64,000 bases of DNA, from positions 76,880,001 through 76,944,000 of the forward strand of contig CM069137.1 in NCBI GenBank assembly GCA_035221665.1. The letters are read 5' to 3'. This document shows, piece after piece, positions 1 to 64,000 of this stretch. The position numbers were made by a program, and so were the translations under genes. Numbering within the stretch: position 1 is the stretch's first letter; each line of letters starts with the position of its first letter. This DNA comes from Okamejei kenojei. Taxonomy: Eukaryota. The notes beneath the pieces are model-generated. The model did not search any database. It worked only from the letters and a program-made list of their open reading frames with translations, and had not been told where the DNA came from.

Positions 1-360
1 TTTCAACTGCTGCCTATGTTGCATACTTTTGGCTGGCATAATATTGTGTTTGGCATGTTCATGTTACAGATACGGGTTAGATTTTTTAAATATCTGCAGC
101 GCCCAAACAATGATTACAGCTGAGCTAAATGTTACTCTCTGTTCATAAACATGATGAAAGTATCACAATCATTTTAATTAGAAAGACAGCATGAAACACA
201 TAAAACAACACAAAGTTATGAGTTCTAAAATTACAACAACCATGAAATAAGATTAGCACATAGAAAGGCAACATATTTACAACAAAAATACTTTCCAAAA
301 TAAGATAAATAAATTGTTTATTCAAAGAATGATTCCAATGTAAAATGCCTTCTTTTGTAC

Positions 361-435
361 CTTTTATTGGAGCAACCTTTTCTTTTCGTGAAACTGGCTT
401 CACTTCTTCAGGAATAAACTCGGGAACACCAGACA
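361..435 (-). CDS. TTN: TTN PEVK exon, 75 nt, [25 protein letters not shown]
   Basis: caag acceptor, gtacaa donor, phase 1-1, P/E/V/K-rich. Confidence 0.85.
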
Positions 436-3400
436 CTTGAAGAAAGTTAATTTTTTGACAAAAGAACATCAAAGATGTGCACATTTAACATTTTAAAACA
501 ATATACCTAAAATTAAACATGGAAGCTGTGATTAAGACATGACACTCTTGTACTAATAACACCATAGTTTTGTATTTTGGATAATGGTTGAGTTTAGATT
601 ATTGCCACTTGTACCGAGGTACAGTGACGAGCGTTCTGGTATATATTATTATTGTTTTAGGAAGCCTAGATTATTAATGGGAGCTGCAGCCTGTCATGCC
701 ATTACATATTGACCACTGCACATCTCAATGTCCAGTTCTGGGCAGCCCAAAGGGACTTTCACAATGTAAATCTCACCACTCCCAGCAAAATGATTTCTAC
801 AAGTATCACAGCAATTGTAAAATGAAAATAACCCAAACTTATAAGATTTGTTTCAATACAACTGTCAGAGGCGTGGGATGACTCAAGACATTTTGCTGCT
901 TAATACTTAATCAGCCACTCGTGTCAAATTGCAGTACTGAGCTCTGCATCACAAGTCCTGGTACTTAATCAACATTCGCGAAATTGATTCAATGGGTTGA
1001 AGCAAGGCTTACGTCTTGCATATATGCAGTGCACCATCACCATTATGGTATTTGATGTAGAGCACTGGATGCCATTTGATGTAGAACATGGGATAATTGG
1101 ATGTAAGCATTGGATGCCATTTTGGAATCCAATTTCCAACTTATTGCCAAACAGTGGGTGTTGCTGTAGCTAAATTTTACATTGTCTGTTTTAATCATTG
1201 TATAACCATAATAAAGGTACCAAAAGTATTTTGTACAAAGACACACTCTGTATAATGGCACAAGCAAAACATTGCTGCATTAAATATGGCAGCAAATAAC
1301 TGAATGCTAAAAAAGAATACTGTCAATACGAAACTTCAAAAGCTTCCAAGATAATTAAAAGAGAAATTCTGATATGATTCATTTTATACCTTTGATTGGA
1401 GCAACATCTTTTTCTGTAATTGGTTTCACTTCTTCAGGAACAAACTTGGCAACTTCAGGCACTTAAAGATATTTGTTTTTTGGTTAAAAGAATATCAAAA
1501 ATGTGAACATTTTACAATGATGCACATAAACCACAAAAGCAACAACAGATACATGGCACAGTCCACCATCTTGTACTAATCGTATAATAATCTCTCATCT
1601 CATATCATGTTTCTGGTATACCTAAAGTTAAGTTAGTTAATTAATAAAGCAGCACAGCAAACTTGATTCCATACTAATCATTGAGATAGATTAATATTCA
1701 TTCTCATTCAACTCAATTCATATTTTTCACAAAAGTTCAATTCAATGAAATTATAATTTCTTATGGATAAATCTAAACCCAATTATAGACCTGGGTATTA
1801 TTGGATAAAATTCTATATAAGAAGGCTGGTTACTTTAGTGTGCATGGAATGGTCATGTTTAGACATAATATTCCTATGGTAATGCTAGTGCAGCCATATA
1901 TATTTATGAATACTTATTATTTAGAGCAATATGCTCCAAGTAGAATCCTGATGCCCTATCATCGTTTCAAACTGCGGGGCATTAAAATCTACCTATATTA
2001 CATTCTTAAAGGCAGGCCTCAGTCATTTACAATAACACAGTTATTGGTGTAAGTCACATCAAGATATATATATATGTATGTAGAACTGATGGTATTTTGA
2101 TGCACAAGCACCACCCATAACATCCAGACAATGGTCACTATTAAGACCAATTATATACTATGCTTTTTTTTGACTAAAACGTAGGTATTAAAATTATTTC
2201 AGTTACAAAGACAACACAATACAGTAACAAATGGACCAATTAATTACAGCAAACAATTAGATCACATGTCATGTAATAAGATTAACATGTAGCAGAGCAT
2301 TGGCAATCCGTAACCTTTGAACAGAAACACAAGACAGTGACAAAATGAATTCACTGTAATCCCAAGAATAATTCAAGGAAAGAACATTTCCTTTCTTTTA
2401 TACCTTTCACTGGAGTAGTCTTTTCTTTTTGTGTAGCTGGTTTCATTTCCTCAGGAACAAACTTGGGAACCTCAGGCACTTAAAAAAAAGTTTGGAAAAT
2501 AAATTGCCAATGATGTGACAAGATTGGGGACGCACACAACATTAAACACAAAATAAACCATCTACTATTTTGTGCTAAATCACACAATAATATTGTATTT
2601 TGGTTCTAATGTACAAAAAGGTATTGTTTGATGAAATGCCATTAGATAATGAAGTAATTATAATCCACCTTAATTATACACTAATACGTAGCCCAATTGA
2701 TTGCTTTGCAACCCATCACTTCAGGTAATTCAAACCTCAGGTAACACTAAATATATAATTTTTCTATGGACAGTACATAGCCTCTACATACATTTGTGGT
2801 GTTCTTACAGTTACTTTCCAATATATCTGACTTTTCATGTTTTTGGAACAGAACGTACTGTTTACTTCAAATATATTTGACGTTGATATCTTAAAACCGT
2901 GTACTGAACATTAATAATTTTTCAACAAAATTATGATGATTTTGAATAATTACTGATTTAGTTTACTACAATATAGATACATTGGAAACATTGCATGTTG
3001 TAGCCTGGAAGGATCCAGCTGCATAAATATTGATTGCGGTATTGGACCAGGCAACCATTGACAATTATGAGAGTGCAGGCGAGATAATTACTTCCATATA
3101 AGTATAGAGCTGTATGAGTACAGAGCATAATTATAATTTTAAATGGTTCTGTTGGGAGTTGGGTGTGGGGATGACAAGGGTGCATGGGTGGTGCAGATTA
3201 CTTCACACATTTAAAATAAAGACTGGTTGGAACACAAGGCTCCAAAAAATCAGTGTTGGTTTCCAATCATCAATGAACATCAGTTGTCCCAATGATCTGC
3301 TTATGGGCATCTTTTCATGCATTTTCATTACCTATTTGCCGTACAAATGCCATGTGCATCATCAAACAACTACAACTACCCAATTTGATGTCAGAGATTT

Positions 3401-6400
3401 TTGGCTATAATGTACTCATTATAAAAATTATTTCAATAAGGAAGACAGATTGACACAGCACAAGTGGCACACATGCACAAACAAAACAAAGTAAAAGAAC
3501 TCTTAACTGAACTACTTTATAAGATAGTGCCATATTGGCAGAAGCATTTATCCAAAGGATAATTAAAACATGTGCGTTCCTTTGTACCACAATCTTTTCT
3601 TCTTGTGGAATCATTTCTTCAGGAACAAACTCAGGAACCTCAGGCACTTTAAGAATTTAATTTTTGGACAGAAGAATATCAGAGGCACACACTCAGAACA
3701 TTTTAAAATAGCAATGCACGTAACATTAAATGCAAGGAAGCAACTAGTATATGATGCGTCCATTATCTTGTAGCAATCATATAACTATTATGATCTTGGT
3801 ATATGTAGATTACACCTTATGTAGCCTATTAAATAATTCATGTAGAAATGCTTGACTGCATATTAATTACAAGGTATTTAGTAATAAACTCAATTAATCC
3901 AAATTATTTAGATGAAAATTGCACTATTTTCCTGAGACAGCTTCTGGTGTTATTATGTCTGGCAGTGTACATGATTTATCTAGAGAACACGCCTCCAAAT
4001 GAAGTAAAACAGAAAATGCTAAAAAAAAAACACTTAACACTAGGCACATTTATGGAAAAAGACACAGTTAATGCTTCAAGTCTGAGACCCTTCACCACAA
4101 CTGAGAACGTGATATAGTTTAGCCCAGGTAGTAGAGAAGGCAGGGGAGTGCAAACTGAGGAATAAAGAGTTAACTGCCTCTTAATACTGCACACTTTCAT
4201 CCTTTCAGAGAAGTTCCCTTTAAGCCATCCATTCCCCTAATCTCTCAGCTATCTAGATTGATGCCAATTTCTCAGTTATGATGAACTGTCTCGAACCTGA
4301 AACATTACTGTTTCTCTTTCCATAGATGTGCTAAATCTGTTGAGTTATTCCAGAATTTTCTGTTTATATTCCATTTAGAGGAGTGGGATCTATACATAAA
4401 TTATGCACTGTTGATTTTATGTTTTATTTTGATTTCCAGCATTTATAATTTTATGCTCCACCATTACTATTTCTAATACAATATGTCTACTTAATTTAAA
4501 CAAAAAGTGAGCTACAAGAGCTACAAAATACAAATCAGGTTCCACGTAAATGCAGAGGCATATGAGCATACAATACAAGTGCACACAAACAAATACATAT
4601 AAACACACAATAGAAACACGCAGACTAAAGCCAATTGATCGTGTGATTAGAGGGTACACAAAAGGCTGGAGAAACTCAGCAGGTGCAGCAGCAAGTGATC
4701 GTGTGATTACTTCTTCTTAAATCCATATTTAAACCTTTGGATGCATATTTCCATACCTCTCATTGGAGGAACTTTTTCTTTTCTTGAAACAGTAACTGGC
4801 TTAACTTCATCAGAAACATCTTTCTTGAACACTTAAAAAAAATAGTTTTATTATTAGATAAAGCACAATGAAACTAATGGACATTATCTGCAAGATGTTT
4901 GAAAAGTGAAACTAAACATATAGGACAAACACATTTTATAAAATTAGACCACAAGGCATAATCAACTGATAGGAAGAATAAAAGTGGTAAATGGATTCCC
5001 ATGGTTTTGAATTTCATAGTGCTCTTTCATGAAAGAAAATACTAATACAACATTGTATTTTCAAAAGAGGAAAAATTACAATTAAATGGCAAATCAAAAT
5101 GCTTGAGACAGTAAGAGGACAGAGTGCACCTCTATTAAAATAGAACCCAAGTATATGTGTTTTCTTAAACACATATCTTGTGGTACTGATTATACATGAT
5201 TAAGGTGATTATGTATGCAAGTCAGTGATTCATTTTTTAAATATAGTTCCTGAAGTCTGCACTGATTTCAATAGATTTAAAACATTGGAAATAATGTCCA
5301 GCTAATTGTATACTTGTCAAGTTTTAAATTATATACGAGAGAATTCTTGTGCAGAAATGCAAGAATTGTTGAGATTCCTAACATGGCTTCAACAAACAGG
5401 ATTTCTACTTCATTAAATTCATTGACTTATTTGAGGACGTTTCTGAAAGACTGGATGGCGATGGTCTGCTGATGTTGCATAAATACATTTCACAATATTG
5501 CACCACATGGAAGGCTACTTGAGATTAAAAAAAATAGGTGGGAACAGTGGCTTTAAACAAATTGGACAGGTTAAACTTTTGCTTTATGAAAACCTAAAGT
5601 GCAATTTTTGGCATTCTGTTAGGTATTCTTTTGCAGAAGATAAAGAATAATTTCAAGATAGGCATTATTTGAAGAAGAAATAATCTTAAAAAATAAAATG
5701 ATTAAAGAAACATTAAAATAAATAAAAAGTTTGTCACTTGGAACTATCTTTTGCATAAGTTTCCTCTTCGTAGGTGATATGTTCAGCCTCAGCAAATTAA
5801 AATTATAAAATGTTTATGCTACTCATAATTCAGATATTAAAGAAATAAGATGCTTATCTGTTACAATATATCTGATCAAATAAAATCACTGAATTGGGCA
5901 ATGAATACCTGAAACATGAATAATGTTGCCTATAATCCATCAGTGACAGCAGCTCTTTGACACCCCATCCTAATGTTCATTCTTCAAATATAATTCTAGA
6001 CAACATGCACTATTAATCAAGGTAACATAATTGTGTCTCTACCTTTCTGATAATCAACTTCATCTCCCTCCAGAATTGTGTAAGTAACTTCTTCGTAACT
6101 CTTGGATATTTCAGTGACTTTAAAAGAGATATATTCTGTTAGTTTATATCAGTAAGAATATGTTTCATGCATGACAACACTTGAGACGAGGCAGTATAAG
6201 TTTACGGAAATAACATATCTTTAACTTTATCAATTTAATTTGAGCAAAATACTATTTTGACCCTCTTCTATTTATGTTCATTTGTTCTAAGACATATGTG
6301 TGATAGCAAATGGTCATCTCAGATGAGGAACTGTCTTCGGGGAAGTAAAGAGAATAACTAAATTAATATTAATAGAGATAAATAAATTATCACCAACTAA

Positions 6401-9400
6401 AACTTACATGGGCACGTCTTATTTCAAATAATTCAGCCTTATTATAGTCACACTCAGTGACTCTGCAAGGTCAGTTTTCTCACTGACGTACATTCTTGTT
6501 GAAAGGAAAGGGTTCTTAGAATAAAATCATACATTAAAAATATGACACCTACTAAGAAAATCAGCTATCAAATAGCAGAAATTATACCTCAGGTTTTACT
6601 GGCAAAATGATATATTACACTACTGAAATGGTAAAATCTTTAATAAACAAGCGTAGGATCTCCATTTGACATCCATACCAATCATGAATCGATCTATCTC
6701 TGCCTTAAAAATATCCATTGACTTGGCCTCCAAAACCTTTCAAGGCAATGCTACAGGTTACCATATGTCTGTGTTCACCCATAGTCAATTAGCCTCACCA
6801 TGCATATCTGACTCTCATGTAAGCCCATATAAAATTTCCCAGGGCTTTAATTTAGGAGCTGTTTCGGGTCACTAATTTGGAGGATGTAGATTATTGATTT
6901 TATTGAGTTTGGGCATTGGGTCCAATTTTTGGCAAGTTTAATTTCTATTTATCATCAATTTACTCAAATATTTTGGATTGGGCATGGATGCTATTGGGGC
7001 CAACTGGATAAACAAGAGTTCCAAGAATGCATGAGTGGATAGACATGCTGGCTGTTGAAGGCAAGGTTGGGAACAGAATGCATGGGTTGTGACTGAGGTA
7101 CCAAATATATCAAATATGTTACCTATTTCTTCAGTCCATTCTTCTGTAAAAAAAAGTAAAACTATGTCAATATTTCATGACACCAAGATAATTCAAGTGG
7201 GTGTATATACACAGCTAACTAAAAAGAATACATTGGGAGGTACAGGAAAAATAGTAACTTCAAAACTACAGCTAAAGAAGCATCCTAAATCCAAATAGTA
7301 GTTCTTAGATACACTTGTTGCAAAATAAATTTAAGAAAAAATTACAATGGGTCCTCAATTTGATGACACCAAAATCATACGAGGATCAAGTCCGAAGAAG
7401 GGTCTCGACCCGAAACATCACCCATTCCTTCTCTCCATCTCTGCCTTTCCCGTTGAGTTACTCCAGCATTCTGTGTCTACCCAAGATGATCAATATGTGT
7501 GTTGAGCCTGTGAGTAAAGCTGATGTAGAAAATGTGAAGAATGGCCAGGGAGAGAGCAAGGAACAAACTTTTGCACTATATTTGCAGCCCTAGTGGTGAG
7601 TTGGAGAGCAGAAAGAGGTCCCATTCCCAGATAGTTAGAAATGCACCAATAGATGTTACAATATGTATTCACGCCCATCACTCTTTAATGGTTGAAGGGC
7701 ATATCTAATGAAATATTTATCCAAAGAGAACATGACAGAAAATCATTGCAAATGTTGATGTGCATGCACCAATGTACCAAATCTTTATGACTCCATACTT
7801 TCCAGAATTGGGACCATCCCATGAGCAACTTTCAGGTCCAATCACAATTCAACATTTAAAAGGGCAATGCTACTTCTTTTAAAGTTGTAACAGCAGTAAT
7901 GACTCAGAGACTTCGAGTGGAAGAACAAGGCCAGCCATTGCTATGCATGTAAAGTTAGCAATCATATCTCTGACAGATTACTGCGATTGCTGGGGTGCTG
8001 GTTGGGCAGAGTAACAGTAGGTGTACGAAGCATGGACTTGTATATTCTCTCTCAAGGTGGCAGCAACCATCCACCCCTGATGCCAACCAAATTTTGGTGT
8101 CATCTTTCAAACTTTTGCAATACAATACATGTTTTGAGAAAATGCAATCATTAACTGCAATTTCTACACCGAGAAGCCTACATGGTCATCATCTAAATAC
8201 ATCTCTTGCCTTGTTTTAAGAAAGTTCTGCAACCGTTACTTGACAACTGAGATTGAACTGTGCAAGGGTGGCAAGAAGGCCAAAGACCAAAGACACTAAA
8301 GAAATGCAGATAGATAATTAGTTGTTAAGACATGGGAGCAGAATTAGGCCATTTAGCCTGTTCCGCCATTCGATCATGGCTGATCTAGTTTTCTCTTTCA
8401 ACCCCATTCTCCCACCTTCTCCCTGTAACCTTTAGCGCCCTTATTAGTCAAAAGCCTATCAATCTCCACTTTTAAAATACTCAATTACTTGGCCTTCTGT
8501 GGTAGCTAACTGGAAATAAGGAAAATGGCAGGATTTATTTATAATTTCTTTATAATCCTAATTCCCTTCCACTAGTCTTGCCCATACTACCAGTACCTAA
8601 TATGCCAAAGTACTTTGGGCACATTTATTCATCTAATTGGTACAGTAGTATCCTATCAATAGCTGCTTTCTATCCAAATTACAATGCAATAAATGTTTCC
8701 AGTTGAGGCCAAATGTATTTGATGTTAGATTCCTAAGTTAGATTCCAAAGTTAGATTCCTAAATTTTACCTGGAGATGGTTTTCTATCAAATGGAATTCC
8801 AATATCAGGAACATCTAAAGAATACAAAAGCAAGATTTTTTACTCGTTGATCATGTGGATTTATTTTCTCTATATTTTTGAATGATTTTATAGCAAAATA
8901 TTAAATTTCCATTATTTTGAGAAAAAGTAAACGAAAAGACATGACAAATAGAACTAATACTGTTTATGATTTATCCTAACTTACTGAAAATTGAATAATA
9001 GGAATATGAAATTTGTATGAATACATACCAGGTTTCCTTTGCTGTAAATTGATTTCTGTAATAATCAGATTTTAAATGATATATTAGTTAAAGAAACATT
9101 TAGTATCACTGAAAAAAATGTTTGAATTGTCAAATGTTCCTACCTTGGCTTGATACGTAGAGTTCTGCAGTACTTTTAGCTTCACCCTTGGTTCAAGTTT
9201 GGCAATTAATTTTGTAGTTGATGCAATGTATTTCAGAATTCAAAAGGCATATAGCACTGAATCAAAAGGCCTTAATGATGTCAAGGGAAGTGGTAACAAA
9301 TAAAACATAGAAACCATTCAGCCCTTCGAGCACTGCACCGCCATTATGATCATGGCTGATCATCCAACTCAGTAACCCGTACCTGTCGGATCTTGATATG

Positions 9401-12400
9401 AACTGGCCTCAACTACCCTCTGTATTCCAGAGACTCACCACTCTCTGTGTGAAAAAGTCTTTCTCATCTCGGTCTTAAAGGATTTCCCCCTTACCTTAAT
9501 GTGAACCTTCCCCAACATCGGGAACAATCTTCCTGCATCTAGCCCGTCCAATAAGAATCTTGAAAGTTTCTATAGATCCCCTCTCAATCTCCTAAATTCC
9601 AAGAGAGTAAAAAAGTCTATCCAGTCTTTCTTCATAAGACATGACATCCCAGGAATCAGTCTGGTGAACCTTCTCTGCAATGGCAATAATGTCCTTCCTC
9701 AGATTTGGAGACCAAAACTGTACGCAATACTCCAGGTGTGGTCTCACCAAGACCCTGTACCTACCTCCTGCTCCTGTAAAGAACCTCTCCCAATCTCCTT
9801 ATTTGATTATTCTAATGGGTTCTATTTTGGAATTCCTCACATACAACATCTTATCCATTATTTATATTCTTCCTTCTTACTTCTGAATACCTCTATCGGG
9901 TCACTTGTTACATTTAGTCATCCTTTCTTATTCTGATAACAAGTTCTGCCTTCATTTTGTAAATCATTTTTGTACTTCTCAGTGCTGATCAAGGTTCAAA
10001 ATTCAATTTAACATAATTTCTCTGATTCAAATTGGCTCACTGTAAGTTAGCCTCAGGAGGTAAAAAACAAAATAAATAACCACAGCAATGGAAAGAAGAT
10101 TAAATTATTACAATGAACAAACCTTCGTCTTCTGTTGTGACATTATGGATAGTCATAAAATGCCGGCGCCCTACTCTTCTGAAGCTATATTTTTCACTTT
10201 CTTTCAGCACCACCGTATCTTTAAACCAGGTTACAATGGCATCATCAAAAGACACTTCACACTCAAATACAGCTGACTCGTGTTCTTTCACCACAATATC
10301 CTGAATTGTCTTTGTGAATTCAATTGGGTGAGCTATAACACATAAAAACAAAAATTCATATTAAAAATCCACTCTCAAAATATGATTAGAATAACCCCAT
10401 TTTATAGAGCTACAAACCTTGAACATTTAAATCAGCAGTTGTCTCTTGATCTTCAAACCTGCAAGTAAATCGGCCTTGGTCCTCTGGTTTCAAGTCACTA
10501 ATAGTGACTTTCTGCAACTTATCCACAACATCTATGGAGTATCTGCCCTGCCCCTCAATTCTCCTCCCATTTTTAAACCACTCCGTTTTTAGATTTGGTA
10601 AGGAAAACTGGCAAACCATGATACAAATATGGCCTTCCTTTCCGGAAAGATTTTCAAGATGCTGTTCAACAATAGGTTCTGGAGAACACAAACCGATTTA
10701 AGTAAATTAGATGAGTTCAAAAGTTTCCAAACAACATTTAGAAATTAAAATATAAATATAATAACAACTTACCAACAACAGTTAGTTTTGCACTTGAGAT
10801 ATGTGGGCCACAGACAATGCGGAAGTTGCCTTGATCTTGCAGAGCACAGTCTTTAATCTTTAGACGATGAATGTCACCATCAATGCTAATTTCATACTTG
10901 CTATTCGATTCCAATTTTTCAGTCCCTTTGTACCAGGAAAGTTTAATTTCAGGATAATTTATTTTGATGGCACATTCAAACTCTGCATCTGCATTTGTAC
11001 GTACAACCTGATCTTCAATATCCTTGATTAATTCAATAGGCTGTAGAGAGAGTAAATAAATATATTTCAAAAAGGGAACACCCCAATGGAATATGATTTT
11101 AGGATTATAATGATGGAAATCTTACCTCGACTTTTTCTATTCTATGCTGGATATATTGAATTAATTCATTAAACTCCTCTTCTTCAGGACCTCGGTCCAG
11201 CTCTTCCACCTCCTTAATAAAGCACCAATTAAAGATAGTTACAAAAAAGCATGAATGTAAGACACCTATTCTCCCTAACAGTATAATGTCATATGGCACT
11301 GATAAACATAATCCTACGCACCACTCTGTGAGTTTCATCTCCTTTGCTGGCTTTCAACAGTTCAATGGCTTGGAGGAGACCACGGAAATCAGTAATCCCA
11401 TACATACGAGCATACTTTTCATACTCCTTCGGATCAACATTCCTTAAAAGTTCAACAATATCAATATCCTTATCTGCTTCTTCTTCCTTTTTCTTGGATG
11501 GTGTTCTTTTAAGATAAATGGCAAAATTAATTCATTATTGTTCTATTTTAATAATTGCATGCCAAAAGTTACATAAATCAACGTATCAATACAAAAATCA
11601 GTTTATTATCATCAATTTGTCACTTAAATGTATCCACTCCATTAAACAGGTCATGATGAAGAAAAAATATTAAGTTGCATTCAGTTACATTATGCAAATA
11701 ATCAAGTAAGATAGTCATCAAATGAAAAATCAAAAATGTGTTAGTGATACCTAAATCAAAATACTTACTTCTTCAACTTTGCTCTAAAGTCTGTTTCAAC
11801 TATAATTTCTTTTTTCTCTTCAACTTCTAAATTCATACCGCTTTCAATTTCACCAAATTTATTGGATGCAACACATCTGTACTGTCCAGCGTCAGTTTTT
11901 ATTATATCTTTGATTTCTAGTTTGGCCTCTTGCCCCTTTTGTTGGACAATAATTCGACCACCATGGTTCATTTGCCTCCATTTGCCTTTCATCCATTTAA
12001 CATTTGGAATTGGATCACCACCAACCTTGGTAATAAATGTTGCTATTTCCTCTGCAATGTAAAAATGACATTTAAATATCTTGCATCTTGCATCTTGCAA
12101 AAATATTTATTTTTAACAAACACAATAACAGAAAAAATGTTCAACTTACTTTCTATTCCTTTAAAGTTCTTTGGTTTCTCAATGAAGAAGATCTGGTCAG
12201 GTTGTGGTGGAGAAACCACTTTCTTTACTGCCTTTTTTTCTAAATCAGAACAAATTAAATGAATTTCATAGGTCCAGTTCTACTGCAATTCAGTACATCA
12301 TTTCTCAACAGTAAGTATTATTAATGTATGCTCTGTACAAAAATCAAATTTATCAAGCATGAATGCAAAAAGGTTTAGAACATTAGTACCATCATTTTGG

Positions 12401-15400
12401 TACAAAATAGTTTCTATGCCAATGTAAATTTGTTGATTTTGCCTGACCTATACCCAGAGAGGAAGAGCACAACTTTATTTTCCAGAGTTTTCTTGTATTT
12501 AAGTATGTGATCAGGTCAGTTCTTCAGTTTAGATTTACATTGCATGAACCTCTGTATACCACCATAATTATAAAAAGTAATACTTGCATATAGATCTCCA
12601 TTTTATAATTCATGGCTTAATTCATCTCTTATCTAAATACTGATCATCAATTCAACAATCAGGGTGGATAATATATTTGCAACATATTTAGGATAATGTT
12701 ATGATTTTCTTTATGTGGAAGTGGTAAGCCATTTGACTTTATATTTCATCTCATTTATTTTCAATTAATGGTCCATCTAAATCATATTCACAGGTTGTCC
12801 ATTCCTATTTTGTCCATTCACGTTCAATTTTGTATCATTACCTCTTTACAATATTTTTGAACACACCTGACATAATTGAACCTTTGACAAAAATTCAGAT
12901 TTGAAAGTACGGACCAGTTCAATATAATTTTAATTGACTAGATGAACCACAAGCAAGGACAATTTGGAAGAATGGATTGTTCATTTGCTCTCATTGCTAA
13001 TTTCTCTTTGCAATGATGACAGGATTTTTTCATGTGATGTAGGATGAGGTTGCTAAAATATAAAGTTTAAAAAGGTATTACTGTGCTTATGAAGATATAC
13101 CGCATATATTATATATTAGAAATGCAAATCGCAAATTTATTCTGATGCATGCCCTGTACATGGAACAGTACAGCGTAAGAACAGGCCCTTCGGCCCACCA
13201 TGTTTGTGCTGAACATAGAAACATAGGTGCAGGAGTAGTCCATTCAGCCCTTCAAGTCAGCACCACCATTCAATATGATCATGGCTGATAATCTAAAATC
13301 AGCACCCCATTCCTGCTTTTTCCCCATATCCCTTGATTCCTTTAGCCCTAAGAGCTAAATCTAACTCTCGCTTGAAAACATCCAGTGAATTGGCCCCCAC
13401 TGTTTTCTGTGGAAAAGAATTCCACAGATTCACAACTCTCTGGGTTAAGACGTTTTTCCTCATCTCAGTCCTAAATGGTCAACCCCTTAATCTTAAATTG
13501 TGACCCCTGCTCCAACAGAACATTTTTCCTGCATCTAGCTTGTCCAATCCTTTAAGAATTGTATGTGTTTCTATAAGATCCCCTCTCATCCTTCTAAATT
13601 CCAGTGAACACAAGCCCAGTCGACCCATTCTTTCATCATATGTCAGCCTGCCATCCCAAGAATTAACCCGGTGAAATTGCACACAATACTCCCAGTGCGG
13701 TCGTATCAGGGCCCTGTTCAATTGCAGTAGGACCACCGTGCTTCTAAACTCAAATCCTCCCGCAATGAAGGCCAATAGCTTTCTTCACTGCCTGCTGCAC
13801 CTGCATGCTTACTTTCAGTGACAGATTTACAAGCACATTCAGATCTCGTTGCACCTCCCTTTTCCTAATCTGACACCAACCTCACATTTATCCACATTAT
13901 ACTGCATCTGCCATGCATCTGCCCACTCACCCAATCTACCCAAGTCAGCCTCAAAGCATCCTCATCGCAGCTCACACTGCTACCCAGCGTTGTGTTATCC
14001 GCAAACTTGGAGATGTCACATTTAATTCCCTTGTCTAAATCGTTGTAAATAACCGGGGTCCAAGCACCGAGCCCTGTGGCACCCACTAGTCACTGCCTGC
14101 CATTCTGAAAAGGACCCATTAATTCCTACTCTTTGCTTCCTGTCTGCCAATCAGTTCCCTATCCATGTCAGTACCCTATCCCGATATCAGGTGCTCTAAT
14201 TTTGCACACTAATCTCTTGTGTGGGACTGTCAAAGGCTTTTTGAAAGTCCAGATACATCACATCCACTGGCTCTCCCTTATCCATTATACTTGTAACATC
14301 CTCAAAACAATTCCGGAACATTAATGATGCATGGTTTCCCCTTCATTAATCATGGTGACTTTGACCGATCCTGTCACTGCTTTTAAATGCGCTGCTTTAA
14401 CATCTTTAACTAACTACTCAAGCTTATTCCCCACTACCGATGTAAGGCTAACTGGTCTATAATTCCCCGTTTTCTCTATCCATCCTATCTTAAACAGTGG
14501 GGTTACATTGGATACCCTCCAGTCCACAGGAACTGATCCAGAGTTCAGAGAACATTGGAAAATGATCACCAATGCATCCATGATTTCTAGGGCCACCTCC
14601 TTAAGTACTCTGGTTTGCAGACCATCAGGCCCTGGGAATTTATCTGCCTTCAGTCCCAACAGTGGTGCCAAGAAAAAATAATCTCATCTGTCTGCACATA
14701 ATGCATATCCTTCCATTCCCCCAATATCCATGAGCCGAACGAAAAGCATTTTAAATGCCACAATTATATCTGCCTCCACCATCACCCCCATGCAGTACGT
14801 TGTAGGCACTCATCACCCTCTGTGTGTAAAACTTGTCCTGCATATCTCCTTTAAACTTTGCCCTTCTCACCTTAACGCTATGCCCTCTAGTCTTTGATAT
14901 TTCTACGCTAGAAAAAAGTTTCCGACTGTCCATTCTATCTAAGCCTCTCATAATTTTATATATTTCTATCATGTCTCCACTCAACCTCTGATGTTCCAGA
15001 GAAAACATCCAACTCTATCCAACTTCTCCTTATAACTAATACCCTCTAAGCCAGACAGCATTCTGTTAAACTTTTTTTGTAACCTCTCCAAAGCCTTCAT
15101 ATCCTCTCTGGAATGGGGCAACCAGAACTGCATGCAATTTCCAAATGCTGCAGCGACTGCCGGCACCCGTCATAGGTCGTTGCAGGTCGGCATTTTGAAA
15201 ATTTAGCTACGATTCTTTGGGCGACTGAGGAGGCTACTCACAACCATACAGGCGACACCCTGGCAACATGTCGCGGGGTGTAGCCTGTATGGTCGTGAGT
15301 AATCGCCCAAAGAGTCGTACCTTGTTCTGGGCAACGCTGAATTTTCAACATGTTGAAAATTTCTGCAAATAACCCATTTGTGAATTGAATTAATTTCATA

Positions 15401-18400
15401 AATATGACCATTGATTGTTGGATGTTTCAGCCATCAAAGTCAAAACTACATGGCTGAGGAATCTTCCTTTGTCTTTCAATACAATAAAGATCTCAAGGCA
15501 ACTTCAATTTTTCCTTAATATATTAAACTTCAAGAAGTTGAATATTTCGCAAACCATAATTTTACAAATTTGTGGCATCCATACATCACTCACATAATAA
15601 TAACAATTTAATTAATAACTACCCCATACCTTGGATTGTTAGCTTGGATTTGGAATTGTCAGTTCCAGCCTCATTTGTGGCTTTACACAGGAAGTCACCA
15701 CTATCTGTTTTGGCAACTGTTTTAATTTCAACTGTGGCTGTGCCATCTATGAAAGTCATGCTCAGTTTTTCAGATGGTTTTATTTCTTTCCTGTCTTTGA
15801 ACCATTGGACTTTAATTGGTTCTGACCCATGAACATGACATTTTAGCTGCAATGACTCTCCTTCTGTTATTGTCATTGGTTTAAGTGGAATATCAAAGAC
15901 AGGTGGCTTCTTCAGTTCTAAAATAACAACAAAAGAAATGTCAATAGTTAATACATTAACATTTTCATTATCAATTTCATTTTATTCCCTCTTCCTCTAG
16001 AGATTTTGCCATTTCCAGACAATCCATTTTTCTTTTCATCTGAAAATACTTAGCAGCAGACTTGCTCAATATTATAAATTACCATCAATAATGCAAGGGA
16101 TATATGCATTTTTGTCAGGCAATACATTTATGTTATCCTTCAGAACTCATCCACTACACAGAATTTCAACTACTGACCTAGGGGCTAGAGGAATCAAGGG
16201 ATATGGGGAGAAGGCAGGCACGGGTTATTGATTCGGGACGATCAGCCACGATCACAATAAATGGCGGTGGTGGCTCAAAGGGCCGAATGGCCTCCTGCAC
16301 CTATTTTCTATGTTTCTATGACCTATCCAGGAAATGATGAAAAGTGCCCAACAACAAAAAGCAGATGACATAGCATGATGCCTCTGTCAATGGCAGAATG
16401 AGACTAGCTAGGGTTCCTCAACAACATTACTCACCACCACCTAAAAAGTGACATTGGGGATGCGCAATAAATGCTGGCCTTACCAATACACAAACTCTGA
16501 AAAATGAACAACATTTAATTACTATATAATTTCCACAACGTTATTGACTAAAAGGCAGACTTTAAACAAAATCTGTACAAGAAAAGTTAACAACATGCAA
16601 GGATTTTAGAATGTCCATTCGACATTAGAATAATAAATGATATCAAGACTAAACAAAAAACGATTCAACAAAACAGAATTTGCCAGTGTAAACTTCCCCA
16701 TTCCTTATAATGATCAATATCCATCACTGACCTTTGATCAGTACGGACACATTAAACTTTGCTGTGCCTGCATCATTCGACACTTCACATATGTAGATAC
16801 CAGAATCAGCAGTCTGTGCTTTCTTAATGTTCAAAATGACAACATTATTTTTAAAGGATAATTCATAATTTCCAGTTTCCAAGATCTCTTGCTCATCTTT
16901 GAACCAAGTTACAGATAATGGTTGTGAACCAGAAGCACGAGCTTCAATTTTTATAGATTTTCCTTCTGTATCCTGTATTGTTTCAAGAGGTTTTTTAGTA
17001 AAGCTTGGTGGAATTTTACGTTCTGTTGGAGAAAAGAGTAGCATCATGAATATCACACAATTCTAATGGGCCTGGATCATGCTAACTTTTAGTAGTTTCA
17101 ATTGGATTTTCTGCCAATTAAATGGCAGTTCAACTAATGTTCCATCCTACTGTCATTTAAGTTGGGGAAATTGCTTCTTGGATTCAACAAAAGATCAAGC
17201 CAACTGCAGAACTGTATAGACTTAATGCAGATTGTTAAGTAAACATTTTAGGAGGAAAACAGAAATGCGTTACTTTTTAATTTTGTATCTGCTTTATTTT
17301 GGTGTTTATAATTATTTCTAAATACTTTTCATCTTTTTTTTTGATTAAGTTAAAAATAATTTGGTCATCTTTTTAATTACTTGCATTTAAAACTAGTATC
17401 AATGTATTTCATCTCCAGCTTTGTAGCCTGCCAGGAATTTTCGAGGCAGGGCATTTTTTCCTCTGCCACCTGATGAAATATTATAGGACTCCAGAATGTA
17501 GAAGAACAAATTGGAGCCTCTGCAATAAGTGCTAGTAAGACGCAGAAAGACTACTGTCAGTGTCTCATGCACAATATGATCCATAGATTATTGATCTCAT
17601 ATCATCAGTGGTATTAATCCTCCATGAGAGAAAAGTATTGGTATCAGAAGTTCAGCATTGTTCTTGTTGAGCATGTTATTTGGTTTAGTACTGCCATTAT
17701 TTTTTCATCCTTAAACATTATAATTGTGCCTCAAGAAAGAATGGTTGAAGAAGGTGTATTTTCAAAGTAAAGATTAATTAATATGAAGAAAATCTCTACT
17801 TTTAATGTTATTTCTCATAATTAGCTTTTTTAACCCATTGGCAACATAACAAAATTGGTTAAATAACTGGCAAAAATATTTTTAAAAAGATGTAAAATGA
17901 AATATTTTTTTCATAAAGAATAAAACCTGTGCTCATAAGATATACCAGACAGTAAGGTATTATAATTATTATTGAGCAATAACCTTTCACGGTCACTTGA
18001 GTTTTGCAGGAATCCTTTCCAAGATCATTGCTGGCCTCACAAATGTATTGACCAGCATCCCCCTTGTCTGCTTTCAGAATCATCAAATGAGCTGTATTTT
18101 CCACATAAGTTATCTTGTAATTGCCACCCGATCGAATCTCTTTGTGATCTTTCAACCAAGTAACTTTAATTGGGGAAGAGCCAATTAAGTGGCATTCAAG
18201 GTCCACAGTTTTCCCAATTGTAACTTCCACTTGTTCTGGCTTTTTGTCAAATAGAGGAGCAACTCGAGACTCTGAAAAAAATACCAAGAATTGTATTCTA
18301 TTGTAAATGTATAAACAGTAAAATAATAACATACAGCAATAAGTGTGGAAAGCAGATATTGAAGAGTAAATACCATAAAATTAAGGTAACTGCTAATTAA

Positions 18401-21400
18401 GCAAAGAATCAGAACAAGCATATATTTAACCAAACATAGAGGGGTAACTAGACACCGAAAACATGATAGAAAAGAGTTGTAAGAGTTATTACAAAAGTAT
18501 CAATTACAATAAGGTCTGTCAATGACAGATCAAAGCAAATATTAAAGTTAGGATAAATGTTCATTAATTATAGGTGCCTTGATAAATATTTAACCCAACA
18601 TACCTTTGAGAGCTAGTTTCGAACTACATGAAGCAACTCCAACTATGTTGGAAGCTTTGCAAGTGTATTCACCGGCATGATTCATCTCAGTTTTAAGTAT
18701 TTTAAGAGTTGCTTCATTCTCTATGAAAGATGTAATAAAGTTTGTTCCAGGCAGCAATTTTACACCGTCTTTAAACCAAGAAGTTTCAATTGGAGCTGAA
18801 CCAGCTATACAACACTCAAATGTGACAGGTGAATCAAGAGTTACTTCCATATTCTCAATTTTTCTTAAGAAAGAAGGTGGAGTTTTATGCTCTGTAAAAT
18901 AAAAATAGTCATGGAGTAAGTCCATTCAACCATCCTACTTGCTTGCCATACTAATGTTCAGTGATTCATGTACAAAGATTTTGAGATCTTCACACCAACG
19001 ATTGTGTACCATGAAAGCAACAGATAAGAAGCTTGACATCCACTTGTACAATGCAGCCAACCACGATAAGCCAATTTAAACATTAATTCCATAGAAATAG
19101 TGAAAATAGGTGCAAGAGTAGGCCATTCGGCCCTTCGATCCAGCACCGCCATTCAATATAATCAAGGTTGATAATCTAAAATCAGTACCCCGTCCCTGCT
19201 TTTCCTCCATATCCCCTGATTCCTTTAGCCCTAAAAGCTAAATCTAACTCGCTCTTGAAAACATCCAGTGAAATGGCCTCCACTGCCTTTTGTGGCAGAG
19301 AATTCCACAGATTCACAACTCTCTGGGTGAAAAAGTTTTTCCTCATCTCGATCCTAAATGGCCTACCCTTTACCCTTATGTTTCTATAAGATATCCTCTC
19401 ATCCTTCTAAATTCCAAACAACATCACGGCACTGTGGCTGCAGTGTGTGTCATCTACAAAATACACTGCAATCACTTGTCAAGGCAACTCTGACAGTATC
19501 TGCTAAAGCCATGAACTCTACTCGAAGAAAGAACATGACACCAGCGGGCTCCTGTCCGAATCACACAATTGACTTGAAAGATATTGCTGTCATAATCACC
19601 GAGTTTAGTTTAGGGAATCCCCAATGGCATTATCAGCTGCCTTTTCTGGAAATCTATGGCATGTTCAAGAAGGTGAATAACCTTCTTGAATAATAATAAT
19701 TAGGATGGACAATAATTATTGCCCAATCCTAAAAAGTGAATACAAATATTTCCTACTTATATTCTGCTGAAAAATATTATTTAAATGACATGTTGACAAG
19801 AAGTGTTTACAATAGGCAAGGATTTTAAAATTAATTGCACACCAGAATAATGAATAATGGAAAACATAAGAAACTGGAGCAGGAATAGGCAATTCACCCC
19901 CCTGCACCTGCTCCAGCATTCAGCGATGTTTTGAATTAACATAACAATTGAGACTTCACAAGCAAAGGTTCGCCACAGTAGAGTAATATTTTCTCATCTC
20001 AGCTGAAATGGCTTATTTGATGCCCAAACATTATGGTTCTAGACTCCTCAATCAGGGAAAACAGCCTTCATTTCAAATCATTTTTCTAAATTCTTGTAAC
20101 ATCACTTTTCATTCTGTTAAATTCTATAGGACATAATCCTATCTCTCTTCGTTCGATGAAAGCAGAATCCTTGGAATCAGTTTAGTGAATTTTTCTTTCA
20201 TTCTCTCTTTGGAAAGTACAACCTTTGTTGAGTAAGGAAACCAAAACGGTAACCAATTCTTCAGGTGCGATTTCACCAACTATACAATTGCAATAAGAGT
20301 TCCTTACTCATGTGATGAAATCCTCCCATTGTAAAGGCTAACCCCATCACTTGCTACTCTTGCATGTTGGCCTTCAGTGGCTTTGTACAAGCACATACAG
20401 GTCCTATTGATCATTAATACCATTCAATCTCTCACAATTTAACAAATACTATGCTTTTCTGCTACGTTTCCCACAATGGATGACCTCACACCTTTCCACA
20501 TTATATTCCACTCGCAACATTCATGCCCACTCTTTCAGCTCATACATAGCTTCCCCATATGACATGGTCCAATGAACACAATCTCCCCTAGTTTACTATC
20601 ATCAACAAATTTGGGAATTCAGTGTTTGGTCCCCGCACCCAAATTGCTGATATAGATTGTGAATAGCTGGTGCCCAAGCATCAGTTGTAGTGTTATTACT
20701 GGATTGTGCTACTACCTAATTGAAGCCTGTCAACCTGAGAAAGAACTGTTGATTCACATTCTTTGCTTTCTGTCCGATAATTAATTCTCAATCCATGTCA
20801 GCCTATTACTCTAAAATCCATGTGTTCTGATCTTATTGACCAACTGCCTTAATGAAAGCATAAATCTAATCCACTCGTTTGTCTTTATCTATTCTACTGG
20901 TCACATCCTTAAAAAAGTCCAGTAAATTAGTCAAACATGATTTTCCTTTCATAAATCCTTATTGACTATTTTCAACCCGATTATCCTTCTCAAGGTGTAC
21001 TGTTATTCAATCTTTCAATGTAGTTTGCAATACTTTTTCTACCACTGATGTTTCTCTCTCTCCTTTCTTACATAGTCATGTCATATTTGCTACTCTCCAA
21101 CAGCACTAGGTCCAGAATACAGCTGTGAAAAATGATAGGCAGAACTATCCCTGCTTCTAAGGTTGCTGGAGTAATTCAGCAGGACAGGCAGTATCTCTGG
21201 AGAGAAGGAATGGGTGATGTTTTAGGTCGAGACCCTTCTTCAGAATCCTTGCTTCTAAATCCACTTCCTTCAAATCTCAAAAAATATGTAGATCACCTGT
21301 TCCTTTGTATTTATCATCTTTCAAGTTCACTAACTCTTTTAGTACTTTTTCTTGTTCAATACTGTGCCTTCAGTTCTGTATTTTTGCTGGACACTCAATC

Positions 21401-24400
21401 CTCTATTATAGGTTGTGTATCTTCTTTCATGAAGACAGGTGCAAAGTGTCTCTTCCATTTCCTTATTTCCCAATATACATTCTGCTCCCTCAGTCTGTAA
21501 AGGCCCACATTTTGCCATATTTTTTTAACCTACCCTTCAATGTCTTTAGAATCCATTTTTATGTTTCTTTACAGTCTACTCACAAATCCGTGTTGTCTTT
21601 CTTTATCAATTTCTTTACTGAACCCAGCTTTATTAAGTTCTAAAATGCTCACAATTTTCAAGCTTACTGAAATTTCTGTCATGTGTATAAGGCTCTTCAT
21701 TTTATTTGATAATATCTTCAATTTCTCTTGTGAACTATGAATCACTTTGCCTTTTGGGTTTTGTATCTTAAAAGGAATATATTTCTAACAATCAACACAA
21801 ATACCAATAAATATGACTGAATAAACAAAAGCATTTGTAACCCTTACAATAACTAATCCCTTCACTAACCTTGAATCAGAACAGACACATTCAGTTCTGC
21901 AGTGCCTGCTTCATTGGATGCTTCACATGTATAGACACCGGAGTCAGCAAGCTGTGCTTTCTTAATGTTCAATAGTACTACATTATTTTTAAATAATAAT
22001 TCGTAATTTTCAGTTTGCAAAATTTCTTGCTCATCTTTGAACCAGGTTACAGATAATGGTTGTGAACCTGAAACACGAGCTTCAATATTTATGGATTTTC
22101 CTTCTGATTCCTGTATTGTTTGAAGAGGTTTTTTGGTGAAGTTTGGTGGAATTAAATAATCTGCAACAGAAAGAAGTAGCATTGTGAATATCATATAGAA
22201 CTAACCGGCCTAGGGTAAACTGACTTTTACTGATGTTTTCGCTTGAACAATTGGCAATTAATCATTGAAATTATACGTTTCATTTTCCAGAGAATTAACA
22301 TGGACTTCTTGTTCATTCACTGTAATGCTGAACCCAAGAAGCAGAATTTGACATTATGTTGGGGAAGTTGTTTCTTGGATCATGGGCAAGGTTCAGACTT
22401 GCTGCAAGATCTGACACAGTGTTCATTTTAACGAGAATTGCAGAGCGAAAAGTTTGTAGCTAAAATAGTCGTTTTTAATCTTGTATTTCCTTTGGTTTGT
22501 TGTAAGTTCTTTTGAATGCTTTGATGTGTTTTAGGTAACATTTATATTTTTAAATCATTTTAAGATTTATTTTTAAAATTTAAATAATTCATTATTTACT
22601 TCAATTTAATAGTTTTTATTCTACCTTTGAATGTCTGCCAATTAAAAACTAATAAAATAATTGACAAGCACTACAGTTGGTAAAACCTGTTGCCAGCTGA
22701 TAGCACGTTTCCAGAAAAGGGCCTCTTTTTTTGCACAATCGAATACAAATGCTGCTGGACTCCAGTGTGGAAAATCATTAGGATAGGATCTTTGTTTTGG
22801 ACCCTGGTAAAAGCAACAGCAAATTAGGTAGGAAACAGATTAGATAATCGGATCCTTAGATATTTTTTATTTCTTCAGTGATATTATTCTTCTATGACTG
22901 AAATGTGATCACTGGCCCACTCACTGTATACATTCAAGGCTAAGGCATACAAATTACAAGCAGCGTTGCCACGTTACTGGATAGACTCGGTTTATACTCT
23001 CTGGAATTTAGGAGATTGAGAGGGGATCTTATAGAAACTTACAAAATTCTTAAGGGGTTGGACAGGCTAGATGCAGGAAGATTGTTCCCGATGTTGGGGA
23101 AGTCCAGGACAAGGGGTCACAGCTTAAGGATAAGGGGGAAATCCTTTAAGACCGAGATGAGAAAGACTTTTTTCACAGAGAGATTGGTGAGTCTCTGGAA
23201 CTCTCTGCCACAGAGGGTAGTTGAGGCCAGTTCATTGGCTATATTTAAGAGTGAGTTGGATGTGGCCCTTGTGGCTAAGGGGATCAGAGGGTATGGAGAG
23301 AAGGCAGGTACGGGATACTGAGTTGGATGATCAGCCATGATCATATTGAATGGCGGTGCAGGCTCGAAGGGCTGAATGGCCTACTCCTGCACCTAATTTC
23401 TATGTTTCTATGTTATGAAAATTTGTCCTTACAGAATTCACTAATCACCACCAATACGGCAACAACTCCAACCTTCCCTCGTAATGTGGGGATAACCTGC
23501 AGTGGGCACTTTCAAAACAAAAAGGATGAGGAAATTGGACAGGAAATTAGATGAGATACAGAAGTTCAGCCTTTTTCGTATTAACTGATGGAGCAGACCG
23601 TACACTCTCATCTTGCTTTCATTCTTGGTTCTTAAAAACTAAGCATACACATCAGGAAGTAACTAGAAACTGATACACTAACAAAATAAAGAATTCATGA
23701 TATTAAAATATTACTTCTATTTTTTTTATATTACTTTTCATAGATTTGTTTTTTAAGCTGTAGCCAGGAAAACCAAAATAATTCTACATGCCAAATAAAA
23801 ACTGACCATAATTTGTTAGCATAATTTTGAGATTGCAAAATAAACATTCTCCTGTGAAATTCATAAAGCATAGGCTCATAAGATGTACTTATAAGGAAAT
23901 AAAGACTATAACTGTATTGATCTATACCTTTCACAGTCACTTCAGTTTTGCATGAATCCTTTCCAATATCATTGCTGGCCTCACAAATGTATTCCCAAGC
24001 ATCCTCCTTGTCTGCTTTCAGAATAATCAGGTGAGGTGTATTGTCTACAAAAGATATCTTGTAATTGCCACCTGATCGAATCTCTTTGTCATCTTTCAGC
24101 CAAGTAACTTTAATTGGAGGAGAGCCGATTAAATGGCATTCAAGGTCCACACTTTGCCCGGTTGTAACCTCCACTGGCTCTATTTTTTTGTCAAATACAG
24201 GAGCAACTCGATACTCTGAAAACATTGTAAAAAAAAAGTTATATTCTATTCTAAAAGTATCAGTTGCAAAGTAATAAGGTCTATCATTAAAAGGTCAAAG
24301 CAGATATTAAAGTAAAGCTAAGATAAATGTTAATTAAGCTGCCTCGGTAAATTTTTAATCCAACATACCTTTGAGAGCTAGTTTCGAACTACATGAAGCA

Positions 24401-27400
24401 ACTCCAACTATGTTGGAAGCTTTGCAAGTATATTCACCAGCATGATTCATATCAGTTTTAAGAATATTAAGAGATGCCACATTCTCTATGAATGATATCA
24501 TTAAGTTTTCTCCTGGGAGCAATTTTATACCATCTTTAAACCAAGAGGTTTTAATCGGAGCAGAACCAGCTGTACAACATTCAAATGTTACTGGTTGACC
24601 AAGAGTTATTTCCATATTCTTAATTTTTCTTACGAAAGAGGGTGCAATTTTGTGTTCTGTAAAATAAACCATTATGTGTGACCATTCTGACTTTCTGCAT
24701 CCGCTCACGGTGATTCAAGTATTAGAAACCCAGGTCACTCCGAAAACACACTTTGCAATCTCTCACCATGACAAATCACTTGCGAAGCTTAATATTATCT
24801 CAGACAGTTCCTGCCCATCAGTGTGCACAATACACTTCATTTACTTGTCTCGGCATCTCTGACTGAACTGCTGCACTGTCTTCATTATTCACAAGTGAAA
24901 GGTTGCAGGGACTTCCCAAGTATAACACAAAATGTGAACATCACTAGGGCACTCTCTTTAATATAACTCTCCAAATAAACATACATTTACCCTATAATGT
25001 TCTAAAAACATTCACTCGCATCAGCTTGTTTAAATACCAAAAGCTAATGATATTAGTTAGTTCAATTGAATGCGATTATACTTGCAAGATTTGAAATCAC
25101 ATGATGCAACTGTGTGAGCAAACACTGCATCTTAGTAGAACAGCGCATAGCATGGAGCTACTTGATCAAAGTGGCCTGGATTTATCACTGTATTTATAAA
25201 TTGATTGGTACCTCAATATATATATATGCACACTGATATTTGTCCAAAAAAATTAAGAGAGGGGACAACATTATGATTAGATGGAGAGCAAATCCACTAA
25301 TAATGAAGATATACACAATAAGCTGGGGTAACTTAGCGGGACTGGCAGCATCTCTGGAGAGAAGGAATGGGTGATGTTTTGGGTCGAGACCCTTCGCCAG
25401 ACTGAGAATGAAGACTGATTGTATAGATTTCTCTATTGTAAGTCATTAGTTGAAAGACAAAAAAGAAATGAATATGGGTAAAAACAACTGATAGCAGGCA
25501 ACTGGAAATTAGAATAATACTCATTGCATGCTTATTATAACTGAATAATATCAAGATTTTGAAAATAGTGCAATTTCTTTACAAACAAACAATGAAAGTT
25601 ACAGGTATAAGCTTCCCCGACCTTTGTAATCAAAAGTAGCCATTACTAACCTTGGATCAGTACAGACACATTAAACGTTGCAGTGCCTGTTTCATTGGAT
25701 GCTTCACATGTATAAACACCAGAATCAGAATGCTGTGCATTCTTGATGTTCAATATTACTATATTATTTTTAAAAGATAGTTCATAATTTTCAGATCGCA
25801 AGATCTCTTGCTCATCTTTGAACCAAGTTATAGATAAAGGTTGTGAACCAGAAACACGAGCTTCAATTTTTATAAATTTTCCTTCTGTTTCCTGTATTGT
25901 TTCAATAGGTTTTTTAGTAAAGCTTGGTGGAACTTTACGATCTGTAACAGACAGGATGTAACGGTAGCACTATGAACATCTTAAACAACTAGTTTGCTGA
26001 AGCATGCTAACTTTTGCTAACTGGAACAGTTTCCACTTAAGGGCCTGTCCCACTTGGGTATCATTTGCGCGTCACGCAGGTGGCGCGCGAGGATTTTGAG
26101 AATCCCAAAATCCTAGGGCACCCCGCACACCCCCGCATCACTGCCTATGCCACCACACGCCATGCACACGTAATGCATGCCATGCGCCATGCATCGTGAC
26201 ACGTAAATGATGTTGCGTAAATGACGCGCAAATGACGCCCAAGTGGGACAGGCCCTTTAGTCTTTGAAATGGAGGTGCATTGTTAACACCTGTCGACTTA
26301 TTGATGCGGACTTATAAATAGTTAATCATACCATGGGTTTTCAACACATTTATGGTCGGGAAGTTGGTTCTTAGATCAGGCACAAGATCTGATTTTGTGA
26401 AAGTTCTGATATCCTAATACTTTTAATAGGGATTGTAGAGAAAAAAATTGAGACAGTAAAGGGGCATGCATTACCATTAAATGTTGTTTTTGCTTTATTT
26501 TGGTGTTTTTAATTGTTTTAAGGTGCTTTTATGCATGATGACTTTTTTCATCCCTTTTTAAAAAATAATCATCTATTTCAGTAGGTTATTTTTAACAGTC
26601 TCTGAATATCAGACACATTTAAAATGAAAAAGGTCAATTACAACTATTATAGCCAGTAAAGCACCACTCCCAATTTTGCCAGTTGTCAAGCGTTCCTTAC
26701 AGCATCCTTACTGTTCCATAGAATGCTTCCTACTCAATAGGTAGAGAACCATTAAGGTAGGCTCTCTACATTAGACCCTGTTAAGGGCTGACATAGACAG
26801 AGCATAAGCAATGATTCAGGCAGGCGGGCAGATTAACATAATCTGATCTATCTATATATTTTTTAATTATTTTGTGATATTATTCTTCCACAGGAGGAAT
26901 GCAATTGCTTGAAAACAGAATATATTCAAGACCAAGGTCAATTGTTTATTGAGTCCATTGAAATGAAGAGTTATGGGAAAGTGCAGGAAATTTAAGTCAA
27001 TAGAAAAGTTAAACTTTGTTCTTCTTGAATGGTGGAACAGGCTATTTGTTCTCCTAATTGTAAACCTCATATTGTTTGGTTGTTGAAAACTAATAATATG
27101 CCTCAGGAAATTATTTTTTCAGACTGATATGACAGTAACATACGTATTTAAAGATCAGCATTAAAATAATTCCACTACCTTTGCCTAATTTACAAAGTTT
27201 GATTATTTTTTAAGTGCCTGCAAAGGTATTCAGGAAAAGCAAAACAAAAATTGCACATGGACAACATAATAAAAATTGACCAAGTAACCAGTAAGGTAGA
27301 CAAAAATGCTGGAGAAACTCAGTGTGTGAGGCAGCATCTATGGAGCTAAGGAATAGCTATTCCTTTGCTCCATAGATGCTGCCTCACCCGCTGAGTTTCT

Positions 27401-30400
27401 CCAGCATTTTTGTCTACCTTCGATTTTTCCAGCATCTGCAATCTTTCTTGAACAAGTAACCAGTAAGAATCATATTGAAGCTGTGGAAAAAACATTACCC
27501 TTTGAAATGAGTTGTCTGGGCTCTCAGAGTATACTATAAAAGAGTTGTATTTGTTATTGTTCGATACCTTTCACAGTCACGTCAGTTTTGCATGAATCCT
27601 TTCCAATATCATTGCTGGCCTCGCAAATGTATTGACAAGCATCTCCCTTGTCTGCTTTCAGAATAATTAGGTGAGGTGTATTTTCTACATAAGATATCTT
27701 GTAATTGCCACCTGATCGCATCTCATTGCCATCCTTCAGCCAAGTAACTTTAACTGGTGGAGAGCCAGTTAAGTGGCATTCAAGATCCACACTTTGCCCA
27801 GCTGTAACTTCCACTGGTTGTAATCTTTTGTCAAATACAGGGGCAACTCTAGGCTCTAAAGACATAACAAAAATATAATTATGTTTTATTGTAAAATAAT
27901 TAACAGCAAGGTACTAACACCTAGCAATGTTAGATGAAAGCAGATACTAAAATGTCAATATTATAATATTGAAGACAAATTAGTAATTATTTAATCCAAT
28001 TTACCTTTAAGAATTAATCTGGAACTGCAAGAAACATCTCCTATCATGTTAGATGCTTTGCAACTGTATTCACCAGCATGATCCATCTCAGTTTTAAGAA
28101 TTTGAAGAGATGCTACATTCTCCATGAAAGATATATTTAAGTTTTCTCCAGGGAGCAGTTTTATACCATCTTTAAACCAAGAAGTTTCAATAGGAGCTGA
28201 ACCAGTCGTGCAACACTCAAATGTTATTGGAAGACCAAGAGTTACTTCCATATTCTTAAGTTTTCTTACAAAAGAAGGTGCCGTTTTGCGTTCTGTAAAA
28301 TAAACCGGAATGGAATGAATTAATATAATGAGATTATAGAAGCTTTAAAAGTTCAAAGGGCTCCAGCATAAATATATACATTCTCCACAAATACCAATTA
28401 ATCTACCAAAGAACATCACCTTGTACAGTGAACACCGCCTTTGATGAACATACACCTATTTTGTTTTCAGCTTTGCACATAAATTCTCCACAGTCATTCA
28501 TTGTTACTTTCTTCAATTCCAATTTTGCAATATTGTTTACAAATTCCATTTTGCAATTTGGGGTGGCTCTCAGTTTTGTGTCTCCTTTGTACCAAGCTAC
28601 TTTAATTTCAGGTGTTCCACTGAGTGTGCATTGAAAAGATCCTGAATCACCGACTGTTATTTCCAGAGGCTCTAAATGTTGGACAAACGTTGGTGGTTCT
28701 ATGAAGAAAAAAACGTATCATTGATTGAAGATAATGCACATCAAATATTTTTTTAAAGAAACGAGCAAAGCTTTGATTTTTATTCCGCAGCTAAAAGATA
28801 TTGAAAGGAAACGAACCCAATATGTTCACTTCAGCATGACAAGTGTCAGTTCCAGCATCATTTTCTACTTCACACATATATGTTGCACCATCGTCTCGAA
28901 TGGTGTTGAGAATCTCCAAAATACAAGAAGTTTCAGTGGTAGTTAAAATATGCTTTTCAGACTGGACTATATCTAAGCCATTCTTCTTCCAATGTACTTT
29001 GATTTCTGGGGTACCAGAGTATATGCAGTCAAGACAAACTGATTTTCCCAGTATCACACTAGAATCTTTCAATTTTTTCTGGAATACTGCTGGTTCTGGT
29101 GAAGATAGAGAAGAAAACAGTTGCAAAAATATATACTTGTAACTCCAGCAAAATGATGTTACCCACATCTACACATTACTAAAACTCTTATCTTGTCTGT
29201 GATTCTGACCGTTTGTCTGTCTGTTTGTCTGTCTGTTTGTCTGTGTGTCTGTCTGTGATGAGTGTGATCATGAAATTACGCCAAAACAGTACATGACAGC
29301 GCTATAATTTTTTGACCACCTTATTCACCAGCATCCTGTGGTATGGTGCATCAAAGTTTTGTTGAGATATTTTTACAAGTTATTCACATTTTAAACTTTA
29401 AAAATGTAATTTTTCACTTTAAAAAATGTAATTGCACTTTCCCTGCCCCTGCCTTTACAATGTTACAAATGACAGGACACAAGAAGAGGGAGGGGAGTGC
29501 TGGGGGATGAGGTGAAATGAGCCACGCCTGCACAGATGGGGGGTTATTGGTGAGTGGTGGAATATTGCGTTGGTGGAGCAAATGCGTTGGGGGAACGGGT
29601 GAGTGGTGGAATATTGCATTGGGGAACAGGACCCGGGGGAGGGAGTGCTGGGGAATGAGTGGAAATCTGCCGCACCTGTGCAGTTGGGGGCTATGGGTGA
29701 GCAGTAGGATATTGCGTTGGTGGAACGGGTTGCGTTGGGGGAACGGGTGAGTGGTGGAATATTGCTTTGGGGGAACGGGACCCAACAGGGTTCCACTTGG
29801 TCTAGTTCTTCTTTAAAACTCTATTTCACAAACCTTTCACAAACAATTTTGTGGTACAAGAATCTTCACCAGCTTCGTTCCTGACACGGCAAATGTAGTC
29901 TTCACTTTGGGAAGGTACTACATTTAGTAGCTCAAGTACTGATATTGAGTCACTGAAAGAAATTCGACATTTTCTCCCTGTTACTAGTTCAGTGTTCCCT
30001 CTAAACCATTTTACTTTCAATGGTGCTGTCCCAGTAACAACACATGCAAATTTCACTGTTGAGCCCGGTAACACTTCCTGAGGATCAGGTTTGCTCACAA
30101 ATGAGGCTGGTTCTAAAGAGGTGGAAACAAAATAAGATGTTTAAAATTAATTGGGAATTTAAAATTCAAGCATTTTGCTATAAACAAAATTACATTAAAT
30201 TTTTCTTTAGGTGTAAGTCTAGAAGATTTGCATAATCAGGCCATTTGACTCTGTATTAATAATCTCATTGTTCCAGCACTGAATTTTTTCTCCTCACTCT
30301 TCTCATCCATTTCATTCTACTTACATTTTCAAGTCTGCAGATAACATCTCTGCAGTAGTCCGGATCTCAAACAGTGAGACAAACCACAGGAAGGAGACAG

Positions 30401-33400
30401 AAAGTTTAGTTACATGGTGTCAAGAAACAACCTCTTCCTCAATGTCAGCAAAATGAAGAAGCCAGTTATTGACCTCAGGAAGCAAGGTGGTGTACATGCC
30501 TCTATCAGCATCAATGGTGCTGAAGTGAAGTGAGATAGCAAAGAGCATCAAGTTCCTTGGTGTTATTATCACCAACAATTTACCCCGAACCAACCACGTT
30601 GATGTTGCGGCAAAGGAAGCACACTAACGCCTCTATTTCCACAGAAGATTAAGGAAATTTGGCATATCCCCAATGACTCTTAACAACCTCCAGATGCACA
30701 GGAGAAATCGTCCTTTTGGGATCCATCAGAGTTTTGTTTGGAAACAACTGTCTGAGAGCGCTAGAAATTGCAGAGAGGTGTGGATATAGCCTAGTCCATC
30801 ATACAAACTTGTATCTCCCTCCTCGATTCCTTTACGCTGCTTTCTGAAAGCAGTTAACATAATCAAGGACCATTTTCACCGGAGTCATTCCCTCCCTGTG
30901 GTCAGAAGATACAAACGCTTGAAAGCACGTACCACAAGATTCTGGTACAGCTTCTTCCTCAGTGTTATCAGATTACTGAATTGTCCTCTAATGTTGGATG
31001 TTGGGCTGATCTTCCAACTTACCTCATTAATGACCTTGCATTTTTTTTAATCTGCATTTCCTCAGTAACTGTAAGGCTATAATGCTTTAACACTATATTC
31101 TGCATCTTAGTATTTTTCTCTTTGTGTTACATTGCTTTTGTGTATCATAGATAGTACACGTGTATAATATGATTTGACTGGACAGAATTCAAGCAAAGCT
31201 TTTCACTGCACATGACAATAATAAACTAATAATACCAATACCAATACAGCCCCTCCAGACAAATTAACCGTAATTAGCTAAATAACTTCAAAGGGATTTA
31301 CAGGAGTCGTTGCCTTAAAAAAGCAGCCAGCATCATCAGAAACCTACATCACCCTGGCCACACACGTATTTCACTCCTGCCATCAGAAAGAAGATATAGG
31401 AGCTTGAAGACTTTAACATCCAGGTTCAGGAACAGCTTCTTCCCTACGGCCATCAGGCTATTAAACACTATAACCTCCAAATAAACTCTGAACAACATAA
31501 ACTCTCAACAACTTGAGGGCATTGGTTTTGTCTTGTTGCACTATAATTGCACTATTATTATGTTTACAAAGTACTATGTTTACATATTCTGCTGTGCTGC
31601 TGAAAGATGAAAGTAAGAATGTCATTGCTCTGTTGGGACATATGACAATAAAACACTCTTGACCTGTGCATTTTGGAATCTTTTGGTCTCCATGACAGAA
31701 TTCACTTCTCTCCATTCTCCTCTGTTCTACAACTTAAAACATGTTTGATTTCTGACCTGCCTGAATTTAATGAAAAATCGTGAATCCGAAACATAAGCAT
31801 AATTTCTCTCTCCAAATATACATGTATTTCAATCAGTTTCTGTTTCTATTTCAGATTTCCATCATTTGCAGTTTATAGCTTTTCATCAATTAGAATGTCT
31901 CCGAGACCTTTTTACTCTGTTTAGGTTCAGCTCCATGCAGCATTTATAATAAGTATACATACTCCAATGTGTATGCATATCAAACAAAAATTATTTTGAA
32001 TACAACAAATTATAAAGCATGACATACACAAAGAATATGAACAATTTGGGTTGGATTAAGAATTAAACTAACCTTTTACAGTTAAAGTACCACTGCATTC
32101 ATCGCTGCCTGCAGCATTGGTTGCTTTACATACATAATTGCCAGCATCTGATAATTCCAAAGTATTTATTTTCAAATCACACTTATTTTCACCGAATATC
32201 AGATTATATTTTTCTCCATGGACAATCTCATGTCCATCTTTGAAGTAAGACATTACAATTGGTGGTGATCCAGACACTTTGCATTCCATTTGGAGGGGAG
32301 AAGCCAAGATACCATCCACTTTCTTTAATTTTCTAATAAATGTTGGTGGAATTATACGGTCTGTTTAAATCACAACAATTAAGCATGATTAGATCAAGAT
32401 TTTTTAAATGATTTAAAAAGCAATTAAGGAAAGTGTACAAAGAGGAAAAAATGGAGGCCAAACCTAGAACGCTGATTGATAATTTGGAGCTGCTGCTACC
32501 AACATTATTCTGGACTTCAAAAGTATATTCACCACCATCTAACTTCTCTGTAGACATAAGTTTTAGGCTGGCAATTCCATTAAGAAAACTAATCTTGTAT
32601 TTTCTGCCAGATACCAATTCTTGTCCTTCTTTCAACCATTTCACTTTGAGCTCAGGTGTGCCTTTAACAATGCATTCCAAAGTCACCGGATCTCCTGAAG
32701 TTACACTGACATATTCTGTTTTCTCCACTATTGTGGCAGGTTCTGGAAGAAGTAAATTGATTTTTACAAAGTATTCTTATATTTTAGCATATAGGATAAT
32801 GCTCTCAGGAATTAGCTAAATTCTAAAAACATCAAATATATTGAATATAAACTACTGACCCAAGAATGATAATGCAGCAGAGCTCTCTTGCATTCCAGCA
32901 TCATTTTTGATTTGGCAAACATACATTCCAGCATGTGCTGGCTCCATTTTTGAAATATGCAAAGCCACAATATTTTGTTCACGGGTGATAGTTATGTCCT
33001 CATCATTTTTAACTTGTTTCTTTTCTTTGATCCATGTTACTTCAATTGGTTCAGAACCTTTAACAGTAGCTTGTAATGTCACAGACTCCCCGAACACAGA
33101 AGAAATGTTTGAAAGTCTTTTCACAAATAGGGGTGGTTCTGAAGAATTAAAGAAGTATACCTTAAGTGTGCAACGTAAACTTACAGAAATTATTTCCCAA
33201 AACTGGTAGAGCAAAATTTAAATATAAAATATGGAAAATCTACTGACCTTTTAGATTTAATGTGCCAGTGCAATTAATACTCCCCACATCATTCTTGACC
33301 ATGCACATGTAATCCCCAATGTCAGGTGACTCCACTTTAAGAATATAAAGACTTGCTACATGATTTTCATAAGTAATTTTATACTTTTTACTTCCTCGGA

Positions 33401-36400
33401 TTTGCCTTTTATCTTTGTACCAAGTAACTTCAAAAGGAGATGTACCACTGAATTCACATTGCAGAATGACATCAGAGCTTTTTATTACATCCATTGTCTT
33501 CAGCATTTTATTGAAAACAGGTGGTTCTGGAAGAAGAGCATAAGTTGTATCATTTTTGTATTTATGATGAAATAGTTATTTATAACCAAGAAATCCTTTA
33601 TCATTTGTAACAGAAAATAACTACCTACCTTTGACATTAAGTGCTACACTGCAGCTGACACTTCCAGCTTCATTTTGAGCGTCACAAATGTAATCACCAC
33701 TGTCTTCTACATCAGTATCATTAATTTCAAGAACTGCTATAAAATTATCAAAATGTATTTTGTATTTGTCACCATCTCTGATTTCAGTATCATTCTTGAA
33801 CCATGAAATTTTGATTTCAGGTGTGCCAGTCACTTTGCACTCAAAATGCACGGATTCTCCCTTCTTCAGGACTTTGGATGGTTCCAGCTTCTGGATGAAA
33901 GATGGAGGTTCTAGGAAACCAAAGTACAACACATTTAGTGCTTGAATTACAAGAAGGTTATGTTTTGGAAAGTAGAATTGTGAAATGTGGAAGGAATTTG
34001 AATCATTATCACAAATCATATGAGAATGCTCCAAAAGTTTTGAAAAAGCCCATGTATATTAACTGGAATTTTACTGTATTTCATATAAAGAAAATTTAAA
34101 GAAGAGTATATTATATTACTGAGATCACGAAGAGCACAAAAAGATAATGTAGAATTGATATGATAAAGAGAATAAGATGATTACACAATTAAACTCAAAG
34201 AACATAAGACACTAACATAGAATACACATAAAACAAGATTTGTACAAATTGGAAGACTTGGAATATGAAAAGACATTAACAGCAAATAACAAACAAGACA
34301 CTGATAATATATACCCACACAACAAAGAATTCCACACCTGTTACAAACAATTTTGCTGTACAAGAATCTGTGCCAACATCATTGGTGACATGGCAAGTGT
34401 AATATCCCGTATTAGAATGTTTTACTGAATAAAGTTGCACAAAACTGGATGAAACTTCTGTCACAATGCAACATGTTCCATCAGGATGTAACTCTTTGTC
34501 ATCCTTAAACCATTTGAAAGACAGAGGAGGTGTTCCGTTAGCATCACTCTTGAACAGCACTGTAGAGCGTGGGGGAACCTCCTGTGACATTGGTTTTGTA
34601 ATAAATCTTGGTGGCTCTAAAATTCATTGAAGAAAAACATATTTGTTGCAAGAAAGAGCATAAGTTTCTAAATTTTGAATTTTGAACCATTAATAAATTA
34701 AAAATAGTTATTTCAATCATAAGACATTTAAGTGTTAAAATACGACAAATCTGAGATCTATTTTGCCAAAAGTATGAGGAAAAATGCAAAGGCAGTCACA
34801 CCTTTAACAATCAGTTTGCTACAGCATTCATCAGTTCCTGCTATATTTGATACTCTGCAAGTATAAATTCCACAATCAGCGATTTCTAGTTGATTAATTT
34901 CCAAAGATGAGGTGTTATCTTGCTGTGATAGTTTATATTTATTACTATCCATGATCTCCTTTCCATCTTTATGCCAAAAAATGGTCATTGGAACAGAGCC
35001 AGATACTTTGCACTCCATGCTCACAGAAGAGCCTAGTGCAATGCCCATGTCCTTCAATTTTTTTGTAAATGTTGGAGCAATCAATTGATCTGTACAATAT
35101 AGAACACAACTTGTAAGTTTGAGATGCAAAAGTTAACCTAAAAGAGCAAAGTTGCTTAGATTACTGTATTCTATTTTTCACATACAAATAAAAATACTAA
35201 CCTAATACAGCCAAGGAAGCTTTGCAGCTGTCAACTCCAAATTCATTCTGGACCTCAAAAGTATATTCACCACTATTCGACTTCTCTACCGACTGTATCT
35301 TTAGACTAGCCACATTATTTTCAAAGCTCAATTTACATTTTCTGCTGGATGTGAGCTCCATTCCATCTTTAAACCATTTAACAATTAGATCTGGTGTGCC
35401 TGCCACAGTACACTCCAAAACTGCTGGATTTTGTACAGTTATGTTGCATGATTTTGCTCTCTCAACAATTTTTGCAGGTTCTGTTAAGAGAAAATATTAT
35501 GCTAATTGATGACAGTAATTTAATATTTTAATCCTGTCTTCTTTTTCACATTAGTATGATAAATAAATTTGAAGATAAGTAAATAAAATATTTACACATC
35601 AGCCAATCATATTTGTTAATATTCCTGACCAACCTGTTACTATCAATATGGCATAGGATTTCTCAATCCCTGCGTCATTTTTGGCCTGGCAGATGTATTT
35701 CCCACCATCTTTTGCTTCAACTGCTGCAATTTTCAGCATTGCAAGATTGTTTTCAAAGGAAATTGATGTATTTTCGTCTTCTTTGATATCTACATCATTT
35801 TTCATCCAATTAATTGATAAAGGCTCTGAACCTTTTACAACACACTGAAAGCCAGTAGAATTTCCAACAAACGTTGTAACATTTTCAATCTTCTTCACAA
35901 ATGATGGGGGTTCTAGTTGAAGATAAAGAGGTATACATATAAATATGAATGAAATGCTCTACCCTCTTTCAAAATTATAGTATAATGGCAAAATATGCTG
36001 CTTTATGGAACTGATCATTAAAAAAGTTTAAATTAAATTTACAAGTTAGCTGCTAAAATCGCAATATGCCTACAGTGTTCCATTTTACTTGAAATCGGTG
36101 TATTCCATTTTACTTGAAATACATTCAGTAAAAATGACAAAACATACACCACTACCACCATGTAACTAACCTTTTAAACTGACAATACAACTGCAGGAAC
36201 AGCTTCCCACATCATTGCTTGCTGTGCATTTATATTCGCCAACAAGTGACACATCCACCTTCAAAATATGAAGGCTACTTAAAACATTCTTTGTGATCAT
36301 TTTGTATTTTTCACTTGGTGGAATCTTTTTATTGTCCTTGTACCACACAACGTCAAAGGGACCTGTACCAGCCAACTCACATTCAAGAATAACACCATTG

Positions 36401-39400
36401 TTTCTTATAACCTCAGCAGACTGAAGTTTCCTTCTAAAATTGGGAGGTTCTAAAATCATGGTAAAGAAATCAAAATTAACAAAATCACAGAAACTAACAT
36501 TATCCTTGCTCAATAAGTAGCTGATGTCATTTGTTAGCAATTTGGACATTATTACAGACCTTTAATTTCAACTTCGGTGCTGCAGCTGTCACTGCCTGCT
36601 TCATTTCGTATTTCACACACGTAGTAGGCACTGTCCTCTAGAATCATGTCAATAATTTCAAGAATTGCCACAGAACCATCAAATGATGTTGTATATTTGG
36701 CACTGGCATTAATTTCAGAACCATTTTTATACCAGGAAACTTTGATTTCAGGTGTTCCAGTTACAATACACTCAAAACGTGCTGAGGCACCTTCCTTCAT
36801 TATTGTTGAAGAATTCAGTTTTTTAATGAAACTAGGGGGTTCTAGAAATCAAAATATTATAAATTAAAAACTACATCTAAAGGATATTCAATAGTACTTC
36901 AAACCAATTAAACAATTATAAATAACTGTTTAAACACGATTCACTGCTCAAGTTACTAATTTAAGAAAACCATGTTTTAATATCACAATTAGAGCAAACA
37001 GCATTTTGTTTCTAAATGCTATTAAGATTCCTTCAATGTTTCAGTTTAGTTTATTGTCACGTATACCGAGGTGAAAAGCTTTTGTGTGCTAACCCGTCAG
37101 CAGAAAGACAATACATGATACAATCGATCCATTTACAGTGTAGAGATACAAAACAGAATAACGTTTAGTGCAAAGTAAGGCTAGCAAAGTCCGATTAAGG
37201 ATAGTCCGACGGTCATCAAAGAGGTAGATAGTAGTTCAGCACTGCTCTCTGGCTCTGGATGATTCAGTTGCCTGATAACCGCTGGGTAGAAACTGTCCCT
37301 GAATCTGTAGCTGTGTGTTTTCACACTTCTATACCTTTTGCCTGATGCGAGAGGGGAGAAGAAAGAGTGGCCAGGGTGCGCAAGTGATTATGCTGCTGGC
37401 TTTGCTGAGGCAGAGTGAGGTATAAATGGAGTTAATAGAAGGGAGGTTGGTTTATGTGATGGTCTGAGCTGTGTCCACAATTTGCTGGAATTTCTTGGGG
37501 TCTTAGATGGAGCTGTTCCCAAACCATGCATCCCGATAAAATGCTTTCTATGGTTCAACAGTGGGAGTGGGGCAATCTCGTAAAATTTCTTCAAAATTGT
37601 CATCATTGGCACTTTAGGATTGGATGGTACAATTAAATTACAGTGGACACTGTCTAATTTGCCAGTTTTCCAAAAATTAAACATTATATATTAGTATTCC
37701 CCAACATTGGTATGGTGCGTTGCCTTAGTTAACAGAAAAATGTGTAGTGTGGCATGATATAGAATAACAAATATAAAAAACTCAATTCTTTAAGACTACC
37801 ATACCTCATTCTCTCAATGGACAGCAGTGCAATATACTGCCACTTAAGTACAGTAACCCTCAAGAAAAAAAAATCTAAACATTCAAGGTGGTAAAGCAAG
37901 AACAACTGTTTTGCATATATCAAAACAGGAGAACAAAGCCATAATTGCGCACCTTTAACAAGCAGGTTTGCAGAACAGGCATCTGTACCAACATCGTTGC
38001 TAATTTGGCAGGTATAATTACCCGCATCCGATATTTTAGCTGAGGGCAATTCTAGGAAATATATCGAGCCTTCATTCCAAATAGAATATGCCATACTATG
38101 CATCAATTCTCTGTCCCCTTTGAACCATTTTGTGGATAGTGGTGTGCTTCCTTTTACAACACCTCTAAATTGCACTGAAGAACCAAGTACAACATCCTGG
38201 GGCATTATTTTATCTGTAAAACTTGGGGGCTCTAAAAAAAAATCAATAAAAAATGTTTGATTAACTCAGGGTTATATATATATATATATATATATATACT
38301 GGATAAAATGTTCAGATTATCGTTAAATTTATGAATTACATAGCCTTAAAAAGTGTAAGAATGCTAAACAAAATTTAGAATTGGTGGATTCACTTATTTA
38401 AATACTTCACTACTGCAGCTAATGACAAATGCAAACTTTTTTGTAAAGAAAGCCAATATTTGCTTTTCATACAGATGAGAAAGAAATGCGACAAAGGAAT
38501 ATTTCAAACCTTTTACACTTAAGACAGCACTGCATTCATCTTTTCCTGCTGAATTTGCTGCTTTGCAAGTGTAAATTCCATCATCTGAGAAGTCTAGTTC
38601 AATGATTTCTAATGAAATTATGTTCTCTTGAAATAGCATTTTGTATTTGTTACTAGCTGGTATTTCGTTGTCCTCTTTGTACCAAGCAATGCTCATTGGT
38701 ATAGAACCAGAAACTTTGAATTCCATTCGCACTAAAGATCCTAAAGTACTGCTTATGTCCTTTAATTTCCTTGTTAACAATGGAGGAATTATTTGTTCTG
38801 TTCATATAAAGGGACAAATAAAAAACGTTAACGTTTTTTGTGTCAAATATTACAAAGTTTGTGATAGTATTTTGTGATAGTAATAGTTCCAGTATTTTTT
38901 GATGAAAAAAAAAGATTAACAAGAAGTAATCACTGACCTAATACAGTCATAGGAATATTGCAGCTGTTAGCTCCAAACTCATTCTGGACTTCAAAAGTAT
39001 AGTCTCCACTGTCATCCATTTCAACAGACAAAAATTTTAACCTGGCTATCTTATTTGCAAAACTCAATTTATATCTTCTATTTGACTCCAGTTGTTTTCC
39101 ATTTTTGAACCATGCAACATTTAATACTGGAGTACCAGCTACGGTACATTCCAAAATTGCTGGGTTTCCTGAAGTCACTGTGAGTGGCTCCGTTTTTTCT
39201 ATGATATTTGCAGGTTCTGTGGAAAAATTACAATATTTACATATTTAATCAAATTGCTTTTGTAAGCTAATACATTTTAGCAGCGCATGCTGTCAATAGA
39301 TGGGATTCCTCACAACAAATTAGGACCAATGTAATCTTGCATTCTTGCTGAAGGTGTATCGTATTAAATTAGATTTAGCAATCCCAGTCAAGATGCTGGC

Positions 39401-42400
39401 AGCATTGCACTGATTGTACAAATTTAGCCTTAACCGGATAATCAGTTATCAATCTCATTCAGAAACACACTTAGAAACATAGAAAATAGGTGCAGGAAGA
39501 GGCCAGCACCGCCATTCATTGTGATCATGGCTGATCGTTGCCAATCAATAACCCGTGCCTGCCTTCTCCCCATATCCGTTGATTCCACTAGCCCCTAGAG
39601 CTCTGTCTAACTCTCTCTTAAGTCAATCCAGTGATTTGTCCTCCACTGCCCTCCATGGCAGGGAATTCCACAAATTTACAACTCTCTGGGTGAAAAAGTT
39701 TTTTCTCACCTCAGTCTTAATGGCCTCCCCTTTATTCTAAGACTGTGGCCCCTGGTTCTGGACTCTCCCAACATTGAGTACATTTTTCCTGCATCTACCT
39801 TGTCCAGTCCTTTTAAAATTTTATATGTTTCTATAAGATATCCCTTCATCCTTCTAAACTCCAGTGAATACAAGCCTAGTCTTTTCAATCTATCCTCATA
39901 TGACAGTCCCGCCATCCCAGGGATCAATCTCGTGAACCTACGCTGCACTGCCTCAATCACAAGGATGTCCTTCCTCAAATTACTTGAGGAATAAGAAACG
40001 ATTGCCTCTTTGATACAATGGCAGTGCTCTTTTGAAGATTTGATGATGATTGATTGGGTATAGAGAATTAGAAATGAAACAATATTCTACTTATTATGAT
40101 GCTGCATCCAGTGCTAGTTGCTCAACGTGGAAATGTCCCATTTCCAGTTATAACATTCCTCACTTTGTTGCGCACTATTTAAGTTTCTTTAGAATAGTTT
40201 TTGTGGTAATATAAATTCCATGAAATGTGTATTATGCAGATAATACTTGTATTTATAATTTCTTACTAACCCATTACAATCAAAGTAGCAAAGCATTTTG
40301 TTGTTCCTGCATCATTCTTTGCCTGACAAATATAATTTCCATTGTGATTTTCCTCAGCATTAATGATCTGCAATGTGGCAATATTATTTTCAAAGGAAAT
40401 TTTTATATTTTCATCTTCCTTGACACGTTTGTCATCTTTTTTCCAACTTGTATTTATGGGTCCTGATCCTCTTACTTGACATTGAAACACAGCTGAATTT
40501 CCAGAAAATACTGTTGCATTTTCTATTGTTTGTATGAAGGTTGGTCGCTCTAATTTGAAAAAAATATCTTGTTATATTTAAACCATGATTGAAAAAAAGT
40601 TAGTATTACTTAATAAGTAATTGTTAATGAAATGAATAACATGCAATATCCAAGAAACTCGAATAAGGACATAACTGACCTTTCAAACTGACTGTAGAAC
40701 TGCAAGAACAACTTCCCACATCATTTTTTACAATACACTTGTATTCGCCAACATCTGAGGTATCAGATGTTAGAATGCAAAGGCTGACTAAAGAAATGTC
40801 GGAGATCATTTTGTACTTTTTACTGCGACGAAGTTGTTTATTGTCCTTATACCACAAAATTTCAAAGGGACTTGTACCAGCCACCTCACATTCAAGAGTA
40901 ACATCACTAGATTTAACTACCTCAGCAGGTTCAAGCTTCTTCACAAATGTAGGAGATTCTGAAGAGTAAACACGATAATATAGTTTACAAATCACAGGGG
41001 CCTAGGTTCAGGTTTACAAAATGATTCCCAACAACAACCATTGAAGCAAAAGTCCGAATGATTTTTATTTTAATGTGTTAGGAATAAGCTACAGCTATCA
41101 TTCAACGTGGATTAATAAAATGTAATAGGCTTGTAACTTTTGTGCTTCATACATATCCACAACTTTAAAATAATATTTAGCCATATCAGTTTTTCCTCAG
41201 GTGTCCATGAATCTAATCTTCAATATAAATTAGTTAGGGAAGGGTACGGATACAAGTGCAAGAATTTGAATATATATCATATCAGACAACAGGAAACTAA
41301 TGATGCAAGTGAATAAATATTGCTAGGAAAATAGCAATGTCAAGAGAATTTAAACATGTTTCTATATAGGTACAGAATAAGTGGGAGAGCTCCTTCTGCC
41401 CCAATAAAGAAAGTCTTGGTCTCCAAGTGAGGGCTTTCTACTTAACCAGCAGAGGTCCAGAAATTAAATTCAGTCTTTAGGAGTCAGTTTTCGAACATTC
41501 TATTAAAATGAGTAGATATAGGTTCACAAATCAATTGTCAAGCTGTTACTTTTAATGCCCATTTCAAATAGCAGAACAGTCAGTGTTTTAAATAAAGGTT
41601 CTAATTGAACAAAAAGGTGAAACATGACGGGAAAGACTTATTGATCAATCATGGAAAATGAAAATGGGAATATTTACACACCTTTAACAGTGACCATAAT
41701 GTCGCAAGATTCACTGCCAGCTTCATTTTGGGCTTTGCAGGAATAATTCCCAGTGTCATCCAAGTTTACATCAGCAATCTCTAAAATTGCCACCGAATCA
41801 ACAAATGTCATTCTGCATTTTTCATCGATACTAATTTCACGATAATTCTTGAACCAAGCTACTTTGATTTCAGGTGTGCCAGTTACTTTACACTCAAAAA
41901 TTGTTGTCTCTCCTTTTTTTAATATTGCTGTTGGATCTAACTTCTTAATAAAATATGGAGGTTCTGTTAAAAAAAAGTTATTACAAATCATAAAACATAT
42001 TAAAATACAAAAAAAGCCATTCAACATAACAAACAGTTTAGACATATAAAACAAAAAAGAATGAAAGACAATGCACAGCACAAAAGGAACATTAATAATT
42101 TTTTTTTAAATCACAAAACATATTAAAGACAAGTTCCTGCACACAATATTCAAAATCATTCCACAATGGTTAAACATGTAAAGACAAATTGCACACCTTT
42201 TACAAAGAGTCTTGCTGCACAAGTGATACTGCCAACTTTGTTGCTGACTTCACAAATATAGTCTCCTGAATCAGAAACTTTGGCTGAAAACAACTCAAGT
42301 AAACTTGTTGAGCTTTCATTTAAAATGAAACAATCAGCTCCGGACATCAATTCCCTGCCATCTTTCAGCCATTTAATAGTTACTGGAGAAGTTCCTGTGA

Positions 42401-45400
42401 CAACACTTCTAAAATGCACTGTAGAACCAGGTAAGCTTTCCTGGGACATAGGTTTTTCTATAAAACTTGGAGGCTCTGAAAGTCAGGTGGAAAAAAATAC
42501 AATTGGTTCCCAAGAGTACATTGTTTATACTGCATTGTATATTAAAAAAAAAGTTACTAATAAAATAAGAAATTACAATAATTTGCAATCACATTTTAAG
42601 CTCTAAATATAGTAGCTTTCCTTAGAGTAAGAGGCAAAAATCAAAAAAATTAAGTGTATAAATACAAAAAAGATATAAATTATGCTGGAAACAAATTCAT
42701 CTTTCAAACCTGTTATATTTAAGAAAGCACTGCATTCATCACTTCCCACTGAATTGGTTGCTTTGCAAATATAGGTTCCATGATCTGAAATCTCTAGTTG
42801 ATTCACTTCCAAAGTTGTTGTGTTATCTTGAGATAATATTTTGTATTTCTCATTAGTTGTTATTAAAATGCGATCTTTATACCATGAGAAGCTCATTGGA
42901 AGAGAACCAGAAGCTTTGCATTCCATTTGTATGAAAGACCCTAAAACACTGTTCATTTTGCGTGATTTTCGTTTAAACAATGGGGGAATTAGTTGATCTG
43001 TCCAAGGTAAAATGATAAAAGCACAGCCAATCAATTCATACAGCAAATATTAAAATTAATCAAAATCTATAATGATTTTTAAAGTTTTAAGAATTATCAT
43101 GTGTATTGATATATTGATATGATATATATAGTGACTACTGAGAGCCAAAATTAATTTCAAAATTTCTCACAGCAGTTGCTCTTAGATATCCCATTCATCA
43201 CTAATTTCCAATTGGAAAGTTATAACATTATCTTTATATAAATTTGTGTTTTATGCGATTGCGATTTCCTTATTTAAAAGCCATTATTTTAAATGCATTA
43301 GTTATGTAGATTAGCTGACTTCCAATTGTAAATAAAATACTAACCTAATACTGTCAATGAAGCTTTACAACTGCTCATTCCAAACTGATTCTTGACTTCA
43401 AAAGTATATTCAGCAGTGTCATCATTAGACACAGAAGAAATCTTTATGCTGACCACATTATTCTCAAAGCTGATTCTGTGTTTTCGACAAGACACCATTT
43501 CGTTACCATCTTTAAAACATTTAACATTTAGTTCTGGTGTACCAGTTACAGCACATTCCAGGTTTGCTGTATTTCCTGCCGTCACACTGATTGACTGTGC
43601 TTGTTCTGTGATTTTTGCTGGTTCTATGAGAATAAAAATCTCTTTTATATATCATTAGCATTAATTTCATTTTGGTCAATGCATGGCAAAATACCTGAAT
43701 TGAATTATAATGATAAAAAAATGGAATGCAGGGAAATAACAAGCTATTAATTGCCCACTGACCTGCTACCAACAATGTGGCAAAGCACTTCTCAGTTCCT
43801 GCGTCATTCTTGACCTGGCACATGTACTTTCCAGCATGATTTTCTCCAACAGCATTTATTTGAAGAGTAGCAATATTATTCTCAAAAGACATAGTAATAT
43901 TACCATCTTCTTCGATAACATCTTTATCTTTCATCCAAGTTAAATAAATAGGCTTTGAGCCTTTTACTTGACTGTGAAATACAACTGAATTGCCTGATAC
44001 TGATGTTATATTTTCAATCTTCTTTATAAATCCTGGGGGTTCTAGTTTAAAATAAATAATAACATGACTAAATTGAGCTATATCACCTTTTCATGACAGT
44101 TTACAAATAATTCAGCGTTGAATTTCCAAATAAATAATTAAATGATTCTGCCATCATCATACACTTCAGAAGGAAATATTTTCTGATGGACTTGTAAAAC
44201 TGACCTTTCAAACTGACTGTAGAACTGCAGGAACAACACCCCACATCATTTTGTACGATGCACTTGTATTCACCAACATCTGTGGTATCAGAATTTAGAA
44301 TGCAAACGCTAACTAAAGAACTGTCAGAGATCATTTTGTATTTTTTACTACGTCGAATTTGTTTATTGTCTTTATACCACATAACTTCAAAGGGAGCTGT
44401 ACCAGCCACCTCACATTCAAGAGAAATATCAGTGGATTTAACTATCTCAGTGGATTGAAGTTTTCGTCTAAAGCTTGGTGGTTCTAAAAAGTAATCACAA
44501 TAAAAAACATCTTAATGAATCAAGATACTATCAGTATCCCTGAACAAGAAAGTAAAGAATTTATAGTCTCAATTAATTATTACAGACCTTTAACTTCAAC
44601 TTCAGTGCTGCAGCTCTCACTACCAGCTTCATTTTGTGCCTCACAGATGTAGCACGCACTGTCGTCCAGAATCACATCAATAATCTCAAGAACTGCCACA
44701 GCATCATCAAATTTCATCATAAACTTTTCACTGGCCATAATTTCATCGCCATTTTTGTACCATGTAACTTTAATGTCAGGTGTGCCCCTTAAACTGCACT
44801 CAAAATGTGCTGAAACTCCTTTTTTTAGGATGGTTGGCGATTGCAGCTTTTTAATGAAGCTTGGAGGTTCTAAAAGCCAAAATATTATAAATTTCAACAT
44901 ACATTTATACGGTAATCAAAACCAACTCAAACGAATGTGTATGCATAAATCATTGGCCACAAAACTCTAATCAAATTCTCCAAACCTACTCAAATTGAGC
45001 CCCCTCTTAAGTCAGGGAAACAATATTCTTTTTTTCATGTTCCCCATAACTGCATCCAGTAAAATTGTTTATTACTCAGTCATGTGATGTGATACCAGGC
45101 TATAAGAATCCTTAAAATCTCCATCAATGTCTTTACTTTCACTGAGGAAAATTTTCCTTTGTGTTTCCTGAAGCAAGACAGAATTCTCCACCACTAAATC
45201 GTGCTTTATCTTGCAGTTAATGGGAAAACTCCAGGACTTCCTTGACAGCAGGACAGCATTGAGTCTGACAATCAACTGACATTTGAATGCCACAAGGCCA
45301 CCAAGCCCACTTCTTTCTTGCAAGTATGCATTTCTTTGGCAATATCCAGTCAACCATCAGGAAGATAAAATAATGTTGTTGAACGTACGAGGTAACAAAC

Positions 45401-48400
45401 ACCGTCAAGGAAACAAAATAACGTAACTAAATTTTCAAGGTAACAAAGCAAAAAAAAAAAAAAAAAATTATACAACTCACAACAGAGTGTAAAATGCCAG
45501 AATTGCGCACCTTTAACAAAGAGATTTGCAGAACAGTCATCAGTACCAACTTCGTTGCTAACTTGGCAGGTGTAGCTACCCGCATCAGATATTTTGGCTG
45601 AGAGCAATTCTAGAAGGTATGTCGAGCCTTCATTCCAAATGGAATATGCCACACCATGCATCAATTCTCTGTCCCCTTTGAACCATTTTGTGGATAGTGG
45701 TGTGCTTCCTTTCACAACACCCCTAAATTGTACCGTAGAACCGAGTATAACTTCTTGAGACATTATTTTATCTATAAAGCTTGGGCGTTCTAAAAATCAA
45801 TTAAAAAAGATTCAATTAACTCAGATTCAAATCTTTCCAAATTAGATGCACTAATACTTTTTTTTAAAAGTCTAAGCATTTTTAAAATAAAGATAGATGG
45901 TTAATTAATTTATTTAACTACTTCAGTACTTTGTCAAACTACATATAGAAACTCTTTGTAAAGAATGTATTTTTACAAAGAATGTATTGTAAAGAATGTA
46001 TTGTAAAGAAGCAACTATTCAAACCTTTTATACTCAAGACAGCACTGCATTCATCCTTTCCTGCTGAATTTGCTACTTTGCAAACGTAAATTCCACCATC
46101 TGAAAAGTCTAGTTCACTGATTTCTAATGAGATTGTGTTCTCTTGAAATAGCATCTTGTATTTGTTACTAGCTGATATTTCTTTGTCCTCTTTACACCAA
46201 GTTATATTCATTGGAATAGAACCAGAAACTTTGCTTTCCATTCGCACAAAATACCCTAAAGTACTGCCCACGTCCTTTAATTTTCTTGTAAACAACGGAG
46301 GAATTATTTGTTCTGCTCAACATAAAGAAACAAAATGATAAAAAAAAACAATGATGTACTTCTAGCTTTGTAATACACTATGGCAATCAAAAGATATAAG
46401 AGACAAAACATCAACACAATTTGCATACTGACCTATCACGGTCAAAGAAATATTACATTTGTTGGCTCCAAACTCATTCTGGACTTCAAAAGTATAGTCT
46501 CCACTGTCGTTTATGTCAACAGACAAGATTTTTAGACAGGCCACCTTATTCACAAAACTCAATCTATATCTTCTGTTTGTTTCTAGCTGCTTTCCATTTT
46601 TGAACCATGCAACATTTAATACTGGTGTTCCAGCTACTGTACATTCCAGAATAGCTGGATTTCTTGAAGTTACTGTGAGAGGCTCAGTTTTTTCTGTGAT
46701 ATTTGCAGGTTCTGTGGGAAAAATATATTATTTACATCAAAAATTAAGCAATAGTTTTTGCAAGATTATGATAATAAATTTTGTGGAGAATAGACATCAC
46801 TGTGGATTTGTAGGTCTCTTGAAGGTTCAAATCCTCAAATCTAGATAATACTACGATGATAAATGTTTCTACTACATGCTGACTGAATGTGTTCCTTGGT
46901 AATACATTCACCATACAGTGCCTCACAAAACAGATATTATAGGGAAAATAATAAAATAACAAACTATTATATTGGAAGCACTTTTACTAAGATTTGTCAA
47001 TGGCATGTACAAGATAAGAAGGACCTACATTCCAAATATTGCCAAGCAACCTAGTAAATGGCTACTCTATATGGCAAATGTTCCCATTGTTAACCATAAT
47101 ATAACATATTTACTTTAATATTCACATAATTCATTCAAAAATTGTAATGATTTTACTGTGAGAAATACTCAAATCAAAATCAATAATTTGTGGGCAATAT
47201 TTATGTTTATAATTTCCTACTAACCCATTACAGCCAATGTGGCAAAGCATTTTGCTGTTCCTGCATCATTTTTTGCCTGACAAATATAATTTCCACTGTG
47301 ATCTTCTTCAGCCTTGATGATCTGTAATGTGGCCATATTGTTTTGAAAGGAAATTTTAATATTATCATCCTCTTTGATACGTTTGTCATCTTTTCTCCAG
47401 CTTGTAATTATAGGAACTGAGCCTCTTACAAGACATTGAAATACAGCACAATTTCCAGAAAATACTGTTGCATTTTCTATTGTTTGCACGAAGGCTGGTC
47501 GCTCTAGTTTAAAGTAAAGAGAATATACCAGGTTATAACTTAAAATGAAACTACTGATATTTAATCTTCTAAAATATTCTACTTTAAAACATAGAATATT
47601 ACATAATTAAATAAATAAATACCAAACAACATCTAGTTAAGATTTCGTCTTAGAACTGACCTTTCAAATTGACTGCAGAACTACTGGAACAACTTCCCAC
47701 ATCATTCTTTACCATGCACTTGTATTCCCCAACATCCGAGCCATCAGATGTTAGAATGCAAAGACTGACCAAAGAACTGTCAGAGATCATTTTGTATTTT
47801 TTGCTTCGCCGTATTTGTTTATTGTCCTTATACCACAAAACTTCAAAAGGAGCTGTACCAGCCACCTCACATTCAAGAATAACATCACTGGCTTTAACTA
47901 CCTCAACAGGTTCAAGTTCCTTTGTAAATGTGGGAGGTTCTGAAGAGTAAACATGATATCATGATTTACGAATCACAGTCCACTTTTTTCCAAGTTTACA
48001 CAATGTCTCTCGTAAAAAGCCATTGGCAGCAAGAATGTTACAATGCATAAACGATTAAAATAGCAATTTGATGATCTCTGGAGCAGCATGCCCATTGCAA
48101 CTGCCAATTAATAAATGCAATAGCATAATACTGCTAAGTCTGAGGTGAAGCACCTTGGAAGGGCTAATAAAGGGCAGGACATATGGAATGCAATGAAAAT
48201 ACCTGATGGGAGTACTAAAATAGAGAGATCTCAATGTACAAATCTAAGGATTCTTGAAGTGGCATATTTAATACTTGGGTTCATTAACTAGGACATGATA
48301 CAAGAGCAGAGATATTTTGTTGGAACTGATTAGGCCCCAGCCAGAGCAGAGGCACAGTTCTGGTGCATTGCTATCTAAGGGATACAATTGCATTGGGGAT

Positions 48401-51400
48401 GGAGCAGAGAAGATTGACAGAGATGTTGCTTTGGATGGAGTGTTTCAGTTATGAAGACAATGAATAGATTTATGTTTTCTCTTCCTTGGAGCAAAAGAGG
48501 CTGGGATGTAGGGGTTGATAATTATGTTCAATGTTATGAAGGGCATGGATTGGATAAATAGTAGGACATTTTTCACATAGCAAAGTTATATAAACTGCAG
48601 AGGTAAGAGTAGGTGGAACCTGGCTTAGTGGAGGCAAGTACTCTCACTCACTGTAATGTATCTAGATTAGCTAAAGACCAAGTGCTGTTAAATGAAATTA
48701 TATTGATACGTAAAATTGGCTTGACATGGCGGACCGGGGTGCCTGCTTTATGGTTCTATGACTAATTTTAAAACAAAATTAAGAAAAGGAACTCCTTTTG
48801 GCCTCCAAAGAAACTCTGAGCCTCAAAATTCATGGATGGGATACCCATAACTCAAAATATGACAAGGCACCAACTATGTATAGTTTCTATGTATAAAACC
48901 ATCTATATCTCTAGTTTCCCTTTCCCCTGACTCATTCTGAAGAAGGGTCTCGACCCGAAACATCACCTATTCCTTTTCTCCAGAGATGATGCCTGACCCG
49001 CTGAGTTACTCCAGCATTTTGTGCCTCTCTTAGGTTTACCAGAATGATGATTGGATTCGAGGGTTTCAGCTGCAATGAGAGGTTTTGTGCCCAACTTTGG
49101 CAAATCACCTAAAGGTCCAGAAGTTATGTATTCAAGAGAGAGTTGAATATAGCTTTTAGGGGTAACGGAATCAAGTGATATGAGGAGAAAGCAGGAACGG
49201 GGTACTGATTCTGGATGATCAGCCATGATCATATTGAATGGCGGTGCTGGCTCGAAGAGCCGAATGGCCTACTGCACCTATTTTCTATGTTTCTAACTCA
49301 GAAGTCTGGACTGCTTCAGCCAGCTTCCTATTGATAAATCAATTTTTTTTTTAACATTATAGAAAATATTAATGTCATATTTTATGGATCCATCGGAATC
49401 AAAAATGAACAATTAGATGATAAATGTACCAATCAAAAATGTATAAGAATCAGCTCCTTATGTCAAGGTTCGCATTATTCCTTAATTAAATGTTTTTGCA
49501 ATATGACTGGAAAAAGATAGTGGACCAATGATAACATATAACTGAGAATGTTTACACACCTTTAACTGTGACTGCAATGTCACAAGATTCACTGCCAGCT
49601 TCATTTTCGGCTTTACAGGAATAATTCCCTGTGTCATCCAAGCTGACATCAACAATCTCTAAGAATGCCACAGAATCAACAAATGACATTTTATATTTTT
49701 CATTGAAACTAATTTCATGTTGATTCTTGAACCAAGTGACTTTAATTTCAGGTGTGCCAGTTATTTTACACTCAAAACTTGCTGTATCTCCTTTTTTAAA
49801 TATTGCTGTTGGTTCTAACTTCATAATAAAATATGGAGGCTCTGTGGAAAACAACGTTGTAAATGTAACTATACATACAAGTGTCCAAGATGAATCCATT
49901 CAACATAAAGAAAACCACGTGGACAATGCAAAAAGAACAAAAGAAAACACGAACGAAAGAACAAAAGCACAAAAAAAGAATAAAAATAACAAAGAGAAAA
50001 TTATATAACAAATCAAAAAGTTAATTTGGTTAATTTCACAATGGTGAAACAAGCACAGATAAATTGCACACCTTTGATAAAGAGTCTTGCTGCACAAGTG
50101 ACACTGCCAACTCTGTTGCTGATTTCACAAATATAGTCACCCGAATCTGAAACTTTGGCTGAAAATAACTCAAGTAAACTGGTTGAGCCTTCACTTAAAA
50201 TGAAACAATCAGCTCCAGACATCAGTTCCCTGCCATCCTTCAGCCATTTTATAGTTACTGGAGCTGTTCCTTTCACAACACTTCTAAACCGCACCGTGGA
50301 ACCTGGTAAGCTTTCCTGAGACATAGGTTTTTCTATAAAACCTGGAGGCTCTGAAAGTCAGGTAAAAAAAAAACACCATTGCAATTTTATGAAGAAAGGT
50401 TAAAGGTCAGATCTAAAATTAATTAAAATAAACTGCAAGCAAGTTTAAATGCTTTGCATGTTAATTTTTGTTGCTATGGTAGCAAACAAACATCAAAAAA
50501 TGTAAAGCCATATAAATATGAATAAGATGTAAACTGAGCTGAAAGTAAATTAAACTTTCAAACCTGTTATATTTAAGAAACCACTGCTTTCATCACTTCC
50601 AACTGAATTAGTTGCTTTGCAAATATAAGTTCCACGATCTGAAATCTCTAGTTGATCAAATTCCAAAGTCGTTGTGTTATCTTGATATAATAGATTGTAT
50701 TTTTCACTAGATGTTATTAATTTGAAATCCTTATACCAAGAAAAGACCATTGGAAGAGAACCAGAAACTTTACATTCCATATGCACAGACGATCCTAAAA
50801 CAATGTCCATTTTCCGTAATTTTCGTGTGAACACTGGAGGAATTAGTTGATCTGTCCAAGATACCAAAAGCACAGCTGGTCAACTCAAAGAGCAAATGCT
50901 TTAAATTAATTAAACCAATTGTTTTTTTGTTCCTAGTAAGAAACTTTTGTATGTATTAGCATGTTTCAATAACGCACTCAAATAAAACCCCAAAACAGCT
51001 GATGTTCATTAGCCCACTATTATGGAACATGGAATTTGCAATCATCAATGACCATCATCATTGCTAACTGCCATACAACATTTTGGATTTGTTTATTGGA
51101 TTTCCCACACAAGAGTATTCAGCTCATTCCCTTATGGCGACACTCTCCATGACAGCAAATCTATGGTGATGCAATGGGATTGCATTAGAGAGTGGAACCA
51201 AATAGCCTTACCCACCGAAAAGCTTGAAAAAAATTGACAGCTGGCTATGCCTCATTCTTGGCTTATTAAGTGCCAATTGTTAAACAGTTTTGCTGAATGA
51301 TGCGGAGGTATAGAAACAATCATAAATATATATTTTTTTAAACTACTGAAAAGCTTTTCAAACTTTAAAACTGTTAAATATTTTAAAATGCAAAAAATAA

Positions 51401-54400
51401 TTTAAGTTTAAAGAATGAATCTGCCTAAAATACTCAAATAGATTGCAATATATCAATTACCTCAAATACCTCACTCCTTCAATGTTTCTCGATTGAAATT
51501 ATTGAAGGGAATATTGAATTTCCCTTCAATAATTTCAATGGAGTAACATTGCCTGTGTCTCCAGGCATATATTCAATTTAAAAACAACTGTGAATTGCTG
51601 ACTCCAAATGTGAGGACATGCATCTCTGTGTGGAAATCACAAAGTTGCCAATAGTTATTATCGAGGAGAATGTGGATGTGGGGTATTACAAAGACCATGG
51701 CGATCAATAAACCGTATGAAGACAAAAGAGCATGCTGCTGCTGGAATCTGGAGCAACATTGTGCATTTCTCGTGAGTACCCAACTGGGAAGCTCTGATCT
51801 TGGCAGAGCTTGGAAGGGAGACCATCCAAGAATACCAGTGTAATAGCCTTAAGGGCCTGTCCCACTTGGGCGTCATTTGCGCTTCACGCAGATGGCGCGT
51901 GAAGATTTTGTACATACCAAATTCCTGGGGCACCGCGCGTCACTGCCTACGTCACCACGCGCGTCATGCGTCGTGACGCGTTAATGATGACGCGTAAATT
52001 ACACGCAAATGACGCCCAAGTGGGACAGGCCCTTTACTGCCTGGACAGTTGTGAGAACTAACCAACATGTTCGATTCAGAAAGAATCTGTTATATAGTGT
52101 TTCCAAAAAAAACTACAGCCTTTATATTTTCCGATGATCAATGTGAGCACAAGTTCATTAGTTTTAAGCAAAATTTCAATTGGCACTAAATTATTTAAAT
52201 TAGTCAAATTCAAATAGCAAATAAAACACTAACCTAATACTGTCAATGAAGCTTTACAGCTGCTCATTCCAAACTTATTCTTGACTTCAAAAGTATATTC
52301 ACCAGTGTCATCATTAGAAACAGAAAGAATCTTCAGGCTGATCACGTTATGATCAAAGCTGATTTTGTGTTTTCTGCTAGACACCATTTCATTGCCATCC
52401 TTAAAACATTTAACATTTAGTTCTGGTGTACCAGTTACAGTACATTCCAGGTTTGCTGTATTTCCTGCTGTCACACTGAGTGACTGTGCTTGTTCAGTGA
52501 TTTTTGCTGGTTCTATGAGGAAAAATAAATCTCTTCAATATGTTACTAAAATTAATTTGACTTTAGTTGATGCAGTTCAAAATAATCTGAACTCACCACT
52601 GATTAAAATGGAAGCTAACCAATATCCCACTGACCTGCTACCAACAATGCGGCAACGCACTTCTCAGTTCCTGCGTCATTCTTGACCTGGCATGTGTATT
52701 TTCCAGCATGATTTTCTCCAACAGCATTTATTTGAAGAGCAGCAATATTATTCTCAAAAGACAAAGTAACGTTACCATCTTCTTGGATAATACTTCTATC
52801 TTTCATCCAAGTTATGTAAATAGGCTTTGAGCCTTTTACTTGACATTGGAATACCACTGAATTGCCTGACAATACGGTTATATTTTCAATCTTCTTTATA
52901 AATCCTGGGGGTTCTAATTTAAAACAAAGGATTATAAAACATGAATTTTCATTTCAGCTTTTCATTATGGTGTTGAAATGTTTTAATCCAATAGTAAGAA
53001 TTCCTTCAAAAATAATTGAGCACTGGATTTAAATAGAAGAAAAATATATTTCCACAAATACAATAACTAACCTTTCATACTGACTGTAGAATTGCATGAG
53101 CAACTTCCCACATCATTTTTTACTGTACATTTGTATTCAGCAACATCCGAGGTATCGGGTGTTAAAATGCAAAGATTGGCTAATGAATTGTCTGAGAACA
53201 TTTTATACTTTTTGCTGCGTCGAATTTGTTTATTGTCCTTATACCACATAACATCAAAGGGAGCTGTACCAGTCACCTCGCATTCAAGAGTAATATCACT
53301 AGCTTTAGTTATCTCAACAGATTCAAGTTTCTTTACAAATGAAGGAGGTTCTGAAGAGTAAAAGATAACAATGTGGCTTAGAAAACAATCAAATGCCAAA
53401 GAGTTCAATATCTCTTTAAAATATTGCTTTACACACCTTTAACCTGAATCACAATGTTGCAGCTGTTAATGCCAGCTTCATTCTGTGCTTCACATGAGTA
53501 ATCTCCACTATCTTCCTCCTTTACATCAGCAATCTCAAGAACTGCCAATGAGTTTTGGAATGATATTGAATATTTGTCACTGGTTCTAATATCTTGGTTA
53601 TTTCTATACCATGTTACTGTGATTTCAGGTGAACCAGTAATTTTGCACTCAAAACGTGCAAATTCTCCTTGCTTCAGAGTTGATGAAGAAGGTAATTTTG
53701 TAACAAAGGTCGGAGGCTCTGAGAAATGAAAGGTAGCACACTTGAATAGTGGAACTACAAAGTCAAATAAAGTAGACAAAGTATATGGAATCACCTTCTG
53801 GTAAACGTTACTCATCTTTGAGTGTAAGAAAGCTAAGGATCAATAACAGCGTTAAAAATGTAACACAGAACCTATTTACTAATGAAATTAACAAACCTTT
53901 GATGATAACATTTGCAGTACTATTGACTGAACCAGCTTCATTGGCGAGTTGACAGTTGTAAACACCGGCATCAGTAATTTTGGTAGAAATTAGCTCAAGG
54001 AAGTGTGTTGTTTCTTCATTCCAGATCGAACATCTTGTGCCAGGTTTCAATTCCCTATTATCCTTAAACCACTTAACAAATAGTGGAAGAGTTCCTTTCC
54101 CAATGCTTTTAAGCTGTAGCGTAGAACCAAGCACAATATCTTGGGACACTGGCTTTTCTATAAAGATCGGTGGTTCTAAAAGTCATTTAAAAAAATGTTA
54201 TTTAGTAAGATCAACAGAAGTAAAAATACTAATACTTCTAAAATTAGTTATACTACTCTAACACTTTGTTACTGAACACATAGTCAAAATATTTTAGGAA
54301 GTTGAATATGTATAATTTATCTATATTGAAAAGAAAACAAAGAAACTGACAATATTGGGAGAAATATTGATTCCCCCACCCAGGTTTCACTGCATATCCA

Positions 54401-57400
54401 TACTAATTTGTCCGGATGTGGAAAACATAACTTGCTGGCCTGATTCATCTGAGACTCCACTGGCATTGTTTGGATGATAGCAAAGCCGCCAATGCTTCAT
54501 GAAAAGTCAGCAAAAGCCCACTCTACAGCTCTGCCATCAGTAAAAGTCAAATATGACTAAATAGTTTTGAGCTGTTTACAGAAAGATTAAAATAAATTAA
54601 AAAAAATAAAAACATTAAAAGATATCTGGGAGATAATAAAGGTATTAAGCTAACATTAAGTAATCAAGTAACTCAGTCAATTTGCCTTCTAATACAAAGT
54701 CTTTCAAAGCTCATTAAAATTACAGAGTCTCGGGTCCTGCGTTCATATGGAGTCCAGAGCAGAGTGAACCATCACATTTGGATTTACGATTATTTAAACA
54801 GATAAATGCAGTGATTCTGGGCCTCTGTTTTTAGCCAACACAAGTTTCAGCCTATTTAAACAAAACAAATTAGCACAGAAGTTGATTAAAATAAGGGTAT
54901 CTTCAAACCTTTTACAGTTAGAAATCCACTGCATTTACTACTTCCAGCAGCATTTGTAGCTTTGCAAGAGTAATTTCCACCATCAGTGATTTCAAGTTCT
55001 TTGATCTCCAAAAATGCAGCATTTTCTTCAAATGAAGTATTATATTTGTGACTAGTCATTATTTCTGTGTTATCTTTGTACCAAGATATGCTGATTGGAA
55101 GAGAACCAGATACTTTGCACTCCATGTGCATTAAGGATCCCAAATTAGTATCCATTTTCTTTAAACTTTTTGTAAAAGATGGAGCAATTATCCGATCTGT
55201 ATAACACAGAACAAAATTAAAATCTTGAAACATCCATTGTAAGATTTTTGAGTTATCCTCCCAATCAGAAACTGGATGGTAAAAGAATTAAAATATAAGA
55301 GGTGGAATGTGCGACCGCTTCTTACGTCTACTGCAGAGCAGAAATGTGTGTCAACTGGTGTAATGTCATTTCTGATCTCATGATACACTGGTAATTCAAT
55401 GTAATACCATAAGCTATTGAGCAGGAGATGTGGTAAACATGCTCCACTCAATAACACTTGAATGATGAGCACAATTGTGACAGTACTGATCATTATATAC
55501 ACAGTAAACCTTCTCTGGAACGGACCATCGGGAGGGGGGGGCATGAAGTCGATTATTGCCAATTCTCTGTCATAATCGAGTAAGGTGTTAGAATTATATG
55601 TAGTTGAAGCACAGAACTGCAGATGATGGTTAACACAATAAAGAATGCAAAGTGCTGGAGTAACTCAGCAGGTCAGGCACAGATAAGTGATATCAAGACC
55701 CTTCTTCAGACAGATTCAGTCTGCTGAGTTACTCCAGCACTTTGTGTTCCTTCACCTTAAAACTAGGTGCCGATACCACTATTCTACACCAGCAAGCCCT
55801 TCTTCAATGGTTTATTGTGGCTCATGTTGTAGCCCCTGGGTGCAGCCCTCTCTTCAGGATGCTGCCAATGACAATAAAAGCTCAATAAACGCTTCTAATG
55901 TGGGGATGTCAGCGACTCCAAGGAAGAAGGAGAAGGAGGTCTGGGGTGAGGGCGGGGGGTGTTACAGAGAGGCCGAGTAGACAGAGCGATGGAAGTAGGA
56001 AGCAGCGGTTGTGCAGGGAGCGGACATAGCCAACGCCAAATGGAAGAAGCAGCTGCAGGTGAGAGGGGAGTGAGCCCCATGGTGAACGAGCGTGTTCCTG
56101 TAGGTGGCGGCGGACTGAAGAAAGCACTGTTCCCAGGGCTACATGAGCTGCAACAACAGCAGTATCACCCGGACCACGTGGTGGGTGAAGAAGGGCTTAC
56201 GTCAGACAGGGACCCTCGGAAACCTGTGCTCTAGGCAGCTGGGTAGGCGGTGCGAGTCAGGGGTCTGTCCTCTAAAACCGAAATCCGCTAAAATGAGGAT
56301 TTTGGTTATACATTTTGTGTGGATTTAGAAGACAATACAAGTTGAATACATAAATTTGATTTAAAAGTATTTAAAGTATAATCTTCTTAAACTGTCTTAA
56401 AATTATACTGAACCCTTTCAGCTGCTATTATAAAATGTACTATCAATGATTTCAACACATAGAAAATCACCAACCTAGCACTGTCAATGAAGTTGTGCAG
56501 CTGCTGTGTCCAAACTCATTCTGTACTTCAAAAGCATATTCCCCTCTATCATCCTTATCAACAGCCTGTATCTTTAGGACTGCCACCTTATTCAAGAAAG
56601 TCACTTTATATTTCCTGCTGGATGCCAATTCATTTTGATTCTTGAACCATCGAACTTTCAGTTCTGGAGTACCAGCAACAACACATTCCAAGATTGCCAT
56701 TGTTCCTGAGGTTACACTTAAAGGCTCTGGTTTCTCTACAATTTGTGCAGGTTCTGCAAGAAAAACCATACATTCTCAATTGATGACGTAAAAAAAAATA
56801 TTTTCTCTTGAACTCATCATACATGACTGAAATTGACAAAGGTTAAGTGCATCATACCAACCTGTTACTGCCAAAGTTGCAAAACACTTCTCAGTTCCTG
56901 CATCATTCGAAGCCTGACATGTGTACTTTCCACTATGATTTGATTCAATAGAAGCAATGTGCAGTACAGCAATACCATTCTCAAAAGATATCTTAATGTT
57001 TTCATCTTCTCTGATTTCATCTTTGTCCTTCATCCATGTGACATATATGGGAGTTGAGCCTTCTATTTGGCTGTTAAAACTGGCTGAATTTCCAGACAAT
57101 GTGGTAACATTTTCAATCCCTTTCACAAAGGAGGGTGGTTCTGATTTAGAGTTAAGAATTGTGTTAATTCGATGTAAGAATCAGACTCTCAGCAACTATG
57201 CATGTTACAGCCATAAAATCAAGTAGCAATGAAATCCAAAATGGATATATTAAAAATATGAAAATATAAAATGGCTGGCATTTAATAACTGACCTTTTAA
57301 TCTGACTACAGCAGCACAAGTACAACTTCCCACATCATTTGTTGCTTCACACTGGTATTCACCAGCATCTGAATTATCAACTTTCTGAATAAAAAGACTA

Positions 57401-60400
57401 GTTAAAGATTTTCCAGTCGTCATCTTGAATTTTATACTTGACTGAATTTGCTTATTGTCCTTATACCAAATCACATCAAATGGACTTGTACCAGAAATGT
57501 CACATTCAAGACTGATGTCATTTCCTTTCACTACCTCAATTGGTTGCAGTTTCTTGCTAAAAGAAGGAGGTTCTTTTTAAAAAAAGAAAGGAAAAGAATT
57601 AAGGTACCTGATCAGATAATACACATCACTGGAAAATAAGTTTTCAAATTCTGTCATTACATTTTATGATCACACACCTTTAACAGTAACTGTAACATTG
57701 CAGTTGTCAAAGCCAGCTTCATTCTCTGCTCTACAAGTGTAATATCCACTGTCTTCCACACTGACATTATTAAGTTCAAGAACAGATTTTGAATCAACAA
57801 AGGACATCCTGAATTTGTCACTTGGGAGAATTTCACTTTCTTGCTTGTACCAATTGACTTTAATCTCCGGTGTACCAGTTATAGTACACTCTAGAGATGT
57901 TGAACTTCCTTTTTTCAATAATGTTATACGATCTGGTTTCTTAATGAAGTTTGGAGGCTCTATAAACCAAAATGCAATGAAATTAATGAGAAAATAAAAC
58001 AAAAGATTTTATGTAAACTCAATAAATACATTGGAATAATATAGTTGATTAGCATGACAAAAGCATTATCATAAAGATCATGGACAAAATGTGTCATCTG
58101 TCATTGATTTATGATTTACATTTTAAACGACATGAAATTCACGAACACATGTAAAGACCACTGAAAATTGACAAATCACAAGCTAAAAATGGTTTGGAAA
58201 GTTTGGAAATGGTTTACCTCGAGTCCTATCCGTCCATATCAAAATCTTAGCTCTGTGCCTAATCTCCACAAATGATATGCAGCACTAATCTTCACTTATC
58301 ATGATTATCATGGTTTTCACATCATGATTTTCAAACAATGACAGCTGGACAAGTGGGTTGAGGAGTAGCTAATAGAGTTTAATGGAGGTGTTCCATTTTG
58401 GGAGGTCAAACAGGCAAAGACCCTCATGGTGAATTGTAGGGCCTTGTGGAGTGTTGTTGAACAGAGGGATCCAGGAAAATAGCCTCAGGTTTATAGGATG
58501 GTCAAGATTGCTTTTGGTTCATTGGCTTTCTTCAGTCAGGATATTGATTATAGAAGTTGAAATGTTATGTTACAGTTGAACAACACCTTGGGGAGGCCGC
58601 ATTGGAGTATTGTGTTTAGTTCTGGTCAACTTGTTATAGGAAGGAAGTTAAGAATGCAGACAACCTGAGCTATAGGGAGAGGTTGGGCAGTCTAGGACTT
58701 TATTCCTCAGAGTGTAAGAGGCTGAGGGGTAATCTTATAGGTATATAAAATCATGAGGGGAAAAGTTATGGTGAATGCACGGAGTCTTTCACCTTGAGAT
58801 GGGAACACCAGAGGACATAGGTTTAAGGTGAAAGCGGAAAGGTTTAATAGGAACCTGATAGGAACAAGCTTCCAGAGGAGTTTGTTGAGGTTAGTACTGT
58901 AACAAAGGTTTGAGCATGATCTGTTGAAAGGAATGTATATGTCAAACTATTCTGCTTAATTTCAGAATATCTCCATAATTCTTAAAAAGACAAGTGAGAA
59001 AACAAAGGAAAAACACAGCAGTGGACCCTCCTGAGCATACAATGCTACAGGGATGACTTGGCACCATTAAGATTGGATGGCGCCTCTGCAGTAGAAATTG
59101 GGCAAAACAGTAAACCCAAGTTGCGGCCTCACTATCAAACCATGTCTATTTATGGACTGCCTCTCATTAAGTTTTCTTTTGTGATAATTCTACTATCTTA
59201 ACTTTAATGTTCTGTGAATTATATGTCTTTGTTCATGCTGCATTGAATTGGTCAGCACCTTGTACTCAAATATACATTTAATTATCGAAGTAAAATTGCA
59301 AAAAGGAATGAGTTTCTAACTAAAGAACTTGACACTAAACAATCTTTACGTTTATCTTGTTCCATAGCATGTGCGCAAGGTTTCTTTTTTACATAATTGG
59401 AGTGCACAATTGTTATCTAGCAAGGGAATAATTGTAAAAATAAAATATTCCTGACTGCTTTCCATTGACTTGCTCACAGAAAAAAAAGTTTGAGATGGAA
59501 AATATAAATAGATATTGATATTGATATTGCAGATTTCAAAGGCAGAATACGGTGCAAGCTCATAATGGGCCTGTCCCACGTAGGTGATTTTTCAGGTGAC
59601 TGCCGGCGACTGTCAGAGTGGAACACAAACACATCGCAGGCAGGGGACAGAGCAAGCAGGGAGAGCTCTGTCTAAAATTCACACGGTGCAAAGCCAAGAT
59701 GATACAGACACACACCGCGATGAAAAGGAAGGTTGGTGTTGTAATTAAGATGGCTACAGCACAGAGTACGGTAAGTCATTAAAAAAAGGTGGAAGAGAGG
59801 GGGGGGGGGGAGAAGGGGGAAGAAGGAGTGGAGACAACTTTAAACAAGCCAGGCAACTTTTAAGAAGCCAGAGATACACGGCTGTGAAGTTCAGCAGACA
59901 TTTAACATTACCGGTCGGTTATCCTTGGTTCTGAAAACTACCACTTACGTTTTTTTTCCCCACTGAGTCAATTAAATTCACCAGTCAGCACCGGCTACAA
60001 TCTACAAAAATCTATGAGAACCTTCGACCTCTTGGCAACCCACTAGGACCTCCTGGCGGCCCACCTACGGCACGAGAATTCTCGCTATTCTCCATGGTGG
60101 CTTCATTCTAGTCACCGCTAATTTTTCAACATGTCGAAAAATTCACGGCGACCATAATGAGGCTGCGACTAGTTCCCAGAATGCGGGAATCCCCATGACC
60201 ATGAAGGCATCTCCCCGGCAACCACCCGCGAACATGCGGCGACCATGTGGCGACTGCATAGTCTCCAGCAGTCACCTAAAAAGTCGCCTAAGCGGGACAG
60301 GCACATTAGTTTGGCCATAAAGTCCTGAAGTTATATATAGCGAATGCAAATTTCCAATTAAAAACAAAGATTATGGGGCATGCCATTGCATCAGTTTACA

Positions 60401-63400
60401 TAAAGACATAAAGAACAAAAGGTAGAAAAAGATAAATGTTTCATCAGTCTAATAAAAGTAAGACACAGCTATTAGTATTAATGTGGAAAGAAGATTCAGG
60501 CTGAAAAGAACGCAGTATGGATAAGTATAAATTGAAAAAAAAGGGAATCTTCACATAAAGTTATTTTTTCAAAAGAAACAATGAAATGAAACCATTTACA
60601 TCGCTACAAAGAATCAATAGATATTCCACACCTTTGACAAAAAGACTTGCCACGCACGATTCAGTGCCAACTTCATTGCTGACTCGGCAAGTGTATTCAC
60701 CAGTATCAGCGACTTTTGCTGAATGGAGTTGTAGCATACTTGTTGAACCTTCTTTTGAAATGTACAGTGAATTACTCGGCACCAACTCCTTTTTGTCCTT
60801 GAACCATTTGATGGTTATTGGTGGAGTTCCACTAATAACACTCCTAAACTGTACTTTGGAACCAGGTACGACATCCTGGGACAAAGGCTTCACAGTGAAA
60901 TATGGTTGTTCTAAAAATTCCAGAGGAAAACTAGTCATTATCACAATATAATAAAATAAAATTTAATAAAGTACTTTTTATGAAAATAGAAATGTTATAC
61001 CAAGATTGGCATAAGAATAAATGGGTATGTGCAATACATGCATTCTCAACATGTTTGTAAAGCACTAAATTAAATGAATGACAAGTATTGTTTTGCCATA
61101 GAGGGAGTACAGAGAAGGTTCATCAGACTGATTCCTGGGATGGCCGGACTTTCATATGAAGAAAGACTGGATAGACTCGGCTTGTACTCACTAGAATTTA
61201 GAAGATTGAGGGGGGATCTTATAGAAACTTACAATATTCTTAAGGGGTTGGACAGGCTAGATGCAGGAAGATTTTTTCTCGATGTTGGGGAAGTCCAGAA
61301 CAAGGGGTCACAGTTTAGGGATGGGGGGTGAGATGAGAAAAAAAAAAATCACACAGAGAATGGTGAATCTGTGGAATTCTCTGCCACAGAAAGTAGTTGA
61401 GGCCAATTCATTGGCTATATTTAAGAGGGAGTTAGATGTGGCCCTTGTGGCTAAAGGGATCAGGGGGGTATGGAGAGAAGGCAGGTACGGGATACTGAGT
61501 TGGATGATCAGCCATGATCATATTGAATGGCGGTGTAGGCTCGAAGGGCCGAATGGCCTACTCCTGCACCTTTTTTCTATGTTTCTATGGATAACTGAAG
61601 GTTATTAGTCAATCAGCTGAAGATTATTAGACAATCTGGTTAATTTTGAAGCAATTAAGATATTGATTGCAACATTTCAAACCTTTCACTGTTAAGGCAC
61701 CAATGCTCTGATCAGTTCCAGCAGCATTTGTTGCTCTGCAAGTGTACGTTCCACCATCTGTCATCTCTAATTGATGGATCTCCAACTGTGCAATGTTATC
61801 ATGGTAAGAAAATTTATATTTTTCGGTAGCTGATAATTCTTCATTGTCCTTATACCAAAGCACACTCATTGGAAGAGAACCAGTGATTTTGCATTCCATC
61901 TTAATAAAAGAAGATTTGATGCCATCCATATTTTTTAAGTTTCTTTTGAATATTGGTGGAACTATGCGATCTGTCCAACACATGGTGGGAAATCAAAGAT
62001 TATTATTTCTTCCAAATTCTTTGCAGATTCTTTTCAATAAGTTCAATGAAATGGAAGGGTAAAAATACCAACCCAATACTGTAATGGAAGCTTTGCATCT
62101 GCTGTTACCAACGTCATTTTGGACCTCACAGGCATATTCACCACTATCCTCTTTCTCAGTGAAAGGGATCTTTAAACTAGTAACCTTATTTGTAATGCTG
62201 ATTTTGTATTTTCTCCCACTAATCAACTCTGTGCCATTCTTAAACCATTTGGCTTTAATTTCTGGTGTTCCTGTAAAAGTGCAGTCCAGTGTTGCTGGCT
62301 CTCCTGCAGTTACACTAATAGAGTCTGCTTTTTCTATTATACTTGCAGGTTCTGTGACAATAAAAAAAATCATATTAGAGCAAGAATATGAGAAACAATA
62401 GAAGACTATTAATTTTCCTGCCATGAGCTGAAATATTGAACTAATTAAAAAAAACACACCGACAATCTTTGTAAAGGCTATATTGCTTATCCAAGCCTCC
62501 TTGTGTTCAGGAGAGATGATCAAACAAATGTTTATCGTGTCAAATTGAATTGACTTGAAGTTGTTGGGAGCCAATACACATCAACTGTTAGCGACCCACT
62601 TTGTTTGAGACTTTCCCACCTGCTTTGCAAAATACATAAGTCTGAAAGCCACATACCAACCTATCTAAACTTTCTCCATTCTAGGCTTTCTATCAAGTCC
62701 TGTGGCAAAGTAATGATGTGGAGGAAGGAGAGCAGCATTTTGTAACTATTCCCTCAGTTCTATGTAGGAGCTGGTTAATGCGCAAAGGAGAATTCATTTA
62801 TTTCTTTGAATAAACACAGTTAAAATAATTTATAAAGGAAAATGTGTGAATGATTTAATTTCATTTTACTTTAATGTTTTTAAGTGCTCTACAGTTTTTA
62901 AGTTTTGTTTTACCATTTAAAATAATTAAATCTAATTAACTAATTTTTAAATATTACTTACTCTCAAATATATTAAAACATTGTTCCAAACCATTGGACC
63001 ATGATAAACAGCCATAGGCTGCAAGGGTATTCATAGTGAGAGAGGTTAGACACAAAAACAATAGTTGTTTTCACACCCTTTATGATGTTATATGGCATTA
63101 TGGTAATATGAAAGTTATGTGGCATTTTGAGCATTGACCTGTGGCCTTGTTAAAATACTAATTAAAGATAAGAGTTGATAAAGAAATGAAGGGAGCAACA
63201 TTGAAAGAAACCGAATGAAGGAAGGACACATTAAATAATTTAAAAAAGAGATAGAAAAAAAGATTAGATTAATGGAGTTTTTGAAGGAAATAAAACTAAC
63301 ATGTTTTGAAATCTCTGAGTAATTTACTGCTTGCAAGTAAGATAATAGTTTTAATTGAATAATCCCTTTCTGACCCCACAATATTATACTTCATGTCACT

Positions 63401-63996
63401 ACCATAAATCAAATAATTTCAAATGCCCTTGCAACATGAAACACTAGTGCAAATCATCCAGCAATTTATGACTTCAACAACTAATAGTATATATTTTCCT
63501 GCCTCAAATCCCAAGTTTTATGCATTCAGCACTCTAGCCCTAAATTTACTTTTACAAATACTTTCTTTATAGTTTAACCATTCTAAAAAATATAGTATTT
63601 GTTTTCAATGTCTTACAACATCATTCAAAAAATTAAAATAACTCAGAACACTGCAAGCTGTTAATTTTTAGAAATAGCTGAATTATTAACATTGAGGATA
63701 GCATTCTTTAAACTAACCTTTCACAGTTAAATTTGCAACACACTTTGTGATTCCAGCATCATTCTTTGCCTGACAAACAAACTTTCCACCATGATGTTTT
63801 TCTACCGTAGTAATCTGCAGTGTTGCTATATCTTTTTCAAAAGATATTTTAGTATTAGTATCTTCAGTAATATCATCTTTATCTTTTTGCCAGGAAATGG
63901 AAATTGGGCTTGAACCTTTCACAGTACTTTGAAACATAGCAGGCATTCCCAAAAGAACTGTAATATTTTCAATCTTCTTGAAAAACGATGGTGGTT
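361..63996 (-). CDS. TTN: Titin, internal multi-exon fragment: I-band tandem Ig segment, N2A element and proximal PEVK; gene extends beyond both window ends
   Basis: Tandem I-set Ig exons (EPPxF...C...W.K...D.G.Y.C); diagnostic N2A peptides [70 protein letters not shown]; PEVK-type small exons; GT/AG borders in compatible phases. Confidence 0.98.
590..635 (-). mobile_element. Short 3' tail fragment of a Rex/Babar-like LINE
   Basis: gtttagattattgccacttgtaccgagg resembles the tail at 37040-37075. Confidence 0.4.
1390..1461 (-). CDS. TTN: TTN PEVK exon, 72 nt, [24 protein letters not shown]
   Basis: tttaag acceptor, gtataa donor, phase 1-1. Confidence 0.88.
2404..2478 (-). CDS. TTN: TTN PEVK exon, 75 nt, [25 protein letters not shown]
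   Basis: polyT-aag acceptor, gtataa donor, phase 1-1. Confidence 0.88.
3580..3646 (-). pseudogene. TTN: Degenerate PEVK exon copy ([20 protein letters not shown]...) without an in-phase donor
   Basis: Acceptor and 5' half match neighbouring PEVK exons; paralogous donor reads AAAG|GA; nearby GTs are phase 0. Confidence 0.55.
3930..4370. mobile_element. Old, degraded Penelope-like terminal repeats in inverted arrangement
   Basis: gagacccttcacc near 4085 and tctcgaacctgaaacatt...ctgttgagttattccag at 4289-4352 resemble the younger copies at 48937 and 21164. Confidence 0.4.
4650..4695 (-). mobile_element. 46-bp Penelope-like fragment with 14-bp target-site duplication
   Basis: gctggagaaactcagc motif; tgatcgtgtgatta at 4636-4649 and 4696-4709. 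Confidence 0.7.
4757..4831 (-). CDS. TTN: TTN PEVK exon, 75 nt, [25 protein letters not shown]
   Basis: ttttaag acceptor, gtatgg donor, phase 1-1. Confidence 0.82.
6043..6117 (-). CDS. TTN: TTN proximal PEVK (E-rich) exon, 75 nt, [25 protein letters not shown]
   Basis: ttttaaag acceptor typical of PEVK exons, gtagag donor, open phase 1-1. Confidence 0.75.
6655..6750 (-). mobile_element. CR1 LINE 3' fragment
   Basis: ctatctctgccttaaaaatatccattgacttggcctcca resembles other CR1 3' ends in window. Confidence 0.5.
7123..7143 (-). CDS. TTN: TTN PEVK microexon, 21 nt, EEWTEEI
   Basis: polyT-acag acceptor, gtaaca donor, phase 1-1; resembles recalled human EEWEEDFE motif. Confidence 0.7.
   Translation of the reverse strand, partial: KNGLKK
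7390..7480 (+). mobile_element. Penelope-like terminal repeat fragment with degenerate hammerhead-like core
   Basis: ccgaagaagggtctcgacccgaaacatcacccattcc...gagttactccagca; repeated several times in window. Confidence 0.65.
8328..8505 (-). mobile_element. CR1 LINE 3' fragment
   Basis: ccgccattcgatcatggctgatc 3'UTR motif. Confidence 0.65.
8724..8762. repeat. 13-bp tandem repeat x3 (gttagattcctaa)
   Basis: Directly visible, next to a splice donor. Confidence 0.85.
8770..8814 (-). CDS. TTN: TTN exon after N2A, 45 nt, [15 protein letters not shown]
   Basis: tttag acceptor, gtaaaa donor, phase 1-1; positional match to recalled human DIPDSRVPIP exon. Confidence 0.8.
9029..9055 (-). CDS. TTN: TTN microexon, 27 nt, EINLQQRKP
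   Basis: tacag acceptor, gtatgt donor; positional match to recalled human EIKLELKPP. Confidence 0.8.
9144..9221 (-). CDS. TTN: TTN I83 C-terminal exon (...[19 protein letters not shown]), apparently disrupted in this sequence
   Basis: Matches recalled human ARLEPRGEARSTAELY; donor intact; no AG at expected acceptor; +1 and -1 indels. Confidence 0.7.
9303..9775 (-). mobile_element. CR1 LINE 3' portion with many small deletions
   Basis: catagaaac tail, gatcatggctgatcatccaactcagta and catcccaggaatcagtctggtgaacc match the copies at 22975 and 61088. Confidence 0.8.
10123..10332 (-). CDS. TTN: TTN I83 N-terminal exon, 210 nt
   Basis: [36 protein letters not shown]...VTTEDE; GT/AG. Confidence 0.95.
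10418..10678 (-). CDS. TTN: TTN I82 exon, 261 nt
   Basis: [11 protein letters not shown]...[16 protein letters not shown]...EDQGRFTC; GT/AG. Confidence 0.95.
10773..11040 (-). CDS. TTN: TTN I81 exon, 268 nt
   Basis: [11 protein letters not shown]...[19 protein letters not shown]...[12 protein letters not shown]; phase 0-1. Confidence 0.95.
11126..11212 (-). CDS. TTN: TTN UN2A exon 2, 87 nt
   Basis: [29 protein letters not shown]; phase 0-0. Confidence 0.92.
11322..11505 (-). CDS. TTN: TTN UN2A exon 1, 184 nt (MARP/ANKRD-binding region)
   Basis: [51 protein letters not shown]...ETHRV; phase 2-0. Confidence 0.93.
11769..12051 (-). CDS. TTN: TTN I80 main exon, 283 nt
   Basis: [24 protein letters not shown]...DFRAKLKK; phase 1-2. 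Confidence 0.95.
12150..12239 (-). CDS. TTN: TTN linker + I80 N-terminal exon, 90 nt
   Basis: [30 protein letters not shown]; tttag/gtaagt; phase 1-1. Confidence 0.9.
13160..13212 (-). mobile_element. 3' tail of a second CR1 family; continues at 14662-15147
   Basis: gaacaggcccttcggcccaccatg tail motif. Confidence 0.6.
13213..14661 (-). mobile_element. CR1 LINE, 5'-truncated, degenerate RT domain and 3'UTR
   Basis: ORF remnants [49 protein letters not shown]; ctatgtttctatg tail. Confidence 0.9.
14662..15147 (-). mobile_element. CR1 LINE (second family) ORF2 C-terminal remnant
   Basis: CMQFWLPH...[40 protein letters not shown]. Confidence 0.85.
15148..15366. mobile_element. Internal fragment of a hairpin-forming MITE-like element related to 59565-60306
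   Basis: gactgccggc and aattttcaacatgttgaaaat shared with 59565 element; long inverted repeat. Confidence 0.6.
15630..15917 (-). CDS. TTN: TTN Ig exon class L (I79-like), 288 nt
   Basis: [35 protein letters not shown]; GT/AG, phase 1-1. Confidence 0.95.
16181..16318 (+). mobile_element. CR1 3'UTR-only insertion with 7-bp TSD tgaccta
   Basis: gatcagccacgatcacaat...ctatgtttctatg; flanking direct repeat. Confidence 0.8.
16732..17022 (-). CDS. TTN: TTN Ig exon K3 (I78-like), 291 nt
   Basis: [22 protein letters not shown]; GT/AG. Confidence 0.95.
17984..18271 (-). CDS. TTN: TTN Ig exon J3 (I77-like), 288 nt
   Basis: [11 protein letters not shown]...[10 protein letters not shown]; GT/AG. Confidence 0.95.
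18604..18891 (-). CDS. TTN: TTN Ig exon I3 (I76-like), 288 nt
   Basis: [11 protein letters not shown]...[10 protein letters not shown]; GT/AG. Confidence 0.95.
19090..19415 (-). mobile_element. CR1 LINE 3' fragment
   Basis: Closely similar to 13213-13600. Confidence 0.85.
19862..21790 (-). mobile_element. Old degraded CR1 LINE, interrupted by a Penelope-like fragment
   Basis: aaacataagaaactggagcagg tail, ggaatcagtttagtgaa, ttccacattatattcca, gtcaaacatgattttcctttcataaatcc. Confidence 0.6.
21164..21246 (-). mobile_element. Penelope-like terminal repeat fragment
   Basis: Reverse complement of ctgaagaagggtctcgacc...ctccagca family. Confidence 0.7.
21870..22160 (-). CDS. TTN: TTN Ig exon K2 (I78-like), 291 nt
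   Basis: [22 protein letters not shown]; GT/AG. Confidence 0.95.
22975..23412 (+). mobile_element. Young CR1 LINE 3' end
   Basis: [24 protein letters not shown]...RTRGHSL ORF2 C-terminus and ctatgtttctatg tail. Confidence 0.92.
23928..24215 (-). CDS. TTN: TTN Ig exon J2 (I77-like), 288 nt
   Basis: [11 protein letters not shown]; GT/AG. Confidence 0.95.
24369..24656 (-). CDS. TTN: TTN Ig exon I2 (I76-like), 288 nt
   Basis: [11 protein letters not shown]; GT/AG. Confidence 0.95.
25320..25407 (-). mobile_element. Penelope-like terminal repeat fragment
   Basis: Same family as 21164-21246. Confidence 0.7.
25651..25941 (-). CDS. TTN: TTN Ig exon K1 (I78-like), 291 nt; absent from ORF track
   Basis: [43 protein letters not shown]...VSVLIQ; GT/AG. 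Confidence 0.95.
26040..26256. mobile_element. PIF/Harbinger-type MITE, 217 bp
   Basis: TIR agggcctgtcccacttggg / cccaagtgggacaggccct; TTA duplication on both sides. Confidence 0.9.
27296..27452. mobile_element. Penelope-like inverted (palindromic) insertion with 15-bp TSD
   Basis: Near-perfect palindrome 27293-27420; caagtaaccagtaag at 27281-27295 and 27453-27467. Confidence 0.8.
27568..27855 (-). CDS. TTN: TTN Ig exon J1 (I77-like), 288 nt
   Basis: [12 protein letters not shown]; GT/AG. Confidence 0.95.
28005..28292 (-). CDS. TTN: TTN Ig exon I1 (I76-like), 288 nt
   Basis: [13 protein letters not shown]; GT/AG. Confidence 0.95.
28420..28698 (-). CDS. TTN: TTN Ig exon class H, 279 nt; absent from ORF track
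   Basis: [18 protein letters not shown]...[12 protein letters not shown]...KAENKIG; GT/AG. Confidence 0.95.
28817..29095 (-). CDS. TTN: TTN Ig exon class G, 279 nt
   Basis: [14 protein letters not shown]...[12 protein letters not shown]; GT/AG. Confidence 0.95.
29168..29805 (+). mobile_element. Non-autonomous Helitron, 638 bp
   Basis: Inserted between A and T; 5' TC; 3' CTAG preceded by hairpin gggaccc-aaca-gggttcc; no TSD; (tctg/tttg)n and G-rich internal repeats. Confidence 0.8.
29834..30112 (-). CDS. TTN: TTN Ig exon class D, 279 nt
   Basis: [11 protein letters not shown]...KLFVK; GT/AG. Confidence 0.95.
30395..31240 (+). mobile_element. Rex/Babar-like LINE 3' portion, degenerate
   Basis: aacaacctcttcctcaatgtcagcaaa, caagttccttggtg (KFLG), acagcttcttc motifs; tgacaataataaac tail. 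Confidence 0.7.
31315..31665 (+). mobile_element. Second Rex/Babar-like LINE 3' fragment
   Basis: gcagccagcatcatcaga...caggttcaggaacagcttcttccc...tgacaataaaacactcttgac. Confidence 0.65.
32073..32360 (-). CDS. TTN: TTN Ig exon class C, 288 nt
   Basis: [13 protein letters not shown]...[10 protein letters not shown]; GT/AG. Confidence 0.95.
32464..32742 (-). CDS. TTN: TTN Ig exon class B, 279 nt
   Basis: EPATIVEK...YTFEVQN; GT/AG. Confidence 0.95.
32860..33138 (-). CDS. TTN: TTN Ig exon class A, 279 nt
   Basis: [11 protein letters not shown]...CQIKNDAG; GT/AG. Confidence 0.95.
33248..33526 (-). CDS. TTN: TTN Ig exon class F, 279 nt
   Basis: [21 protein letters not shown]; GT/AG. Confidence 0.95.
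33629..33910 (-). CDS. TTN: TTN Ig exon class E, 282 nt
   Basis: [18 protein letters not shown]; GT/AG. Confidence 0.95.
34338..34616 (-). CDS. TTN: TTN Ig exon class D, 279 nt
   Basis: I-set Ig ORF; GT/AG, phase 1-1. Confidence 0.95.
34802..35089 (-). CDS. TTN: TTN Ig exon class C, 288 nt
   Basis: [12 protein letters not shown]; GT/AG. Confidence 0.95.
35202..35480 (-). CDS. TTN: TTN Ig exon class B, 279 nt
   Basis: I-set Ig ORF; GT/AG. Confidence 0.95.
35634..35912 (-). CDS. TTN: TTN Ig exon class A, 279 nt
   Basis: I-set Ig ORF; GT/AG. Confidence 0.95.
36171..36449 (-). CDS. TTN: TTN Ig exon class F, 279 nt
   Basis: [11 protein letters not shown]; GT/AG. Confidence 0.95.
36560..36841 (-). 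CDS. TTN: TTN Ig exon class E, 282 nt
   Basis: I-set Ig ORF; GT/AG. Confidence 0.95.
37038..37555 (-). mobile_element. Rex/Babar-like LINE 3' portion
   Basis: gtttagtttattgtcacg tail; gaaactgtccctgaatct, tgattatgctgctggc. Confidence 0.7.
37953..38231 (-). CDS. TTN: TTN Ig exon class D, 279 nt
   Basis: I-set Ig ORF; GT/AG. Confidence 0.95.
38273..38298. repeat. (TA)n microsatellite
   Basis: Directly visible. Confidence 0.95.
38510..38797 (-). CDS. TTN: TTN Ig exon class C, 288 nt
   Basis: [13 protein letters not shown]; GT/AG. Confidence 0.95.
38938..39216 (-). CDS. TTN: TTN Ig exon class B, 279 nt
   Basis: I-set Ig ORF; GT/AG. Confidence 0.95.
39473..39980 (-). mobile_element. CR1 LINE 3' end
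   Basis: [23 protein letters not shown]...RTRGHSL; tail ctatgtttcta. Confidence 0.92.
40271..40549 (-). CDS. TTN: TTN Ig exon class A, 279 nt
   Basis: [15 protein letters not shown]; GT/AG. Confidence 0.95.
40680..40958 (-). CDS. TTN: TTN Ig exon class F, 279 nt
   Basis: I-set Ig ORF; GT/AG. Confidence 0.95.
41682..41963 (-). CDS. TTN: TTN Ig exon class E, 282 nt
   Basis: I-set Ig ORF; GT/AG. Confidence 0.95.
42197..42475 (-). CDS. TTN: TTN Ig exon class D, 279 nt
   Basis: I-set Ig ORF; GT/AG. Confidence 0.95.
42710..42997 (-). CDS. TTN: TTN Ig exon class C, 288 nt
   Basis: I-set Ig ORF; GT/AG. Confidence 0.95.
43345..43623 (-). CDS. TTN: TTN Ig exon class B, 279 nt (core Trp replaced by Cys)
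   Basis: [13 protein letters not shown]; GT/AG. Confidence 0.93.
43763..44041 (-). CDS. TTN: TTN Ig exon class A, 279 nt
   Basis: [12 protein letters not shown]; GT/AG. Confidence 0.95.
44205..44483 (-). CDS. TTN: TTN Ig exon class F, 279 nt (chimeric junction exon)
   Basis: [11 protein letters not shown]...[11 protein letters not shown]; GT/AG. Confidence 0.95.
44588..44869 (-). CDS. TTN: TTN Ig exon class E, 282 nt
   Basis: I-set Ig ORF; GT/AG. Confidence 0.95.
45511..45789 (-). CDS. TTN: TTN Ig exon class D, 279 nt
   Basis: I-set Ig ORF; GT/AG. Confidence 0.95.
46025..46312 (-). CDS. TTN: TTN Ig exon class C, 288 nt
   Basis: I-set Ig ORF; GT/AG. Confidence 0.95.
46433..46711 (-). CDS. 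TTN: TTN Ig exon class B, 279 nt
   Basis: [16 protein letters not shown]; GT/AG. Confidence 0.95.
47225..47503 (-). CDS. TTN: TTN Ig exon class A, 279 nt
   Basis: I-set Ig ORF; GT/AG. Confidence 0.95.
47661..47939 (-). CDS. TTN: TTN Ig exon class F, 279 nt
   Basis: I-set Ig ORF; GT/AG. Confidence 0.95.
48130..48762 (+). mobile_element. Old degraded CR1 LINE 3' portion
   Basis: ttaggccccagc...cagttctgg, cagagaagattgacagagatgttgc, cttccttggagca. Confidence 0.6.
48905..49028 (+). mobile_element. Penelope-like terminal repeat with intact hammerhead-like core
   Basis: ctgaaga-agggtctcgaccc-gaaa-catc at 48937-48964. Confidence 0.7.
49120..49295 (+). mobile_element. CR1 3' fragment
   Basis: gatcagccatgatcatattgaatggcggtgc...ctatgtttcta. 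Confidence 0.85.
49560..49841 (-). CDS. TTN: TTN Ig exon class E, 282 nt
   Basis: I-set Ig ORF; GT/AG. Confidence 0.95.
50072..50350 (-). CDS. TTN: TTN Ig exon class D, 279 nt
   Basis: I-set Ig ORF; GT/AG. Confidence 0.95.
50564..50851 (-). CDS. TTN: TTN Ig exon class C, 288 nt
   Basis: I-set Ig ORF; GT/AG. Confidence 0.95.
51852..52033. mobile_element. PIF/Harbinger-type MITE, 182 bp
   Basis: 30-bp perfect TIR agggcctgtcccacttgggcgtcatttgcg; TTA duplication. Confidence 0.9.
52234..52512 (-). CDS. TTN: TTN Ig exon class B, 279 nt (core Trp replaced by Cys)
   Basis: [13 protein letters not shown]; GT/AG. Confidence 0.93.
52635..52913 (-). CDS. TTN: TTN Ig exon class A, 279 nt
   Basis: I-set Ig ORF; GT/AG. 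Confidence 0.95.
53072..53350 (-). CDS. TTN: TTN Ig exon class F, 279 nt
   Basis: I-set Ig ORF; GT/AG. Confidence 0.95.
53437..53718 (-). CDS. TTN: TTN Ig exon class E, 282 nt
   Basis: I-set Ig ORF; GT/AG. Confidence 0.95.
53897..54175 (-). CDS. TTN: TTN Ig exon class D, 279 nt
   Basis: I-set Ig ORF; GT/AG. Confidence 0.95.
54909..55196 (-). CDS. TTN: TTN Ig exon class C, 288 nt
   Basis: [12 protein letters not shown]; GT/AG. Confidence 0.95.
55612..55752. mobile_element. Penelope-like inverted terminal-repeat pair
   Basis: caaagtgctggagtaactcagcag ... ctgctgagttactccagcactttg (24-bp inverted repeat). Confidence 0.7.
56475..56753 (-). CDS. TTN: TTN Ig exon class B, 279 nt
   Basis: [12 protein letters not shown]; GT/AG. 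Confidence 0.95.
56862..57140 (-). CDS. TTN: TTN Ig exon class A, 279 nt
   Basis: I-set Ig ORF; GT/AG. Confidence 0.95.
57294..57572 (-). CDS. TTN: TTN Ig exon class F, 279 nt
   Basis: I-set Ig ORF; AAG acceptor, GT donor. Confidence 0.93.
57678..57959 (-). CDS. TTN: TTN Ig exon class E, 282 nt
   Basis: I-set Ig ORF; GT/AG. Confidence 0.95.
58340..58910 (+). mobile_element. Degenerate CR1 LINE 3' portion
   Basis: gaggccgcattggagtattgtgtttagttctgg, gaggctgaggggtaatcttatag, ccagaggacataggtttaagg. Confidence 0.75.
59565..60306. mobile_element. Longer MITE/non-autonomous DNA transposon of the gggcctgtcccac TIR family
   Basis: atgggcctgtcccacgtaggtga ... tcgcctaagcgggacaggcacat imperfect TIRs. 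Confidence 0.75.
60632..60910 (-). CDS. TTN: TTN Ig exon class D, 279 nt
   Basis: [17 protein letters not shown]; GT/AG. Confidence 0.95.
61088..61590 (+). mobile_element. Young CR1 LINE 3' end
   Basis: [25 protein letters not shown]; tail ctatgtttctatg. Confidence 0.92.
61683..61970 (-). CDS. TTN: TTN Ig exon class C, 288 nt
   Basis: [12 protein letters not shown]; GT/AG. Confidence 0.95.
62073..62351 (-). CDS. TTN: TTN Ig exon class B, 279 nt
   Basis: [12 protein letters not shown]; GT/AG. Confidence 0.95.
63718..63996 (-). CDS. TTN: TTN Ig exon class A, 279 nt
   Basis: [14 protein letters not shown]...CQAKNDAG; GT/AG. Confidence 0.93.
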
Positions 63997-64000
63997 CTGT

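Follow-up and report, generated by a model that had tools for sequence, protein, structure and literature searches.

Three tandem copies of an I76-, I77- and I78-type immunoglobulin exon trio upstream of I79 in a titin gene

The titin locus and the tripled exon trio

The gene in the window, i.e., in the whole stretch of 64,000 nucleotides that was analysed, is titin, which is encoded on the minus strand. A single open frame runs across all 58 immunoglobulin (Ig) exons (63996 to 15630). The window contains at least six complete 6-Ig super-repeats, one incomplete copy of this kind and a single 10-Ig super-repeat, corresponding to the cartilaginous-fish plan. The 10-Ig super-repeat is followed by exons of the I76, I77 and I78 types, here termed I, J and K, three times in tandem, then by the I79-type exon and the N2A element (Table 1). 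The I80 exon and the N2A unique sequence lie near 12050-11320, and the N2A exon near 11040-10774 matches PDB 7ahs at E 6e-56 and 5joe at E 8e-40.

Table 1. Exons, introns and flanking features of the tripled trio, in the order of transcription.
Feature	Position	Strand	Remarks
Exon H, I75 type, single	28420..28698	-	Upstream boundary; junction introns contain neither another H-type exon nor an H-type pseudo-exon
H-I1 intron, 127 nt	28293-28419	-	Duplicated unit starts inside
Exon I1, I76/I66 type, 288 nt	28005..28292	-	Matches PDB 3b43 domain 2
Exon J1, I77/I67 type, 288 nt	27568..27855	-	Cys in place of the Gly in the D-x-G-x-Y corner
Exon K1, I78 type, 291 nt	25651..25941	-	
Junction intron K1-I2, 994 nt	24657..25650	-	~230 nt at the start are homologous to the intron that follows K3 (score 68; best shuffle 53)
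Exon I2, 288 nt	24369..24656	-	Last 61 nt (24429-24369) identical to I3 (18664-18604)
Exon J2, 288 nt	23928..24215	-	Corner Gly replaced by Trp; best match domain 3 of PDB 3b43, 91 bits
Exon K2, 291 nt	21870..22160	-	Record P0331 93% identical; P0331 76-78% identical to K1 and K3
Junction intron K2-I3, 2978 nt	18892..21869	-	19873-19665 homologous to the intron after K3; interspersed-repeat inserts
Exon I3, 288 nt	18604..18891	-	
Intron I3-J3, 332 nt	18272..18603	-	Internal tandem doubling of the ~150-nt I-J intron
Exon J3, 288 nt	17984..18271	-	Canonical D-x-G-x-Y Gly kept
Exon K3, 291 nt	16732..17022	-	Ancestral place before I79; record P0330 95% identical
Exon L, I79 type, single	15630..15917	-	Downstream boundary; groups with bamboo shark, sturgeon, alligator and elephant domains
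N2A element, single	10100..12100 (approximate span)	-	I80, unique sequence, I81-I83; exon near 11040-10774

The unit and its boundaries, one within the intron between H and I and the other within that following K, can be read directly from the DNA, and the nine exons (288-288-291 nt, three times) proposed in a first-pass annotation were confirmed. All nine have AG/GT ends, are in phase 1-1, are free of stops and pass the Pfam I-set cut-off. In a tree of the 58 Ig exons they form three groups of three members each (support 100/99, 99/97 and 100/99), and between units they are 82-90% identical in DNA and 72-83% in protein. I1 matches domain 2 of PDB 3b43 best (96 bits, the other five domains 41-65). 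As in the middle-Ig segment of titin, the trio consists of I-set domains with one domain per symmetric exon, located between the 6-Ig repeats and N2A. The P-x-x-F type start, the N-x-x-G hairpin and the tyrosine corner of Ig domains are present, with the corner glycine replaced in two of the nine domains (J1 and J2) by changes that have a first-base change in common.

The introns are homologous as well, with scores of 126-221 for J-K (shuffled maximum 53-63) and 84-142 for I-J (41-54; 40 shuffles each). The intron motif pointed out earlier was found at 17157-17193, 22354-22390 and 26350-26386, with one mismatch to the described pattern in the copy near 17165. The first half of the doubling in intron I3-J3 ends in a dead acceptor-like stretch. 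With the 58 exons masked, the junction introns showed no pseudo-exons, whether of the H, the L or another Ig type; what was left in the window amounted to the N2A exons plus a weak stretch near 5243-5350 that contains a stop. An open frame at 22944-23318, also rejected, has no Pfam match at 1e-8 and is part of an interspersed repeat, and Rfam gave no non-coding RNA matches in the 64,000 bases.

Age, constraint and history of the copies

The units are separated by dS values of 0.32-0.34 (about 0.33). Constraint is observed directly: dN/dS between units is 0.31, 0.40 and 0.31, with bootstrap upper limits of 0.49, 0.62 and 0.47. In simulations of neutral drift (0.12-0.165 changes per site, substitutions without indels) none of 3000 runs left two units intact, and a single unit survived intact in 2-13 of 3000. 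Judged from the sequences, dN/dS values of 0.3-0.4 and the loss of the conserved glycine in J1 and J2 are compatible with relaxed constraint. The window also contains a duplication of 12 exons that is about as old (dS 0.32, dN/dS 0.29).

In two trees the K copies cluster separately from bamboo shark K (support 98/86 and 82/86); at four sites all three copies carry a derived state where bamboo shark has the ancestral one, and two sites conflict. The AU test does not reject trees in which bamboo shark K is the sister of one of the copies, whichever it is (p 0.14-0.22), and dating the copies after the bamboo shark split thus leans on a small number of sites and on whale shark, for which a single I78 is reported. 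Copy-specific relatives are plainly present: P0330 pairs with K3 (99/98) and P0331 with K2 (100/98), these being the two records analysed of 69 matches in one list, with 150 matches of another list left out. As they match copy 3 and copy 2 specifically, these two copies are probably shared with a related organism.

The copies form a mosaic. In exon I and its intron, 58 shared sites unite I2 with I3 and 35 unite I1 with I2, versus 75 and 98 for the same unit pairs from J to K (Fisher p 0.005). The identical 61 nt at the end of I2 and I3, one of nine pairs tested, reach p 0.003 by codon shuffling and likely represent a gene-conversion tract. The units are nearly equidistant, and this one terminal run accounts for 16 of the 58 I2=I3 sites, so that more than one order of the duplication events would fit; without the run, exon I favours I1=I2 (21 vs. 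14). Site patterns in K DNA favour K1=K3 (26 vs. 19 and 15), contrary to a simple chimeric middle unit. A repeat common to both outer breakpoints, as seed of the first duplication, was not found. A 48-nt stretch (24872-24826 and 19504-19457) occurs only in both junction introns, with a score reached by 0 of 200 shuffles; it resembles what we take to be a decayed interspersed repeat and, as such a repeat could predate the duplication, it was dropped as proof of a copied junction.

Comparison with other titins

The first-pass annotation had given a single I78 before I79 for human titin, which agrees with the literature (PMC12241362). Three copies are not general: in none of 28 named I78-bearing titin fragments, a set without full-length titins in which the sole named cartilaginous piece (P0033) starts at K, does an I76 type follow I78. 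At the gene level the trio is a new 3-Ig super-repeat with a period of three, and the assignments to titin and to the types I76, I77 and I78 were borne out. It has the general anatomy of an Ig super-repeat, i.e., a block of different Ig types arranged head to tail and grouping by position. In contrast to the known 6-Ig (A-F) and 10-Ig (A-J) units, the block repeated here is I-J-K, and its K (I78 type) is not among the A-J classes (PMC12241362). It has in common with them one Ig per phase 1-1 exon, head-to-tail blocks of several exons, positional homology and lineage-specific copy number (PMC12241362). Duplication of middle-Ig exons in blocks is already documented (PMC12241362), and the trio is a further form of it. 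A prior description of an I-J-K triplication was not found in the literature searched, in which coverage of subscription journals was limited.

Extra I78-type domains arose by duplication in the same region in the turtle models P0010 (Terrapene), P0015 (Gopherus) and P0016 (Pelusios), known from predicted proteins alone. Unlike the trio, there I78 is followed by D-E-F and further domains, which points to a much longer unit, and there are two I78 copies (94% identical in Terrapene) and no I-J-K trio. In the Muraenolepis orangiensis model P0082, three full and one partial I78-type domains stand in a row before N2A; in contrast to the trio, the unit is a single domain and two copies are identical, which could reflect an assembly or annotation error. 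I78-type multiplication thus appears to have occurred in other units also in turtles and, perhaps, in one eel cod, and together with the 12-exon duplication of similar age in the window this suggests that block duplication is a habit of the region. The human triplicated PEVK block likewise consists of three tandem multi-exon copies in the elastic I-band, but it has nine PEVK exons per unit and an age of 1-3 million years, as compared to three Ig exons per unit and a dS of about 0.33 here (PMC12241362).

Retention and possible function of the extra domains

The account that we consider likely is an old, lineage-restricted tandem triplication in which purifying selection has preserved the copies as additional, splice-compatible length of the tandem-Ig spring. 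The duplicated unit comprises I78 and the two Ig exons that close the 10-Ig super-repeat; a first duplication may have produced two units, misaligned crossing-over between these a third, and later gene conversion may have patched the copies. As the unit consists of three different domains whose neighbours stay at or below 44% identity, such a block would be tolerated, while the doubling of a single exon would risk misfolding. At the new junctions adjacent domains are 29-44% identical (window mean 32%, maximum 44%), and low identity between neighbours is described as limiting long-lived misfolds (PMC4660218). The six extra domains could be part of the spring, adding up to 578 residues. An Ig domain contributes a length of ~4.4 nm, so that ~26 nm of compliant tandem Ig would be gained upstream of I79. 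These domains may be used fully or partly through frame-preserving splicing, leaving N2A signalling untouched.

The most serious competitor, which we regard as credible if less probable, is that the copies are translated and kept foldable, with the extra length bringing no advantage. The dN/dS values and the losses of the corner glycine fit such nearly neutral expansion, as does the readiness of the region to duplicate, seen in the 12-exon duplication of the same age and the independent turtle gains of I78; constraint would need no adaptation, because every Ig that is translated as part of a series has to remain folded. Against this, copy 2 has been kept in a second organism and over a long time, which is not decisive, and the origin and anatomy are the same as in the favoured explanation, only the reason for retention being different.

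It is improbable that just one trio, or one copy per type, enters each transcript, so that the duplication would yield sequence variants and not length. The divergence of the copies to 72-83% identity would suit alternative use, and any exon skip preserves the frame, since all exons are phase 1-1 multiples of three. Inverted pairs of interspersed repeats that could loop exons out flank K2 (23125-23412 and 19090-19378, 79%) as well as the third unit in its entirety (19090-19231 and 16182-16320, 78%), but these are common elements with more copies elsewhere in the window. In mutually exclusive clusters of the Dscam type, one exon is used from an array of same-type exons, and steric exclusion needs introns below a threshold length; here, as known from genomic DNA alone, exon types are interleaved and the introns, at 149-2978 nt, are above that size. 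Other super-repeats are serially included in elephant shark muscle, bar one skipped block (PMC12241362). On a matrix of 48 other titin exons, the donors of I1, J1 and J2 and the acceptor of K2 score below the leave-one-out minimum. These low values were not read as a sign of skipping, since the matrix leans towards the unusual donors of this gene; counts of UCUU and UGCAUG gave no pattern.

Still less probable is that the copies multiply a binding or signalling site adjoining N2A. The site is two domains upstream of I80, and for four species I78 and I79 are treated as a terminal pair that does not vary (PMC12241362). However, the trio does not lie directly before N2A, as had been stated: the single I79-type exon (15917-15630) intervenes, the copies end one Ig upstream of the N2A element (I80, unique sequence, I81-I83) and do not belong to it, and I79 and I80-I83 are single. 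The copies diverge evenly, no one surface being kept, and I-band tandem Igs are described as having no known partners (PMC9529554). Among titles and opening lines of abstracts on titin, N2A, I77 and I78, no paper on a binding partner of I77 or I78 was found, and the proposed link to N2A signalling was not borne out. Finally, a mis-join of haplotypes or repeats, to which titin is prone as its repeats are difficult to assemble (the near-identical I78 repeats of the Muraenolepis model look like such a case), can practically be dismissed, because the independent records P0331 and P0330 match copies 2 and 3 specifically, and between units exons are 82-90% and alignable intron columns 63-79% identical, with different inserted elements.

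Under the preferred reading of retained spring length, the trio bears on models of titin evolution, in which I78-I79 is a fixed terminal pair and cartilaginous fishes lengthen the spring only by 6-Ig blocks that are spliced out in the heart, while the elephant shark heart retains the segment holding the position of the trio (PMC12241362). The trio introduces no new domain or mechanism; it adds a third block size, and extra length where the elephant shark heart keeps exons, which would make it a natural test of tandem-Ig number against the compliance of cardiac or pectoral-fin muscle. It is doubtful, if conceivable, that one lineage of cartilaginous fishes acquired the trio as an innovation found throughout its clade, and that no expansion of the middle Ig within a heart-retained segment had been described before. 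The cardiac middle-Ig count would then rise from ~9 to as many as 15, and passive stiffness, in the heart as well as in swimming muscle, would be tuned by splicing in between zero and two extra trios. From the types of repeats in the introns, we presume that the lineage carrying the trio is that of skates or rays. The trio is also a phylogenetic marker and provides a test of whether multi-domain blocks keep similar domains apart, with 72-83% identity at a distance of three domains and at most 44% between neighbours.

The tripled Ig trio in titin

The locus is the middle-Ig segment of titin. On the minus strand 58 Ig exons, all with AG/GT splice sites, in phase 1-1 and with lengths divisible by three, join into a single open frame of 5457 codons, and they are followed by the N2A element (I80, unique sequence, I81-I83), of which one exon matches PDB 7ahs and 5joe, both presumably containing I81. 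The closest named protein is from bamboo shark (71-75%). In an exon tree (n = 58) six full and one partial 6-Ig repeats (types A-F) and one 10-Ig repeat (A-J) precede K, I, J, K, I, J, K and L, where H, I, J, K and L are the I75 to I79 types.

The best match of I1 is domain 2 of PDB 3b43, which we take to be I65-I70, and that of J2 is domain 3, while K has no preferred domain there (45-60 bits across six domains). Human 10-Ig repeats span h58-67 and h68-77 (PMC12241362) and 2rik contains I68 (PMC9529554); exon I is thus of I66/I76 and exon J of I67/I77 type. K groups in a tree with the domain preceding I79 in sturgeon, arowana, alligator and elephant and, judged by sequence, is of I78 type. 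The layout matches the cartilaginous-fish plan reported in PMC12241362, which has many 6-Ig repeats (six in elephant shark, eight in whale shark) and one 10-Ig repeat. The kinds of repeat in the introns would, as a guess, fit a skate or ray.

The triplication is real, intact, old and restricted in its distribution, and was built by a known process shaping this part of titin. The first-pass annotation was right on the three units, each of 288-288-291 nt, and on the homology of their introns; the placement directly before N2A was off by one domain, as I79 lies between. The units are equidistant (dS 0.32-0.34), alignable intron columns among them are 63-79% identical, and their introns bear different inserted elements. 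This divergence in exons and introns, the different inserts and two copy-specific short records make an assembly artefact very unlikely. The copies are not decayed: dN/dS is 0.31-0.40, and none of 3000 simulations of neutral drift over half the unit distance kept two units intact. The records are P0331, 93% identical to K2 including its private N-terminus, and P0330, 95% identical to K3; both open with a few residues matching intron sequence in the window and are therefore genomic records, not expression evidence. Among the 69 short records from the K profile search none was K1-specific (P0330 and P0331 stood at 77-80% to K1, the rest at most 60%). The triplication is apparently undescribed so far, as a literature search found no earlier description, and its exons may already sit in automated genome annotations without comment.

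Features in and around the tripled trio
Feature	Position	Strand	Remark
Ig exons (58)	63996 to 15630	minus	
Tripled trio	28292-16732	minus	units 1-3
Exons I1, I2, I3	28292-28005, 24656-24369, 18891-18604	minus	two adjacent B-strand cysteines; a single one in each of the five outgroups (alignment)
Equivalent of elephant shark e70-77	32360-15630		
N2A exon	near 11040-10774		
12-exon tandem duplication	53718-45511 and 44869-37953	minus	two 6-Ig repeats
Intron I3-J3	18272-18603		I-J intron doubled internally; identity 60% between the two halves and 79% between the first half and intron I2-J2
Inverted interspersed-repeat pair	23125-23412 / 19090-19378		flanks exon K2; inverted pairs 78-79%
Inverted interspersed-repeat pair	19090-19231 / 16182-16320		flanks whole third unit; inverted pairs 78-79%
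Small element in intron J1-K1	26035-26263		has terminal inverted repeats of 40 nt; a further copy lies near 51845-52036
Palindrome in intron J1-K1	27293-27421		near-perfect, 128 nt, built of short repeat

Origin and age of the units

Each junction intron (K1-I2 and K2-I3) opens with sequence that has its homologue in the intron following K3 and closes with an I-type acceptor, so the duplicated unit runs from the 127-nt H-I intron to the intron after K. Similarity among the units varies from patch to patch. For exon I with its intron the closest pair is I2 and I3 (79% versus 63-66%), and these two have in common a 61-nt identical tract (p 0.003, best of 9 pairs); J1 and J2 are closest in exon J, with a common first-base change at the Gly of the D-x-G-x-Y tyrosine corner; K1 pairs weakly with K2 in one protein tree (100/70), its placement is not settled in another, and DNA site patterns in K favour K1 with K3. 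This patchiness and the tract fit a duplication, followed by unequal crossing-over and later conversion, in an order that we infer. A search for a repeat common to both outer breakpoints found none.

Measured in changes per site, the K copies lie 0.26 from one another; their distance to bamboo shark K is 0.38-0.39 and that to the related records 0.05-0.08. The K copies group apart from bamboo shark K in two trees (98/86 and 82/86), with four sites supporting and two conflicting, but bamboo shark K as sister to any one copy is not rejected by the AU test (p 0.14-0.22). The best reading of these comparisons is that the triplication followed the split from the bamboo/whale shark line and well preceded that from the relative behind the copy-specific records. 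If it postdates the whale shark split, the eight 6-Ig repeats of whale shark and the count in this species may be separate gains or homogenised. The 12-exon duplication (11 of 12 exon pairs 74-89% identical in protein, the first 51%; dS 0.32, dN/dS 0.29) is apparently of equal age with the trio.

Distribution among vertebrates

Domains of 47 named titin-like fragments (34 + 13) were typed by best match to the exons of the window, leaving out named non-titin matches; the fragments are gene models, in which exons may be omitted. In 28 of them a K-type domain reaches at least 48% (one 39% match was discounted); it is followed by L in 14, the fragment end in seven, D in three, a weak unassigned match in three and K in one. 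I-J-K-L in a row occurs once each in five fragments (sturgeon, tortoise, alligator, arowana and elephant). The first-pass annotation had allowed that three I78-type domains might be general in vertebrates; with K followed by I in none of the 28 K-bearing fragments, the trio is not general. Extra I78 copies as such appear not to be unique to it. In three turtle genera (P0010, P0015, P0016) an I78-type domain is followed by D-E-F and further domains, and Terrapene has two I78 copies that are 94% identical, which suggests a long turtle-specific duplication including I78. In a gene model of the eel cod Muraenolepis orangiensis (P0082, residues 3065-3410) the I78-type domain is repeated in tandem as three full copies and a partial one; the copies are near-identical, two of them fully so, and represent either a real single-exon expansion or an assembly error. 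Teleost titin models P0008 (Poeciliopsis) and P0075 (Chaenocephalus) bear extra G-like domains, two or three times after H, replacing I and J.

Possible consequences for the titin spring

Six extra I-set domains in series (578 residues) would most likely lengthen the tandem-Ig spring. Like domains, 72-83% identical, sit three domains apart, and with the three-domain unit neighbour identity is 29-44%, within the range of the window (maximum 44%). High identity of neighbours is linked to long-lived misfolds in PMC4660218, and its avoidance is the reason offered for block duplication in PMC12241362. The latter also reports that elephant shark ventricle splices out i28-i69 and retains e70-77, from E to I79; the trio lies inside the equivalent stretch and by this analogy may reach cardiac titin, unlike the 6-Ig expansions. 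The extra length may be adaptive or only tolerated, and the latter reading overlaps with a lengthened spring as explanation. For a role in N2A signalling nothing was found in support. The adjacent cysteines of the I copies could, as a guess, be of redox relevance. Symmetric exons would let splicing include any subset of the trio exons. The inverted repeats around K2 and the third unit, elements of a kind common in the window, could favour skipping or back-splicing.

What the first reader, a model, noticed from the sequence alone, without database searches (positions are those of the whole stretch)
27568..63996. Re-engineered titin spring: expanded 6-Ig super-repeat but only one 10-Ig super-repeat
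Seen: 46 consecutive Ig exons cycle through six classes with a strict length barcode of 282-279-279-279-288-279 nt (E-F-A-B-C-D). There is one partial unit at the window edge, then six complete units (57959 to 34338), then a final E-F-A-B-C-D followed once by classes G-H-I-J (33910 to 27568). Known: the mammalian skeletal I-band has three 6-Ig and three 10-Ig super-repeats, the 10-mer being the 6-mer plus four domains. Inference: this lineage lengthened the spring by a different route, and the single 10-mer may be the ancestral state that was triplicated elsewhere.
Basis: partly seen in the sequence, partly recalled or inferred. Interest (0 to 1): 0.8.

Follow-up and report, generated by a model that had tools for sequence, protein, structure and literature searches.

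The report
Skate titin spring: known cartilaginous-fish pattern
This is the elastic "middle-Ig" part of the titin muscle-spring gene of a cartilaginous fish, built from at least seven 6-domain repeats but only one 10-domain repeat; the pattern is real and transcribed, but the same layout and the same evolutionary conclusion were published for chimaera and whale shark in 2025.

Summary
On the minus strand, 58 single-exon Ig (I-set) domains run from 63996 to 15630. All are phase 1-1 with AG/GT splice sites. The first 46 follow the length code 282-279-279-279-288-279. Same-class domains are 56% identical on average and different-class domains 31%. The classes form clades with 97-100% support, except E, inside which the lone G domain nests on a long branch. 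G and H occur once, at 29095-28420.

Six domains match rabbit titin I65-I70 (PDB 3B43) position for position, which fixes the repeat register. Transcript-like contigs of the same organism join the exons from F of the 10-mer to J exactly at my predicted boundaries.

The copies are at most 92% identical in exons, so assembly duplication is excluded.

Hanashima et al. 2025 (PMC12241362) reported 6+1 super-repeats in elephant shark, 8+1 in whale shark, 3+1 in zebrafish and 3+3 in human, and drew the same conclusion.

Two caveats:
- Classes I and J are not single. An I-J-K trio is triplicated just downstream, so eight rather than two Ig domains follow the 10-mer.
- I could not read the roughly 11 kb upstream.

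The scan has notes only on this same stretch, none on other DNA. Verdict: a new member of a known kind, of low to moderate interest.

The parts
60632..63996 (-). Partial 6-Ig unit at the window edge: classes A, B, C, D (x1-x4)
   Evidence: Exons 63996-63718, 62351-62073, 61970-61683 and 60910-60632, of 279, 279, 288 and 279 nt. Each falls in its class clade. The E and F exons of this unit must lie beyond the window.
53897..57959 (-). 6-Ig unit 1 (x5-x10: E F A B C D)
   Evidence: Exons 57959-57678, 57572-57294, 57140-56862, 56753-56475, 55196-54909 and 54175-53897, of 282-279-279-279-288-279 nt.
50072..53718 (-). 6-Ig unit 2 (x11-x16)
   Evidence: Exons 53718-53437, 53350-53072, 52913-52635, 52512-52234, 50851-50564 and 50350-50072. 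x13-x16 pair with x25-x28 at 77-89% aa identity.
45511..49841 (-). 6-Ig unit 3 (x17-x22)
   Evidence: Exons 49841-49560, 47939-47661, 47503-47225, 46711-46433, 46312-46025 and 45789-45511. The 46312 exon has a tandem acceptor at 46315/46312. These exons pair with x29-x34 at 79-84% aa identity and dS 0.24-0.51.
42197..44869 (-). 6-Ig unit 4 (x23-x28)
   Evidence: Exons 44869-44588, 44483-44205, 44041-43763, 43623-43345, 42997-42710 and 42475-42197.
37953..41963 (-). 6-Ig unit 5 (x29-x34)
   Evidence: Exons 41963-41682, 40958-40680, 40549-40271, 39216-38938, 38797-38510 and 38231-37953.
34338..36841 (-). 6-Ig unit 6 (x35-x40)
   Evidence: Exons 36841-36560, 36449-36171, 35912-35634, 35480-35202, 35089-34802 and 34616-34338.
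29834..33910 (-). First six domains of the single 10-Ig super-repeat (x41-x46: E F A B C D)
   Evidence: Exons 33910-33629, 33526-33248, 33138-32860, 32742-32464, 32360-32073 and 30112-29834. x41, x42 and x43 best match I68, I69 and I70 of PDB 3B43. All are full-length Pfam I-set domains. Transcript-like contigs show spliced joints at every boundary from x42 to x46.
28817..29095 (-). G-class exon (x47), position 7 of the 10-mer; single copy in the window
   Evidence: 279 nt, Pfam I-set E=1.2e-19. It has no favoured partner among I65-I70 (23-42 bits each), as expected because position 7 is absent from that crystal structure. Joints 29834|29095 and 28817|28698 are present. It sits on a long branch nested in class E.
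28420..28698 (-). H-class exon (x48), position 8 of the 10-mer; single copy in the window
   Evidence: It scores 93.1 bits on I65 (3B43 residues 4-95), against 65.6 bits for the next domain. It is spliced to G and I.
28005..28292 (-). I-class exon (x49), position 9 of the 10-mer
   Evidence: Its best match is I66 (3B43 residues 97-191). It has two paralogues downstream, x52 and x55, at 72-79% aa identity.
27568..27855 (-). J-class exon (x50), position 10 of the 10-mer
   Evidence: Its best match is I67 (3B43 residues 195-285; 2RIK residues 5-93). It has paralogues x53 and x56 at 78-83% aa identity.
16732..25941 (-). K exon, then two more I-J-K trios (x51-x57); outside the finding but part of the same array
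   Evidence: Exons 25941-25651 (K), 24656-24369 (I), 24215-23928 (J), 22160-21870 (K), 18891-18604 (I), 18271-17984 (J) and 17022-16732 (K). I, J and K are each one clade with 100% support. dS between copies is 0.24-0.47.
15630..15917 (-). Last middle-Ig exon (x58, 'L') before N2A
   Evidence: 288 nt with an open frame. It is a singleton sister to class J.
10103..12093 (-). N2A element (four Ig domains and the unique sequence), which anchors the array within titin
   Evidence: The open frame at 10741-11121 matches titin I81 (PDB 7AHS E=4e-56; 5JOE E=1.3e-39). Four Ig-like hits lie at 12049-10112. PEVK-like frames follow at about 3656 and 484.

Best explanation
This is the differentially spliced 'middle-Ig' (skeletal tandem-Ig) part of the I-band spring of the titin/connectin gene of a cartilaginous fish. 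Other follow-ups in this scan call the genome a skate; I did not test the species. Each I-set Ig domain is one phase 1-1 exon, so any run of exons can be duplicated or skipped without breaking the reading frame. The array was built by block duplication. An old 6-exon unit (E-F-A-B-C-D) is present at least seven times. Two of those units came from a later 12-exon duplication. One 10-domain repeat (E-F-A-B-C-D-G-H-I-J) follows, then a triplicated I-J-K trio, one last Ig domain, and N2A. Block duplication keeps neighbouring domains only about 30% identical while adding spring length, roughly 4-5 nm per domain. That per-domain figure, and the idea that unlike neighbours avoid misfolding together, come from established knowledge of titin and were not measured here. 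Shown here: the exon structure, the class cycle, position-specific orthology with mammalian I65-I70, purifying selection on the duplicated copies, and splicing of the F-to-J exons of the 10-mer. Inferred: that the extra units lengthen the expressed spring, and that the single 10-mer is the ancestral state. The second point agrees with Hanashima et al. 2025.
For: There are 58 exons with the strict length code and canonical splice sites. The period-6 identity signal is clear, and class clades have 97-100% support. All ten domains of the 10-mer are full-length Pfam I-set. H, I, J, E, F and A best match I65 to I70 of PDB 3B43 in order, with G as a negative control. N2A I81 lies downstream. The lag-12 pairs have dS 0.14-0.51 and dN/dS 0.15-0.60. 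Contigs of 2.7-2.8 kb from runs X9 and X15 lack all eight introns between x42 and x50 exactly at the predicted GT..AG boundaries, and DNA contigs from another sample (X5) carry the same DNA. The published chimaera and whale-shark layouts are 6+1 and 8+1.
Against: The upstream part of the array lies outside the window. That covers the E and F exons of the partial unit, any further units, and the I27-29 equivalents, so the total count and the absence of further G/H exons are not shown. Only the 10-mer region was checked for splicing. Use of the 6-Ig units in muscle was not tested, and elephant shark muscle skips one unit. The run type of X9 and X15 is not on record. The tool guesses 'RNA? (probably DNA)', and my cDNA reading rests on the intron-less contigs. 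Eight Ig domains follow the 10-mer here, not the two published for other cartilaginous fish, so the layout is not identical to theirs.
Confidence: 0.9

Rival explanations
1. The extra units are assembly duplications, such as haplotigs or mis-expanded tandem repeats, and are not real gene content.
For: Tandem arrays of similar units are a classic place for assembly errors. Depth could not be measured because only contigs, not raw reads, were available.
Against: No two units are close copies. The best exon pairs are 85-92% identical in DNA. Whole blocks including introns are 76-83% identical. Every copy has its own substitutions under purifying selection. DNA contigs from an independent sample and study (X5) match the window with 3-6 differences per 1.5 kb.
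Confidence: 0.02
2. There are further 10-Ig repeats (G/H exons) just upstream of the window, so the gene is not of the 'one 10-mer' type.
For: The window starts inside a unit. About 11 kb lie between the window end and the N2B unique sequence according to an unchecked scan note.
Against: In all four species analysed in PMC12241362, the 10-mers lie after the 6-mers, next to N2A. Upstream of x1 the cycle is in 6-mer register. About 11 kb must also hold the E and F exons of the partial unit and the three I27-29-like domains, and it leaves room for at most about one more unit at this exon density.
Confidence: 0.04
3. The genomic expansion does not lengthen the working spring. Many 6-Ig units are skipped by splicing, or are decaying exons, so the protein is no longer than in other vertebrates.
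For: This segment is the classic alternatively spliced part of titin. Elephant shark heart skips i28-69 and its skeletal muscle skips i36-41. Two B-class domains (x14, x26) carry C, and one C-class domain (x45) carries Y, at the core tryptophan position. The transcript contig ends right at the start of x41, which could be a splice branch point.
Against: All 58 exons are open with intact splice sites. The duplicates show dN/dS of 0.15-0.60 at dS of about 0.3, so both copies have been kept as coding sequence for a long time. x45 is included in the spliced contig even though it lacks the tryptophan.
Confidence: 0.15

Closest known systems
Elephant shark (Callorhinchus milii) connectin/titin middle-Ig segment (Hanashima et al. 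2025, PMC12241362)
   Same: More than three 6-Ig super-repeats followed by a single 10-Ig super-repeat, one Ig domain per exon, and N2A downstream. The evolutionary reading is the same: cartilaginous fish lengthened the segment by 6-Ig duplication, independently of mammals.
   Different: [quoted passage not shown] This window shows at least seven units (six complete and one cut by the window edge) and eight Ig domains after the 10-mer, because of an I-J-K triplication.
Whale shark (Rhincodon typus) connectin middle-Ig segment (same paper; taken from a genomic scaffold)
   Same: Eight 6-Ig units plus one 10-Ig unit. That total is compatible with this gene if one more unit lies upstream. It is also two units more than chimaera, the size of the 12-exon duplication seen here.
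   Different: Only two Ig domains (w88-89) are reported after the 10-mer. I could not test whether the 12-exon duplication is the same event.
Human/rabbit titin I48-I77, three 10-Ig super-repeats (crystal structure I65-I70, PDB 3B43)
   Same: There is position-for-position orthology with I65-I70 for repeat positions 8, 9, 10, 1, 2 and 3. Domain lengths match for the 94-, 93- and 93-aa domains at positions 1-3. All 58 domains keep an NxxG motif and 30 of the 58 begin with an EPP-type motif.
   Different: Mammals triplicated the whole 10-mer and kept three 6-mers. Here the 10-mer is single, the 6-mers are expanded, and only the I-J-K end is triplicated.
Zebrafish connectin-a (ttna) middle-Ig: three 6-Ig plus one 10-Ig
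   Same: A single 10-mer after the 6-mers. This is the proposed ancestral jawed-vertebrate state.
   Different: Only three 6-Ig units.

Membership tests
Titin/connectin I-band middle (differentially spliced) tandem-Ig segment | Chain of I-set Ig domains, one per exon, with symmetric phase 1-1 exons | tested here: met
   There are 58 exons of 279-291 nt, all phase 1-1 with AG/GT sites. All ten exons tested match Pfam I-set over the full length, with E between 1e-18 and 1e-26.
Titin/connectin I-band middle (differentially spliced) tandem-Ig segment | Specific orthology to titin domains, not to other Ig-chain proteins | tested here: met
   The best PDB hits are titin I65-I70 (E from 1e-92 to 1e-120), each query landing on the predicted domain. 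Robo, contactin and MyBP-C score far lower.
Titin/connectin I-band middle (differentially spliced) tandem-Ig segment | Lies between the N2B and N2A elements, with PEVK after N2A | tested here: inconclusive
   N2A I81 is confirmed downstream, along with four Ig-like hits and PEVK-like frames. N2B upstream is known only from an unchecked scan note.
Titin/connectin I-band middle (differentially spliced) tandem-Ig segment | Transcribed and spliced exon to exon | tested here: met
   Contigs from runs X9 and X15 join x42 through x50 at the predicted boundaries and extend about 282 nt further, the length of x41. This was not tested for x1-x40.
6-Ig / 10-Ig super-repeat architecture | Domains six apart are more alike than neighbours, and classes form clades | tested here: met
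   Identity is 54-63% at lags 6, 12, 18 and 24 against 30-34% elsewhere. Classes A, B, C, D and F are clades with 97-100% support.
6-Ig / 10-Ig super-repeat architecture | The 10-mer is the 6-mer plus four further domain types, in register with mammalian I48-77 | tested here: met
   E-F-A-B-C-D-G-H-I-J spans 33910-27568. H, I and J match I65-67, and E, F and A match I68-70. Positions B, C, D and G have no solved mammalian counterpart, so they were not mapped.
Cartilaginous-fish type middle-Ig (Hanashima et al. 2025) | More than three 6-Ig super-repeats | tested here: met
   Six complete units and one cut by the window edge lie before the 10-mer.
Cartilaginous-fish type middle-Ig (Hanashima et al. 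2025) | Exactly one 10-Ig super-repeat in the whole gene | tested here: inconclusive
   G and H occur once in the 64 kb. The upstream roughly 11 kb could not be read.
Cartilaginous-fish type middle-Ig (Hanashima et al. 2025) | Two Ig domains between the 10-mer and N2A | tested here: not met
   Eight Ig exons (x51-x58) follow the 10-mer, because the I-J-K trio is present three times.

The most novel reading that the evidence does not exclude
This skate-like fish may carry the longest middle-Ig array yet described. It would have at least 63 Ig domains: the 58 seen, the E and F exons of the cut unit, and three I27-29-like domains. The array would have been built in part by two events of similar age (dS about 0.3): a 12-exon, two-unit duplication and a triplication of the I-J-K trio next to N2A. 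If the trio triplication and/or the 12-exon duplication are specific to batoids, spring length has kept changing in blocks within elasmobranchs. The distal end of the 10-mer would then have been expanded independently in mammals (the whole 10-mer) and in skates (I-J-K).
Probability: 0.4. Interest if true: 0.4.

Novelty: new member of a known kind. Interest (0 to 1): 0.25.

Why it matters
Titin's tandem-Ig segment sets the slack length and passive stiffness of striated muscle. How vertebrate lineages tuned it is a real question in muscle evolution, but for cartilaginous fish it was answered in outline in 2025. This window extends that picture to one more lineage, apparently a skate. It gives an exon-level map with splice-confirmed boundaries for the 10-mer. 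It shows that the duplicated copies are under purifying selection. It also contains two younger block events that could be used to date and compare expansions among sharks, rays and chimaeras. It does not overturn or open anything.

Tried and rejected
- **Assembly duplication:** rejected on the divergence of the copies and on an independent DNA sample.
- **Hidden or decayed Ig exons that would break the cycle:** tblastn with all 58 domains found nothing outside the 58 exons and the four N2A Ig domains at E of 1e-3 or better.
- **Read laying:** the first try failed on the server side; the second worked. All four runs are kept as contigs, so read depth and copy number could not be measured. Only one 6-kb stretch could be laid, so the 6-Ig units were not checked for splicing.
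- The protein is not open and the claim does not rest on absence of relatives. As a result I built no tree with other species' domains and rely on the published tree.
- **Joined (spliced) model:** none was built or searched. Every search was exon by exon, by reference. The unit-level comparison used per-exon values only.
- **Synonymous distances between classes F and C at lag 6:** the values look low, but each rests on about 65 synonymous sites with high dN. I draw no conclusion about gene conversion.

Full report
**What is in the window**

The window has no N. Stop-free stretches on the minus strand show a long row of titin-type Ig domains. These are followed at lower coordinates by an N2A-like unique sequence and PEVK-like frames.

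I fixed exon ends by three requirements: an in-phase AG acceptor, an in-phase G|GT donor, and an Ig signature. This gave 58 exons from 63996 to 15630. All are phase 1-1, all end in G, and all have canonical splice sites.

Exon lengths are:
- 279, 279, 288 and 279 nt for x1-x4;
- 282-279-279-279-288-279 repeated seven times for x5-x46 (57959 to 29834);
- 279, 279, 288 and 288 nt for x47-x50 (29095 to 27568);
- 291, 288, 288, 291, 288, 288, 291 and 288 nt for x51-x58.

**Is the cycle more than chance?**

Mean amino-acid identity among x1-x46 is 54-63% at lags 6, 12, 18 and 24. It is 30-34% at every other lag. Same-class pairs average 55.8% (range 37-89%). Different-class pairs average 31.5% (maximum 46%).

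In a maximum-likelihood tree of all 58 domains, classes A, B, C, D, F, I, J and K are each a single clade with 97-100% bootstrap support. Shuffled labels never clustered as well: 0 of 500 shuffles for each class, and 0 of 200 for all groups together. Class E is one clade except that the lone G domain nests inside it on a long branch, with poor local support.

A tblastn search with all 58 domains finds no further Ig-like sequence in the introns. The only other hits are the four N2A Ig domains downstream.

**What it is**

All ten exons of the 10-mer match Pfam I-set over the full profile. Against solved structures, the best hit by far is titin I65-I70 (PDB 3B43). Each query lands on one particular domain of that chain:

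| Exon (class) | Best match in 3B43 | Titin domain |
|---|---|---|
| x48 (H) | residues 4-95 | I65 |
| x49 (I) | residues 97-191 | I66 |
| x50 (J) | residues 195-285 | I67 |
| x41 (E) | residues 289-382 | I68 |
| x42 (F) | residues 383-475 | I69 |
| x43 (A) | residues 477-569 | I70 |

For H, the favoured domain scores 93 bits against 66 for the next best. G corresponds to repeat position 7, which is absent from that crystal. As expected, it has no favoured partner, scoring 23-42 bits on each domain.

The human 10-mers are I48-57, I58-67 and I68-77. That is position-for-position orthology with the mammalian super-repeat.

Downstream, the open frame at 10741-11121 is titin I81 of N2A (PDB 7AHS and 5JOE). 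An unchecked scan note puts the N2B unique sequence about 11.5 kb beyond the window end.

**Expression and assembly**

Runs of the same organism label hold the stretch. On window 27540-33530, contigs of 2797 and 2706 nt from runs X9 and X15 (one sample) lack all eight introns between x42 and x50. The joints fall exactly at my exon ends. They read CT..AC on the plus strand, which is GT..AG on the gene strand.

The contigs run a further 282 nt upstream, which is the length of x41. The run type is not on record, and the tool guesses 'RNA? (probably DNA)'. Intron-less contigs that differ from the window by about one letter per exon are what cDNA looks like.

So the exons from the 10-mer's F through D, G, H, I and J are spliced into one transcript. 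DNA contigs from a different sample and study (X5) carry the same DNA, with 3-6 differences per 1.5 kb.

Assembly duplication is excluded by divergence. The closest exon pairs are 85-92% identical. Whole blocks including introns are 76-83% identical.

**History inside the array**

Exons x13-x22 and x25-x34 pair at lag 12, with 77-89% amino-acid identity, dS of 0.14-0.51 and dN/dS of 0.15-0.60. The flanking pairs x12/x24 and x23/x35 are weaker, at 74% and 69%. This is a 12-exon, two-unit duplication, and both copies have been kept under purifying selection. All other same-class pairs have high or saturated dS, about 0.7 to over 2.

The copies that belong to the 10-mer (x41, x42, x43, x46) branch first within classes E, F, A and D. 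Support is strong only for D. This fits an early split between the 10-mer and the 6-mers, followed by 6-mer expansion.

Downstream of J, the trio I-J-K is present three times (x49-51, x52-54, x55-57), at 72-83% amino-acid identity and dS of 0.24-0.47. A single last domain follows. Thus G and H are single, but I and J are not.

**How it most likely works**

Because every exon is one domain in phase 1-1, any block can be duplicated or skipped without breaking the frame. Duplicating six or twelve exons at a time adds spring length. It also keeps neighbouring domains unlike each other: adjacent pairs average about 32% identity, with a maximum of 45%. The published discussion links this to avoiding co-aggregation of similar neighbours.

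That more Ig domains give a longer, more compliant spring is established titin biology. It is inferred here, not measured.

**Comparison with what is known**

Hanashima et al. 2025 (Sci Rep 15:24715, PMC12241362) report the following middle-Ig layouts:

| Species | 6-Ig super-repeats | 10-Ig super-repeats |
|---|---|---|
| Elephant shark | 6 | 1 |
| Whale shark | 8 | 1 |
| Zebrafish | 3 | 1 |
| Human | 3 | 3 |

They conclude that cartilaginous fish and mammals lengthened this segment independently, starting from a zebrafish-like ancestor with one 10-mer.

A second literature search found no paper on this segment in a ray or skate. Other follow-ups in this scan call the genome a skate. I did not test the species.

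What differs here:
- the unit count is at least seven;
- eight rather than two Ig domains follow the 10-mer, because of the trio triplication;
- the 12-exon duplication is dated by its dS.

The trio and the 12-exon duplication are the subject of separate notes on this same window. The scan has no note of this pattern on other DNA.

**Limits**

- Depth could not be measured, because all four runs are kept as contigs.
- Only the 10-mer region was checked for splicing.
All searches were exon by exon, by reference.

**Verdict**

This is a new member of a known kind, of low to moderate interest.

Noticed in passing
window 16732-28292: The I-J-K Ig trio is present three times before the last middle-Ig exon (72-83% aa identity, dS 0.24-0.47). 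As a result, eight Ig domains rather than the published two lie between the 10-mer and N2A. A separate scan note already covers this.
   Followed up: partly
window 37953-53350: A 12-exon (two-unit) duplication pairs x13-x22 with x25-x34. Exon DNA identity is 85-92%, dS 0.14-0.51 and dN/dS 0.15-0.60. The edges (x12/x24, x23/x35) are more diverged. Whale shark has two more units than elephant shark, which is the size of this event. I did not test whether it is the same event.
   Followed up: partly
window 52512-52234, 43623-43345 and 32360-32073: The core tryptophan of the Ig fold is replaced by C in two paralogous B-class domains (x14, x26) and by Y in the C-class domain of the 10-mer (x45). 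x45 is nevertheless included in the spliced contig.
   Followed up: partly
window 29140-29939 and 31340-31739: Two stretches of the 1960-nt intron between x45 and x46 have contig word depths of 10^3 to 10^5 in DNA runs, so they are very high-copy repeats. Reverse-transcriptase-like open frames lie at 39709-40086, 13482-13784 and 14417-15014. The 2025 paper proposed, without testing, that transposons drive these block duplications.
   Followed up: no
window 46312-46315: The C-class exon x21 has a tandem (NAGNAG-type) acceptor, so it could be 288 or 291 nt long.
   Followed up: no
window 53350-40680 (F-class exons x12, x18, x24, x30): The four F-class domains of units 2-5 are all 74-84% identical to one another, even at lag 6, where other classes are about 50-60%. 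This could reflect gene conversion or stronger constraint. The dS values are too noisy to decide.
   Followed up: partly
window 33910 (start of x41) and 27593: The transcript-like contigs start at about the first base of x41 and stop 25 nt before the end of x50. These could be graph break points caused by alternative splicing into x41 and by the near-identical J paralogues.
   Followed up: no
window 28817-29095 (x47, class G): In the domain tree, G nests inside class E on a long branch. Classes C, I, J, K and L share a three-residue longer N-terminal linker and group together. This hints that the four extra domains of the 10-mer are themselves old copies of 6-mer classes.
   Followed up: no

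Follow-up and report, generated by a model that had tools for sequence, protein, structure and literature searches.

How did the titin gene of the ray Okamejei kenojei come to hold two closely similar sets of twelve immunoglobulin (Ig) exons, one behind the other, and when did this happen? The question arises from a window of 64,000 nucleotides (the whole stretch of DNA analysed; contig CM069137.1 of assembly GCA_035221665.1, positions 76,880,001 to 76,944,000), for which a first-pass annotation had proposed a recent tandem duplication of 12 exons, or two super-repeats, at 36430..53330, with a unit of 8-9 kb.

Gene identity and exon layout

Judged by its sequence, the gene spanned by the window is titin (connectin), which lies on the minus strand and is represented by its I-band middle-Ig segment, followed by N2A and PEVK. 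The middle-Ig segment (15630..63996, minus strand) comprises 58 one-Ig exons, namely four of repeat 1, six full 6-Ig repeats, a 10-Ig repeat (33910-27568, minus strand), two extra I-J-K units and two C-terminal domains. All 58 called exons are 279-291 nt long, phase 1-1, AG/GT-bounded, in frame and without stops, each of these symmetric exons holding one Ig domain, and identity along the array peaks at a period of 6. Further downstream are the N2A segment (10100..12106, minus strand; ORF bounds approximate), made up of an Ig, the unique UN2A helix region and more Ig exons, and PEVK-like exons below about 3700; we take the names N2A and PEVK to apply to these exons. For the UN2A exon a match to titin 7NIP was obtained (E 1.7e-18), and exons A5 and J1 had their best PDB match in titin 3B43 (E 1.5e-86 and 5e-113), at its domains 4 and 3, respectively; if 3B43 is I65-I70, as we presume its numbering to be, these positions agree with the A and J classes. 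The domain order (6-Ig repeats, 10-Ig repeat, two C-terminal Ig, N2A, PEVK) is, extra repeats aside, the same as in bichir and arowana models.

Exon letters are the A-J classes of Hanashima et al. 2025 (PMC12241362), and the repeat numbers were assigned in this analysis. In the main text of that paper, elephant shark titin carries six super-repeats of the 6-Ig type, whale shark eight, and human and zebrafish three. A shared older event would be a simple explanation of the whale shark count. In an elephant shark model, the first repeat of the window is preceded upstream by one additional 6-Ig repeat, which makes eight 6-Ig repeats probable in this ray; eight repeats minus 12 exons leave six, as PMC12241362 counts for elephant shark.

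The 12-exon tandem duplication

The arrangement of exons and introns indicates that two 6-Ig super-repeats (12 exons) were duplicated in tandem in a single step. Copy 1, upstream in transcription, occupies about 44450..53320 on the minus strand (8,867 bp); it begins with the 3' part of B3, continues with C3, D3, E3, F3, A4, B4, C4, D4, E4, F4 and A5, and ends ~30-40 nt into B5. Copy 2 (about 36420..44450, minus strand; 8,034 bp) takes up the rest of B5, continues with C5, D5, E5, F5, A6, B6, C6, D6, E6, F6 and A7, and ends ~30-40 nt into B7. The proposed bounds and unit size agree with these copies as mapped.

Eleven exon pairs, all on the minus strand, correspond between the copies: C3 and C5 (52635..52913 and 43763-44041; 91% nucleotide identity), D3 and D5 (52234..52512 and 43345-43623; 92%), E3 and E5 (50564..50851 and 42710-42997; 85%), F3 and F5 (50072..50350 and 42197-42475; 90%), A4 and A6 (49560..49841 and 41682-41963; 88%), B4 and B6 (47661..47939 and 40680-40958; 87%), C4 and C6 (47225..47503 and 40271-40549; 87%), D4 and D6 (46433..46711 and 38938-39216; 86%), E4 and E6 (46025..46312 and 38510-38797; 89%), F4 and F6 (45511..45789 and 37953-38231; 87%), and A5 and A7 (44588..44869 and 36560-36841; 77%), the most diverged of the 11. 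The paired exons are AG/GT-bounded Ig exons of 279, 282 or 288 nt in phase 1-1. The annotation had listed these same pairs by the low ends (donor side) of the exons, and all of them hold; the twelfth position, absent from its list, is the chimeric exon B5 described below.

As had been claimed, each of the 11 pairs is closer at offset 12 than at offset 6. The mean identity of the offset-12 pairs is 87.2% at the nucleotide level (77.0-91.8) and 81.8% at the amino acid level, against nucleotide means of 70.7% for 17 offset-6 pairs inside the region and 65.3% for a set of 21 other offset-12 pairs that excludes the junction rows B3-B5 and B5-B7. The pairs thus stand above both controls, which bears out a higher-order 12-Ig repeat on top of the 6-mer. 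When 60-nt ends were compared for the 12 pairs of duplicated introns at a threshold of z>3 versus shuffles, 16 of 24 ends aligned, versus a single one among 216 other ends of the same class at offsets 6-24 (Mann-Whitney p=2.5e-9). Within the window, each of the two intron-flank motifs quoted in the annotation occurs exactly twice, ctgaaagtcaggt at 42476 and 50351 and attattacagacc at 36548 and 44576. The copies are therefore collinear and head-to-tail, introns included (11/11 exon pairs; 16/24 intron ends); their intron lengths differ several-fold (e.g. 1382/347 and 1620/723 nt). dN/dS between the copies is 0.29, and the exons are intact and evidently under purifying selection. Two separate 6-exon duplications were rejected, since these predict the order xx'yy' and the order observed is xyx'y'.

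The junction exon

Exon B5 (44205..44483, minus strand) encodes an in-frame chimeric Ig domain with a B7-type 5' end and a B3/B4/B6-type remainder. Tracks of informative sites place the putative crossover at exon nt 27-41 (44443..44457, minus strand), the parents being B3 upstream (53072..53350, minus strand) and B7 downstream (36171..36449, minus strand). At sites that distinguish B7 from B6, B5 is B7-like at the first 7 of 7 and then at 11 of 59 (change-point p=0.0006); for B7 versus B3 the counts are 5 of 5 and then 21 of 65 (p=0.039), and B7 versus B4 gave p=0.013. These p-values are uncorrected, seven comparisons having been run. The control exons B4 and B6 show no parent switch (p 0.91 and 0.98). 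Residues 1-10 of B5 equal those of sawshark B7 at 10 of 10 positions, and residues 14-92 are 75-84% identical to B3/B4/B6 and 58% to B7. A5 was also tried as the chimeric exon and rejected, being A7-like over its whole length.

The introns on either side follow different parents. Intron A5-B5 (44484..44587, minus strand; 104 nt) is homologous to A7-B7 (z 3.0 and 4.3) and not to A3-B3 (2.1 and 0.5), while the 3' end of intron B5-C5 (44042..44204, minus strand; 163 nt) is homologous to that of B3-C3 (z 3.9; the 5' end only 1.1) and not to B7-C7 (-1.0 and 1.3). The seam thus lies in homologous sequence and in register, B5 being a chimera of both boundary elements, and together with the flanking introns it points to an unequal crossover in which the two Ig exons involved lay twelve positions from each other.

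A second switch in B5, from B3-like to B6-like, falls at exon nt 131-137: up to nt 131 the exon is B3-like (12 of 20 sites) and beyond it B6-like (1 of 18 for B3; p=0.005). Since the 3' half is nearer B6/B4 than B3, a simple two-parent crossover needs later conversion. The B-class exons 3-6 are homogenised (80-87% nucleotide identity), and a tree of B domains (residues 14-92) did not resolve B3-B6.

Age and distribution

The first-pass annotation had called the duplication recent, and had suggested dS between exon pairs and presence or absence in relatives as checks. Pooled dS between the copies is 0.33, against about 1 for the older 6-mer repeats, so that the word holds relative to these repeats and fails in absolute terms. 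Local alignment of whole intron cores, a method too insensitive where 60-nt ends worked, brought 1 of 12 duplicated pairs above threshold. In Mobula, gene models span both copies (P0276, C3-A4; P0163, D4-A5; P0001, F5-C7; copies drawn from two species). Site patterns there were orthology-supporting in 27 cases, within-species in 6 and crossed in 2, and a tree uniting the window's two Y copies was rejected (p-AU 4e-5; for the X copies p was only 0.068). From the dS, the mostly unalignable intron cores and the presence of both copies in Mobula it follows that the duplication is neither recent nor a haplotig join.

The sawshark model P0381, in which one B exon is broken and an internal repeat is near-identical, reads A3-B3-X-Y-A7-B7, with one X and one Y and without the 12-mer. 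A concatenated tree, built on predicted gene-model fragments as all comparison proteins are, places three sharks outside both duplication nodes, with starred support of 98/95 and 95/90. This tree leaves out all B domains because they are homogenised and chimeric; also left out of the trees were the sawshark's first, truncated B(y), one of each near-identical internal duplicate, and Mustelus P0375 and P0364, and unnamed matches at about 55% identity or less were excluded. Trees with sharks inside gave p-AU 0.017-0.038 in four of five distinct cases. Word-index protein searches covered proteins of <=2,000, <=4,510 and <=671 residues, and the 150 matches listed from a full-library search were <=7,754 residues long; these searches yielded neither a full-length titin from a shark or ray nor any whale shark sequence, and their elephant shark sequence stopped at B2. 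With moderate support, these comparisons would date the duplication after the shark-ray split and before the parting of Mobula and Okamejei kenojei, roughly 200-260 Ma.

Downstream in the array, a 3-Ig unit (I, J and the next domain, K) is triplicated (16732..28292, minus strand; 28292-25651, 24656-21870 and 18891-16732), which sets 72-83% identical domains only three apart. This triplication appears equally old as the 12-mer duplication and separate from it; protein searches found no chondrichthyan sequence covering I-J-K. After all gains seen here, adjacent domains are <=44% identical, in line with the misfolding-avoidance idea.

Origin of the duplication

We give a probability of roughly 0.7 to a single old tandem duplication in ray titin by unequal crossing-over inside a B-class exon, after the shark-ray split. 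Two chromatids would have mispaired with a shift of two super-repeats, and a crossover within a B-class exon would have fused B7's opening 9-13 codons, in register, to the remainder of B3. The 12 intervening exons would thereby have been doubled with frame, splice sites and 6-domain period preserved; chimeric B5 would have remained at the seam, its 3' half later being converted by a B6-like exon.

Unequal homologous crossing-over is inferred here over a transposon or non-homologous join. The main text of Hanashima et al. (PMC12241362) describes 6-Ig repeat gains in cartilaginous fish, in six-domain blocks, and suggests a transposon for them without a test; it includes no ray. Applied to this locus, a transposon-mediated or non-homologous join within introns, with the mosaic of B5 due to later conversion alone, would have in its favour the interspersed repeats that both copies carry in their introns (about 39470-39980, 48930-49300 and 51845-52040) and the conversion that does act on B exons 3-6. 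It is nevertheless very improbable, for an intronic join would leave B5 of one type, whereas the switch is exonic and in codon register; moreover, the two short seam introns each follow a different parent at their ends, and A5-B5 is too short for an intact transposon. Self-comparison of the window alone placed no interspersed-repeat match at the seam or the outer boundaries. An assembly artefact or very recent copy-number variant, with two haplotypes or alleles joined, might be suspected in so repetitive an array, but can practically be dismissed, as the annotation had itself argued from the divergence of the copies. Exons differ by 13% of nucleotides at dS 0.33, intron lengths are unequal, repeat insertions are copy-specific, and the orthologues of both copies in Mobula, another genus, which share copy-specific residues, already refute it.

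The date has moderate support, weakened by the polarised sites, of which 9 favour 'ray copies together' while 5 and 3 group the sharks with a single copy, and the same crossover could be older. It would then have taken place just before the shark-ray split, the eight repeats of whale shark would stem from the same event, a reverse crossover would have removed one copy from the sawshark lineage, and the date would have been blurred by gene conversion early in rays. The whale shark count in the main text of PMC12241362 does equal the number estimated here for the ray; the mean amino acid identity between paralogues matches that of shark to the two copies (80.5 and 81.9%); in the A-domain tree the sharks lean to copy 2, unstarred (79/74 and 74/71), neither topology being rejected; the fifth of the shark-inside trees was borderline (p-AU 0.052); and conversion among B exons is observed. 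We nonetheless regard the older date as unlikely. The concatenated tree speaks against it, a tree that makes Mustelus Y the sister to ray copy 2 was rejected (p-AU 0.017), and the first exons of the sawshark are equidistant from both copies (83/83, 85/85, 78/79 and 84/84), not copy-1-like as loss by crossover predicts.

The locus is most likely a new, well-mapped case of a known route by which titin lengthens. In the literature searched, super-repeat multiplication has so far been guessed at (six-domain blocks, perhaps transposons) and not read from a breakpoint. The ray duplication is young enough to retain its seam, where one exon appears to have crossed over into another and left a hybrid Ig domain. 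A search for this one chimeric exon in shark and ray genomes could test the mechanism. The duplication also suggests that repeat counts may agree (eight in whale shark, probably eight in rays) without being homologous. The main text of PMC12241362 reports, in elephant shark only, that skeletal N2A titin includes the middle-Ig segment, which the heart mostly skips. When spliced in, the 12 extra Ig domains would be expected to soften the skeletal-muscle I-band spring and to lengthen it by about 50 nm, at 4-4.5 nm for each domain.

A wider reading is conceivable but doubtful, namely that the elasmobranch titin spring grew repeatedly and independently by crossovers between its own Ig exons, in 12-, 6- and 3-domain units of shifting phase. 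Rays would then have gained 18 domains in one early burst (the 12-mer and the equally old I-J-K triplication), reaching about 69 middle-Ig domains versus an implied 63 in whale shark, 53 in human, 51 in elephant shark and 33 in zebrafish; whale shark would have reached eight repeats separately, the sawshark would now be duplicating six exons, and the ray gain would have been selected for softer fin muscle of longer range during the evolution of swimming with the pectoral fins. The audience for these results is specialists in muscle proteins and repeat evolution; the duplication is not a new class of element.

Comparison with known systems

Literature searches for titin with batoid or skate gave no match, and a 12-Ig unit was in none of the matches listed (subscription papers lay outside the scope); the words 'twelve', '12-Ig' and 'crossing' do not occur in the main text of PMC12241362. 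As described there, the 6-Ig gains resemble the present one in gene, middle-Ig segment, A-F classes and outcome, that is, more 6-Ig repeats; here, unlike those, the unit is of 12 domains gained in one step, the breakpoint lies in an exon, and the event is seemingly ray-specific. In tetrapod or mammalian titin, the same text reports, a 10-Ig super-repeat is triplicated, and the alligator model P0007 has three 10-Ig units. There too a multi-exon block was copied, the tandem-Ig spring lengthened and neighbouring domains stay dissimilar, but that unit is 10-Ig (classes A-J), belongs to another lineage and has much older-looking copies. We know of no mapped breakpoint for it.

Nebulin has a triplicate region. 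Human TTN has a nine-exon PEVK triplication (cited in PMC12241362). In both, as in the ray, several exons of a giant sarcomeric gene were duplicated in tandem. Their copies are near-identical and a few million years old or less, whereas in the ray case dS is 0.33, the copied exons encode Ig domains and the duplication is fixed across genera. Fusions of the Hb Lepore/anti-Lepore type arise by unequal crossing-over (non-allelic homologous recombination) between paralogues, which yields an in-frame hybrid. The ray seam resembles these in the in-register crossover between homologous coding sequences and in the hybrid left behind, and differs in that its two partners are exons of a single gene, separated by twelve exon positions and at present about 70% identical.

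Titin middle-Ig segment

The minus strand of the window carries a row of stop-free Ig open reading frames of about 95 residues. Splice-site calling placed 58 exons between 63996 and 15630, each of 279-291 nt, phase 1-1, AG/GT-bounded and without stops. The best PDB match of exons A5 and J1 is titin 3B43, and the exon at 11531-11292 (minus strand) matches titin fragment 7NIP; on these sequence matches the run of exons is identified as the middle-Ig segment of the titin I band, with N2A and PEVK after it. With the domain classes A-J of PMC12241362 and our own numbering of repeats, the window contains four exons of repeat 1 and six complete 6-Ig repeats, as well as the 10-Ig repeat, two additional units of three domains and the two domains that close the segment. 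These domains cluster in trees with those of Mobula, sharks being excluded, which identifies the source as a ray. The exons are intact and conserved, which suggests that they are in use.

In D3 (52512-52234) and D5 (43623-43345, both minus strand) a cysteine takes the place of the core tryptophan that is canonical in the Ig C strand, as it does in their Mobula and sawshark orthologues, and the 10-Ig repeat has a tyrosine here in its E domain (32360-32073, minus strand). These replacements may make the domain mechanically weak or redox-sensitive. Exon E4 is preceded by a tandem acceptor (gagcag, 46315-46312), where alternative splicing could add one codon. Short PEVK-like exons within 143-3741 (353-526, 1382-1587, 2396-2487 and 3590-3784) recur at approximately 1-kb spacing with 70-82% nucleotide identity; this recurrence suggests another tandem exon duplication.

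Interspersed repeats of at least two families lie in the introns, for example at 9314-9705, 13212-13675, 16177-16320, 19088-19416, 22976-23413, 39469-39981, 49126-49296 and 61098-61591, with a further set at 7389-7479, 21164-21246, 25306-25406 and 48931-49031. One family presumably carries LINE-like reverse-transcriptase remnants. A near-perfect 128-nt palindrome (27293-27420) is composed of one of these families, and in the F-G intron (29488-29783) a unit of about 149 nt occurs in two tandem copies, 83% identical.

Twelve-exon duplication

The first-pass annotation had proposed a recent tandem duplication of 12 exons with a unit of 8-9 kb. The copies, at 53320-44450 and 44450-36420, measure 8,867 and 8,034 bp, in agreement with that size. 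All 11 coordinate pairs that it listed are genuine exon pairs, the list lacking the twelfth position, exon B5, and in 11/11 the partner at offset 12 is closer than that at offset 6. These pairs average 87.2% nucleotide and 81.8% amino acid identity, compared with 70.7% (nt) for 17 offset-6 pairs inside the region; the 21 offset-12 pairs elsewhere, a set from which two junction rows were excluded, average 65.3%. Intron flanks were copied too, as had been claimed: both quoted motifs occur exactly twice in the window, where they had been placed, and z>3 is reached by 16/24 intron ends of the duplicated pairs versus 1/216 other intron ends. The exon order is xyx'y', x and y being the six-exon halves of the unit; two 6-exon tandem duplications cannot yield this order and were ruled out.

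The A5/A7 pair (44869-44588 and 36841-36560, minus strand), beside the seam, is only 77% identical (nt; 69% aa), versus 85-92% (nt) in the other ten, and has 11 copy-specific residues common to the window and Mobula. This excess divergence may reflect more rapid change early on, or the pair may have escaped conversion.

Both copies are represented in Mobula gene models: P0276 of M. birostris covers C3-A4, P0163 of M. hypostoma (XP_062908157.1) D4-A5, and P0001 (XP_062908156.1) F5-C7. At the six positions with all four sequences, 27 site patterns join copy with copy across species, 6 join by species and 2 are crossed. A topology joining the two Y units of the window is rejected (p-AU 4e-5); the one joining its two X units, for which there are fewer Mobula data, gives p-AU 0.068. 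Since Mobula carries both copies, the duplication is no assembly artefact, as the annotation had argued, and this comparison of sequences excludes a haplotig join or a private variant. The description "recent" fails: pooled dS between the copies is 0.33 (dN/dS 0.29), local alignment still succeeds for only 1/12 intron cores, and the lengths of paired introns differ several-fold.

Seam exon and mechanism

Exon B5 (44483-44205, minus strand) switches from B7-type to B3/B4/B6-type sequence. Its initial informative sites agree with B7 and later ones with B3, B4 or B6, with a change point at exon nucleotides 27-41 (44457-44443 in the window; raw permutation p 0.039 against B3, 0.013 against B4 and 0.0006 against B6, seven comparisons having been run); control exons show no switch (p 0.91 and 0.98). 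B5 matches sawshark B7 at every one of residues 1-10, and over residues 14-92 its identity is 75-84% with B3/B4/B6 and 58% with B7. The 104-nt intron upstream resembles A7-B7 (z 3.0, 4.3) and not A3-B3 (z 2.1, 0.5), and the 163-nt intron downstream resembles B3-C3 rather than B7-C7, the likeness being in its 3' end (z 3.9, against 1.1 for the 5' end). If B7 and B3 crossed over in register, a chimeric B5 would result, and the seam has the pattern expected of such an event. The inferred crossover point lies directly upstream of the stretch with the greatest likeness among B exons. We assign unequal crossing-over between Ig exons, as the mechanism alone, a probability of about 0.9.

Beyond nucleotides 131-137, B5 is B6-like instead of B3-like (p 0.005). 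Moreover, B3-B6 (53350-53072, 47939-47661, 44483-44205 and 40958-40680, minus strand) are mutually 80-87% alike (nt), also at offsets 6 and 18, and sawshark B3 and its Y-half B are 80% alike. Together these likenesses indicate that B exons exchange sequence, and a simple crossover model requires later conversion; the B exons look like a hotspot of recombination or conversion. An acceptor ending in ttactcttcag is common to B3, B4 and B6.

Neighbouring domains are on average 31.6% identical (maximum 44.2%, 57 adjacent pairs); pairs at least 70% identical lie at offsets 3 (6 pairs), 6 (6), 12 (11) and 18 (1). The low neighbour identity fits the view, held in the available part of PMC4660218, that near-identical neighbours misfold. 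Crossing-over in multiples of six keeps neighbours unlike automatically, and the pattern therefore need not be selected.

Lineage and age

Sawshark (Pristiophorus japonicus) is represented by model P0381 of 2,246 aa, which contains A3, B3, a single X, a single Y, A7 and B7, without a 12-mer, and is about equidistant from the two ray copies (80.5 and 81.9% aa). In a 19-row tree built from C-D-E-F-A units, with B domains left out, sawshark, Heptranchias and Mustelus fall outside both duplication nodes (support 98/95 and 95/90). For five distinct topologies that place sharks inside, p-AU was 0.018, 0.023, 0.038, 0.017 and 0.052. Counting against a ray-only date are the polarised sites, at just 9 to 5 to 3, the A domains alone, which lean without support to sharks with copy 2, and the eight 6-Ig repeats given for whale shark in the available text of PMC12241362. 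On balance, the sequences make it likely that the duplication arose in the ray lineage. On raw branch lengths, measured back from the tips, it lies at 76-86% of the distance to the shark-ray split, for which the accessible parts of two sources give 259-265 Ma or older (10.1101/2024.05.27.594570, 10.1101/2025.02.26.637739); together these place it at roughly 200-260 Ma.

P0381 also has its own six-exon repeat (residues 474-1050 and 1052-1619) in a shifted phase (F-A-B-C-D-E), 99-100% identical (aa) at the five complete positions compared, the first B exon being truncated. This may be a very young duplication, or a false duplication or assembly error. Shark and ray annotations often fragment and misname this region: the titin middle-Ig fragments P0276, P0354 and P0375 bear the public names peroxidasin homolog, roundabout homolog 3-like and myosin light chain kinase-like.

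The three-Ig unit I-J-K is present in three copies (28292-16732, minus strand), 85-86% identical (nt) with dS 0.32-0.34, matching the 12-mer, and is of about the same age. Its seams are intronic, in the K-I introns, whose 5' end is like the K3-L intron and 3' end like the H-I intron.

Comparison with other titins

It is established for titin that low stretch straightens out the tandem Ig domains, so that isoforms with more of them have a longer and softer spring. In elephant shark the middle-Ig segment is present in skeletal and not cardiac titin, according to the available text of PMC12241362. In the same text, the middle-Ig segments of whale shark and elephant shark each have a single 10-Ig repeat plus two closing domains, by which count both would be without the I-J-K triplication. 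It reports six 6-Ig repeats in elephant shark, eight in whale shark and three each in human and zebrafish. The elephant shark model P0013, which ends at B2, has one additional 6-Ig repeat ahead of repeat 1 as numbered in the window; this ray therefore probably has eight, and would have had six, the elephant shark number, before the duplication. With 11 domains inferred upstream of the window, the ray total would be 69 middle-Ig domains. Among the papers listed by searches of the freely accessible literature, none deals with a 12-Ig unit or with ray titin. As far as its available text goes, PMC12241362 describes six-domain blocks and proposes a transposon, itself untested there. Block duplication in titin is thus already known; what appears to be new is the 12-exon unit, together with the lineage it occurs in and the position of its seam inside an exon.
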